A stretch of 64,000 bases of DNA from Glycera tridactyla. Lineage: Eukaryota. Position 1 is the stretch's first letter. Each line of letters opens with the position of its first letter. A program made the translations under genes and the position numbers. The notes under the pieces are model-generated. The model worked only from the letters and a program-made list of their open reading frames with translations, was not told the origin of the DNA and searched no databases. Positions 1 to 64,000 of this stretch are shown here, piece by piece. The stretch is taken from positions 24,552,001 through 24,616,000 of the forward strand of contig OZ286459.1 of assembly GCA_965644265.1 (NCBI GenBank), written 5' to 3'.

Positions 1-859
1 ATTGTGGGTTTTCAGCAAGTCGCATAATCATGTATATCGTCACTGGCGAGGTGAGAGACACCCCGGTTCTTAACTGAGCAGCGCTGTTCACAACAGTGAA
101 CAGGGTTCTTCTTTGGATCGGTGACCAACATGGACAAGGTTCACCATTTTCTACCACTACTCACTGAGGAGGCACTTCTGTGCGGAGTTGACTGAGTGGA
201 ACCTCTATACTCCACCACTTCACTCTACCCAGGTGTGAATAGGTGTTGGCATATATGCAGCGATGGTGATGTAGAGTGCTTAGCCCATGCAGTCAATTCT
301 GTGTCAGTGGTTGTATACTTCCTAAAGAGATAAGAAAGGCTCAAGCTTGAACAGGTCTACCAAGGAATATATTTGTAAGGTCGGGTGGAGTTTCTAAGGA
401 TACCAGACTATAAACCACTACATTTACTTGCTCAGATAAGGTAGGCGGAGATCAGTCTGAATTGCCAGCAATCCTCTGATGTAGTTTGCAACGTTGTGTG
501 TTCGGTGTGGGTTGACTTTACGTCTCTAGAAGGCAGAACGTTGTTCCGCATGTTATGTGTTTTTGTTTTCTTCTCACTTGTGTATTCTTTGTATATATGT
601 TCGGTGCTTTATATGTTTGTACTCCTGCAGAGAAAACATGATACTTACATTGTTCCTCTCTGGAGTTTGCAAACAAATTGTCGATATGGAAACGAAATTC
701 TCAATATTGTTTTTGAAAAGTCACCTTTGAAGATATCTGGATCTCAGAATCAGAAAGATCTGAGTGCAATACAAGAAGGCGGTAGATGACACAAATTTGT
801 GATTCCATGGCGATGAAAAAAAGTACAGTATCCTGACGAAACTGATCCCGGACTCACGC

Positions 860-1390
860 AAAACCTGCTGACCCCCGCCAATATGGTGCTGATATCTTTC
901 ACTGGTCACTCCAATTGGTGGATGAGAATTTTGGTTTGAATACACACGCCAATTGATGACAATTTCCACAGTATTTTAAGTACTCATCATACTTGGATCT
1001 CCCTTGATGTCCTGCTCTACTGACAATTTGAATCATGATAGGAGATTCCCACATTAATTTGAAACCATCCTCATCGCAGTTGATGCCTTCTAATTGCCTG
1101 TCAAATACATTCAGTCAAAGGATTCAATGTTCATGGCCACGCACTGCGCCTGTGATTGAAGTCGGGGAGGCTAATAAAAGGGTGTCATCCAAGTTGGATG
1201 GATCGATCTTCGATTAGAAACTACCACTGCCTTCAGCCACCCCCGGAGTAAGAATCAGTCCACCCAGAGACAACTAAGAGTTGACAATTGCCGACTGATG
1301 CGGTTTTATGTCGATTTTCTTGTAATTGCTGCCTACAGCTTCCAGATGAGTTACGATAGTGTTTGCTCAATGTCCTGTGTACATGTGCTC
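860..1390 (+). pseudogene. Highly degraded Gypsy-like integrase core fragment (also in copy B, ~17640-18250 minus, and copy C, ~54720-55210 plus)
   Basis: Manual translation across stops and frameshifts in the copies gives PANPLPI..., WILGSPL..., ETILIAVDAF..., TTTAFSHPRS..., LVIAAYS, in the order expected for PLxPLP..DILGPL..YILVxVDxFS..TTxYHPQxNG..LxAYR. Confidence 0.35.
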
Positions 1391-2317
1391 CTTCATACAT
1401 GGATGTAGTCAATGGTCATATGTGGTGTGTGTATGCGTGTATGTGTATGTGTACATGTGCTCCCTCATACATGCATGTAGTCGATGGTTATATGTGGTGT
1501 GTGTGTGTGTGTGTGCGTGTATGTGTGTGTGTGTACATGTGCTCCTTCATACATGCATGTAGTCAATGGTTATATGTGGTGTGTGTGTGCCTGTATGTGT
1601 GTGTGTACATGTGCTCCTTCATACATGCATGTAGTCAATGGTTATATGTGGTGTGCGTGTGTGTGTATGTGTGTGTGTGTACATGTGCTCCTCCATACAT
1701 GCATGTAGTCAATGATTATATGTGGTGTGTGTGTGTGCGTGTGTGTGTATGTGTACATGTGCTCCCTCATACATGCATGTAGTCGATGGTTATATGTGGT
1801 GTGTGTGTGTGTGCGTGTATGTGTGTGTGTACATGTGCTCCTCTATACATGCATGTAGTCAATGGTTATATGTGGTGTGTGTGTGTGTGTGTGCGTGTAT
1901 GTGTGTGTACATGTGCTCCTCCATACATGCATGTAGTCAATGGTTATATGTGGTGTGTGTGTGCGTGTATGTGTGTGTACATGTGCTCTTCCATACATGC
2001 ATGTAGTCAATGGTTATATGTGGTGTGTGTGTGCATGTATGTGTGTGTGTGCATGTGCTCCTTCATACATGCATGTCGGTAATGGTTAGATATCTGGTGT
2101 GTGTCTGTGTGCGTGTATGTGTGTGTGTACATGTGCTCCTCCATACATGCATGTAGTCAATGGTTATATATGGTGTGTGTGTGCGTGTATGTGTGTGTGT
2201 ACATGTGCTCCTTCATACATGCATGTAGTCAATGGTTATATGTGGTGTGTGTGTGTGCGTGTATGTGTGTGTGTACATGTGCTCCTCCATACATGCATGT
2301 AGTCAATGGTTATATGT

Positions 2318-2354
<37 letters not shown>

Positions 2355-2430
2355 ATGTGCTCCTCCATACATGCATGTAGTCAATGGTTATATGTGGTGT
2401 GTGTGTGCGTGTGTGTGTGTGTGTGTGTAT
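1375..2430. repeat. Minisatellite, 14 units of ~70-80 bp (conserved ~45-bp core plus variable GT tract)
   Basis: Core tacatgtgctcc(t/c)tcatacatgcatgtagtcaatggttatatgtgg recurs at ~1380, 1452, 1533, 1607, 1680, 1754, 1829, 1908, 1978, 2051, 2128, 2199, 2275 and 2352. Confidence 0.95.
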
Positions 2431-4829
2431 GTGTGTGTCGTGAGAGAGATATCCATGCTCGTATGTGAGTGTGTATTTGTGTGTCATTAGAGAGTGATAT
2501 GCATGTTTGCATGTGCGTGTGAGTGTGTGTGTTGTAAAAGAATGATACACAGGTTTGTGTATGTGTGTCTGTGTTTGTGTATGTGTAAGTATATACATAC
2601 GTACATGCATGCATGCGTGTGTATATGTGTGCCCATGGGTATCTGACATGTTTGATAGACCCTCTCTCTTTCCATCCAAACACCAATGAAATGAATACAT
2701 TGTGTATGCATATGTATATACGTTCATCATTCTGTGTGCATGCGTGTGTGTGAGTATATAAATACGTACATACATGCATGTGTACATGTGTGTGCATGGG
2801 TATGTTTGATAGACGCTCTCCCTCTCAATATCGACACTAATGAGATGGACAGAGTTTGTATGCATGTGTATGCGCGCGTGTGCATGCGTGCGCATAAGCT
2901 TGTGTTACAGGCTATGAAAACCGTGTTCATTGGTCCAGATGAGGCACCTCGAGATGAGACTACAAGGGCTTCTGTAGATGAAAAAGCCTTGAGGGCTAGG
3001 AGTGGTGTTTTATTTCATGGCAAGCGACATGTCCCGCTCTCTCTTTTTCTTTGAAAAAAAAGTTCCTATCTGCCATTCGATGGAATGGTTTCAGGTTACT
3101 GCTTCAGATGAGATTGAAACTGTCACCGATTCAGGCCTTGTGTGGCGTTGAAGGTGTACTAACGCCATTCTGCTTACTTCCATCTGTGTGGTTCATAACA
3201 TCTATCACATCAATGTGCCAGTCACAGATTGATTGATTGATGGGATGATTTATTGATTGATTGATTGTTTGATTGATTGATCAATTGATATTCAACGGCA
3301 CGTATCAACATGAGGGATCATGTTCGCCGTATGTTCCTGATCAATGAAAGCTGAATGTCCATTCTTCAGCAGGCATCACTTACGCAAACCATCAACACAA
3401 GAAGAAAGTTGCATCAATGAAGCTACATTGGAATTTGGGGGAGGAGGAAATGCTCATTTTGAGACCTTCTGGGTTGTTTGAGGGTCTCATGAGCACAGAT
3501 TTGGCTATATTGAGACGTCCATGCAATAGATGTGGATTATTCAACAGTATGCATTCTCCGGGACCTCGATGAAGGATGAAATGATATAATAAAACAGAAT
3601 GAGTGTTCAGAGGATGGAAATAGTACATCAGAGCATCGGTCCACCCACAGCAAAATGTGATTGATCATGTTTGATTCAAAGTAGCTAACAAGAGGAATCA
3701 CATCGTCCAACACACTTTGATACGGCACTTCAGAGGACAGGATCAATGTGAATGTAACGAAGAACAGGCTCAAACGCCTCAAGCACTTCACAACGAGTAT
3801 GCTACTCAGCTCGGATCAAACAGATTCGACCCAGGCAACCTTTTCTGGACATGATTATTTTTCACATTTCAATTGACAGTATACACCTTATGTGCTAACC
3901 TCATTCAGGGATAGGCTCTCTCTCTCTCTGCCTCTCTCTCTGCCTCTCTCCCTCTCTCTATCTATCTAACTATCTATCTCTCTCCATCTCTCTGTAACTC
4001 TCTCTCTGTGACTCCCTCCCTCTCATCTGCACTCAATGATTTCGGTTTGCTCAGGTTGGCTAGAGAAGACTCAGTCTACAACAGTGGATGATACGAGGGG
4101 GAGATGACCATGTGTGGTGAGCATGCCAAAAATATGCAGACAATGTAACGGTTGTGTATGTCGCATCAAACACAACACTGTCATACTGGTGCATATGAAC
4201 AGCATGGATTGGTCGTACTACAGCACCAAGTGAGAGATATAGGCAATCATGTAATTTATATGAGAAGCAAACAGTATGGAATATTTGCTTTTTTATCACT
4301 CAATGTTTTGGTGGCTTTTTTACCCATATATTTATCTGACAGTTCATTCATGCATCGATGCAAGTATTCTGGAAATTAATCATTATTCCACATATTCCCA
4401 ATCATAGAGTGTTTTTTTGTTGTTGTACGTCCAGTTGGCTATGATAGACGGGTTATGGTTTCAGGAATGCAACAATCAAGGTCATGTAAATATGAAACCA
4501 CCGTGTGGAGCAACTTCCATCACATGCGACCCGGGCAATCATGTTTGTAATCAACGCCCAGTGCTACCTGAGAAACCACATTCATCACCAGGCCTGACAT
4601 CGAGTGGAGCCACATAGGTGACTATAATCAAATGCAACCCGAGGGACAACATTGGATCCGAAATGTCATGATTGGGGTCAATTGCGACTGCAGGAACCAC
4701 CTTGTGACCATACCTGAGTGCGAGGAATTTCCCATTTAGCGAAGGGTGCAATCCCATGAAACATGTTCCCAACCAACATCAAAAGTTACTTCGCGAGCGT
4801 CTCTCTTTCTCTCCATACACAAAGATGCA

Positions 4830-4838
4830 CCTACACAC

Positions 4839-4893
<55 letters not shown>
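4830..4893. repeat. (CA)n microsatellite, one of many. Others include a CT tract at 3918-4025, CA at 9649-9680, 14826-14871 and 14970-15013, (ACC)n at 32660-32712 and GT at 58333-58369.
   Basis: Direct reading. Confidence 0.95.
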
Positions 4894-4895
<2 letters not shown>

Positions 4896-6641
4896 AACAC
4901 ACTGATGAAACTGTTCAGGTGCTTGACGACGGCGCTATATGGTACAATGAAACAGGCACTGGCCAAGTTGGCCAGACTGATGGAGTGGAACTCCAGTGTG
5001 CCTTTGTCATCTAACTGATACATAGCCTAGGAGATAACCCCTGATGTACACTAATCTACTTCATGTCTGACCATTAGGCTTTCAGTAGTTGCAAGCCATA
5101 GAGTCACTGGTAATCAACACTGATTGCTTGTTGTTGCAAGCTGTGTTGCCGAGATGAATCATCCTGCCCCACCAGATAATGGCCGATAAAATCCAGCCAT
5201 ACACTTGGTGAATTATCGCCGGCTGTCCTTCTTGTAACATGTGTGGTACACCGTTGGCATACAAAGGCATACATATTTTATGTCACAACCGGTCACGCCA
5301 TAGAAATGTCCCCTATACGCCTATTACTTTTGAGGAAAAAAGGACATGCACTTAGCTCTGGTATTGTGTGTATGTGTGCGCATATATGTGTGTGTGTGCG
5401 TGGGTGTGGATGTGTACACGCATGTGTGTATGTGTGTGCATTGTCGTCGTCAAGGTCCATATCTAGTATTTACTGGAAAGCTAGCAGTTTTCAGATCCAC
5501 CTGGACACTGTGAAATTGACGCATAATTTGTCCATTGGTTGGTCTGTTGTTTGCCCTCAGACTTTACTTCACCTCTGTGTCAGACCATACCAATTTTTTG
5601 TCATTGGCAGGAGGTGAAAATATATGGAATGATCCCGTCATTGCGAGCCTGAGAGTTGTTTCACTCTATTGCATTTGGTCAACCCATTGTCAGGATGAAC
5701 AGAAGTTATACAACCTGTTAGTAGTTCCCACCATCTTGTTATATTGTGAATTACAGTTGTCCAATACGATAATCCCTATATACCCGTGCTCCACGTCTGT
5801 TGTACCTGTTTTAATACACGAGTGGTTTCGGTATTGTTTTCCTAATATAATGAAATCCCCCCTCTCTAACAAGGAAACGTTTCGCTGTACAGGAGCAAAA
5901 TTCAATTAGTCAATGTATTTCCATCATACGGTATTGAATGGCGCTCCGAATTTGATTTTGCAGAATGCGTATTATAGGGCACTTGCTATGCCTAATCCAC
6001 TATATATGATGGATCTGTTCTCAAGCTAAAGCATATTCTCCCCAATATCAACTGACTTTTGAACCCGACAGACATTATCTAATCTCTACGTTCCTTGAAT
6101 CTGCTGAGCTTTATAGAGCCACCAGGGTTTAGTGAATGGCCACACATTTGGTGGGTAATGAACCTCGATAACACAAGCCGGAGGTATAGGCGTCACAATT
6201 TAATCTCCTTCCAGCTATAAGAGAGTTAAATCCTTATGCTTCTGCGGAGAGATCCCTCCTTGTGGGTCTCTGACAAAACTTACTGTAGTTTGACGTTTTG
6301 TTGGAGACCAAGATCACAATCATGATTTTGGCATACCCCACACATACTCTTCACCAGAATCTCAAGGACGGCAACTACTAGGACGGCTTCAAAGAACATG
6401 ACAGCATATTTATTCATGCAGACTTTGCAATTTTTCTATGATAGTCATTCCAAATTTTTGTCATTCTCATTTTCAAATTTGGCAATGATGATGATTGCAC
6501 ATTACTTCCCACTTTTTATGAAGATTCACTCGTGGCGCAATATGAGCCAATAGGTATATTTCTCACGAGAATGACGCGATATTCGCTAAGCCACAGAGAC
6601 AAAGTCCAATACAATGTTTCCACTCATCAGATAAGAGGAAA

Positions 6642-7142
6642 CTATCCAGAAGAACAGTGACATATCTGACTAGATCAGAGTATCACTTATAGTTCCTCCC
6701 AGATCCTCAAAATGATGATGGCAAGACATGGATAGTGCTCATTACGTTACGAATTCTCAAAGAACAACATATGGCCACACCTACGGCCTTCGAACCCCAT
6801 CCATTCAAAACATTGGGTAGAGATTGAGTGAAACCACTTGATCATATCTCACTCGGTAAATCCTCCAGGGCTCAACTGTGTGAATTTGAGAGGGCTATTG
6901 ATTGATCGATGACCCTATTCGAAAAAGTCGTTTGAATCGGTAAACAGCAACAAAAACAAGATGATTAGTAAATCAAATTGCTCCAATGCCCAATCAATGA
7001 GAATTTGCATTGCCATCAACGTCTAATCTATTCGTAACGTGATGAGCACTATCCACGTCTTGCCATCATCCTTTTGAGGATCTGGGAGGAACTATAATTG
7101 ATACTCTGATCTATTCAAATATGTCACTGTTCTTCCGGATAG
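6642..7142. repeat. Short inverted repeat: ~112-bp arms (6642-6754 / 7030-7142) around a ~275-bp loop, at the A/B palindrome centre
   Basis: ctatccagaagaacagtgacatat...atagtgctcattacgttacgaat pairs with attcgtaacgtgatgagcactat...atatgtcactgttcttccggatag. Confidence 0.9.
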
Positions 7143-7151
7143 ACCAGAGTA

Positions 7152-7471
7152 AAGTATTACAATGTAGAAAATATCACACAACTTTTCATGAATGTCAATC
7201 CGATAGACATATTTGATTATTTGCATGAATTGGGAATACTTGGACAAATATGAATCGTATGCATGCTAACCCAGTGCATGCTGACTGGGATATCAGAAGC
7301 CAACCGTGTATATAGAAGCCTTTTTCTGTACGCACGTTTAAGATCCACTGCTGCCTTTCACAAAGAGTAGGGGCGGCTACCGACGGTAGTACCTCTTTTC
7401 TTCAGCATTTTCAATTTTTCAGTCCGATATAACCAAAAGTGGTTGGAAGGACGTAAGCCCCAAACAAACAA
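7152..7471 (+). mobile_element. 3' fragment of an I/Nimb-type (RNase H-bearing) LINE with a CAAA tail
   Basis: 7152-7253 translates KYYNVENITQLFMNVNPIDIFDYLHELGILGQI*, resembling the C-terminus of I/Nimb ORF2. It ends ggttggaaggacgtaagccccaaacaaacaa. Diverged homologues of the 3' part lie at ~33040-33235 (+) and ~49780-49960 (-). Confidence 0.55.
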
Positions 7472-7533
7472 GCGAACAAACAAAATCTCCTTGATATAGT
7501 CTCCTCTTATCTGATGAGTAGGAACATTACATA

Positions 7534-7785
7534 GTCCGTGGGCCAATTCTCAGAAGAGGCTTGAAAACCACTTCTCGTAGGACCGGAAGGGAAGTTAGGT
7601 TTCTTTGCTTTATTTCATAGATTGGAGTATAGCAAACACATTTAGACAGGGGTACCTCTCCAAAAAGTGTCCAGAGGTTGATTCTGGACTAAAATTCAAA
7701 ATGGCTGTCATAAGCGAATTCATGAGAAACCTAATTCCCCTTCCGGTCCTACCGAATCTGGATTTTCATGAATTGGCCCGCGGAA
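7534..7785. mobile_element. ~250-bp MITE with TA flanks (Tc1/mariner-like target)
   Basis: TIR gtccgtgggccaattc / gaattggcccgcggaa (14/16). Internal IR gtaggaccggaagggaagttaggtttct (7577-7604) / agaaacctaattccccttccggtcctac (7725-7752). Absent from the paralogous sites in copies A (~6600) and C (~60415). Confidence 0.6.
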
Positions 7786-8334
7786 TAATATTAGGCCCAG
7801 AGGTAGTGACTCAGCAAATTCATCGGAATGTATCTAGGCACACTTGTGAGAAATATACCTATCGACTGATATTCGAGGATGAAAAAGTGAAAGTGAAGTC
7901 CAATCATAATCATTGGCAAATTTTAAAATGAGAATGACAAGAATTTGAAATACCTATAATAGAAACGAATTGCAAAGGTTGCATGAATGAGGATGATGCT
8001 ATCTCTCCTCGAAGCCGTCCTAGCAGTTGCTGTCCTCAAGATTTCTTTTACACGTGTATGTGTTCGGTATGCCAAAATCATGATTCCAATCTTGGTTTCT
8101 AACAAATGTTAAATCACAGTTAGTTGTATCTTTATCTCTTTCCCTCTCCCTCCCCCTGTCTCTTCTTTTCTCCCTCCCACTCCCTTTTTCTGTCTCTTCC
8201 TCGATCTCTCTCTCGTCTAACTCTTTATTCCCCTTTCCTTTCACCTCTCCTTGTTCCCATTCTCATTCCATCAATTTGGGCTGTGTTTCCAGAAATGCAG
8301 TCATAATACCATTCGTGACTCATCACCAAAAAAA

Positions 8335-8417
8335 TCCTCCTAGGTAGGTAGTCTGATTCAGCCTACTCAAGTGCAGAAAGTGGACCTAAAGCCTTAACAT
8401 TTCTTTTCATTTCATTT
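8335..8417 (+). mobile_element. 5'-truncated copy of the SINE family seen at 59831-60000
   Basis: gcctactcaagtgcagaaagtggacctaaa is shared with the full SINE. Flanked by TSD-like tcacca(a/g)aaaa (8323, 8418). The site is empty in copy C (~59590). Confidence 0.75.
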
Positions 8418-8530
8418 TCACCAGAAAAGAGCTGACCCCATCACTCGCAAAAGTAGGCTCATCTGGTTGAGTTGACGGTATTTTCTTCCCATAGTACCAA
8501 GTAATCCAAGGAATATGCACAGTAGTTAGG

Positions 8531-9100
8531 ATGCTTCGAATAATGCACGTGCTGCTTGGGGTAAATTACCCACCAAATGTGAGGCCTTCACTGATTCCTG
8601 GTGAATATATCAAGCTCCGTAGATTCGATGAACGTAGAGATAAGGTACACATCATAATATTTCTGTTAGAAAAAAAGTGGAAACTCGAGAACATGTTATC
8701 ATGTAATCACTCTCGAATTGTAATCAAACGAAATCAAGATGATGAAATGGAATTCTCATGAAATTTTGAAACAGTACTGGGATATATAGTGGATGAGGCA
8801 ACAGTATAGCAAGGACTGTTTAACAGGAACTCTGCAAATCTAATTTGGAACGCCATTCAATATCGAGAAGAGAAAGTTGATTAACTAATTGAATTTTGCT
8901 CTCGCACAGAGAATAGTTCTCTCGTAGTTGATGAAGGAGTTCAACAAGAAAAACAATACACACAGACAATGATGTTGCCAACACTTCTCATGGCTGATTT
9001 ACAGACTCTTACGTTCTATTCAGCTGTCAATAACGACCCCATTGTCTTTCTAGGACTGACAATTCTTGAAATTCCGTAGAGTAACACCTCTGCAGATATT
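8531..9100 (+). pseudogene. Possible decayed Penelope-like RT C-terminal/GIY-YIG fragment (copies at ~59000-59552 minus and ~6000-6170 minus)
   Basis: YPPNVRPSLIPGEYIKLRRF (B) and HYPPNVRGSLIPCEYMKLSRF (C) resemble the Penelope HPxxxKxSIPxxExLRLRR motif. DVAxHF- and KESLIF-like remnants lie downstream. Confidence 0.35.
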
Positions 9101-9645
9101 GGTCAGTCATCGCTGGTTGCTTGTGGTTCTCCTATTTATTCATAAATACTCGATATATCAGGATGTAATCTCTATGAACCAAACCACTCATATAATAAAA
9201 CAGCTACAATGGAGGTGGAGCACAGGTATATAGGGATCATCGTATTCGACTAAGGTAATTCACTAAATCACAATATTATGTGGGATAACGAGATGGCGGG
9301 AATGGATAACTGGTTGTATAAGTTCAGTCCATTCTGCCAATTGGCGGACCAGATGAGATAAAGGGAAACAACTCACAGGCCTGTAATGACGGAATCAACA
9401 TGAGTGATTCAATATATTTTCACATTCTGTCAGGGGCAAAAAATTTTGACAGTCTGACACAGCAGTGAAGTAAACCTAGGACCAAACAACTGACCAACCA
9501 TGGACGGATCTCGTGTGATATGTCTTTGAATCACAATAGAGCTAAACAGACCAGATCAATTCACAATCGATGTAGACATTTCACAGTGCCTGGAGTGCAT
9601 TTTGAAACTGCTAACCTTCAAATCACTACCAGACATGGAACTTGA

Positions 9646-9687
<42 letters not shown>

Positions 9688-10982
9688 AGCGCACACATAT
9701 AAGCGCACACATACACACATACACCAGAGCCAAGTGGATATTCTGTGTTCCTTGAAAGTATTAGGTGTTTCGGAAACATTTTTATGGTGTAACTGGTTGT
9801 GACACATCATAAAAGATGTATGCCTTTGCATGCTAACAACGTACCACGCAAGCATCAAGAAGAACAGCCGTCGGTAATTCATCAAGTCCATGGCTGGATT
9901 TTATTAGCCATTATCTGGTGGGGCAGGATGATTTATTTCAGCAACATAGACTGCGACAGCAAGCAATCTGTGTTGGTCACCAGTGACACTAATTGTTGCA
10001 TCCACTCGTGGCTTGATCATCAGACATGAAGTAGATTAGTGTACATCAGGGGTTTTCTCCTGGATTATGTATTAGTTAGATAACAAAGGCACACTAGTGT
10101 TCTACTCTATTAGTCTGGCTAACTTGGCAAGTGCCTGCCTCATTGTACCGGATAGCGCCGTCGTCAAGTGCCTGAACGGGTTCATCAGTGTGTGTGTGTG
10201 TGAGCGCATGCGCATGTGCGTCTGGGTGTGTCTGTGTGTGTGTAGAGAGAGAAGGTTGGGGCAGTGATTGTAGCACATTCGTCAAGCTGTCTAGGCCAGA
10301 CCTAACTCATAAGGTAGCATTTAATGTTGGTTGGGAACATGTTTCCAGGGATCGCACTCGACCCTAACTAGGAAATTCCTCGCACTCAGGTATGGTTTCA
10401 AACGTGATTCTCGAGGTTGCAATTGATGCTTGTTATGACATTTTGGATTCAACGTTGTTTCTCAGGTCGCTCTCAATTAGGGTTGCCCATGTGGCTCCAC
10501 TCGATCCAGGGCCTTAAATTTTGGTGATAGATGTGGTTTCCCGGGTTGCACTGAACGGTGATGACAAAAATGATTTTCCAGGTCGCATGGAAGTCATTCC
10601 ACACGGATTCAAGCTAACATAGCCTTGATTGTTGCATTTCTGAGACCGTATCTCGTCTATCATGGCCAACTGGACTTCCAATTGAGAAGATAACACTTTA
10701 TGATTGTGGATATGTGGAAACAACAATCGCGGAATACTTACATCGATGCATGGATGGACTGTCAGATTAATCTTTGGGTGATAAAGCCATCAAAACGTTA
10801 AGTAATGGAAAAACGAACATTCCATACCGGTTGCTTTTAATATGAATTATACATGATTGCTCATATCTCTCACTTGGTGCTGCAGTACACCCAAAGCATA
10901 CTTGTACAGATGCACCAGTTTGACAGTATTGTGTTGAATATACGCAAACGTTGCATTGTCTACACACCCTGGGAACTCCTGA

Positions 10983-11118
10983 NNNNNNNNNNNNNNNNNN
11001 NNNNNNNNNNNNNNNNNNNNNNNNNNNNNNNNNNNNNNNNNNNNNNNNNNNNNNNNNNNNNNNNNNNNNNNNNNNNNNNNNNNNNNNNNNNNNNNNNNNN
11101 NNNNNNNNNNNNNNNNNN
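10983..11118. other. N block, one of six: also 24612-24743, 25674-25806, 29928-30082, 30367-30508 and 52468-52597
   Basis: Direct reading. Where a paralog is readable the site is a simple repeat (e.g. the CT tract at ~56995-57100 and the CCTA tract at ~52845-52950). Confidence 0.95.
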
Positions 11119-12704
11119 TGAACGAGGTTATCACAGGATGTGTATACTGTCAATTGAGTTGTGAAAGAAGTCAACTTTGGAAAAGTTCCCCCGGGTAGAA
11201 TCTGTTTTATCCGAGCTGAGTAGCATACTCGTGTTGAAGGGCTTGAGGCATACGAGCCTGTTCTTTGTTACATTTGCATTGATCCTGTCCTCTGAAGTGC
11301 CGAATCAAAGTGTGTGAGACGATGTGATTGGCATGTCAGGGTTCTTTCCTCTTGTTAGCTACTTTGAATCAAACATGATCGATTGCATTTTGCTGTGGGT
11401 TGACCGATGCTCCGGTATACTATTTCCATCCTATGAACACTCATTCTGTTTTATCATATCATTTCACCCTCCATTGAAGGCTCGGAGAATGCATACTGTT
11501 AAAAAATCCACATCTATCGCATTGACGTCTCAATATAGCCCAATCTGTGCTCATGAGACCCTCAAACGACCCAGAGGGTCTTGGGATGAGCATTTTCTTC
11601 CCAAAATAAAGATTTCCAATGTAACATCATTAATGCAACTTTTGACAACCTTTCATCTTGTTGAGGGTTGGTTTAAGTAATGAGGGCAGAAGACTAGACA
11701 TTCAGCTTTCATTGATCAGGAACACACGGCATACATGATCCTTCATGTTGATACGTGCCGTTGAATATCGACTAATCAATCAATCAAACAATCAACCAAT
11801 CAATAAATCATTCCATCAATCAATCAATCAATTAATCTGTGACTGACACATTGATGTGATAGATGTGATGAACCACACAGGTGGAAGTGAGCAGAATGGT
11901 GTTAGTACGCTTTCAACGTCACACAAGGCCTGAATGGGTGACATTTCCAATCTTGTCTGAAGCAGTAACCTGAAACCATGCCATCGACTGGCTGAGAGGA
12001 ATGTTTTTTTCTTAATAATAGAGAAAGCGGGGCACGTTGCTTGCCGTGAAATAAAACACCGCTCCCAGCCCTCAGGGTTTCTCATCTACAGAAGCCCTTG
12101 TATTCTCATCTCGAGGTGCCTCATCTGATGCAATGAACACAGTTTTCTTCACCTCTTACACCCACAAACATGCACACGCACGCACACACGCACATACACA
12201 TGCATACAAACTCTGTCCATTTCATTAGTGTCAATATTGAGAGAGAGAGAGCGTTTATCAAACATCTCAGATACCGATGCGCACACATGGACACATGCAT
12301 GTATGTACGTATTCATATACTCACACACACACATGCACACACAATGATAAACGCATATACATATGTATACACAATGTATTCATTTCATTGGTGTTTGGAT
12401 GGAAAGAGAGACGGTCTATCAAACGTGTCAGATACCCATGGGCACACATATACACGCATGCATGCATGTGCATATGTATATACTTAAACATACACAAACA
12501 CAGACACACACACAAACCTGTGTATCACACACACACACTCACACGCATGCAAACACGCATATCACTCTCTAATGACACACAAACACACACTCACATACAA
12601 GCATGGATATCTCTCTCATGACTCACACACACACACGCACACACACACGCCACATATAACCATTGACTACATGCATGTATGGAGGAGCACATGTACACAC
12701 TCAT

Positions 12705-12747
<43 letters not shown>

Positions 12748-13375
12748 GAGAAGCACATGTACACAGGACATTGAGCAAACACTATCTTAACTCATCTTGA
12801 AGCTGTAGGCAGTAATTACAAGAGAATCGACATAAAACCGCATTAGTCGGCAAAAGTTGTCTCTTGGTGCACTGATTCCTACTTAGTCCAGTCAATCTAG
12901 CTCAAAAATAGGCTTAACCCACCACAAATTGCAATTCTTTTGTGCTTGGTCTCATTTGATCACAAATATTGTATTTTGTTCTATCCTAAAAGTCACAATG
13001 AATCCAAGCATTGGATCAACCTCAATTCTGTGTGTGTTTGGACCAATGTCAAAGTACACTTTTTCACCAAATGCAGCCAGTATAAATACCTGGCTGTCGG
13101 ATATGCACCTAAATTCAGCCTGAATAGCCATAAATCAACGCCTAAACATCTTTACCTTGTTGTACCATGAGGTGACAATATCTAAGTTCCATAAATGATC
13201 GAGAATTGCTGCTAGACATTGAATTTTCACTTCAAAATCCCCAGCAAATGGAGTTGTATTTGTGGTATAGATATGACAGCCATGACATATCAAAGATATT
13301 CTTTTCTTATGTCATAATTACATTCTCTGGGATATTGAATGAGAAGTAAAAGCATCTAATACTTCATTTTGGTCA

Positions 13376-14172
13376 TAAGCTCATCTGGCCAAAGGCTCAT
13401 GAGCTTATGCCATCATGCTGCATCCATCGTGTGTCGTCTGCCATCTGCGGTCCATCTTCCGTGGGCATCCACAATTCTGAGACATTGCATATCCTCCCTC
13501 ACTTCATGATGGATTTTGATTCTGATTGTTTTATTGGACAAAGCCATGAAATACGCATACAATTGGTCATTTGTGTGTGAAATTCTCATTAATGACTTGG
13601 TAATTAGGCTAATTGGGTGGTTATGCAAGAATCACTAAAATCGAATCTACTCCCTCAATTCTCAATGGACTTTGATTCTGATTGTTTTATTGGAGAGATA
13701 TAATACTTGATCACATCTTTCCAAAATTTCTGGTTGACAACTCAGTTATTGGGCTAATTGGTTCACAGCTAATTGGGTTTTCAGCTACAAATCACAAAAA
13801 TTGTATTTCCTCCCTCAATTCTCAATGGATTTTGATTTTGATTGTTCTAATCATTAGAACCAACAATTGCACGCAGATCCTGATCACGTTTTGTGTGACT
13901 TTCTTGTTAAAGCCTTGGTAATTAGGCTAATTGGGCCATCAATGAGCCACTAAAATGGTATCTCATTCACTTCTCAATGGATTTTGATTCCGGTTGTCTC
14001 AATAGTGAGAAACAGCATCTGACATCAAACCTGGTCATGTATGTGAAATTCTTGTTCACAACTTGGTAATTAGGCTAATTGGGTCACTTTTCAAAATCTG
14101 TGATCAGTTTTAGTATGCATGTACTAATACAGGGCCAGGTGAGCTCTGGTGTCATTGATCCTATGGTTTCTT
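13376..14172 (+). mobile_element. Non-autonomous Helentron-associated element (HINE/DINE-like) nested in Academ
   Basis: 5' hairpin taagctcatctggccaaaggctcatgagctta, then a ccgtc-like stretch and four ~155-bp tandem units (atggattttgattc...ggtaattaggctaattggg at ~13508, 13665, 13826, 13977). Second sub-TIR ccaggtgagct at 14135-14145. T-rich flanks. Confidence 0.6.
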
Positions 14173-14823
14173 TAACCAATTTGTCAATTCATCTGTCATG
14201 TCATATCAATGCCATTGATAAACTTGGGATGAATAATGATATGACTACCAAAAATCATCGAGAATTTCTTGGTATGACAATCAAAGAAATGCTTGCTTCT
14301 TTTGTCTTCCTTGATCGAGGGTTTGGATAGTGTTCTATAACGATGAAAATATATGCATCTGAATGAACAATTATTCAAAGTTATGTATCATCTCAGAAGA
14401 TTGGCCTCTCTCTGTATCAAAGCCGTCCATAAATCTATTTTCATTCCCTCATTATGAATAGACCCTCATGTATATGAAGGCTATGTTTGTTCCACAGTGA
14501 GTGACTGATATGGAGCAATAAACAATTGATTTTTCCTGGATTTATCATGTGAATCTGTAAACAATGCATAATTGTTCAGTGCTTCTTTGTGAATGATTAG
14601 TCTAGCATGCTGGCGCGGATGACAGACATTTGGCTATAGTTATCCAGTCATGTATGATGTAGTGATGAGTCATTTGTTTCTACATGGTTATCATCGCCCA
14701 TGTGAACACAAGTACAACTGAAAGTCAACCCGATTCTGCTTACAAAGATGATGGTCCTGTCACATGTAAATCAAAGATTAAAAATTTGGAAGCCAATACC
14801 AGTGCAAACTAGTCACATTAAAG

Positions 14824-14873
<50 letters not shown>

Positions 14874-14968
14874 TTTTTTAGTGATAGAAATCATGTCAGA
14901 GACATATTTCCAGATTGTACTGGCAACAGGTCCATGAAATGTGTTCCAAATGCCCAAATTATTTTTTG

Positions 14969-15016
<48 letters not shown>

Positions 15017-15229
15017 CTCATCTGAGATTGTACAATCGAGCAAACAAAATAGAGATTCCCATGCCTCAAGAGATCCATCTGTGAAATGTCTCAAAGTGAG
15101 ACTTCAAGATTCCATCTGAGCAGAAGCATCCCTGAATGTTGCTGATCATCCACAGGCCCATGAGGAGCAAAGAACTATAAATGATCTCATGTTCAAGGTG
15201 TTCAATGATTTTATAGCCACCCAAAGGAC

Positions 15230-16900
15230 GATGACCATCAGTCTGAGAAACAGGCTGCTGCACAGTTAATGAAAAATGAAGTTTGCAGGACTTGTTAAGT
15301 ACAGATTAGGTACTTTTTTTATGTTGAAATCACTATATACTCTGCTCAGTATGCTCTTTCTTTGAATATACACTGATAGAAAGTTAGCATCACTAGGTCA
15401 AGGTATAACGCAAGCCATTAGAACTCCAGCTCTCATTGCCCCACTTTACCTTGGTTCGAAAGTGCAGATGCATCTTCACTTTGCTTCGAAATTTCTGATT
15501 GACTCACTCAGTGTACATGGCTTTGCAGCCTACATGACGAAGTGTGGCAATTTGAAAGAAGTGCAGCAGTGAGCCTACTAACAGATATTCTGGACCGTAA
15601 TCCTGATGATGTCATGTGATATATGGCTGACCATGTAGACTATAACATACAGACAATAGGTGGTTCAAATACTTTTCATGGCATGTGGATTATTGCGACA
15701 ATTACTCCAGCGAAGCACGCTGTCCAACAGGTCCAATGAGTCAATGTCACAGCATGAGATATTATGTCCATTGGTCAGATTGATATCAAACATCTACATG
15801 TGTGGCTCTTGAATCATTGAAATATGAGAGGCTAGAAAGAGATCAGAGTGAGGCTAGTAACAATGAAGATGTTCAGTGGAAAATGTCATTACATTCGAGG
15901 AATCTATGCCCTACTTCGATAGGTATGATGCAGTTGCTTAATCGAGCCCTTGCCAAAGGTCGTACTCCATAGTGTTACTGTCAGTGAATAACTGAGATCC
16001 ACATAATCTTTCATGTGTTTTCTCTATACTAGTGTATATTTCTGATCATGCATACATTTTTGATCAGCCACTTTGGGTGAAGGCTTTGGCAATAATAGAG
16101 AGCCAGCTAATTGAAAGTGATTCGCATGATGATGTATTGAGTCTTGAAGGAATTCACACCCACATGAGCTTCTCAGGAGGTATTTGACATGTGATAGGAT
16201 GATCTGGGCTACAGCAATTACTTGAGAAAAGTTCATGCAGGGAATATGTTTATACATATGATCACTGGAAAACTATAGGATAGGCCTGTCCATGGGATCT
16301 ATAAAGTGATGCTACTATGATTAATGCAGCTCAGACATTTGGTCGTGCTCTGCACAATGACTGCAATCCACAGCCATCTGATAATTATGACTCTCATCCA
16401 TGTCACATGCACTTTCATGTTGGAGGTACAGGTGATGAAAGTGCTAGATATTTCAGGTCAGTTCTCATTTGAAATCCAAATGCATTATACAGATCATCCT
16501 GCCTCCAGAGATTAGATATTTTCACAGAAGTTTGAAACATTCTATGCTGTGAGATAATCAAGATATGAATTTTTCATTCTCATACCTGTATTGGTACTAT
16601 GTCAATGGTAAATTTATGATGTTTCTGGTTCAAATTATAACTATATATGATGGAAATGAGCAGAGAAGGGAGTTTTGGCATCAAGAACTCGCCTATTATT
16701 GAATGCTTTGCTGACTCAGCAAGTTCATCCATGACAACTTTCATAAGATTATTATGGGTTGATTTGTTGGTTTACATGTATAAATGTTCATATAGCTGTT
16801 AATAGCTGGATCTGTGAACACTATTCACAAACAGTGCATTTGTGGTATAATAAGAGGAATAATAGTATGTAGATTTCAACAAGAAGAGCTCATATGGTGT
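15230..16900 (+). pseudogene. Academ transposase remnant with many stops and frameshifts
   Basis: Translated pieces: KLASLGQGITQAIRTPALIAPLYLGSKVQMHLHFASKFLIDSL (~15381), YMADHVDYNIQTIGGSNTFHGMWIIATITP (~15620), FDQPLWVKALAII...GIHTHMSFSGGI*HVIG*SGLQQLLE (~16058). These match, in order, the Academ DNxD..T..G..TFHG and FDQPLW..K..GxFH motifs. Confidence 0.8.
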
Positions 16901-17640
16901 TATTCCAAATGTAGAGCACATTCACCATTCTACTTGAGTGCAGTTTAATTCCGCAAATACTACAAACTATGGTACTAGCAAAAGTATATTCTAGGGAAAT
17001 GTCTGGCCTTTCAGATGAATCATTCTTGCCAAATGAGGATAATACCTTAAATGATGCTTTCACTTTGTCACTTTCAGGCAGAGATTATATATCAGCTCAC
17101 CTATCATGTATCAGCCCATTTCCATATTGGGGCAACTTATATCCAGATTACTCATTGAGAAATATATCATGCCATGGATACCTGGTGATATTCATCTATA
17201 AAGATGATGTTGTGTTACAATCCTGGTTTTCCTTAAAAATTGAGAACACTATCCAACATCTGGTACTATTATGTCAATTGTTTACATAGCTGCCGAGAAT
17301 GATTTTCAGGGAATATGACTATAATATATGGAGAAAACTAATCAATGAGTGTCAGAGAATTATGGGGGCTGTTGAGACGAACATTTTGGTACCTTGATGT
17401 TGAAGCTTGGATGATTATTGAGAGAGTTAATGCATATAATGTACTTTTTTTGTATTATTCACATGGTAGCCAATGGCAAAATTTTGAAAAGCCAAATTTC
17501 AAAGTGTTCCAATGCTCGGATTTTCCGTGACTTTTATTATGTTGCTTATCTATGTGGTAGGAGATGATAGAAAAAGTTTCGAAAAATTGCAATTTGTGGT
17601 GGGTCATTCGCTAGATTGACTGGACTAACTCTAGGGGCGG

Positions 17641-17988
17641 CTGAAGGCGGTGGTAGTGTCTAATCGAAAATTGATCCATCCAACTTTGATGACATCCTTT
17701 TATGAGCGTCTCCGACTTCCATCACAGGCGCAGTGCAGGGCCATGAACATTGAATCCTACGCTGAAGGCGGTGGTAGTGTCTGATCGAAAATTGATCCAT
17801 CCAACTTGGATGACATCCTTTTATGATCGTCTCTGACTTCCATCACAGGCGCAGTGCAGGGCCATGAACATTGAAGGCGGCGGTAGTGTCTAATCGAAAA
17901 TTGATCCATCCAACTTGGATGACATCCTTTTATGAGCATATCCGACTTCCATCACAGGCGCAGTGCAGGGCCATGAACATTGAATCCT
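17641..17988. repeat. Tandem triplication of a ~115-120-bp unit, specific to copy B
   Basis: tgaaggcggtggtagtgtctaatcgaaaattgatccatcc...ggccatgaacattg occurs at ~17641, 17762 and 17871; single copy in A (~1120-1240) and C (~54960-55060). Confidence 0.9.
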
Positions 17989-19183
17989 TTGGCTGAATGT
18001 ATTTGACAGGCGATTGAAAGGCATTTACTGCAATGAGGATGGTTTCGAGTAAATTTGGGAATCTCCACTCATGATTCAAGTTGTCAGTAGAGCAGGACAT
18101 CAAGGGAGATCCAAGTATCCAAAATTTTGATCCACCAATTGGAGTGACCGGTGAAAGATATCAGGACCATATAGGCAGGGGGTTAGCAGGTATGGCATGA
18201 GTCCGGGATAAGTTTCGTCTGGATACTGGAAACTTTTGTCATTGCCATGGAATCACGAAACTGTGTTGCCTACCCCCTTTAGCTATTGCACTCAGATCTT
18301 CCTGATTTTGAGATCCAGATATCTCCGGAGATGACCTTCAGAAAGCAATATTGACAATTCAGTTTCCATATCTGAATATGAGTTCGAGTTTTGAATATTT
18401 TTTGTCAAACTCAAGAGTGGAACATATGACGGATGATATTTTTCCCGCATGAGTACAATCATATAAAGCACTAAAATATATACAAAAAATACACAAGTGG
18501 GAAGAAAAAAAATGATCATAGTAACCAAAACAGGCATTTCGCAAATGTTCTGCCTACCATGGACTACATGTTGTGAACTACATTTGATGATTGCTGTAAA
18601 TGTAAATGCAGTGGTTTAGAGTCTGGTATCCTTGAGAAGTTCACCCGACCTTACGAATACATTTCCTGGCAGGCCTGTTCAAGCATGAGCCTTTCTTAAC
18701 TCTGTGGGGAGTATACAATCACTGACACTGAATTGACGGCATGGGCTAAGCACTCTACATCAACATCACTGCATATATGCCAAATACTCATTCACACCTG
18801 GGTGAAGTGATGTGGTGGAGTACAGAGGTTCCACTCAGTTACCACCACACAGAAGTGCCTCCTCAGTGAGTAGTGCAGATCTTACAGATCTGTGTGATGT
18901 TGCAGGTCCAGTATGGAATGGTGACTTTTGACCATGTTGGTCACCAATCCGAGGAGGAGCCCTGCTCACTGTTGAAAACAGGGCTGTTCAGTTGAGAACC
19001 AGAGAATCTGCACTCACCTCACCAGTTACTCTACATGATTATGCGACAAAATTCCAGAAAAACAATGCGCTGCTCTCAAAAAAGACAGGGCAATATCTCA
19101 GTATGGACACGAAATTTCGTATCATCGTTTCCTAGTTCCTGCCACCATACTGACAGTCACTGCAGATAAGTCAGATATGTATA

Positions 19184-19701
19184 GTTATGAAGAATGCCCC
19201 GAGTGCTGGGTACGGAAGTAGTGTACACGCAGTGTAGCGATCTCCGGTGACGCACGAGTGGCCGGAGGCCACGAGTGCGCCACCGGGGATCACTACGAGG
19301 CGTGTACACTCCTCTGTGCCCAGCACAAGGAGAATTCCGTATTTATCATCCGATAAATGAATAGAATAATCAATTATCTTCAATTCCGTGTTTAATTTGT
19401 GAAAATCAGACCACTGGTTGCTGAGATACAGTGATTCTTATGGAGGTATCTTTCCAAACATCTGCCGTGACGCTATACAGATCGAACGTGTGACACTGCC
19501 AGTTGACCCTTGACCTCGATTGTTCTATAGCGACTGATTGTTTTACTGACCAATCAGCGTTGGCCAAGAACATCACATGATCTAAGCGCAAAAAAATGAA
19601 AATACCAGCTGGGAGCTAATACGCCTTCAGATTACCACCAAGCACCGAGGGGTACGGGAAGACGACGCTTACCAATATGCTAGACTCAACATCGGATGAT
19701 C
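19184..19701. mobile_element. ~0.52-kb copy-B-specific insertion with an internal hairpin; probable non-autonomous DNA element of unknown class
   Basis: Absent at the paralogous site in C (~53730-53750). Internal IR gtgctgggtacggaagtagtgtacacgc / gcgtgtacactcctctgtgcccagcac (~19203-19326). Confidence 0.55.
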
Positions 19702-20520
19702 ATCGAGATGATCGGGGCTTCCCGACGCTTATATTCCAATCAGTCATCCTGAATACTGCATAAGTCCTAGACAGAGAGATAAAGCTGGAGGGTACATGCA
19801 TAGTAGCTCCATCCATTGATTCACTCAGCACGACTATTTATGGTAATGCAATCAGTGTCTACGCTCAATACGTCAGCGCCTTGACCATCATACATAGACT
19901 TTAGAGTCCATATGACCCGCTTTCTTGACAGGCATGCTGCGAGATGGACAGGCCAGATGTATTTCTTTCCCGTGTGACCTGTCATGATTCGGGATTCGAT
20001 GAGATTCATAGTGTGCAATCCAGAGGGGGGTGGCCCCACAGACCTGACAAGACGCCCCTTGTTTCTGGGTGGAGTTAGACATTATGCCACATCAGAAAGC
20101 CCTATAACATAACATAACATAACATAAACTTTAATGCATATGATCCAAGTGAATACAGATTTACAATTGACCGTGAGGTCGTATTAGTTGCATATGCAAA
20201 CGTGTCATTATTGCACCATAGATTCAGGTTCACAGTATTTACATGAATAATCACAATGCGGGATCAGGTATAGTATAATACAGGGCGAATACTGTTGTGA
20301 ACTTGAATATCGAAAATAATAATGAAAAAGATTGAAAGTTGGTTTAGGTATCACAGCCGCTCCCCTAGCGGATCAGCCCGGAATTAAAGTACCGGTGGCG
20401 CCCCCGTCGACCGCGGTCCCTTTTTATCACTAACTAAGATGGCGATGATGCACTCGATTCTACATTCAACGAGGAAATAAATACAGTTCTCCTCGAATTT
20501 CACGGCAAGTACCGCTATTC

Positions 20521-20964
20521 GCAGCACGCGATTCGTGACTATACGTGTTTATATATCGATTCGGCCGGATTCTAACGTTGTATCACATTCGCGAGGCTTT
20601 TTTTCACAGCCAATCGTTCGAGAAACGTATATTTTCGCCCAGCGACACGTGGTACATTCGACCAATGACAGTTTACCTTTCACACGCTGTAATACTACTC
20701 TTACCGTGTACTACGTGGTACATTCGACCAACGACAGTATACCTGTCACACGCCGGGATATTTGCAGCATACGATTCGTGACTAGATGTGTTTAATTATC
20801 GATTTGACCGGATTCTTATGTTTTATTACATTCGCGAGCCTTATCACGGCCAATCTTTCGAGAAACATATATTATCGCCCAGCGACACGTGGTACATTCG
20901 ACCAACGACAGTTTACCTTTCACACGCTGTAAAACCACTCTTACAGTGTACTACGTGGTACATT
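20521..20964. repeat. Tandem duplication in the LINE 3' UTR: 243-bp period with 66-bp sub-repeats
   Basis: gcagca..gattcgtgacta at 20521 and 20764; acgtggtacatt at 20647, 20713, 20887 and 20953. Confidence 0.9.
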
Positions 20965-21398
20965 TTGGCTGGCAGTAAGACACAATTGAAGGTATCAAAA
21001 TAAGATAGAATAAAATGTTGATAACCCAGGTAGATATCAAATGTCAAAATAGGGTGCACAATTAGGATTATTCCCATTGTACAGACTGTGGTGCCAACTT
21101 TCCGAAGATTTTCGGAAATCTGAAAAATTGAGTCAAAGTCATTCTGATTCCTCGAAGATTAAAATTCTTGATGATATTTTGATAATATGTGAAATTAATT
21201 TCAGGAAATGTTTCAGTATCGCAGAAAATTTAGCTTCTCATTGACATCACTGTACAGAAGTCATGTACTCAGTTTACACGTTCAGCGATATCACATTATG
21301 ATGACAGTAATATTGGGCCTATTTAGTGATACAGTCAAACCTGTATACAGCAACCACATACAATAACGCACAATATTAGATCTATATATATCTCTAGA

Positions 21399-24304
21399 TC
21401 ATTCTTTCTTAAGTATTCTCTTCAGATCAGCTAGGGATTCAGCCTTTCTAATCTAATGACTAGCATTATTCCAATAGTTCACACCTCGCACTCTAATACT
21501 TCTGTCAGTGAAATGAAGTCTCGTCCTTGGTATCTCTAGAAGATTGGAGTTGTGAATTCTACTCATACTTCTGGTATGTAAACCAGATATGCGCTTTGAC
21601 TTTAGAGTAAAGAGGTTATTCAGGGGAGATTCAGTGGCGTCTACCATGAAGCCAGCTTTGTATACTTCAATTAATGTATTAATACGCCTGTTATCTTTCA
21701 GAAAGCGGACACCTAAATCGTCATGTAATTCTCTTGCCGAATAATCCCAGCCTGCATTGCGGATAACACTAAGGCATCTGTTTTGAGACACCTGAAGCCT
21801 AGTGCTCAGTGTCTCAGAACAGGTGTCGTAGATGTGGTCTAGGTAGTTGTAAAGCGGATCCACTAGACTTCTGTATAAATACAGAGCCAATTCTTTGTCT
21901 ATGGATTGACGTAGGTAGTACAACGCCCTTCGCCTAAAGTTTAATTTGCGGATAATGTATTCAATATGGTGATGAAAGGAAAGGGTGGGATCTAGTTGGA
22001 TACCTAGATATTTTATTTTATCAACTTGGCTCACTCTTGAGTCGATGTAGTTTATATTTAGAGGACGACATCGTCTCAAGCGCTGCTCAGTGCCGAATAG
22101 CATGCAGTGGGATTTATTAAGATTTAAAGTCAATTTCTTTTCACGAAACCACCGCGATACTGAGGAAAGGTCCATGTTGAGTCTACTTTCAATTTCATCT
22201 AAGTCGCTACCAGATGCAAAAAGAGCCGTATCATCTGCGTACATAAAAGGCGTTGTGAAGTCCAGGACCTGATTGATGCCATTCGTGTATAATATGAAGA
22301 AGAAGGGTCCCAGAATGGACCCCTGGGGTACCCTGTAGGTGACAGGTTGATGGCCGGAAACTTCCTGATTTATCTTAGTCGCCTGTGATCGACCATCTAG
22401 ATATGAGGTCACCCAATTCACACTACCATTATCAAAGCCAAGTGTACCAAGTTGGTCGACTAGAAGAGCATGGTCAACAGTGTCGAAAGCTTTCTTCAGG
22501 TCCAGGAAGAGCACCCCACTGGCGCTCCCCTCATCAGCCGCAAGATAAATTTGGTCAAGAAGGCTGGCAAGGCACGCTCCAGTAGAGTATCCCCTCCTGA
22601 ACCCGAATTGAGCTTTGTTGAAGATCCTGTGTTCATTAATATAGTCAGTAATTTGATCATGGACCAGGCGCTCCATGATCTTCCCAATCACGGAAAGAAG
22701 CGAGATAGGCCTGAAATTGCTAAAATCACAGGCTGGGCCTCCTTTATGGATAATCGTTAACAATGCTTCCTTCCACCTAGAGGGGAAAACACAATAAGTT
22801 ATGGATTTATTGAAAATACTTGTAAGGATAGGGCTCACAACTGAGATGGACATTTTTAGAAAATAGCTAGTGATATCATCTAGGCCTGCTGCAGACGTGT
22901 TGCTCAGAGCTAGGATACAGTTTTGTACTTCATGCACATTCACCAAGTTTAGAGTGAAGATCTTTTCATTCGAATTGCCAGGGTCAAGAATGTTTTGGTG
23001 GTTTAGTTCCTCGGTGCGGTCAGTGTTGGGCAGATGTGCTTCAATGTCATTCGCCAACTTGGCGCCGATGCTACTGAAGAATTTATTCACCATGTCGGCG
23101 ATGCAACTTTCATTGATTTTATCGGTATTATCTGGTATGGTAGGAGAACCGGTACTTTCCTAGACAGGGGCCAGAAGTTTTTAATTTCTTTCCATAATTG
23201 TTTGGAGTCAGTGCCCGCTCAGGTGAGGCAGTCCGAAATATGTCTACGCTTCGGTTGTCGTTTCAGTCTATTTTTGAGATGAAATGCCTCTGCTTTCATG
23301 GCGCGGTTGTAATCACTATGGTATAGGTTGCAGCGACGGGTGCGTTTCTCACAATATTCAATGGCGCAAAGGTACTCACTGTTCACCCAGGGTTGGTGAT
23401 CTTTTTTGACGGGAATTATCTTTTTCGGAGCATGTTTATTCACCATTGCCATGAAATTCGACGTGAAAATCTCGGTGGCCTCATCCGTATTTTTGCTTCT
23501 ATATACAGGCGTTCAGTCTATGCTCGCCAAATCGCGTGTAAAATTCCCAACATCGAACGTTTTGTATGATCAAAATTCAATGTTACGGCTGATGTACGCG
23601 ATTTTGGGTCGATGTCGGGAGGAAAAAATCAAATGGTGGTCACTTAGACCCGGGTCTACACATCCGAATCTACTATAATACTCGGGCCTAGTTGTTGCAA
23701 AATGGTCAATACAGGTACCACCACGTTCATTTATTCTTGTGATGTCATTAATCAGATGTGATAATCCTAGCTTTTCACAGGTAGACAAGTACGCTTTAGT
23801 ATCATGGTTGGAGGTCTTAAGCAGGTCGATATTCAGGTCGCCGAGCAATATTTGATCACAAGGGTTATGAAGATTTGGATTAGTAAATACCTCCTGGATC
23901 TTGGATAGGGCTTCCCTAACAGATCCATCTGGTGGTCTATAAATTGAGAAAAAATGAGTCTGCCTGGCCTTATGCAATTTGAGGCTGAAACATAATATCT
24001 CCACGTCAGGCGTACAGCAGCATAGTTCTTCATGCAGTTCAATATTGTATTGGGCTTGAAAGTAAACTAGAAGTCCACCCCCTCCTGCCTCGCCACTTAA
24101 GATGCTTCTATCTTGGCGAAGGAACCTATAGCCTGGGATACACACTTCACTGTCGTCAATTGAGGAATTCAAAAATGTTTCACTTAGACAGAGGATATCA
24201 AGCTTACTTAGCAATAGGAGGCTTGAGATGTCATCAGCTTTTCTTATTAGACTTTGAATATTAAGACCACCACATGAGATCCCGGGTAGGTTTGAGAGAG
24301 CCAT
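21399..24304 (-). pseudogene. LINE ORF2: AP endonuclease plus reverse transcriptase, disrupted
   Basis: APE motifs LNIQSL, LCLSETFL, ILLGDLNID, CIDH, SDH; RT motifs FRPISLL, DLKKAFDTVDH, VPQGSILGP, YADD, KYLG. In-frame stops at 23570, 23513, 23219 and 21453, plus one frameshift at ~23100-23170. Reading through the last stop gives IRKAESLADLKRILKKE*. Confidence 0.93.
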
Positions 24305-24476
24305 GGTGCCGTATTCGAAGTCACTAAAATCAGCAGAGAGAGGGAAGATGTACTTATTCTTTCGGGCAGTTCACATATTGAAGCAGAGGTAAATTGGAAA
24401 GTCAGGTCAGAATCGGAGGTTACAAATCTTAGTCAGTTCATTTGATATCGTGAAGTGGGGGGGGGGGGGGAGAGCT

Positions 24477-26500
24477 AAAAGTTAGTTTCATTCAACTGTG
24501 GTTATAGATTACCCCACTTAGGTATCCGTTGATGATCTAACAATAAATAAAGTCCACAAAAGAATTAAATCTAAGTCGTGCCGTGTAGCAGAGACCAACT
24601 TTGCTTGCACTNNNNNNNNNNNNNNNNNNNNNNNNNNNNNNNNNNNNNNNNNNNNNNNNNNNNNNNNNNNNNNNNNNNNNNNNNNNNNNNNNNNNNNNNN
24701 NNNNNNNNNNNNNNNNNNNNNNNNNNNNNNNNNNNNNNNNNNNTGCTAACACCAGTCTGCCATCAAATCCTGAGCTTTGTTGCCAGACATATTGGAGTGG
24801 GGGGCTCCCTCACATGCCCACTCACGTACTCACTCTTACACATACATTTAAATCCTATCCCTTAGAAGTGCTACAATATTACAGCAGAAATACATTACAT
24901 GTGGCAGTCATGTATACCCATACACTCTCATGAGTGCATACCCATATCCACATACATTATCACTAAACAGATCCTGTGTAGGATCATTACATACCAAAAG
25001 ATAGGCATCAACCAATAGTAGATCTTCTACACTTTGAGAACACATGGCATGATATCTGCATCCAAGCTTCATTTCACCGTTTCCATTTAACACATGTGAG
25101 AGACAAGTAAGGTAATGAAAGGATAAATAAATGAATAAATAAACCTTAGGTTTCAAAGAGCCATGAAAGGGTGACAGAACTTGGAGTACAACTCCCGGGG
25201 TTTATATTCAAGACAAGGTGTAATAACCATCTGACTTTGTTATGTTCACACACACGCACCCAGCACATAATATTCTCAGGTCCATTTGGCAGATAGAGAA
25301 ATACTTGTGCACCTCTCAGCTCACATCAACAGTCCCGATAATGAGATGTGTCAATTACTAAAGATTTCACTTATTGTCATCAGTTGTGTTTCTCACACAC
25401 AAGCCCAGGATACATGTGTCAATATTCAGGTTTGTTCATGCGTGCACTCATTTACGCACCAACACCTTTGCCAATACAAGGTAGGTCTATTACCCTGGGG
25501 ACACACAGCTTAGACATCTGCACAGTGCATCTGGCTTACACCAGTTAAAGTTGGTTTCATTCAACTGTGGTTATAGACTACCACACTTAGGTATCCGTTG
25601 ATGATCTAACAGTGAATAAAATAAATGTCCACAATAAAATAAATCTAAGTTGTACCGTGTAGCAGAGACCAACNNNNNNNNNNNNNNNNNNNNNNNNNNN
25701 NNNNNNNNNNNNNNNNNNNNNNNNNNNNNNNNNNNNNNNNNNNNNNNNNNNNNNNNNNNNNNNNNNNNNNNNNNNNNNNNNNNNNNNNNNNNNNNNNNNN
25801 NNNNNNACACACTTACAAACTCCCATGAGTTCATCAGGATGCTAACACCAGTCTGCCATCAATTCTCAGCTTTGTTGCCAGACATATTGGAGTGAGGGCT
25901 CCCTCACATGCTCAATCACGTACTCACTCTTACACATACATTTAAAATCCTATCCCATGAATTGCTACAATATTACAGCAGAAATATATTACATGTGGCA
26001 GTAGTGTATACCCATACACTTTCATGAGTGCATCCCCATATCCACATACATCCTCACCAACCAGATCCTGTGTAGGATCATTACATACAGAAGCATAGGC
26101 ATCAACCAATCGTAGATCTTCTACACTTTGAGAACACATGGCATGATATCTGCATCCACGCTTCATTTCACAGTTTCCATTTTACCCTTGTGAGAGACAA
26201 GTCAGGTAATGGAGGAATAGATAAATGAGTAAATAAACCTTAGGTCTTAAAGAGCCATGAGAAGGTGACAGAACTTGGAGTACAACTCCCGGGGTTTATA
26301 TTCAAGACAAGGGGTAATAACCATCTGACTTTGTTATGTTCACACACACGCACCCAACACATAATATTCTCAGATTCCATATGGCAGATGGAGAAATACT
26401 TGCGCACCTCTCAACTCACATCAACAGTCCCGATAATGAGATGTGTTAATTACAAAATGTTCTTTCTTTAGTTTTCACCAGTTCACATATTGTCATCAGT
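24477..26500. repeat. Tandem duplication (~1.07-kb period, ~90% identity) filling the LINE ORF1-ORF2 spacer
   Basis: aaagtt(a/g)gtttcattcaactgtggttataga at ~24478 and ~25547. The units stay collinear through cattatcgggactg-like ends (reverse complement). Each contains an N block at the same position. Confidence 0.9.
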
Positions 26501-26644
26501 TATGATCCTCATGACACTTGTCAAACATTACGCATGCATACCCACATGCACGCACTCATATGCGACATACATATCCACACACCCATCCAATATCAGTTAT
26601 ACAGATACACTCGGTTGGTCTACGAGTCTGGAACAAAGCTCATT

Positions 26645-27745
26645 CTAATACCAAGCATTGGAGTGGGCACTACGTTGACAGTTATTGTAATTGTCATTGT
26701 TTCCACTCTGGGTTTGTTGCAGCGACTGCCAGTTTTGTTGTTGTAGTTGCCAGTTATTTTGCCAGTCTGTGGGCGCCGAGAAATGAGCTGGTCGATTCGC
26801 GTTTGGTAATTGCCCTGAGAAAAAAGGTGGGGCGTTTGGACGCAAGTCATAATTTGGTTGATGGATGGGGTACGTGGTGTTTATCGGGTTTTGCGGGGTT
26901 CCTAGCCAATTGTTGTTTCGGACTCGGAGATGAGTACGTTGGTAATAACCAGAGGGCGGGGGTCTTTGGCGCTGATAAGGGCCCGGTCTCCCGAGGGGGG
27001 GCGGCATGGTTACATTCTGGCGGGGGTCATTCGGCGGGTCAGTTTTCATGTCATTATTCATGGAATGAGGATTCGATCTATCTCGCTGAGGATTCTGGGC
27101 TATACCACTAGGTTCATCTTTGCCATTGTCAGTGGCTGGTAACTCGTTGGGTACTATTGTTACTGCAGGGGTTGGGGGTGGGGGGGCCCTTGACTTTGAT
27201 GGGGGCGTGGCATTCAAGAGCTCCTTGGTCACCATCTCAGGTAAGGTCCCATGTCCCCGTGTGGCCCAGATGATCCCATCATGCGTCCAGACTTTGGTGA
27301 ACACCCCACGTTTCTTCGCCTCCCTAGCATCATAAAAGACACTGTTCTGCTTGGATATCAGATATTCTTTCACAAACACTCTTGTACCTTTGAGACAGCC
27401 CTTCAGTCTCATGACATGTCGCTTGAGATCAACATCTTTAAACTTGACGGCCACAGGGCGGTTATTCCGACCATGTCGGCCCACAAATGAACACTTTACT
27501 ATCTGATTTTCAGTAATATTCAAACCCATGTAGAAGTTTAGACAGTATAACACATTGGCAGTGACAGAGAAACTTGGATCAATATCTGCACCTTCTACTA
27601 GTATACAGTCAAGCCTGTCTAGACTCTCAAGGCTGTCAATTCGAGTGTCCAACTTATCAATTCTGGAGGGTGAATCACCTGTGGTCTCAAGTTTGTCAAC
27701 TCTGGATTTGAGTAGGCACGTTCTATCTTCAGTAGATTTAATCAA
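26645..27745 (-). CDS. LINE ORF1 C-terminal part: coiled coil, L1-ORF1-like RRM and CTD, then a P/Q/N-rich tail (no ATG; the track uses TTG)
   Basis: RVDKLE..RIDSLE heptads; RPVAVKF...LKGTRVFVKEYL...AREAKK...KVWTHDGIIW, typical of the transposase_22-like ORF1 of CR1-group LINEs. Confidence 0.8.
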   Translation of the reverse strand: MIKSTEDRTCLLKSRVDKLETTGDSPSRIDKLDTRIDSLESLDRLDCILVEGADIDPSFSVTANVLYCLNFYMGLNITENQIVKCSFVGRHGRNNRPVAVKFKDVDLKRHVMRLKGCLKGTRVFVKEYLISKQNSVFYDAREAKKRGVFTKVWTHDGIIWATRGHGTLPEMVTKELLNATPPSKSRAPPPPTPAVTIVPNELPATDNGKDEPSGIAQNPQRDRSNPHSMNNDMKTDPPNDPRQNVTMPPPLGRPGPYQRQRPPPSGYYQRTHLRVRNNNWLGTPQNPINTTYPIHQPNYDLRPNAPPFFSGQLPNANRPAHFSAPTDWQNNWQLQQQNWQSLQQTQSGNNDNYNNCQRSAHSNAWY

Positions 27746-29103
27746 GCCAGTTTTTCAAGATGCTTGGTGTCACCAGCGGGCGTCTTGGTTGGGGGTGTGC
27801 CTACGAGTTGTTGGACCAACGGTGGCGGGGCGGTTGGCAGGGCTTGGGCATGGGGCTGATTTTTCCCGCTCGTGAGAGATTTGAGTTCCTTCTGCAGCTG
27901 GTTGACTTTTAACTCTAGGGAGGCCATATCCTTAGTGACTTCACTAATAAGAGTGCCACGAATGTTAGTTTCGAGAGTTGGGATGGCTGATTGGAACGGA
28001 TTATCCAGTTTGCTAGCAAATGATGACAGTAGCGCCTTTTCAGTTTGTGCCATTTTCGATGAAATCATGTCCTGCATGAGTGTCTGGAAATGGGATGTCA
28101 GTTCGTTTCTCAATGAACACATGGATTTTTCTGAAATTTGGAACTCAGCCTGGGTGGCATGATCGCTGGTTGGACGGGTCAGGGGGTTTTCATTTGATTG
28201 CAAATCAGCTGTCATTTTGTTGCCCTTGTTCGTGACAGCATCACCTTGACCAGGGGCAATCCTCTGCGAGGGGGGTGTGTCAGGTGGGTCAGTCGCCATT
28301 TCTTCACTGCCGATTTGCGAAGTAAGGGTATTTTCTTCATCATTGGGCATTCCCTTGTTCATACCGCACTCATCACCGGTTTGCTGCGATTCATCTGCGA
28401 CTACTATTGTGTCTTCTTTGGGTGGCGAAACATACATATTTAACCGCTTGGGACTCTTATCATCATCAAGAGAGGCAGGGGACCCATGAGCACGCTTGCG
28501 TTCTGGTTGGCTAGTTAGGCACTTAGACGGCTGTAGGAGTTGCATGAAGGGGTCGTCAGCGTCAGTTGCTGGTATAGGGGCACTTTTCACAGGTCGTACT
28601 GGTGTATCGATAATTTCCATGCTACTATCCAAATCACTTTGAATTACATGGGGGTTGTTTGCCAGATCACCTAAGCATTGCTCAGTTTGAGTTAGATTAA
28701 GTTCCGATGTCTGCAAAAAGTTTATTGCATCAGACACGTTTGTGTTTGGTTCAATGACACGCTGTTGTTTGGGTAGCTCACATTTGAAGTCAAGACGATT
28801 GACAGCTACAAAAGTCGGGGTATATAGCTTCGGGTCCTCATTGAAAAGCGAGGGCAGGGAAGTCGATTTTGTACTGATTGACTTGTCGAAGGTGGGCCAT
28901 TTTTGTTCTTGACTGGGATCAGCAGCAACATTAAGACACATAGTTGCTAATGGCGAGGGGCTGGATCTATTTGAGATACAAGAGTCAGTCACTTCTATAG
29001 ATCCATCAGATTTTGCCGAGTCTGGTAGTGGTACATTTCGGATGGATTGATCTACGCAGGCAGGCGTTTCTGAGGAGTTGACACTCAGACTGGGACCATC
29101 CAT
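27742..29103 (-). CDS. LINE ORF1 N-terminal part, 453 aa, S/P/T/D-rich and probably disordered, with a C-terminal coiled coil
   Basis: Open ATG-initiated frame inside the TSD-bounded LINE; heptad region EVTKDMASLELKVNQLQKELKSL. No recognisable domain in the first ~300 aa. Confidence 0.7.
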   Translation of the reverse strand: MDGPSLSVNSSETPACVDQSIRNVPLPDSAKSDGSIEVTDSCISNRSSPSPLATMCLNVAADPSQEQKWPTFDKSISTKSTSLPSLFNEDPKLYTPTFVAVNRLDFKCELPKQQRVIEPNTNVSDAINFLQTSELNLTQTEQCLGDLANNPHVIQSDLDSSMEIIDTPVRPVKSAPIPATDADDPFMQLLQPSKCLTSQPERKRAHGSPASLDDDKSPKRLNMYVSPPKEDTIVVADESQQTGDECGMNKGMPNDEENTLTSQIGSEEMATDPPDTPPSQRIAPGQGDAVTNKGNKMTADLQSNENPLTRPTSDHATQAEFQISEKSMCSLRNELTSHFQTLMQDMISSKMAQTEKALLSSFASKLDNPFQSAIPTLETNIRGTLISEVTKDMASLELKVNQLQKELKSLTSGKNQPHAQALPTAPPPLVQQLVGTPPTKTPAGDTKHLEKLA

Positions 29104-29252
29104 GTTGTCCGCCGGTTGCGCGTCGTGGTTGGCGACTTGGTTGGCAACGAAGTTTGGACTCTAAACACCCCGACTGTCACCCAACTTACCCTCAGTTAGT
29201 GAGGTAAAGAAGTTCCTAATCGTAAAGCCAGCAAAAAGATTCCCTTTTTCTG

Positions 29253-29543
29253 ATCGGCGTCGTCGTGAAGCTTTTGTCCTCTTATCCATCATATATAAAA
29301 CATTATCGCCGATTTTGCCGGTTTTTGCCGTGAGAAGAAAGCTCGTCGGCGGCCATCAGTCCCTGCATCGGCGTCGTCGTGAAGCTTTTGTCCTCTTATC
29401 CATCATATATAAAACATTATCGCCGATTTTGCCGGTTTTTGCCGATTTTACCGGTTTTTGACGATTTTTTGCCGATTTTGCCGTGATAAGAACGCCGGTA
29501 AGCTCTCCCCCGCGAAAGTGCGACTTCACTCGTCAGCGGCCAT
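29253..29543 (-). promoter_or_regulatory. LINE 5' UTR with two tandem monomers (putative internal promoter)
   Basis: Sense strand starts ATGGCCGCTGACGAG (29543) and again ATGGCCGCCGACGAG (29356). A 78-bp identical block lies at 29253-29330 and 29367-29444, with 10-bp CGGCAAAA(A/T) repeats. Confidence 0.6.
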
Positions 29544-32500
29544 CCTATTGATGAATGGATGACATTGTCTATTCTGTTTCCCTCCAAGAACGCCCCTTAT
29601 TCCCATGAAAATGCCCCCATTATCAGAGAGGGGAGCATTTCCCCACCTGAAGTCAATTTATAGATTGATCACTCGAATCATCGCTGTATGATGGAGGCCA
29701 CTGAATGGCGGGTCAGATACAATGGTGAATATGTATGACAATGGTGTGGTTCAGTTACAGAGAGATATATTAGGCTACTGATTGCTACAGACCATATAGA
29801 TAATATATAACATCCGATATGTCTCTCATTGTGTACATATGGCGTGATACATCAAATTATTAGGTGTACCGGGTCTAAAGAATTCTCCCTAGTGCTGGTA
29901 GGATAAGATCGCTTGTTCACACGTAGGNNNNNNNNNNNNNNNNNNNNNNNNNNNNNNNNNNNNNNNNNNNNNNNNNNNNNNNNNNNNNNNNNNNNNNNNN
30001 NNNNNNNNNNNNNNNNNNNNNNNNNNNNNNNNNNNNNNNNNNNNNNNNNNNNNNNNNNNNNNNNNNNNNNNNNNNNNNNNNNGTGGGTGGGTGGTTGTGT
30101 GGATGGGTTGGTTTCAGTGGGCAGTACGGTTCGGTTGGGTGTGTAGGTGAGCGAGTGGTTTAATAGTTATGTGGGTGGGTGGGTGCTTGGGCAGACGGTT
30201 GATAGGTAGGAAGAGGGAGGGAGAGGGAAGGAGAGAGGGAGAAAAAAAGTGAGGAAGAGAGGTCAGAAGGAAAGTGACAGCTTGGGTAGAAAGTGAGAAA
30301 TTGAGACAGAGTAAAGCTGATTGGTAGATAGGGATAGAAAATCCTCAGAGATATCAGGAGTAAAATNNNNNNNNNNNNNNNNNNNNNNNNNNNNNNNNNN
30401 NNNNNNNNNNNNNNNNNNNNNNNNNNNNNNNNNNNNNNNNNNNNNNNNNNNNNNNNNNNNNNNNNNNNNNNNNNNNNNNNNNNNNNNNNNNNNNNNNNNN
30501 NNNNNNNNCTGAAGAGAGAGAAAGAGAGAAATAGAGAAGAGGGTTGAAACAGAGAGCGAATGAGATGAACGACTCAGGGATCAACTGTGTCAGAGCAATT
30601 TTGCTCTTGTGTTGAAAGTTTTGATCAGTCATGCCATCAAGAGAGTGGAATATAAACTACTAACTCAAAAGCACTCTCTTTGATTACTCCAACATCCACA
30701 CAGAGGTGTATCTTTCTCTGAAGCTTCATCCACAACCCTGGGTTGTGGTTGATACATGAATCCTGGTGATTGAAGATGGACATACTAATTCAAACACAGC
30801 ATCTTCGACTCTAATGTAATGTTACCTTCCAATGAGTACCAAGAATAAATTGATATTCAAATGATCCCAGCGGTGACCATGAGCATGTTCAGTCTAAACA
30901 CGGTATCTTTGACTTTTATGTTATTCCTTCTTACTATGAGACCAAGGAGGGTAGTCTCGAATGACAGCACCGATTTCAATGGGCATATTCAATCCAAAAA
31001 TGTTTTTTTTATTTCCATACTGGTCTCCCTTTCGATGGGGTCCAAGAGTACGAGTCCTAAACTCTTCCACTGGGGCCTATTGCATGCGTTTCGATGTAGC
31101 TCTGGTGAATTAGGTGTAACCAAGAATAATAAAACGATCAACAAGTTAACAACAATAACTACCCCAGATGTTAAATAGAAGCAGGCATGCTATACCTGAC
31201 TTGTTTATATTTCCTGTGAAATACGTTGTCTTTTCCGTCAATTTATTGAATAATCTTCAGTTGGGGTCCTATGAAGGGTAGACATGAAGGGTCTCTCTCA
31301 CCTTTTGCCTCATGAAAAGGCGTCTGGATGAAACTAGTATGGTGCTCATGAGCCGATATTCAGACCTTTGCATTGTTCGTGGAAAGCAGTTTGCAGCAGC
31401 ATCAATACTGAGATTTCAAACTTGAAGTCAGTTACATAACAAAAAATCGATGACAATGATGACGGACTGGTATCTCTCACCAGACAGCAGTGGCGTGTAA
31501 GACAGAAATTGCCAGAAACGTCACCTTGGATATCTTTTGACGTCAGAAATTTTCACCTTCACTGTGGACACCCACACCCAGGAGGAGTTGTCACATATGC
31601 GATTCTACCCTTTCCGAATTCATCAACATGTCCACATAGCACATATTATTCTTAGGACACAGAAAGATCATCGGTATCACCTGGTGTGGAATCTTTCTGC
31701 ATGCTTGAAGACTACCATGTTCTTGCTTTCATACCAATATCTGATGTCAGACCATATTTGGGATAATTAATCAGAAATCTTGTTCTGAACAACAACCAAT
31801 ATATTACACATGAAGGGCTATATATGACCTGACATCATTTGATCCTCGAAAATCATCAGCAGCAACTGAAAGGGAATCTTTCTACTTGCCTTGAAGACTG
31901 CTGTGTTCTTGCTTTTATACCAATATCTGATCTGGGCCATAATTCAGGGATTAATCAGAAATTATTTTCTTAACAACAACCAACATATACTCCGTGAAGT
32001 GCTATGAATTTGATTTTCGAAAGGATGACGCATTGATCTCTCAAATCAATTCCAACCGGGCAATGATTGAAGCCAAGGCTTCGCAAAAAGAACTCAATTG
32101 TCATTTCTATTTCTGACTGAATCGATGCACATGCCACTTTGTTGTAGCCCAGAGCTAGACAACATCAAATATGAAACTGATTAACATTTATTCTGATTGT
32201 TTGTGAGAGTCGCGCCCATAGCGAGAGGCGGCACTAATAAATCAAATGTCTCTCAGGAGTGGAAATGAGATTATGAGAAGTTATAACCATGTTTTACTTT
32301 CTGTTATGCATGTGACATTCACATCCCGCAGCTACCTTCATCTAACACTCACCCAACACTTGAGGTGTCATATGGTGAGAGAAGATATCTATAGGCCTAT
32401 CTTTTACCCACATGTCTCATGAATATGATATCAACTCTCGGTCTCCCTATTGATCGGAAAGTATCCCTTAGACAGAGAATGTTGTGAAATATCCATCATC

Positions 32501-33987
32501 GTGAACGAAATTGACAATGATGACTGTTTTGGCACGAATTTTCATATGTATATTTTCCCAGTAATTGCACCATGTAGGGTTCACTGACTATCGAAACTGA
32601 TTTTCACTTACCTGTGTTCGAGTTGAGATGGTTGCTTTGGGGTTCAACACCCCTCCTATCACCACCAACACCACCACCATTACCACCACCATTACCACCA
32701 CCACCACCACTGGCAATTGCAATAAATATGATTCACCTGTCTTTATCCTGAACTTTTCAGTTACCCGATCCACTGAGAAACCATCATCATGACTCATGGA
32801 TATCCAGCAGGGTGCCGGTAAACAAGAGAAAATCCAACAATATGACAGGCTTTCCCTATATGTATCTCAGATTGTGATTTATGTATTGCCAATCTAGCAT
32901 AGAAAGCAGAACTATTATCAGTTGCCACTAGGTGCTACTCTGAGCAGTAGACACATCACCAATTTGCTGTTGATGTCAATAGCTAGCAGCGTACCGACTG
33001 TGGCTGGCCTTTTTTAATGGGAGTCTGTACCTGTATGCACATGAAAGGACCATCGCTGTCTTTCGCAAAGAGTAGAGATGGCCCCGGCAGCGATGCCTCT
33101 TTTCTCTAACTTATTCAGTTTTTTAGTCCGATATAACCTAAGGTTGTGTCTTTTCTCTAACTTATTCAGTTCTTAAGTCCGATATAACCTAAGGTTGTGG
33201 AAAGAAGGTTTAAACCCAAACGAACAAACAAACATTCATTGAAACGCTCTCGCAATAAGAATGGGTGGCACCGTTAGTGGGAATTGCCAACATCATGGCA
33301 GGGCTCGATGACATATATGAGATTGTCTGAAATGACACCATGAATTTTCACAATTTCCATACATTTAACATTCAACTGAAGACCTAGGAAAAGGAGCAGG
33401 AGCAGGCGTAGGGGAACGTGTATTGGATGATCCCACCCATACCAATCGCATGTATGACTCGGTAGAGTCACAATTATAATGTGTGCTCACGAGACATTAG
33501 AGCAACCAAGGAAACATACTGAAACTGCAAAAAAGGGATTACAATAGATATAAGAATATCCGTTATCTCAAGATTAATATTGTTAAACCAATTTTCCCCT
33601 AGACAAACAAAAACTCGGTGAAAGTCTAGCAGATATCAGTTTCTCCCGATAGGGTACCTCATTACATATCTATGCTAGCAGCCGAAACGGGAGCTAGAAT
33701 TTTTTCAAACTTAATATAGGAGAGCAATTTGTCAGAGCGATTTTTCAGCATTTTTGTGGGCGCACTTTGATGCAATGCATCAAGTTGTCCTCATTGTTGC
33801 TCCATTGTAGTGGATTGATGAGTACTGCTGAGGTGATATCTCACTAAAGCGATAGCTGGAACTGTGGGAACATAGATAATCACAAGTTTGAATGCAGATG
33901 TAATATATGTGTCTCTGTACTCCCATCACTTCAATCCAGCGAAATGAAAAGAATAGATCAGTCTAGAGTTTTGGATGAAGTCACTTG

Positions 33988-34573
33988 TCGTCTAATTATT
34001 ATCTAATATGGGGATTTGAAAAGATTCAAGACCTTCATCCCTGGACAGTAAGCCTTCAAATTTTCTCAGGCAACCATTATGATTCTGTACTTTGCAAAAT
34101 CGTCACCGTTTGAGCACTATCTTCTCATTGATATGAAATATGGCCACACCAACGGCCTTCTGACTTCATTCATTCAAAATATACTGGGTAGAGATTGAGT
34201 GGAATGGATCATATCTCACTTGGTAATCCTCCCAAAGAATGTCACGAAGCCCCAACTGTGTGAATTTGAGAGGGCTTTTTCGATAGATCAATGACCCTAT
34301 TCGAAAAAGTACTAATCAGTAAACGGCAACACAAACAAGATGGTTGATGAATTGAATTGCTCCAATGACCAATTTGGTTGATGAATACAATTGTATCGAC
34401 ACATAAAGAGTACAGTTACCGCAAAGGTTATTTCATATCAATGAGAAATTCAAAATAGTGCTCAGACGGTGTACAGAATCATGATGATTGCCTGAGAAAA
34501 TTCAAAAGCTGACTGTCCAGAAATGAAGGTCTCGAATCTTTTCAAATCCCCATTTCAGATGAAAATTAGACGA
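33988..34573. repeat. Short inverted repeat: ~150-bp arms (33988-34140 / 34429-34573) around a core homologous to the 6769-6995 loop; mirrored at 48144-48731
   Basis: tggggatttgaaaagattcaagaccttcat...ttctcattgatatgaaata pairs with tatttcatatcaatgagaa...gaaggtctcgaatcttttcaaatcccca. Confidence 0.9.
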
Positions 34574-37500
34574 TTATCACGGCAACCACCAGAATGATAC
34601 TGTATGAATAAGTCGTGAATGAGAACGTGAGTTCATTAAATTTTCCCATTGTATGGAAACTTTCTTGAGCTGCCTATCTAATCCGGTGGTGATTGTATTC
34701 CGACAATGATTGTAGCGGGGTGTACATGTATGCATAGTTGCAGGGCAAACATGCCAGTAATCCGTGGAATGTCAACAATAGGGCAGGCATCGGTGATTAT
34801 TTTAGGTTGCTGTTGTGCTGCAATCGTCCCACAGCGTTTGCCTGGTTGTGACACATTCGGAATTCATTATCTGGTGAAAACCCACCAAGGGGAATTCATT
34901 TAAGAGTGTTGAGTGTGGATGCCTGATGTCATCATACTTACTTAGTTGGTACTGGTTCAATGTGATGTTGGCACGATTTGTGCTATATTTTGACGCCATT
35001 GATTGGGCTTGGGTTGGATGTTTCATGCCCTATCCTTCATGACCCATCGTTTTCAACAAAGGGTGGAATTTCATGAAGTTCACAAACACTCAAGATGACT
35101 TTTCCATCAACTAGTATGGCAACTACTACTACTACATACTGGGACATTGCTGTCGGGCAATCAGGGAATCCATAATCCAATATATTCTACATACGATGCC
35201 GGCGTGTGATCAAATATGCCTGGAAACTAGGAAATGTGGGACTTTCTCACTACTATCCTCCTAGTTGTTAATGTGCACATAGATGTGAACAGGTTCTCTA
35301 TATGCTCCTGTGTTTGCTGCACATGTTGGCATGTGCAATAATACATTATAGTATTCACATAAGTGTGGGTCATCCTTAGCTCAGAATCGAACGATGAGAA
35401 CAAAACAAGATTGATCATACAGATTTGTAAGAAGAACAAACGTGATGCTAGGCCTATAAGATGATGCACTAGGTAGGGGGGAAATACAGCAAAAAGCATT
35501 GGTGTGTAGGAAAATGCCATGGGTCGTAGCGTCATGGTGATAAATGGCGTGTGTTACGTGAGCGGAAACAAAAACCGAAGGCAAAGGCTGGGTGACTGAT
35601 TTTGTAAGCCACCTCCCTTTGAATACTGGGCTTGGAAATAAGACATCAGTTTTCAGTCGGCACACAAGTTGTTACTTGCCTCGGACCCGCAGTAAATTGA
35701 TCTCTCATCCGCATCATTCTGTGATATCACTACGACAGTTTTCACAAGCTTTGCGGCAGGAGTAGACAAATGATGATGCATAATAAGGCAGTATTGTCAC
35801 AGATTGAGATATATCGAGCATGGATTGGTCTGGCATGGAGTGATACGGAATCGGCAAACTGGCAAATTTCACACATGTGTGTGAGATAGTCTGATCAGAT
35901 TTGAATCCATTTTTGGGAATGGCTATGCTGGGCTCTAGATGGTGGTTGGTCAGCTGAGAAATTGCCGGGAGGCAGTGTCGCTCATTCGACAAGTGACCCG
36001 CTGATGTCAAGCCCGCCAGCACACTTCCATCTCAACGAATACCCACCCCATGCATGCCATGGGGTTAGATGGATACTTCAATCGAAATGTAGCATGTGGC
36101 AGGTATCATTCTATTGCCACATAAACTCATGGTTTATAGCTTATCAATGATGCCACCAGTTCCAAAAATAGCCTTGGTACTGAACATGGTGACGATATTC
36201 TCGAGAGAAAAAAGCAATAAAAGTGTGATCCCACTCACTATTTTGGATTATTATTATTCATTTTGAGTCATAAGTTGGGTGAGGAGTCATGTGAGTAAAA
36301 CACCAGTATTTTGAAGGCTATAAAGAATCCATAAGACTCAGTTGCACATGTTTCGCCACCAGGGGCAAAAACGGCAGTTTGAAGTCTGAGCTGAACACGG
36401 CTCCATATGAGATATAGGACCATAGATCGGCCTCCTCGATGTGCGCCACTCATTTGCTGACACTTACACACGAGCCTGATCAGTTGTAACGCAACATGTC
36501 AGAGAAAGCCCCCAAAACATCATGGGGGAGTATGAACCATTTTTTCAGCCAAAATCTTGAACATATGCTATTATATGACACGAACCAGAATAAGGCATGT
36601 TCAAGATGAAGGAATTAGAAGTAGATTGCCATTTGGTTTTTTCAATGATGTCTGGTTGATGCTTGTCTGGAGATGTGATTTTTTTTTTTTTTCTGGGGGT
36701 CTAACGTCACGTCAGCTCCATCTTGGCTATATTGTGACGCCCATGCAATGGGCATAGGCGGGATCATTTAAGACTCCTCCTTCTGGATCCCCAACAGAAG
36801 GCGAAAATTTTATGAAATTCACAGACACTCAAGGTGTCATTTCTGTTACTGGAGATGTGAATTTGCACAAATGAGACCCCCACTGTGCAGATTTGTTGGC
36901 CCTGGGGCGGTTGCCTGTAGAGTAGCATTCAGGAATGTCAGATGCTGGCCGAGGCCTAAACCGGCTTCTTTCGGTGTCACATTGTGCATAGAATGAGCTG
37001 GTTTGTCCAGCTTATTCGGGGTCTTCCACAATCTCAGGAATTGTCAGTCCTCTGGGAGAATGACAATGAAAAAGCCAAATCGCATAAATCATGGGGTGCA
37101 TCTGGGAACTTCAGCACGTCGTGACAAGACACAACAATGGCGCCCAGATCGCTATTAAAGAAGACAGCCTTTCATTCTTATCGCGAAATACAGGATTATA
37201 TGCCATTGACACGTGTTTTTGTCACTGTGTATATCACAACTGTTCTCTTGGGGTCGACAGCCCTAATTGTTGATCAGTTACGACCATCAGATCTCCCAAC
37301 ACGACCGCCAGCATCGTCACCACAGCTCTATCTCCTGTAAACCGGGGGTGTGCCATTGCTTGTACACTAACCTGATCTCACATGCAGAACAGTTGCCAAT
37401 CTGCCGCAGACTGACAGAAAGTAATCGCCCATACCACCTCAGACCACGCTAGTGTAAATGCAATATGAATCAGATGCGGGCATAGGTATGAAAATCCATG

Positions 37501-40238
37501 GAAAACAGGAAAATTCATAGACCTGACCAAACAACTAAGTCAGTACTGGCTGTTCTCCGTCACATGGACAACATTTAGGCTATATTCAGACGTCCTGGCA
37601 ATGGACATGGCTGAGATCATCTGATTCCCTCTTCTAGGTCCCCAACCTAATGTAGGAATTCATGAAATTCACAGATATTCGAGATCGGTGTAAGGGGCGG
37701 GGGAACCGGATAAATACATTTGCAATGCCAGGGATGGACTGTATTCTTGTTGAGTAATTGAGACCCATCATCCCAGAAAGGTACTCCATTATAAATACGT
37801 TCAAGTTCTCATTGGTATCCATTATTTTTTTTTTCATAATGAGCATATGAGCAGTTCCATCACTTGGTTTGCCTCAAGAGTGAGCTATGAACCTGTCGAG
37901 GTCGAATTTCTTTGTGCACAAGTATCATGCGAAGGGGAAGAAATCAGAAACAAATACTAAGATGTACGATCAAGAGAAAAGTGGATGGTTCGATGATTGA
38001 TTGGTCAGTCGATTGGTGTTCAAAGCTATCGGCACACTATACACTGGAAATACTATCGATTGGACGTTTCATGGGCATCAAGATGGCTATATTGAGACAC
38101 CCATTGAAAGGACATGGGTGAGATCACAAAAGACTCCCCCGGTCAAGGTCCCCGTCCAAATGTTAGCCCGATGAATATCAATGTCAAACAATGTGGTGAG
38201 AGGACACAAGGAAGAAAACGCGAGGAAGAACCACTGATTCCTTCTCAAACTCAGAACATAATCGTGCTGCGGGACACAAACCCAGCTTGTAGGCCATGAC
38301 CTACATTGAGGATAGCAATTTGAGCTGGTTTGCACTCTCCAGATGAGCCCTGTTCGGTTGATCTCACGGGAATATTGGCTTCATTACACAGTGCATTCAA
38401 ATGTTGCTAACAATGAAGCTTGCTTCTGCAGGAGTCCCATAGTTACAGCGCTTCCATTACCTGACAGTGATCTACAAGTGAGAGTATCCCTTAGATTCTA
38501 CCTTTACGGTTTACGACCAGTCTGATGATCTACTACTGGTAATGACACCCTGACTATCTGTGAATTGTAGACAGTTTCACTATATGTTAGGGGCCAAGCA
38601 GGGGAAGTCTTGATGATTTCCCATGCCTTTTGCACAAGTGTTACAATATAGCACATGCAGTGATAACATGACATTGAACCAGAACCAACCAACCATCTTA
38701 TGGGGCATAACGACCTGTCAATATCTGTCTACCACATACAATCATTTATGTCCATGGAGACCTCACCTTCGGTCATGTGCAGAGTTGTCTTTTGATACAG
38801 GTGATCTTCGAAGAGATTAGAATACCAATGACGCCACTCGTTAAAGGGTGGTCTTTGTGGTTGGGTGGTCTATGCATGCAGGTGGTCTAGATAAGATTTA
38901 ACCACTCCCATCACATTGCTTGGATTGTATCAACAGATTACATAGTGTGAGTGACAGCCAATACCCGAGGTCAACTCCAAGGGAATTCCAAATGAAATAG
39001 CTCATGAACGTGGCTATATATTACTTTCAAGATGACACGACCATATACGCAGGTACTTGTGAGTCTAAGCAATAGGGAGATGAAAGACATACAGACACTC
39101 TAACGAATTAATGAATGAATGCATGTCGCTGCATGGTGCTACATGTTTATCAGTTCTAACATCCAAAAAGCTACGGAACTTAGTTTTTGAGTCAGATATC
39201 AACACAATTGAGTTGACAGTGTTATGAATAAAAGTGAGTAAATCCTTTGGAATTGTGACATACAGAAACCTGTCACTCTTTCAGACATCGGGATAACAGC
39301 TGATTTATTGATTGATTGATGTTAACGGCATGTATCGACCCAGAGGATTATATATGTCGTGTATCTGGATAACGCACTAGATTTCAGATGGGTATTAGAA
39401 TGCACAAGTGAAATGTTCTCAAGATGAAATGCCTTTCGAATGAAAACATATTCAATTTATCCATTTCCATATTGAAATTATAACAATCCATGATGATTTC
39501 AGCTCCATCAAGGTAATATTCACCCACTCCTGATATCGGAACTGCAGTTGATGAAGGGAGAGAGAGGGGGAGAGACAACAGTCGAAAACTAATGAGAGTC
39601 ATTTTTCAGTTTCTCGTACAATTAATGATGACATTTCCGTCAAACCATAATGCTTGTGGCATTGTAATTAAATTGATTCTCGCCTACATGCCTAACAGCA
39701 GAGCACATTAACCAGTTCTTGAATGATGTATAGTAGAGCACCTGGTGCCTGTACAATTCTGTTTGATGAATCTTGAGTGATGGATTGATTGGCTGATCGA
39801 TTGGTTGAGTAGTAGGTTATCTACCTCGCTGGTTGGCTGATTTGTTGGTTGGCTGGCTAGTTGCGAGGCTGGGGGGGGGGGGGCTTGGTTGGGTTGCCAT
39901 TTCATTGACCAAAAAATACTGACTGACTAACTTGTGCAAAATGCACGAAGTAGGTGAGTGAGTGAGGGAGTGAGTGAGTGAGTTAGTTGAATGTTACGGA
40001 CGATCAGCCAGATGGACGAATGGACGGACAGACTGACGGACAGATGGATGAACGGATGGACTGACTGGCTGACTGACTGATGTAGCATTCCCCCAGCCCC
40101 AGTGCAAAACGTTCCCATATCAAATATTTGCAGCGTCGGCAAATAATATTCTTCTGTTTCTGATATTATCGCTTTTGCGTGACTGATCATTGCTGCAATT
40201 TTCCACCTATCCCTCATTAATTTCGAAACAAGACCTGC

Positions 40239-41033
40239 TTCAATAAGTATCGACTACCTTGGTGCCCCTGATCCACACTGATATGATTAGTGGAGCGTTC
40301 GTAGCAAGCATTGAAAGGGCCCATTGAACGTGTAGAGATATTAAAGATGATTTCAACAGGACACCATTCCTTCCATGCCATTAAAAGTTTTGACAGAGTG
40401 AAGTATACTCATGTGTGAGTATGCCCTAATGCTCGACCAGCTTGGTCCTGGAAGAATATAGGTAGTAATCCTTGCTTTGCCAGATACACCAAGATAGTCG
40501 ATACTTATTGAATCATCTCTAGCCATTAGGATGATTCACTAACACCGGTCGATGGGTGTTACAACCAGTCCTGATACACAACTCAGATGTAAGTGAGAAG
40601 GGAAATCAGATTTACTACAGGCATGTCAACTTTGTTCAGTATTGACTGACTTTTGTGACTGTCCCCTGAGATGTTTCAGGATATATATTGGCACATTGAC
40701 TGTAAGCTCCTCCTCTGTATTGAACATAATTTTGACTTGAATTTGATATCATCCTGCATGTTCCAAAAACGGCGTCTAGGCATCACTTGCAAAAGATGGA
40801 CAAACTATTTCTTTGGTTTATTTCAAGCATTGGACAAACAATTATATCCTGCAAGAACCAAAATTATATATACCCTTCTCGTCATTTGAAACAAATCAGA
40901 ATTGACATTGTAGTAGCTGAGTATATTTGCGAATATTTTTTCCCACAGCATATATCGACACAGGAGAAAGTCGTCGGTTCTTGTAATTGTCTCACTGTCT
41001 CGCTCTTTATGAATCTTATTGTATCTATAATAT
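40239..41033. other. Non-palindromic central spacer (~795 bp) of the giant palindrome, containing a 26-bp inverted repeat (40239-40264 / 40487-40512)
   Basis: Arm symmetry ends at ...gaaacaagacctgc (40238) and resumes at gcaggtcttgtttc (41034). The IR ttcaataagtatcgactaccttggtg / caccaagatagtcgatacttattgaa matches 25/26. Confidence 0.9.
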
Positions 41034-42297
41034 GCAGGTCTTGTTTCGAAATTAATGAGGGATAGGTGGAAAATTGCAGCAATGATCAGTCACGCAAAAG
41101 TGATAATATCAGAAACAGAAGAATATTATTTGCCAACGCTGCAAATATTTGATATGGGAACGTTTTGCACTGGGGCTGGGGGAATGCTACATCAGTCAGT
41201 CAGCCAGTCAGTCCATCCGTTCGTCCATCTGTCCGTCAGTCTGTCTGTCCATTCGTCCATCTGTCTGATCGTCCGTAACATTCAACTAACTCACTCACTC
41301 ACTCCCTCACTCACTCACCTACTTCGTGCATTTTGTACCAGTTAGTCAGTCAGTATTTTTTGGTCAATGAAATGGCAACCCAACCAAGCCCCCCCCCCCC
41401 CCCAGCCTCTCAACCAGCCAGCCAACCAACAAATCAGTCAACCAGCGAGGTAGATAACCTACTACTCAACAAATCGATCAGCCAATCAATCCATCACTCA
41501 AGATTCATCAAACAGAATTATACAGGCACCAGGTGCTCTACTATACATCATTCAAGAACTGGTTAATGTGCTCTGCTGTTAGGCATGTAGGCGAGAATCA
41601 ATTTAATTACAACGCCACAAGCATTATGGTTTGACGGAAATGTCATCATTAATTGTACGAGAAACTGAAAAATGACTCTCATTAGTTTTCAACTGTCGTC
41701 TCTCCCTCTCTCTCTCCCTCCATCAACTGCAGTTCCGATATCATGAGTGGGTGAATATTACCTTGATGGAGCTGAAATTATCATGGATTGTTATAATTTC
41801 AATATGGAAATGGATGAATTGAATATATTTTCATTTGAAAGGCATTTCATCTTGAGAACATTTCACTTGTGCATTCTGATACCCATCTGAAATCTAGTGC
41901 GTTATCCAGATACACGACATATATAATCCTCTGGGTCGATACATGCCGTTAACATCAATCAATCAATAAATCAGCTGTTATCCCGATGTCTGAAAGAGTG
42001 ACAGGTTTCTGTATGTCACAATTCCAAAGGATTTACTCACTTTTATTTATAACACTGTCTACGCAATTGTGTTGATATCTGACTCAAAAACTAAGTTCCG
42101 TAGCTTTTCGGACGTTAGACCTGATAAACATGTAGCAACATGCAGCGACATGCATTCATTCATTAATTCGTTAGAGTGTCTGTATGTCTTTCATCTCCCT
42201 ATTGCTTAGACTCACAAGTACCTGCGTATATGGTCGTGTCATCTTGAAATGAATATATAGCCACGTTCATGAGCTATTTCATTTGGAATTCCCTTCC

Positions 42298-42300
<3 letters not shown>

Positions 42301-42338
<38 letters not shown>
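42301..42338. repeat. (AT)n microsatellite at the edge of the block missing from the left arm
   Basis: Direct reading. Confidence 0.95.
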
Positions 42339-42340
<2 letters not shown>

Positions 42341-42779
42341 TGATTTTGTGTCCACCTCTATGCGCTGTAGAGTGATGGAACAAACACATGATGGGCTTGG
42401 TGAGAGTGTGTTCATATGCAGAGAGTGTTAATTGGCTTCTGTCAAGAGAATGTGAGATGTATGCTTCCATGTAAGATGCCATCCATCAACGTAATGACTC
42501 ACACTATGCCAGAGGCTTCAGCTGCTTTGGTAACACTTCCTCATTAACAAGGGAAAGACAGTGAGTAATCCTTGCTTTGCCAGATACACCAGTATTCAAC
42601 CCATTGCATGTATTTTCATTCATATGTTGTTTGAGTGTGGTGTCATCTTTTATCTCACGATATATCTCCATCCTTCCAGTACCAGATCTATGGGTGGATA
42701 TAGTGGGATTTGACGAACTTCCTGCCTATCGAATACAATGAATTTCCGATGTCGAAGGATGGTGGCAGATGAATCTGCT

Positions 42780-43330
42780 TTCAGCTGCTGATCACAATGC
42801 AGGGCTACTGACAGTCATTCGAACTTTATGCCTATTGCGAGAATGGTCACCAAAGACTGACTGGAAGCAGCTGTTTCTAGTTAACCACCAATGAAATACT
42901 TCGCAAGGACAGACTGCTGATTAATAAATGTATTCACTCAACAAGGACTGAAAACCCTGCAATGACCTGAGAATCAGCAGCAGTCTTTTCATTCAACAAT
43001 TATGGAACACACTCCGACAGACTGCTGAGACGAGAGGCTGCTGAATGGCAGCTGTTTACTCTCAACAACTATGGAAGACCCCACAACCGCAGACTGCTTA
43101 TGAACAATTGTTCTCACTTGACAACGATGGGAATTAATGCAATAACAGACCACTGATGAACTAACATTTTCACTTCACAACAAATCTTGCAACCGCAGAC
43201 TGCTGATAAATAGCTGATTTCACCTCGCAGCGATGGAAAGACCTGCAATGACAGACTGCTGAAAAGCAGTTTTTTATGATGGGAACACCCCAATCGACAG
43301 ACTGCTGAAAAGCAGCTGTCTCCATTCAAC
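42780..43330. repeat. Degenerate minisatellite, ~50-57-bp period
   Basis: cagactgctg...gcagctg motif recurs about 9 times. Confidence 0.7.
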
Positions 43331-46300
43331 TGTTATCACTATTAACAACAATGGGAAAATCTTGCGATGAGACACCGCCAAAAAGCAACCGCCTCTTGTT
43401 TACCGCTATGGCAAAACCAGCGTGAAGGCAGTTTCCCGAGAGAGGCGTTGGGTGAGAGCTACTCATTGGCTGACAGTAATTTTTTCCAAATATCATATTA
43501 GCGTGTGCAATATTCTATTTGCAATACACTATATGGAATGAATGGTGGAAAACCCAAAGACATGTTCATGGTAATGATGTTGTCTCTAGTAGGTCGTAAG
43601 CAGATGTTTGCACACGAGTGCCAGTCTCCTTGGAGTAGGTTCTGCTTACATACCATCACCATCATGGAATCGTTACCACACCAGACTGGCGTTGCTTGGT
43701 TACAGACTGATGTTGAGTCGGATATTGTTGACCTTGGGTATTGGCTGTCACTCACACTACATAATCTGTTGATACAATCCAAGCAACGTGATGGGATTGG
43801 TTAAATCTTATCTAGGCCACCTGCATGCATAGACCACCCAACCACAAAGACCACCCTTGAACGAGTGGCATCATTGGTATTCTAATCTCTTCGAAGATCA
43901 CCTGTATCAAAAAACAACTCTGCACATGACCGAAGGTGAGGTCTCCATGGACATAAATGATTGTATGTGGTAGACATATATTGACAGGTCGTTATGCCCC
44001 ATAAGATGGTTGGTTGGTTCTGGTTCAATGTCATGTTATCACTGCATGTGCTATATTGTAACACCTGTGCAAAAGGCATGGGAAATCATCAAGACTTCCC
44101 CTGCTGGGCCCCTAACATATAGTGAAACTGTCCACAATTCACAGATAGTCAGGGTGTCATTACCAGTAGTAGATCATCAGACTGGTTGTAAACCGATGAT
44201 CATAGGTCAAGGTAGAATCTAAGGGATACTCTCACTTGTAGATCACTGTCGGGTAATGGAAGCGCTGTAACTATGGGACTCCTGCCGAGCAAGCTGCATT
44301 GTTAGCAACATTTGAATGCACTGTGTAATGAAGCCAATATTCCCGTGAGATCAACCAAACAGGGCTCATCTGGAGAGCGCAAACCAGCTCAAATTGCTAT
44401 CCTCAATGTAGGTCATGGCCTACAAGCTGGGTTTGTGTCCCACAGCACGATTATGTTCTGAGGTTGAGGAGGAATCAGTGGTTCTTCCTCGCGTTTTCTT
44501 CCATGTGTCCTCTCACCACATTGTTCGACATTGATATTCATCGGGCTAACATTTGGACGGGGACCTTGACCGGGGGAGTCTTTTGTGATCTCACCCATGT
44601 CCTTTTAATGGGTGTCTCAATATAGCCATCATGAAACGTCCAATCGATAGTATTTCCAGTGTATAGTGTGCCGATAGCTTTGAACAACAATCAACCGACC
44701 AATCAATCATCGAACCAACCACTTTTCTCTTGATCGTACACCTTAGTAATTGTTTCTGATTTCTTCCCCTTCGCATGATACTTGTGCACAAAGAAATTCG
44801 ACCTCGACAGGTTCATAGCTCACTCTTGAGGCAAACCAAGTGATGGAACTGCTCATATGCTCATTATGAAAAAAAAAATAATGGATACCAATGAGAACTT
44901 GAACGTATTTATAATGGAGTACCGTTCTGGGATGATGGGTCTCAATTACTCAACAAGAATACAGTCCATCCCTGGCATTGCAAATGTATTGATCCGGTTC
45001 TCCTGCCCCTTACACCGACCTCGAATATCTGTGAATTTCATGAATTCCTACATTAGGTTGGGGACCTAGAAGAGGGAATCAGATGATCTCAGCCATGTCA
45101 ATTGCCAGGACGTCTCAATATTGCCTATGTGTTGTCCATGTGACGGAGAACAACCAGTACTGACTTAGTTGTTTGGTCAGGTCTATGAATTTTCCTGTTT
45201 TCCATGGATTTTCATACCTATGCCCGCACCTGTAGTTAACCTATGATTCATATTGCATTTACACTAGCGTGGTCTGAGGTGGTACGGGCGATTACTTTCT
45301 GTCAGTTGGCAGATTGGCAACTGTTCTGCATGTGAGATCAGGTTAGTGTACAAGCAACGGCACACCCCTGGTTTACAGGAGATAGAGCTGTGGTGACGAA
45401 GCTGGCGGTCGTGTTGAGAGATCAGATGGTCGTAACTGATCAACAATTAGGGCTGTCGACCCCAAGAGAACAGTTGTGATATACACAGTGACAAAAACAC
45501 GTGTCAATGGCATATAATCCTGTGTTTCGCGATAAGAAAGAAAGGCTGTCTTCTTTAATAGCGATCTGGGTGCCATTGTTGTGTCTTGTCACGACGTGCT
45601 GAAATTCCCAGAGGCACCCCATGATTTATGCGAATTGCCTTTCCATTGTCATTCTCTCAGAGGACTGACAATTCCTGAGATTGTGGAAGACCCCGAATAA
45701 GCTGGACAAACCAGCTCATTCTATGCACAATGTGACACCGAAATGAGCCGGGTTAGGCCTCGGCCAGCATCTGACATTCCTGAATGCTACTCTACAGGCA
45801 ACCGCCCCAGGGCCAACAAATCTGCACAGTGGGGGTCTTATTTGTGCAAATTCACATCTCCAGTAACAGAAATGACACCTTGAGTGTCTGTGAATTTCAT
45901 GAATTTTCGCCTTCTGTTGGGGATCCAGAAGGAGGAGTCTTAAATGATCCCTCCTATGCCCATTGCATGGGCGTCACAATATAGCCCAGATGGAGCTGAC
46001 GTGACGTTAGACCCCAACAAAACAAACAAAAAACAAAATCACATCTCCAGACAAGCATCAACCAGACATCATTGAAAAAACCAAATGGCAATCTACTTCT
46101 AATTCCCTCATCTTGAACATGCCTTATTCTAGGTCGTGTCATATAATAGCATATGTTCACGATTTTGGCTGAAAAACTGGTTGATACTCCCCATGATGTT
46201 TTGAGGGCTTTCTCTGACATGTTGCGTTACAATTGATCAGGCTCGTGTGTGAGTGTCAGCCAATGAGTGGCGCACATTGAGGAGGCCGATCTATGGTCCT

Positions 46301-49300
46301 ATATCTCATATGGAGCCGTGTTCAGCTTAGACTTCAAACTGCCATTTTTGCCCCTGGTGGCAAAACATGTGCAACTGAGTCTCATGGATTCTTTATAGCC
46401 TTCAAAATACTGGTGTTTTACTCACATGACTCCTCATCCAACTTATGACTCCAAATAAATAATGATAATCCAAAATAGTGAGTGGAATTACACATTTATG
46501 GCTTTTTTTCTCTCGAGAATATCGTCACCATGTTCAGCACCAAGGCTATTTCTGGAACTGGTGGCATCATTGATAAGCTATAAACCATGAGTTTATGTGC
46601 CAATAGAATGATACCTGCCACATGCTACATTTCGATTAAAGTATCCATCTAACAACACGGCATGCATGAGGTGGGTATTCGTTGAGATGGAAGTGTGCTG
46701 GCGGGCTTGACTTCAGCGGGTCACTTGTCGAATGAACGACAATGCCTCCCGGCAATTTCTCAGCTGACCAACCACCTTCTAGAGCCCAGCATAGCCGTTC
46801 CCAAAAATGGATTCAAATCTGGTCAGACTATCTCACACACATGTGTGAAATTTGCCAGTTTGCCGATTCCGTATCACTCCATGCCAGACCAATCCATGCT
46901 CGAAATATCTCAATCTGTGACAATACTGCCTTATTATGCATCATCATCTGTCTACTCCTGCCGCAAAGCTTGTGAAAACTGTCGTAGTGATATCACAGAA
47001 TGATGCGGATGAGAGATCAATTTACTGCGGGTCCGAGGCGAGTAACAACTTGTGTGCCGACTGAAAACTGATGTCTTTTTTCCAAGCCCAGTATTCAAAT
47101 GGCGGTGGCTTACAAAATCAGTCACTCAGACTTTGCCTTCGGTTTTTGTTTCCGCACATGTAACACACGCCATTTATCACCATGACGCTACGACCCATGG
47201 CATTCTCCTACGCACCAATGCTTTTTGCTGTATTTCCTCCCTACCTAGTGCATCATCTTATAGGCCTAGCATCACGTTCGTTCTTCTTACAAATCTGTAT
47301 GGTTGATCTTGTTTTGTTCTCATCGTTCGATTCTGAGCTAAGGATGACCCACACTAATGTGAATACTATAATGTATTAGTGCACATGCCAACATGTGCAG
47401 CAAACACAGGAGCATATAGAAAACCTGTTCACATCTATGTGCACATTAACAACTAGGAGGATAGTAGTGAGAAAGTCCCACACTTCCTAGTTTCCAGGCA
47501 TATTTGATCACACGCCGGCATCGTATGTAGAATATATTGGATTATGGATTATCTGATGGCCCGACAGCAATGTCCCAGTATGTAGTAGTAGTAGTTGCCA
47601 TACTAGTTGATGGAAAAATCATCTTGAGTGTCTGTGAACTTCATGAAATTTCACCCTTTGTTGAAAACGATGGGTCATAAAGGATAGGGCATGAAAGATC
47701 CCACCCAAGCTGAATCAATGGCGTCAAAATATAGCACACATCGTGTCAACATCACATTGAACCAGTACCAACTAAGTAAGTATGATGACATCAGGCATCC
47801 ACACTTAACACTCTTAAATGAATTCCCCTTGGTGGGTTTTCACCAGATAATGAATTCCGAATGTGTCACAACCAGGCAAACGCTGTGGGATGATTGCAGC
47901 ACAACTGCAACCTAAAATAATCACCGATGCCTGCCCTACTGTTGACATTCCACGGATTACTGGTATGTTTGCCTTGCAACTATGCATACATGTACACCCC
48001 GCTACAATCATTGTCGGAATACAATCACCACCGAATTAGATAGGCAGCTCACGAAAGTTTCCATACAATGGAAAAGTTTAATGAACTCACGTTCTCATTC
48101 ACGACTTATTCATACAGTATCATTTTGGTGGTTGCCGTGATAATCGTCTAATTTTCATCTGAAATGGGGATTTGAAAAGTTTCGAGACCTTCATTTCTGG
48201 ACAGTCAGCTTTTGAATTTTCTCAGGCAATCATCATGATTCTGTACACCGTCTGAGCACTATTTCGAATTTCTTATCGATATGAAATAACCTTTGTGGTA
48301 ACTGTACTCTTTATGTTTCGATACAATTGTATTCATCAACCAAATTGGGCATTGGAGCAATTCAATTTATCAACCATCTAGTTTTTGTTGCCGTTTACTG
48401 ATTAATACTTTTTCGGATGGGGTCATTGATCAATCGAAAAAGCCCTCTCAAATTCACACAGTTGGGGCTTCGTGACATTCTTTGGGAGGATTACCAAGTG
48501 AAATACGATCCATTCCACTTAATCTCGACCCAGTATATTTTGAATGAATGGAGTCAGAAGGCCGTTGGTGTGGCCATATTTTATATCAATGAGAACATAG
48601 TGCTCAAACGGTGACGATTTTGCAAAGTACAAAATCATAATGGTTGCCTGAGAAAATTTGAAAACTTACTGTCCAGAGATGAAGGTCTTGAATCTTTTCG
48701 AATCCCCATTTTAGATAATTAAACTAGACGACAAGTGATTTCATCCAAAACTCTAGACTGATCTATTCTTTCATTTTACTTGATTAACGTGATGGGAGTA
48801 CAGAGACACATATATTACATCTGCATTCAAACTTGTGATTATTCATGTTCCCACAGTTCCAGCTATCGCTTTAGTGGGATATCACCTCAGCATTACTCAT
48901 CAATCCACTTCAATGGAGCAACAATGAGGACAACTTGATGCATTGCATCAAAGTGCGCCCACAAAAATGCTGAAAAATCGCTCTGACAAATTGCTCTCCC
49001 ATATTATGTTTGAAAAAATTCTAGCTCCTGTTTCGGCTGCTAGCATAGATATGTAATGAAGTACCCTATCGGGAGAAATTAATATCTGCTAGACTTCCAC
49101 AGAGTTTTTGTTTGTCTTGGGGAAAATTGGTGTAGCAATATTAATCTTAGGATAACGGATATTCTTATATCTATTGTTATCTTTTTTTGCAGTTTCAGTA
49201 CGTTTCCCTGGTTGCTCTAATGTCTCGTGAGCACACATTATAATTGCGACTCTACTGAGTCATACATGCGATTGGTATGAGTGGGATCATCCAATACACC

Positions 49301-49401
49301 TTCCCCTACGTCTGCTCCTGCCCCTTTTCCTAGGTCTTCAGTGGAAGGTAAAATGTATGGAAATTGTGAAAATTCATGGTGTCATTTCAGACAATCTCAT
49401 A

Positions 49402-49705
49402 TATCTGATCACAGAAGCACTTGCGATCCCTGCCACTGTTAAGGAGACAGGACAACCCATTGATGTTGATGGCAGCGCTAGCCATGTCTGGACGGTATTG
49501 ATTTCCAATAACTGCATCGATCCACGGAAGAGGGACAACCCCCGGCATACAAAACATGAAAAGTCTGGCGAAAGATCGGACCTCCCGCTCACATATCTGG
49601 TCGAAACATCCAAGTCTATCTTGTTCTTTCTTGTCATTGTCATCCTATGCATGATATAAGCTATAGTGGAGCATCATGGCCACTGTATTGATGGGGGAAT
49701 TATCC
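49402..49705 (-). mobile_element. ~0.3-kb segment present only in the right arm; possible L1/Tx1-like RT fragment
   Basis: Absent at the paralogous left-arm site (~33310). The minus strand reads CFDQICER..PWIDAV..ININGLS..SGRDR, loosely like AFDRVxW..WI..NGxxS..RGxRQG. Confidence 0.35.
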
Positions 49706-52700
49706 GATGTTATCGAGCCTCACCATGATGTTGGTAATTCCCACTTATTTCGAAAGGTGTCACCCATTCTTTTTGCGAGTGCGTTTAATGAATGTCTGGT
49801 CGTCCGTTTGAGTTTTAACGTCCTTTCTACAACCTTAGGTTGTATCGGACTTAAAAACCGAATAAGTTAGAGAAAAGAGGCATTGCTGCCGGGGCCATCT
49901 CCACTCTTTGCAGAAGACAGCAGTGGTCCTTTTATGTGCATACAGGAACAGACTCCCATTCAAAAAGGCCAGCCTTTGTTATCCCAGTCGGTATGCTGCT
50001 AGCTATTGACATCAACAGCAAATTGGTGATGTGTCTACTGCTCAGAGTAGCACCTAGTGGCAACTGATAATAGTTCTGCTTTCTATGCTAGATTGGCAAA
50101 ACATAAATCAAAATCTGAGATACATATAGGCAAAGCCTTTCATATTGTTGGATTTTCTCTTGTTTACCGGCACCCTGCTGGATATCCATAAGTCATGATG
50201 ATGGTTTCTCAGTGAATCGGGTAACTGAAAAGTTCAGAATGAAGACAGGTGAATCATATTTATTGCAATTGCCAGTGGTGGTGGTGGTGGTAATGGTGGT
50301 AGTGATGGTGGTGGTGTTGGTGGTGATGGGGGGTATTGAACCCCAAAGCAACCATCTCAACTCGGACACAGGTAAGTGAATATCAGTTTCGATAGTCAGC
50401 AAACCCTACATGGTGCAATTACTGGGAAAATATACATATGAAAATTCGTGCCAAAATAGTCATCATTGTCAATTTCGTTCACGATGATGGATATTTCGCA
50501 ACATACTCTAAGGGATACTTTCCGATCAATAGGGAGACCAAGAGTCAATACCATATTCATGAGACATGCGGGTGATAGATAGGTCTATAGATATCTTCTC
50601 TCACCATATGACACCTTAAATGTTGGATGAGTGTTAGATGGAGGTAGCTGCGTGATGTGAATGTCACATGCATAAGAGGAAGTAAAACATGGTTATAACC
50701 ACAGATAATCTTATTTCCACTCCTGAGAGACATTTGATTTATTAGCGCCGCCTCTCGCTATGGACGCGACTCTCCCAAACAATCAGAATAAATATTAATC
50801 AGTTTCATCTTCGATGTTGTCTAGCTCTGGGCTACAACAAAGTGGCATGTGCATCGATTCAGTCAGAAATAGAAAGGACAATCGAGTTCTTACTGCGAAG
50901 CCTTGGTTTCAATCACTGATTGGAATTGATCCGACAGATCAATGCGTCATCCTTTCGAACATTCATAGCACTTCACGGGAAATATATTGGTTGTTGTTAA
51001 GAAAATAATTTCTGATTAATTTTCTAAAATATGGCCCAGATCAGATATTGGTATAAAAGCAAGAACACAGCGGTCTTCAAGGCAAGTAGAAAGATTCCCT
51101 TTTAGCTGCTGCTGATGAATTTCGAGAATCAAATGATGTCAGGATATATTCAGCACTTCATGGGTAATATATTGGTTGTTGTTCAGAGAAAGATTTCTGA
51201 TTAATTATCCCAAATATGGTCTGACATCAGATATTGGTATAAGAGCAAGAACACGGTAGTCTTCGAGGCATGCAGGAAGATTCCACACCAGGTGATACTG
51301 ATGATCTTTCTGTGTCCTAGGAATGATATGTGCTATATGGACACATTGGTGTATTTGGAAAGGGCAAAATCGCATATGTGACAACTCCACCTGGGTGTGG
51401 GTGTCCACAGTGAAGGTGAAAATTTCTGACGTCAAAAGACATCCAAGGGGACATTTCTGGCAATTACTATCTCACACGCCACTGCTGTCTGGTGAGATAT
51501 ACCAGTCCGTCATCATAGTCGTCAATTTTTTGTTATGTAACTGAGTTCAAGCTTGAATGTCAGTAAATCTCAGTGTTGATGCTGCTGCGAACTGCTTTCT
51601 ATGAACAATGCAAAGGTCTGAATATCGCCTAATGAGAACCATACTAGTTTCATCCAGACGTCTTTTCATGAGGCAAAAGGTGAGAGAGATTCTTCATGTC
51701 TACCCTTCATAGGACCCCAACTGAAGATTATTCGATAAATTGACCGAAAAAAAAACGTATTTCACAGGAAATATAAACAAGTCAAGTATAGCATGCCTGC
51801 TTCTATTTAGCATCTGAGGTAGTTATTGTTGTTGACTCGTTGATCGTTATATTATACTTGGTTACACCTAATTCACCAGAGCTACATCGAAACGTATGCG
51901 ATGGGCCCCAGTGGAAGAGTTTAGGACTCGTACTCTTTGACCCCATCGAAATGTTGACTGATATGGAAATTGAAAAATACATATTTGGATTGAATATGCC
52001 CATTGAAATCGGTGCTGTCATTCGAGACTGCCCTCCTTGGTCCGATGGTAAGAAGGAATAACATGAAAGATACCGTGTTTAGACTGAACATGCTCATGGT
52101 CACAGCTGGGATCATTTGAATATCGATATATTCCTGGTACTCATTGAAAGGTAACATTACATCAAAGTCGAAGATGCTGTGTTTGAATTCAGTATGTCCA
52201 TCTTCAATCACCACGATTCATGTATCAACCACAACCTAGGGTTGCGGACGAAGCTTTAGAGAAAGACACACCTCTGTGTTGATGTTAGAGTGATCAAACA
52301 GAGTGCTCTTGAGTGCGTAGTTTATATTCCACTCTCTCCTTGGTGGCATGACTGACCAAAACTATCAACACAAGAGCAAGATTGCTCTGACACGGTTGAC
52401 CCCTGAGTCGTTCATCTCATTCGCACTCTGTTTCAACCCTCTTCTCTATTTCTCTCTCTCTTCAGCTNNNNNNNNNNNNNNNNNNNNNNNNNNNNNNNNN
52501 NNNNNNNNNNNNNNNNNNNNNNNNNNNNNNNNNNNNNNNNNNNNNNNNNNNNNNNNNNNNNNNNNNNNNNNNNNNNNNNNNNNNNNNNNNNNNNNNNTTA
52601 CTCCTGATATCTCTGAGGATTTTCCATCCCTATCTACCGATCAGTTTTACTCTGTCTCAATTTCTCACTTTCTACCCAAGCTGTCCCTTTCCTTCTGGCA

Positions 52701-55700
52701 TCCCTCCCTCACTTTCTTTCTCCCTCTCTCCTTCCCTCTCCCTCCCTGCCCAAGCACCCACCCACATAACTATTAAACCACACACCCAACCGAACCCTAC
52801 TGCTCACCGAAACCAACCCATCCACACAACCACCCACCCACCAATCCATCCACTTACCTATCCACCTACCTACCTATCTACCTACCTACCTACCTACCTA
52901 CCTACCTACATATCTACTCACATACCTACCTACCTATCTACTCACCTAAAAAGCTACCTACTGGTGAACAAGCAATCTTATCCGACCAGCACTAGGGAGA
53001 ATTTTTTGGACCTGGTACACCTAATAATGTGATGTATCAAGACATACATACACAATAAGAGACATATCGGATGTTAAATATTATCCAGATGGTTTGCAGC
53101 AATCAGTAGCCTAATATATCTCTCTGTAACTGAGCCACACCATTGTCATACATATTCACCATTGTATCTGACCCGCCATTCGGTGACCTCCATCATGCAG
53201 CGATGAGTCCAGTGTTCAATCTAGAAATTGACTTCAGAATGGGAAATGCTCCCCTCTCTGATGAAGGGAACATTTTCATAGAAATAAGGGGCGTTCTTAG
53301 AGGGAAATAGAATAGACAATGTCATTCATCCATCAATAGGGCTTTCTGATGTGGCATAATGCCCCCCTCCACCCAGAAACAAGGAGCGTCTTGTCAGGTC
53401 TGTGGGGCCACCCCCCTCTGCATTGCACACCACGAATCTCATAGAATCCCGAATCATAACAGGTCACATGGGGAAGAAATACATCTGGCTTGTCCATCTC
53501 GCGGCATGCCGCTCAAGAAAGCGGGCCATATGGACTCTAAAGTCCATGTATGATGGTCAAGGCGCTAACGTATTGAGCAGGGGCACTGATTGCAATATCA
53601 TATATAGTCGCACTGAGTGAATCAATAGATGGAGCTACTATGCATGTGCCCTCCAGCTTTATCTCTCTGTCTAGGCCTTATGCAGTATTCAGGATGACTG
53701 ATTAGATTATTGGAGTCAGGAAGCTCCGATCATCTTGATTATACATATCTGACTTATCTGCAGTGACTGTCAGTATGGTGGCGGGAACTAGGAAATGATG
53801 ATACGAAATTTCGTGTCCATACTGAGATATTACACTGTCTTCATTGAGAGCAGCGCATTGTTTTTCTGGAATTTTGTCGAATTTTCATGTACAGTAACTG
53901 GCGAGGTGAGTGCGGATTCTCCGGTTCTCAACTGAACAGCCCTGTTTTCAACAGTGAGCAGGGCTCCTCCTCGGATCACCATTTCATACTGGACCTGCAA
54001 CATCACACAGATCTGTAATATCTGCACTACTCACTGAGGAGGCACTTCTGTGTGAAGGTAACTGGATGGAACCTCTGTACTCCACCACATCACTTCACCC
54101 AGGTGTGAATGGGTATTTGGCATATATGCAGTGATGGTGATGAAGAGTACTTAGCCCTTGCAGTCAATTCTGTGTCAGTGGTTGTATACTTCCCAGGGAG
54201 TTAAGAAAGGCTCATGCTTGAACAGGCCTGCCAGGGAATGTATTTGTAAGGTCGGGTGAACTTCTCAAAGATACCAGACTCTGAACCACTGCATTCACAT
54301 TTACTTTCCAGAGTCTGCTCAGAATAAGTATATGGAGATTGATCTGAATTGCCAGCAAACATCACATGTAGTTCGCAACATGTAGTCCATAGTAGGCAGA
54401 ATATTTGCGATATGCCTGTTCTGGTTACTATGCTCATTTCTTTTCTTCTGACTTGTGTATTCTTTGTATATATTTTAGTGCTTTATATGATTGTACTCAT
54501 GTGGGAAAAATATAATCATTCAGATGTTCCTCTCTGGAGTGTTTGACAAAAAATATTCAAACTCAAACTCATATGTAGATATGGAAACTGGATTTTCAAT
54601 ATTGCTTTTCAAAGGTCATCTCTGAAGATATCTGGATCTCAAAATCAGGAAGGTCTGAGTGCAATAGCTAAAGGGGGTACACAACACAGTTTCGTGATTC
54701 CATGGCAATGACAAAAGTTGCAGTATCCAGGCAAAACTGATCCCGGACTCACGCCATACCTGCTAACCCCCTGCCTATATGATCCTGATATCTTTCATTG
54801 GTCACTCCAATTGGTGGATCAGAATTTTGGATACTTGGATCTCCCTTGATGTCCTGCTCTACTGACAATTTGAATCATGAGTGAAGATTCCCAAATTTAC
54901 ACGAAACCATCCTCATCACAGTTGATGCCTTCCAATCGCCTGTCAAATATATTCAGCCAATGGATTCAATGTTCATGGTCCCGCACTGCGCCTGTGGTTG
55001 AAGTCGGGGAGGCTCAAGTTTGATGGATCGATCTTCGATAAGACACTACCACTGCCCTCAGCCGCCCCCAGAGTTGGAATCAATTCACCCAGAGACAACT
55101 ATGAGTTGACTATTGCCGACTAATGTGGTTTTATGTCAATTTTCTTGTAATGGCTGCCTACAGCTTTCAGATGAGTTACAAGAGTGTTTGCTCAATGTCC
55201 TGTGTACATGTGCTCCTTCATACATGCATGTAGTCAATGGTTATATGTGTTATGTGTATGTGTGCGTGTGTTTGTGTGTGAGTGTGCGCATAATTCCTTG
55301 CGAGATACAACCTCAGAAGCAGCTGCCAAAAAATTACGCCATCTAGCGGCGGCAGACATAAACGCTACGGCAAGCAGAAAGTGCATTAACAGCTAGAGGC
55401 CTGTGTGTTATGAGAGATATCCATGCTCATATGGAAGCGTGTGTTTGTGTGTCATTAGAGAGTGATATGCGTGTTTGCATGTGTGTGTGAGTGTGTGTGT
55501 GTCGTGAAAGAGTGATACGCAGGTAGGTATGTGTGTGTGTCTGTGTTTGTGTATGTGTAAGTATATACATACGCACACGCATGCATGCGTGTGTATGTGT
55601 GTGCTCATCTGACATGTTTGATAGACCCTCCCCCTTTCCATCCGAACACCAATGAAATGAATACATTGTGTATGCACATGTATAGGCATTTATCATTGTG

Positions 55701-55810
55701 TGTGCATGCGTGTATGAGTATATGAATACCCACATACATGCATTTGTCCATGTGTGTGCATGGGTATGTTTGATAGACGCTCTCCCTCTCGATATTGACA
55801 CTACTGAAAT

Positions 55811-56134
55811 GGACAGAGTTTGTATGCACATGTATACGTGCGTGTACATGCGTGAGTTTCAAGAGGCGAAGAAAACTGTGTTCACTGCTCCAGATGAGGC
55901 ACCTCGAGATGAGAATACAAGGGCTTCTGTAGATGAGAAACCCTGAAGGCTAGGAGCGGTGTTTTATTTCACGGACAGAGTTTGTATGCACGTGTATACG
56001 TGCTTGTACATGCGTGAGTTTCAAGAGGCGAAGAAAACTGTGTTCACTGCTCCAGATAAGGCACCTCGAGATGAGAATACAAGGGCTTCTGTAGATGAGA
56101 AACCCTGAGGGCTAGGAGCGGTGTTTTATTTCAC
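55811..56134. repeat. Tandem duplication of 162 bp, specific to copy C
   Basis: ggacagagtttgtatgcac...ttttatttcacgg at 55811 and 55973; single copy in A and B. Confidence 0.9.
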
Positions 56135-58328
56135 GGCAAGCAATGTGCCCCGCTTTCTCTATTATTCGGAAAAAAACGTTCCTCTCAGCTAGTCGATGGC
56201 ATGGTTCAAGGTGACTGCTTCAGACGAGATTGGAAATGTCACCCATTCAGGCCTTGTGTGACGTTGAAAGCGTACTAACACTATTCTGCGCACTTTCACC
56301 TGTGTGGTTCACCACATCTTTCACATCAATGTGCTAGTCACAGATTGATTGATTGATTGATGGAATGATTGAAGGATCATGTATGCCGTGTGTCCCTTAT
56401 CAATGAAAGCTGAATGTCCAGTCTCCTGCAGGCATTACTTAAACAAACCCTCAACAAGATGAAAGGCTGTCAAAAGTTGCATCAATGATGTGACATTGGA
56501 AATCTTTATTTTGGGAAGATGCTCATCTCGAGACCCTCTGGGTCGTTTGAGGGTCTCATGAGCACAGATTGGGCTATATTGAGACGTCAATGCGATAGAT
56601 GTGGATTTTTTAACAGTATGCATTCTCCGGGCCCTCAATGGAGAGAGAAATGATATAATGAAACAGAATCAGTGTTCATAGGATTGAAATTGTACACCGG
56701 AGCATCGGTCAACCCACAGCGAAATGCGATTGATCCTGTTTGATTCAAAGTAGCTGACAAGAGGAGAGAACTCTGACATGCCAATCACATCATCTCACAC
56801 ACTTTGATTTGGCACTTCAGAGGATTGGATCAATTCGAATGTAACAAAGAACAGGCTCAAACGCCGCAAGCACTTCACTACGAGTATGCTTCTCAGCTTG
56901 GATCAAACAGATTCCGCCCAGTCTACCTTTTCCGAAGTTGACTTCTTTCACAATTCAATTGACAGTATACACATCCTGTGATAACCTCTTTCAGGATTGC
57001 CTGTCTGTCTGTCTCTGTCCCTGTCTCTCTCCCTCTGTCTGTGTCTGTCTGTCTGTCTCTCTCCCTCTCGCTCTCCCCCTCTCTCTCTTTTCCTCTCTCC
57101 GTCGGGCATGCCCAATATCAGGAGTTCTCAGGGTATGTAGACAATGCAACGTTTGCGTATATTCAACACAATACTGTCAAATTGGTGCATCTATACAAGT
57201 ATGCATTGGGTGTACTGCAGCACCAAAACTCAACGTTTTGGTGGCTTTATCACCCAAAGATTAATCTGACAGTTCATCCATGCATCGATGCAATATTCCG
57301 CAATTGTTGTTTCCACATATTCACAATCATAAAGTGTTATCTTCTCAATTGAAAGTCCAGTTGGCCGAGAAAGGCAAGATACGGTCGCAGAAATGTAACA
57401 ATCAAGGCTATGTTAGCTTGAAACCGTGTGGGATGACTTCCATGCGACCTGGAAAATCATTTTTGTCATCATCGCTCAGTGCAACCCGGGAAACCACATC
57501 CATCACCAGAGTTTCAAGTGATCAAGTGGAGCCACATAGGCAACCCTAATTGAGAGCAACCTGAGAAACAATGTTGAATCCGAAATGTAATGACAATCAT
57601 CAATTGCAACCTCAAGAATCACGTTTGAGACCGTACCTGAGTGCGGGGAATTTCCTAGTTAGGGTCGAGTGCAATCCCAGGAAACATGTTCACTACCAAC
57701 ATCAAATGCTACCTTATGAGTTAGGTCTTGCCTAGACAGCTTGACGAATGTGCTACAATTACTGCCCCAACCTTCTCTCTCTACACACACACAGACACAC
57801 ACAGACGCACATGCGCATGCGCGCACACACACACACTGATGACCCCGTTCAGGCACTTGACGACGGCGCTATCCGGTACAATGAGGCAGGCACTTGCCAA
57901 GTTAGCCAGACTAATAGAGCAGAACACTAGTGTGCCTTTGTTATCTAACTAATACATAATCCAGGAGAAAACCCCTGATGTACACTAATCTACTTCATGT
58001 CCGATGATCAAGCCATGAGTAGATGCAACAATTAGCGTCACTGGTGACCAACACAGATTGCTTACTGTCGCAGTCTATGTTGCTGGAGTAAATCATCCTG
58101 CCCCACTAGATAATGGCTAATAAAATCCAGCCATGGACTTGATGAAAGACCGACGTCTGTTCTTCTTGATGCTTGCGTGTTACGTTGTTAGCATGCAAAG
58201 GCATACATCTTTTATGATGTGTCACAACCAGTTACACCATAAAAATGTTTCCGAAACACCTATTACTTTCAAGGAACACAGAATATGCACTTGGCTCTGG
58301 TGTATGTGTGCGCTTATATGTGCGCGTG

Positions 58329-58373
<45 letters not shown>

Positions 58374-59830
58374 TCAAGTTCCATGTCTGGTAGTGATTTG
58401 AAGGTTAGCAGTTTCAAAATGCACACCAGGCACTGTGAAATGTCTACATCGATTGTGAGTTGATCTGGTCTGTTGAGCTCTATTGTGATTCAAAGACATC
58501 TCACACGAGATCCGTCCATGGTTGGTCAGTTGTTTGGTCCTAGGTTTACTTCACTGCTGTGTCAGACTGTCACAAGTTTTTGCCCCTTACAGAATGTGAA
58601 AATATATTGAATCACTCATGTTGATTCGGTCATTACAGGCCTGTGAGTTGTTTCCAATTATCTCATCTGGTCAGCTAATTGTCAGGATGAACCGAACTTA
58701 TACATCCAGTCATCCATTCCCGCCATCTCGTTATCCCACATGATATTGTGATTTAGTGAATTACCTTAGTCGAATACGATGATCCCTATATACCTGCGCT
58801 CCACCTCCATTGTAGCTGTTTCAGTACATGAGTGGTTTGGTTCATAGAGGATACATCCTAATATATCGAAATATTGATGAATAATAAGTAGAACCCCAAC
58901 CACCAGCAATCAGCGCATATCTGCGAAGGCGCTGCTCTACGAATAATTAAGAATTGTTGGTCATAGAAAGACAATCAGGTCGTTATTGATACCTAAATAT
59001 ATCATGCTCCCTACCCTCACTCACACACACACCTTCGCTTAATCAAGTTGATGAAGATGAGGCTTTCTTTGGTTCCGTTTCCAACAATGTGTCGATAGAA
59101 CGCAATAGTCTGTGAATCAGCCATGAGAAGTGTTGGCAACATCATTGTCTGCATTCATTGTATTTCTTGTTGAACTCCTCCATCAATTACGTAGAAACAA
59201 TTCTCTGTGCGAGAGCAAAATTCAATTAGTTGATTGATCTACACCACTCGATATCGAATGGCGCTCAGAATTAGATTTTTCAGAGCTCATGTTATACGAC
59301 ATTTGAGAGTGATTACATGATAACCTGCTCTCAAGATCTCCACTTCCTTTCTAACAGCAATGTCATAATGTGTACCTTATCCCTACGTTCCTTGAATCTG
59401 CTGAGCTTCATATATTCACAAGGAATTAGTGAGCCCCTCACATTTGGTGGGTAATGGAGCCGAGTAGCATGAGCATCATTCGATGATTCCTGACTACTGT
59501 GCATATGCATTGGAATAGTTGTTACTAGGGGGGAACAATACCAATAAATCAACCAAATGAGCTCAATTTTGTGAGTAATGTGGCCAGCTCTTTTCTGGTG
59601 ATGAATTACGAAGTGTTAGGAAGCACGGCCCACATGAATGGAACGAGAACGAGAACAAGAGGAGTGAGAGGAAAGGGGAGGGAAAGGGGAAACCGAATGA
59701 GAGAGGGAGAGGGAAACCGAATGAGAGAGGGAGAGAGGGAGAAGAGAGAGAGATAAGAGAGGAAGAGAAATGGGAAGAGACAGAAAAAGAGAATGGACGA
59801 AAAGAAGAGACAGGTGAAGGGAGAAGGAAA

Positions 59831-60000
59831 AAAAATGTTGAGGTTTTAGGTCCACTTTCTGCACTTGAGTAGGCTAAATCAGACCACCTGCCAAGGAGGA
59901 GCGGAGATGATGGGTGAAACATCCCTGCATGGTAGGACCGGGGATTGAACCCCAGACCCATTACACGCCGGCCCAGCACGCTACCACTGAGCCACCAATG
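59831..60000 (-). mobile_element. Full-length tRNA-derived SINE (~170 bp)
   Basis: Minus strand has A box TGGCTCAGTGG and B box GGTTCAATCCC. Perfect 15-bp TSD gaagggagaaggaaa (59816-59830, 60001-60015). Confidence 0.9.
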
Positions 60001-60599
60001 GAAGGGAGAAGGAAAGAGAAGCCCAACGTAATAGGCGTCACGATCCAGTTTTCTTCCAGCTATTTAAGAGCTGAAACTTGATGCCCTGCGAGGAGATCTC
60101 TTCTACTGAGTCCCTGAACGAAATAGCTGTAGTTCCAAGTTTTGTTGAGGTCAGCAACTGCTAGGACGGCTTCGAAGAAAGATAATATCATCTTTATTCA
60201 TGCAAACTTTGCAGTTTCTCTATCATAGTCATTTAAATTTTTTGTCATTCTCATTTTCAAACTTGGCGATGATGATGATCAAACTTGAAGTATTCACATC
60301 ACTTTCCACTTTTTATTGGGATTCATTTATGGCGCAATATGAGCCAATAGGTAAATTCCTCACGAGGATAACAAGATACATTTCGGGGAATTTGCTGAGT
60401 TGCTACCTCTGAGACCAATATGATATGTCTACCCATCAGATAAGAGGGCACTATCCAGAAGAACAGTGACAATATTTGAAGGGCCTTGTCTTTTGCTCAC
60501 CGGCGCAAATTCACTCACTTTACTGGCTCAATTTGCTAAATTTCAATTATGAATAAAATTGTATTGACACATTAGTTTCTAGTTACGACAAAATTTATT

Positions 60600-63500
60600 C
60601 CCCATCGATGAGAAATTCATGACAGTGCTCAGAAGGTGACAATTTCACAAAGTACAGAATCAATGATGATGGCACGAGAGAATTTGAAAGCGAATTGTCC
60701 CGAAATGAGGGTCTTGAATCCTTTCAAATCCCGATTTTAGTTGAAATTTAAACGACAATCACGGAAACCACCAAAATGATACTGTATGAATAGGTCATAA
60801 ATGGGGACGTTACTGCATTACACTTTCATATTGTATGGACATTTATAAGCTGCCTATGTATTCCAGCAATGATTGTAGCAGAGTGCTCTTGTATGCATAG
60901 TTGCTAGGCCAACATGCCAGTAATCCACGAAGTGTAAACAATAGAGCAGGCATAGGTGATTTTTTTGGTTGCTGTTGTGCTGCAATCATCCCACAACGTT
61001 GGCCCAGTTGTGACACATTCGGAATTCATTATCTGGTGAAATCCACCGAGGAAAATTCATTTAAGAGTATTGAGTGTGGATGCCTGTTTTCACCGTACTT
61101 AGTTAGTTGGTACTGATTTAACGTCATGTCAGCTTCATTTGTGCTATATCGTATCGCCTATGGAATAGACATGGGTGGGATCATCCATGACTGATTCTTC
61201 ATGACCCATCGTTTTCAAGAAAAGGAGAAAATTCATGAAATCCAGCTTTCGGCTCCATAAGAGAATCCATCATCCGATTAATTCTACTTACGCGGCTGCA
61301 GGCGTGTGATTCAATATGCCTAGAAACTAGAACATCCTCACTACTTCCCTCCCACGTGTGACTGTGCACTTAGATGTGTGCATTTTTTTTATATGTGCTC
61401 CTGTGTTGCTGTCCATGTTGGCAGGTGCAATACTCAATATTCACATCAGTTTGGTTCATCCGTAGCTGAGAACTATCCTATTTGTCAGAGCGTCATGGTG
61501 ATGAATGACATGCGCTAGATGTGCTAAAACACGAGCCGTAGGCAAAGATTTTTTGACTAATTTTGTGAGCCATCTCCCTTTGAGCACTAGGCTTTCAAAT
61601 CAGACCTTAGTATTCGACAATCATCCTCTTGACAAACAGTCAAAGGCGTCATATAAGACATACGACGGTAGAATGTATAGGGAAATCGGTCAGGAATGTT
61701 GATGTGAAGCAGTGTGAAGGTGCGGTCCAGCTACATCATTGAAACAAACTCATCAGAGAAGGCAGACCACAACCAGAGAAAGCCGAGAAGCACTTGATGC
61801 TGCCCTCGCACATGAACAGTCTGCACAGGAATTGTAATTCACCTCAGACCGGCTTAAAATTCATTTCCCACTCTTTCTGCCTCATTATTCAAAAATACTA
61901 CCACAGTTTTCAGAAGCTTTGCAACAGGATTAGACAAGTGATGATGCATATCGACCCCAATTTGTCACAGATGGAGGTATCGAACATTCATTCATCATGG
62001 TCTGGCATGGAGTGACACAGAACTGGCAAAATGACACATACCACACAAGTGTGTGACGCAGTTTGACTAGAATGGCATATGTTTTTTGTTGATTCGTTAT
62101 CACCACCATCCAATCCCCAATCCCGCCACAGAGAGCCACAGAGAGCTAACAGTGAGTGTAAAATGTGGGGGATTTTCCCCTGTAAACCGGAGCTCTGCTG
62201 TTGCTCATACACCAACCGGATCTCACATGTGAAACAGTTGCCACTCTGCCACAGACTGACAGAAGGTAATCACCCATAACGCCGCCGACCACGTAAGTAT
62301 AAACGTAGCGTGAATCATAAGTTGACTACAGGTGCGTGCATAGGTATCAAAATCCGCGGGAATCACGAGAGTTCAGACATAACTAATCAACTGAATCTGT
62401 ACTGACTGTTTTTGTCTCATGGGCAACATATGGTGTATATTGAGACATACATGCAATAGACATGGTTGAGATCATCTGATTCCCACCTCTGGGTCTCTAT
62501 CCTGATGTGGAATATCATGCAATCAAAATGTACGCTACAATGGGCATCGTTGAGATCACGCACGATTCGCCCTCTCAAATTACCGCACCCAGAGACGGCA
62601 TGTAGGATATGACCTACTTTGAGGATTGCAATTTGAGCTGGTTCACGCTTTTTAGATGGGACCCTGTTCGGCTGATCTCACAGGAATATCTACTTCATTA
62701 CACAGAGCATTCAAATGTCGCTACCAATCAAGCTTGCTCAGGAGGAGTCGCATGGTTACAGTGTAGCCATTACCCGACAGTGATCTACGAATACGAATGC
62801 CTACATTGACTTTTGAGTCTCGCTCTACGGCCATTACAAAAATCTACTACCGGTAATGACACCCTGACTGTCTGTGAATTGTAGAAAGTATCACCATACG
62901 TTTGGGACCCAGCAGAGGAAGTCTTGAATGATTCCCCATGCCCTTTGCATGGGCGTTACAATATAGCTCATACGGCGCTGACATGACATTGAACCAGAAT
63001 CAACCAACTATTTTATGGGGCATGACCACCAGTCAATATACATTCAAACCTCTCGATGAAGGCTGCCTTCGGCTGCATCAAAAGGTGGCCTTCATAGGGA
63101 GGTGGTTTTATTGGGAGGTCATTAACTGTTGAATATGCTACCATGATCGTAGCTCAGGGTGGTCTTTATAGGGAGGCGGTCTTTATAGAGAGGTGGTCTT
63201 TAGAGGGGGTTCGACTGTATTTCTACCACATACACTCATTCTTGTCCACAGAGATCTCACCTCCGGTCATGTGCAGAGTGGTCTTTCTATACAGGTGATC
63301 TTTGAAAAGAGAAGAATACCGTTGACACCATTTGTTCAAGGTGGTCTCTGTGGTCAGTTGGTGTATGTGTGCAGGAGACCTAGATCAGATTTAACCAATC
63401 CCATCACGTTGCTAGGATTGTGTCAACAGATTACGTAGTGTGAGTGACAGCCAATACCCAAGGTCAACAATATTCGACTCAACATCAGCCTGTAACCAAG

Positions 63501-64000
63501 CAACGTCAGTCTGGTATTGTAACGATTCCATGATGGTGATGGTATGTAAGCAGGACCTACTCCAAGTAGACTGGCATTCGTGAGCAAACATCTGCTCACG
63601 ACCTCCTAGAGACAATATCATTACCATGAACATGGCTTTGAGGTTTCCTCCATTCATTGAATATTGTGTATTCCAAATAGAATATTGCCCACGCTAATAT
63701 GATGTTTTGTAGAGCCAATAAGTAGCTCTTACCCCACATGGAGGATATTCAAGGAATATCTCTTTAAGCACCGAAAGTCAAAAACGTCATCATGTTCATT
63801 TGACGTAGTCCATTATATATACGTCCGATAAGGGCTCACCTCTCTCGGAAAACTGCCTTCACGCTGGTTTTGCCGAACCTGTAAAGAATAGGCGACTACC
63901 ATTTGGCGGAGTCTCACTGCAAGATGGTTGCATACTTGTCGATAGTGAAAACAATGCTTTTTAGCAGTCTGTCGTTGCAAGATTTTGCACCATGGATAGA
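60600..64000 (+). repeat. Copy D: diverged (~75-80%) paralog of 34430-38976 and of the reverse complement of 43290-48280; runs off the window
   Basis: Collinear anchors: tcaatgagaaattca (34439) ~ tcgatgagaaattca (60605); ggaattcattatctggtgaaa (34860, 61021); gtgacagccaataccc (38951, ~63444). It continues into sequence present only in the right arm. Confidence 0.88.
63041..63217. mobile_element. 177-bp pogo/Tc1-like MITE with TA TSD, specific to copy D
   Basis: TA-cattcaaacctctc ... gagggggttcgactg-TA; internal ggtggtctttatag repeats. The site is empty at ~38720 and ~43975. Confidence 0.8.

What the first reader, a model, noticed from the sequence alone, without database searches (positions are those of the whole stretch)
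1..64000. Window-scale array of alternately inverted segmental duplications, including a palindrome with ~18-19-kb arms
Almost all non-TE sequence belongs to four paralogous copies arranged A(+), B(-), spacer, C(+), then D in the same orientation as B. B and C form a palindrome centred near 40636; A and B form a second one centred near 7000. Head-to-head and tail-to-tail amplification of this kind is the known product of breakage-fusion-bridge cycles or foldback/ODIRA-type replication. A repeatedly re-palindromised, apparently gene-free locus that lasted long enough to gain arm-specific TEs is unusual. The mechanism is inference.
Basis: partly seen in the sequence, partly recalled or inferred. 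Interest (0 to 1): 0.8.

Follow-up and report, generated by a model that had tools for sequence, protein, structure and literature searches.

The report
Old, layered inverted duplication cluster
The window is a real but old and decaying, gene-free cluster of local duplications in alternating orientation, including an 18-kb-arm palindrome whose centre still shows it arose by a DNA strand folding back on itself; it is a well-preserved example of a known process, not a new one.

Summary
Of the window, 72% lies in collinear paralogous blocks and 24% in arm-specific transposons. Orientation runs A(+) B(-) C(+) D(-), with a further direct copy E beyond the window; the cluster spans about 96 kb of a 2.04-Gb animal genome that I do not take for human. 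B (8418-40238) and C (41034-59601) are inverted and collinear. C is 18.6 kb; B is 31.8 kb because of a 9.4-kb LINE, a roughly 5-kb element and smaller insertions.

Copies D and E keep the ancestral order. They show that the 795-bp "spacer" is arm sequence around a loop of at most 149 nt, later blurred by 526-bp and 106-bp deletions. That is a fold-back junction.

The copies differ in age: B-C K2P is 0.035 inner and 0.08 outer, against 0.17-0.30 for A versus B or C and for B/C versus D/E. Divergence is mosaic, also between the direct copies D and E, which points to patchy gene conversion. A single ODIRA or breakage-fusion-bridge event and an assembly artefact are all disfavoured.

All six N runs sit between collinear flanks. 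No gene was found.

This is a new member of a known kind, of moderate-to-low interest. Other notes from this scan report short-spacer inverted duplications elsewhere in this genome.

The parts
1..6754 (+). Copy A. It starts 4.9 kb upstream of the window and is collinear with C 49029-60479. It carries a private 72-74-bp satellite expansion at 1376-2433.
   Evidence: 74-86% identity to C, in the same orientation. K2P to B or C is 0.17-0.28; tandem array.
6755..7029 (.). Loop of the A-B palindrome. It holds a ~230-bp 'core' (6769-6994) and is flanked by the 113-nt inverted repeat L/L' (6642-6754 and 7030-7142, 94%).
   Evidence: the core recurs at 34138-34373 (+) and 48344-48595 (-); part of the core belongs to an old dispersed repeat family; no special fold (z = -0.14).
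7030..9130 (-). Oldest, distal part of B (L', x', y'), interrupted by a high-copy element at about 7139-7785. In this stretch B is no closer to C than to A.
   Evidence: in segment x, K2P is A-B 0.30, B-C 0.41, C-E 0.10; the partner switch lies at B ~9130 / C ~58880; the first 40 bp from 7139 match many loci at 95-98%.
9131..40238 (-). Main B arm, the inverted partner of C 41034-58880.
   Evidence: collinear, K2P 0.035 (inner) to 0.08 (outer); (B,C) clade supported 100/100.
12750..17870 (.). B-specific insertion. About 4.75 kb of it is a dispersed repeat, 83-88% identical to many copies on other contigs.
   Evidence: absent from C.
20106..29543 (-). B-specific, full-length young LINE. It has endonuclease (23570-24304) and reverse transcriptase (21453-23093) domains, two long upstream ORFs (26648-29160) and an internal tandem repeat of about 1.07-1.10 kb that holds two N runs. 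A 5-bp target duplication, CCTAT, flanks it.
   Evidence: Pfam RVT_1 at 2.6e-35 and Exo_endo_phos at 9.4e-10; dozens of copies at 96-98% identity; the empty site is intact in C.
33988..34573 (.). Small inverted repeat R'-core-R inside B, with arms of 100-150 nt at 87%. Its mirror copy in C lies at 48157-48716. The B-C divergence step falls a few hundred bp outside this structure.
   Evidence: change point at B 33641 / C 49077, 2dLL = 140.
40239..41033 (.). B-C centre.
- 40239-40367: continuation of the B arm (segment s3, matching D 68297-68426 in + orientation), reached after a 526-bp deletion.
- 40368-40464: short inverted repeat plus loop.
- 40465-40495: remnant left by a 106-bp deletion.
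- 40496-41033: continuation of the C arm (reverse complement of D 67775-68313).
   Evidence: alignments to D and E; an inverted repeat at the loop ends this good has P about 0.005 by chance.
41034..58880 (+). C arm. The stretch 42296-43726 is also present in D and E, so it was deleted from B.
58881..60508 (+). Native continuation of C into D (segments y and x). From here on, C's closest relative is E rather than B.
   Evidence: C-E 0.10 against B-C 0.22-0.41.
60509..64000 (-). Start of copy D, which runs to about 72590 beyond the window. It has the orientation of B and is inverted relative to C 40496-48520, with a 12-kb spacer. It lacks 538 bp (L plus core) that E retains.
   Evidence: K2P to B or C is 0.27-0.32. 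D-E K2P is 0.015-0.30, mosaic.
10983..11118 (.). N run. The other five are 24612-24743, 25674-25806, 29928-30082, 30367-30508 and 52468-52597. Lengths are 130-155. The flanks are collinear with partner copies, and four of the six runs fall at homologous positions of repeated sequence.
   Evidence: These are the only N runs in the 264 kb examined.

Best explanation
A locus-specific ancestral stretch of about 24 kb was copied locally several times, at clearly different times. Its order is still readable in C-right plus D, and in E.

The events:
- At least three copying events made inverted junctions: A|B at 6755-7029; B|C at about 40.4 kb; and the small R'-core-R structure that joins the inverted C-left to the rest.
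- At least one event made a direct tandem copy (D to E).

Each inverted junction has a short single-copy loop of roughly 150-380 nt. This is the footprint of a fold-back: a DNA end or nascent strand pairs with itself or with the opposite strand a short way back and copies the sequence it has just left. For B|C this is shown at base level: a loop of at most 149 nt, 2 bp of flush microhomology and an imperfect 7/8-nt inverted repeat at the loop ends.

Afterwards the copies decayed as neutral DNA:
- deletions beside the centre (526 and 106 bp);
- a 1.4-kb deletion in B;
- a LINE and other transposons inserted into B only;
- a satellite expansion in A only.

Patchy gene conversion kept some stretches more alike, both between inverted arms and between direct copies.

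Shown: the structure, the relative ages, the junction anatomy, the transposon insertions and the absence of recognisable genes. Inferred: the molecular route (replication template switch versus hairpin-primed break repair), the exact order of the oldest events, and that conversion rather than re-synthesis made the mosaic.
For: Structure.

Locus-specific sequence: outside small dispersed repeats, every segment matches only contig 1 at 24.55-24.64 Mb.

Ages (K2P):
- B-C: 0.034 (inner), 0.075-0.091 (outer).
- A to B or C: 0.17-0.28.
- B/C to D/E: 0.27-0.32.
- D-E: 0.134.

Trees: (B,C) and (D,E) both supported 100/100, with A outside.

B-C junction, reconstructed with D and E as the ancestral order. 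An inverted repeat at the loop ends this good occurs by chance with P about 0.005 in 30,000 random loops from the window.

Post-duplication changes:
- LINE with a 5-bp target duplication and an intact empty site in C, 96-98% identical to dozens of copies.
- An older element present in B only.

Mosaic divergence: a sharp step (2dLL = 140) plus low-divergence patches in the outer arm; a partner switch at C ~58880; the same mosaic in the direct pair D-E.

Known mechanisms with these hallmarks: PMC3907307 (single-copy spacer plus 2-8 bp of inverted microhomology) and PMC4689423 (junctions at short interrupted inverted repeats; secondary deletion of one arm beside the junction).
Against: - There are no reads, so physical continuity across the two centres is unverified.
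- Flush microhomology at B|C is only 2 bp. The 7/8-nt inverted repeat lies 3 nt off the exact junction, and in copy D itself the same test scores only P about 0.1.
- The A|B and R'-core-R junctions are too diverged (about 74% to E) for base-level analysis.
- In segment x, A, B and C are roughly equidistant. This would also fit a single old triplication followed by B-C homogenisation.
- The B-C and C-E partner switches coincide within about 100 bp, and I cannot explain that.
Confidence: 0.72

Rival explanations
1. One inverted triplication (ODIRA or tandem-inverted-duplication type) made A(+), B(-) and C(+) together. Later B-C gene conversion made that pair look younger, and a deletion shortened A.
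For: - The + - + order, with C running natively into D.
- Both junctions have short loops.
- In the stretch farthest from the B-C centre, A, B and C are about equally diverged.
- Conversion clearly operates in this cluster.
- The model is described in PMC4689423.
Against: - A covers only 11.6 kb of the roughly 19-kb unit and abuts unrelated sequence.
- The B-C to A-C divergence ratio is a steady 0.44-0.47 across three separate outer segments. This looks like one discrete later event rather than patchy conversion.
- A transposon at about 35907-37270 is shared by B and C but absent from D and E, so time passed between layers.
Confidence: 0.15
2. Breakage-fusion-bridge cycles: repeated sister-chromatid fusion and breakage built the alternating ladder.
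For: [quoted passage not shown]
Against: - The junctions have single-copy loops, not flush fusions. PMC3907307 treats the absence of a spacer as the hallmark of sister-chromatid fusion.
- The locus is interstitial, at 24.5 Mb of a 162.7-Mb contig.
- The layers are separated by long evolutionary times, not by successive cell cycles.
- D-E is a direct repeat.
Confidence: 0.05
3. Assembly artefact: two haplotypes joined head-to-head, or a chimeric fold-back read.
For: No read data could be examined. Earlier notes of this scan place the genome among lophotrochozoans, which from general knowledge can be highly heterozygous. The inner arms differ by only 2.3-4%.
Against: - The outer arms differ by 8-10% and more.
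- The arms differ by a LINE insertion with a target duplication, a roughly 5-kb element and a 1.4-kb deletion.
- The centre carries asymmetric deletions that only make sense against copies D and E.
- There is no N run at either centre.
- A chimeric read would give identical arms.
- No second near-identical copy exists elsewhere in the assembly.
Confidence: 0.04
4. A giant foldback-type or composite transposon with long inverted arms.
For: Inverted arms around short loops. Other notes of this scan report foldback transposons in this genome.
Against: Apart from small embedded repeats, the arm sequences occur nowhere else in 2.04 Gb. There is no transposase, and no protein domain at all outside the LINE.
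Confidence: 0.02

Closest known systems
Fold-back inverted duplications (human constitutional cases, PMC3907307)
   Same: Inverted and non-inverted copies are separated by a short single-copy spacer that marks the fold-back loop, and there is short inverted microhomology at the spacer end.
   Different: The human spacers are 0.77-70 kb and lie beside terminal deletions or translocations in de novo cases. Here the loop is at most 149 nt, the event is interstitial, it is present in the reference assembly, it is old (arms 2-10% diverged), and further events are layered over it.
ODIRA inverted triplications (PMC4689423; applied to human variants in PMC10766186)
   Same: A + - + order with the middle copy inverted; junctions at short, interrupted inverted repeats that pre-exist in the genome; later deletion of one arm beside a junction.
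   Different: The three copies here differ in extent and in age. Whether the unit contains a replication origin is unknown. Two more copies (D, E) do not fit a 2n+1 scheme.
Large sex-chromosome palindromes of mammals (PMC8327919)
   Same: Arms longer than 8 kb around a spacer; arm-to-arm gene conversion; rearrangements and deletions concentrated at the centre of symmetry, particularly where spacers are small.
   Different: Those arms are more than 99% identical and carry selected, testis-expressed gene families. Here arm identity is 82-97.7%, no gene is detectable, conversion is failing to keep pace with divergence, and nothing links the contig to a sex chromosome.
Breakage-fusion-bridge amplicons
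   Same: A ladder of copies in alternating orientation.
   Different: The junctions have loops, the site is interstitial, the layers are far apart in time, and one step is a direct tandem duplication.

Membership tests
Fold-back inverted duplication | Adjacent copies in inverted orientation | tested here: met
   B 8418-40238 against C 59601-41034, collinear.
Fold-back inverted duplication | Short single-copy spacer (loop) between the inverted copies | tested here: met
   measured against D and E, the arms meet at a loop of at most 149 nt. The A|B loop is 275 nt.
Fold-back inverted duplication | [quoted passage not shown] | tested here: inconclusive
   2 bp flush (TG). An imperfect 7/8-nt inverted repeat lies 3 nt from the junction; P is about 0.005 in the C lineage but about 0.1 in copy D.
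ODIRA inverted triplication | Three copies, + - +, of the same extent | tested here: not met
   The orientation condition is met. The extents differ: A is 11.6 kb, against about 19 kb for B and C without insertions.
ODIRA inverted triplication | All three copies of equal age | tested here: not met
   B-C is 0.075-0.13 against 0.17-0.28 for A to B or C in the same segments. Conversion could mimic this, so the rejection is not absolute.
ODIRA inverted triplication | Replication origin inside the amplified unit | not testable with these tools
   No origin data exist for this organism.
Large palindrome in the sex-chromosome sense (PMC8327919) | Arms longer than 8 kb | tested here: met
   the C arm is 18.6 kb.
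Large palindrome in the sex-chromosome sense (PMC8327919) | Arm-to-arm identity above 99% | tested here: not met
   96-97.7% in the inner arm, about 92% in the outer arm.
Breakage-fusion-bridge product | Flush sister-chromatid fusion without a spacer, with loss of distal sequence | tested here: not met
   Loops are present at the junctions, and the site is interstitial. Loss of distal sequence cannot be tested.
Transposable element with long inverted arms | Dispersed copies elsewhere in the genome | tested here: not met
   the unique arm sequence matches only this locus.

The most novel reading that the evidence does not exclude
The locus may be a germ-line fold-back hot spot. Three separate inverted junctions with 150-380-nt loops arose within about 60 kb at widely different times. 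Other notes of this scan also report short-spacer inverted duplications elsewhere in this genome. Together these could mean that strand switching over roughly one Okazaki-fragment length is an unusually frequent mutation class in this lineage. The stepwise B-C divergence might then record renewal of the palindrome from its centre. A transcribed 18-kb inverted repeat could also act as a source of hairpin or small RNA. None of this was testable here.
Probability: 0.15. Interest if true: 0.55.

Novelty: new member of a known kind. Interest (0 to 1): 0.3.

Why it matters
Uninverted paralogues (D and E) survive beside the palindrome. This makes it a rare natural case in which an old germ-line fold-back junction can be read at base level: the loop, the microhomology and the later deletions that stabilised the centre. 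It also shows what becomes of a large palindrome with no gene to preserve it. Conversion becomes patchy, the arms drift to 82-97% identity and collect private transposons. That contrasts usefully with the selected, more-than-99%-identical palindromes of mammalian sex chromosomes. It does not change current understanding of how such structures form.

Tried and rejected
- Rfam scan of the window: no family reached its threshold.
- Pfam on 55 ORFs of at least 90 aa and 93 ORFs of 62-89 aa from the arms: nothing beyond chance. Only the LINE has domains. Short or spliced exons could still be missed.
- Folding the 275-nt A-B loop as single-stranded DNA: no more stable than shuffles (z = -0.14). The core is therefore not an intrinsic hairpin.
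- Is the ~230-bp core a transposon that creates inverted flanks? Twelve dispersed relatives (fetched) share only about 90-300 bp with it, and no inverted repeat brackets them. The differing flanking repeats around the core come from this locus's own duplication history.
- A simple gradient of identity from the centre, as evidence for repeated re-palindromisation: rejected as the sole reading. The outer arm holds low-divergence patches, and the direct pair D-E shows the same mosaic.
- Base-level analysis of the A|B junction against E: abandoned, because similarity is only about 74%.
- Organism identity: not pursued with the costly protein searches. Earlier notes of this scan call the genome annelid or mollusc; I did not verify this.
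- N runs: their letters were not read, filled or inferred.
Full report
**Context.** The window is contig 1, positions 24,552,001-24,616,000, of a 2.04-Gb assembly in 207 contigs. It has 42% G+C and is rich in microsatellites and retroelements. I do not take it for human. I fetched 100 kb on each side and analysed the 264 kb together. Coordinates below zero or above 64000 are window coordinates extended into those flanks.

**N runs, tested first.** The six runs are the only N in the 264 kb, and their lengths are 130-155.
- For 10983-11118 and 29928-30082, both flanks align in one orientation and in order to the partner copy. The partner intervals are 124 and 115 bp.
- Runs 30367-30508 and 52468-52597 are mirror images in the two arms.
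- Runs 24612-24743 and 25674-25806 sit at equivalent positions in two units of a tandem repeat inside a LINE.

I saw no sign of a misjoin. I did not read or infer the hidden letters.

**The observation.** Self-comparison on both strands shows B (8418-40238) and C (59601-41034) inverted and collinear.
- C is 18.6 kb.
- B is 31.8 kb because it carries private insertions at 12733-17872, 19184-19698 and 20106-29543.
- Conversely, C 42296-43726 is also present in D and E, so B has lost it.
- A (-4876 to 6754) is collinear with C 49029-60479 in the same orientation and inverted relative to B. The A-B centre is 6755-7029, between 113-nt repeats of 94% identity.
- D (60509 to about 72590) has B's orientation.
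- E (73075-91182) is a direct copy of D.

Paralogous blocks cover 46.1 kb of the window and arm-specific insertions cover 15.2 kb. Only 2.5 kb is neither.

**Not a transposon, and no gene.** Apart from small embedded repeats, every segment of the unit matches only contig 1 at 24.55-24.64 Mb. No Rfam family was found. No Pfam domain was found in 148 ORFs of at least 62 aa from the arms. The only domains belong to the LINE. In the flanks, ORFs of at least 120 aa gave retroelement domains, a few low-significance matches and one fragment of a cys-loop receptor gene about 76 kb upstream.

**The arm-specific insertions are true later events.**
- 20106-29543 is a full-length LINE, 96-98% identical to dozens of copies. 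It is bounded by a 5-bp duplication, CCTAT, and the empty site is intact in C.
- 12750-17870 holds an older dispersed element (83-88%).

**The B-C centre.** D and E keep the uninverted order of the arm end and what follows it. Aligned to them, the 795-bp 'spacer' resolves as follows:
- 40239-40367: the continuation of the B arm (D 68297-68426, same strand), reached after a 526-bp deletion.
- 40368-40464: a loop (reverse complement of D 68420-68495 and 68553-68573).
- 40465-40495: the remnant of a 106-bp deletion.
- 40496-41033: the continuation of the C arm (reverse complement of D 67775-68313).

So the arms originally met at a loop of at most 149 nt, centred near 40.41 kb. The junction has 2 bp of flush microhomology. 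An imperfect 7/8-nt inverted repeat lies at the loop ends; one this good occurs in about 0.5% of random loops from the window, though the same test on copy D gives about 10%.

This is the anatomy reported for fold-back inverted duplications (PMC3907307) and for junctions at short interrupted inverted repeats (PMC4689423). PMC4689423 also reports secondary deletion of one arm beside the junction. Instability focused on palindrome centres is likewise known from primate X palindromes (PMC8327919).

**The other inverted junctions.** E reads x-L-core-R-d. The A-B centre reads x-L-core-L'-x'. B and C contain R'-core-R, with arms of 100-150 nt. So the same ~230-bp core forms the loop of two different inverted structures. 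The core has no special fold. Its dispersed relatives are not bracketed by inverted repeats. I therefore read the core as a passive loop, not as an agent. These junctions are too diverged for base-level work.

**Ages (K2P).**

| Comparison | Segment | K2P |
|---|---|---|
| B-C | inner 7 kb | 0.034 |
| B-C | next two segments | 0.075, 0.091 |
| B-C | most distal | 0.129 |
| A to B or C | same outer segments | 0.17, 0.19-0.20, 0.27-0.28 |
| B/C to D/E | d | 0.27-0.32 |
| D-E | d | 0.134 |

- The B-C to A-C ratio is a steady 0.44-0.47 across the three outer segments.
- Trees give (B,C) and (D,E) support of 100/100, with A outside.
- A transposon at about 35907-37270 is shared by B and C but missing from D and E.

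The copies therefore arose in several layers. This argues against one ODIRA event or a quick run of breakage-fusion-bridge cycles.

**Mosaic divergence.**
- Along the arms, B-C divergence steps from 0.035 to 0.081 near C 49077 (2dLL = 140).
- The outer arm holds patches at 0.03-0.04 (C 50.0-50.4 kb and 57.8-58.6 kb).
- At C ~58880 (B ~9130) the partner changes sharply. To the left, C is closest to B. To the right, C is closest to E (0.10), and B is 0.22-0.41 from C.
- The direct pair D-E is equally mosaic, at 0.015-0.30.

The simplest reading is patchy gene conversion among all copies, laid over discrete duplication events. Renewal of the palindrome from its centre remains possible but is not required. 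I cannot explain why the B-C and C-E switches coincide within about 100 bp.

**Artefact?** Arms that differ by 2-10% or more, private transposons with target duplications, asymmetric centre deletions, no N at either centre and no extra near-identical copy in the assembly all argue against a chimeric read or a haplotype misjoin. Reads were not available, so this rests on sequence alone.

**Verdict.** This is a real, old, gene-free and decaying cluster of local duplications. Its main palindrome preserves a readable fold-back junction. It is a new member of a known kind and of moderate-to-low interest.

Noticed in passing
window 20106-29543: Young full-length LINE on the minus strand. Two long ORFs (369 and 472 aa, 26648-29160) upstream of the endonuclease and reverse transcriptase have no Pfam match. 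An internal tandem repeat has a period of about 1.07-1.10 kb. Dozens of copies in the genome are 96-98% identical, so the family was recently active.
   Followed up: partly
window 1376-2433: Satellite with a 72-74-bp unit, about 14 copies, 87% matches, GT-rich. It is expanded in copy A only. B and C carry much shorter versions at the homologous place (about 12617-12883 and 55072-55287).
   Followed up: no
window 36677-36850: Element of about 170 bp with thousands of first-look candidates and many copies at 91-95% across the genome (SINE- or MITE-like). It is nested in an older repeat (about 35907-37270) that B and C share and D and E lack.
   Followed up: partly
window 53900-54308, and L011:4485-4893: Two different dispersed repeats of about 410 bp, each with many copies at 79-87%. 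The second lies directly at the ancestral site of the B-C fold-back, so the loop end falls inside it.
   Followed up: no
window coordinates -64500 to -9500 (L004-L010): A separate set of direct tandem duplications with a 12-16-kb period and 75-87% identity. Apart from one ~330-bp inverted match to P at its proximal edge, it is unrelated in sequence to the A-E unit. A further direct pair at +126 to +148 kb is 96-97% identical. The whole neighbourhood is rich in duplications.
   Followed up: no
L003:3095-4414 (-), about 76 kb upstream of the window: A 440-aa open frame with a neurotransmitter-gated ion-channel ligand-binding domain (9.7e-12). It is the only host-gene domain identified in the 200 kb of flanks. 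A minisatellite with a period of about 142 bp beside it resembles one in copy D (66498-66967).
   Followed up: partly
window N runs (six): N runs of unequal length (130-155). Four of the six fall at homologous positions of repeated sequence. This looks more like deliberate masking of particular sequence than like assembly gaps. The letters were not examined.
   Followed up: partly
window ~58880, B ~9130, E ~74760: The closest partner of C switches from B to E within about 100 bp, next to a ~97-bp indel that C and E have and B lacks. Two independent exchange end-points seem to coincide. Unexplained.
   Followed up: partly
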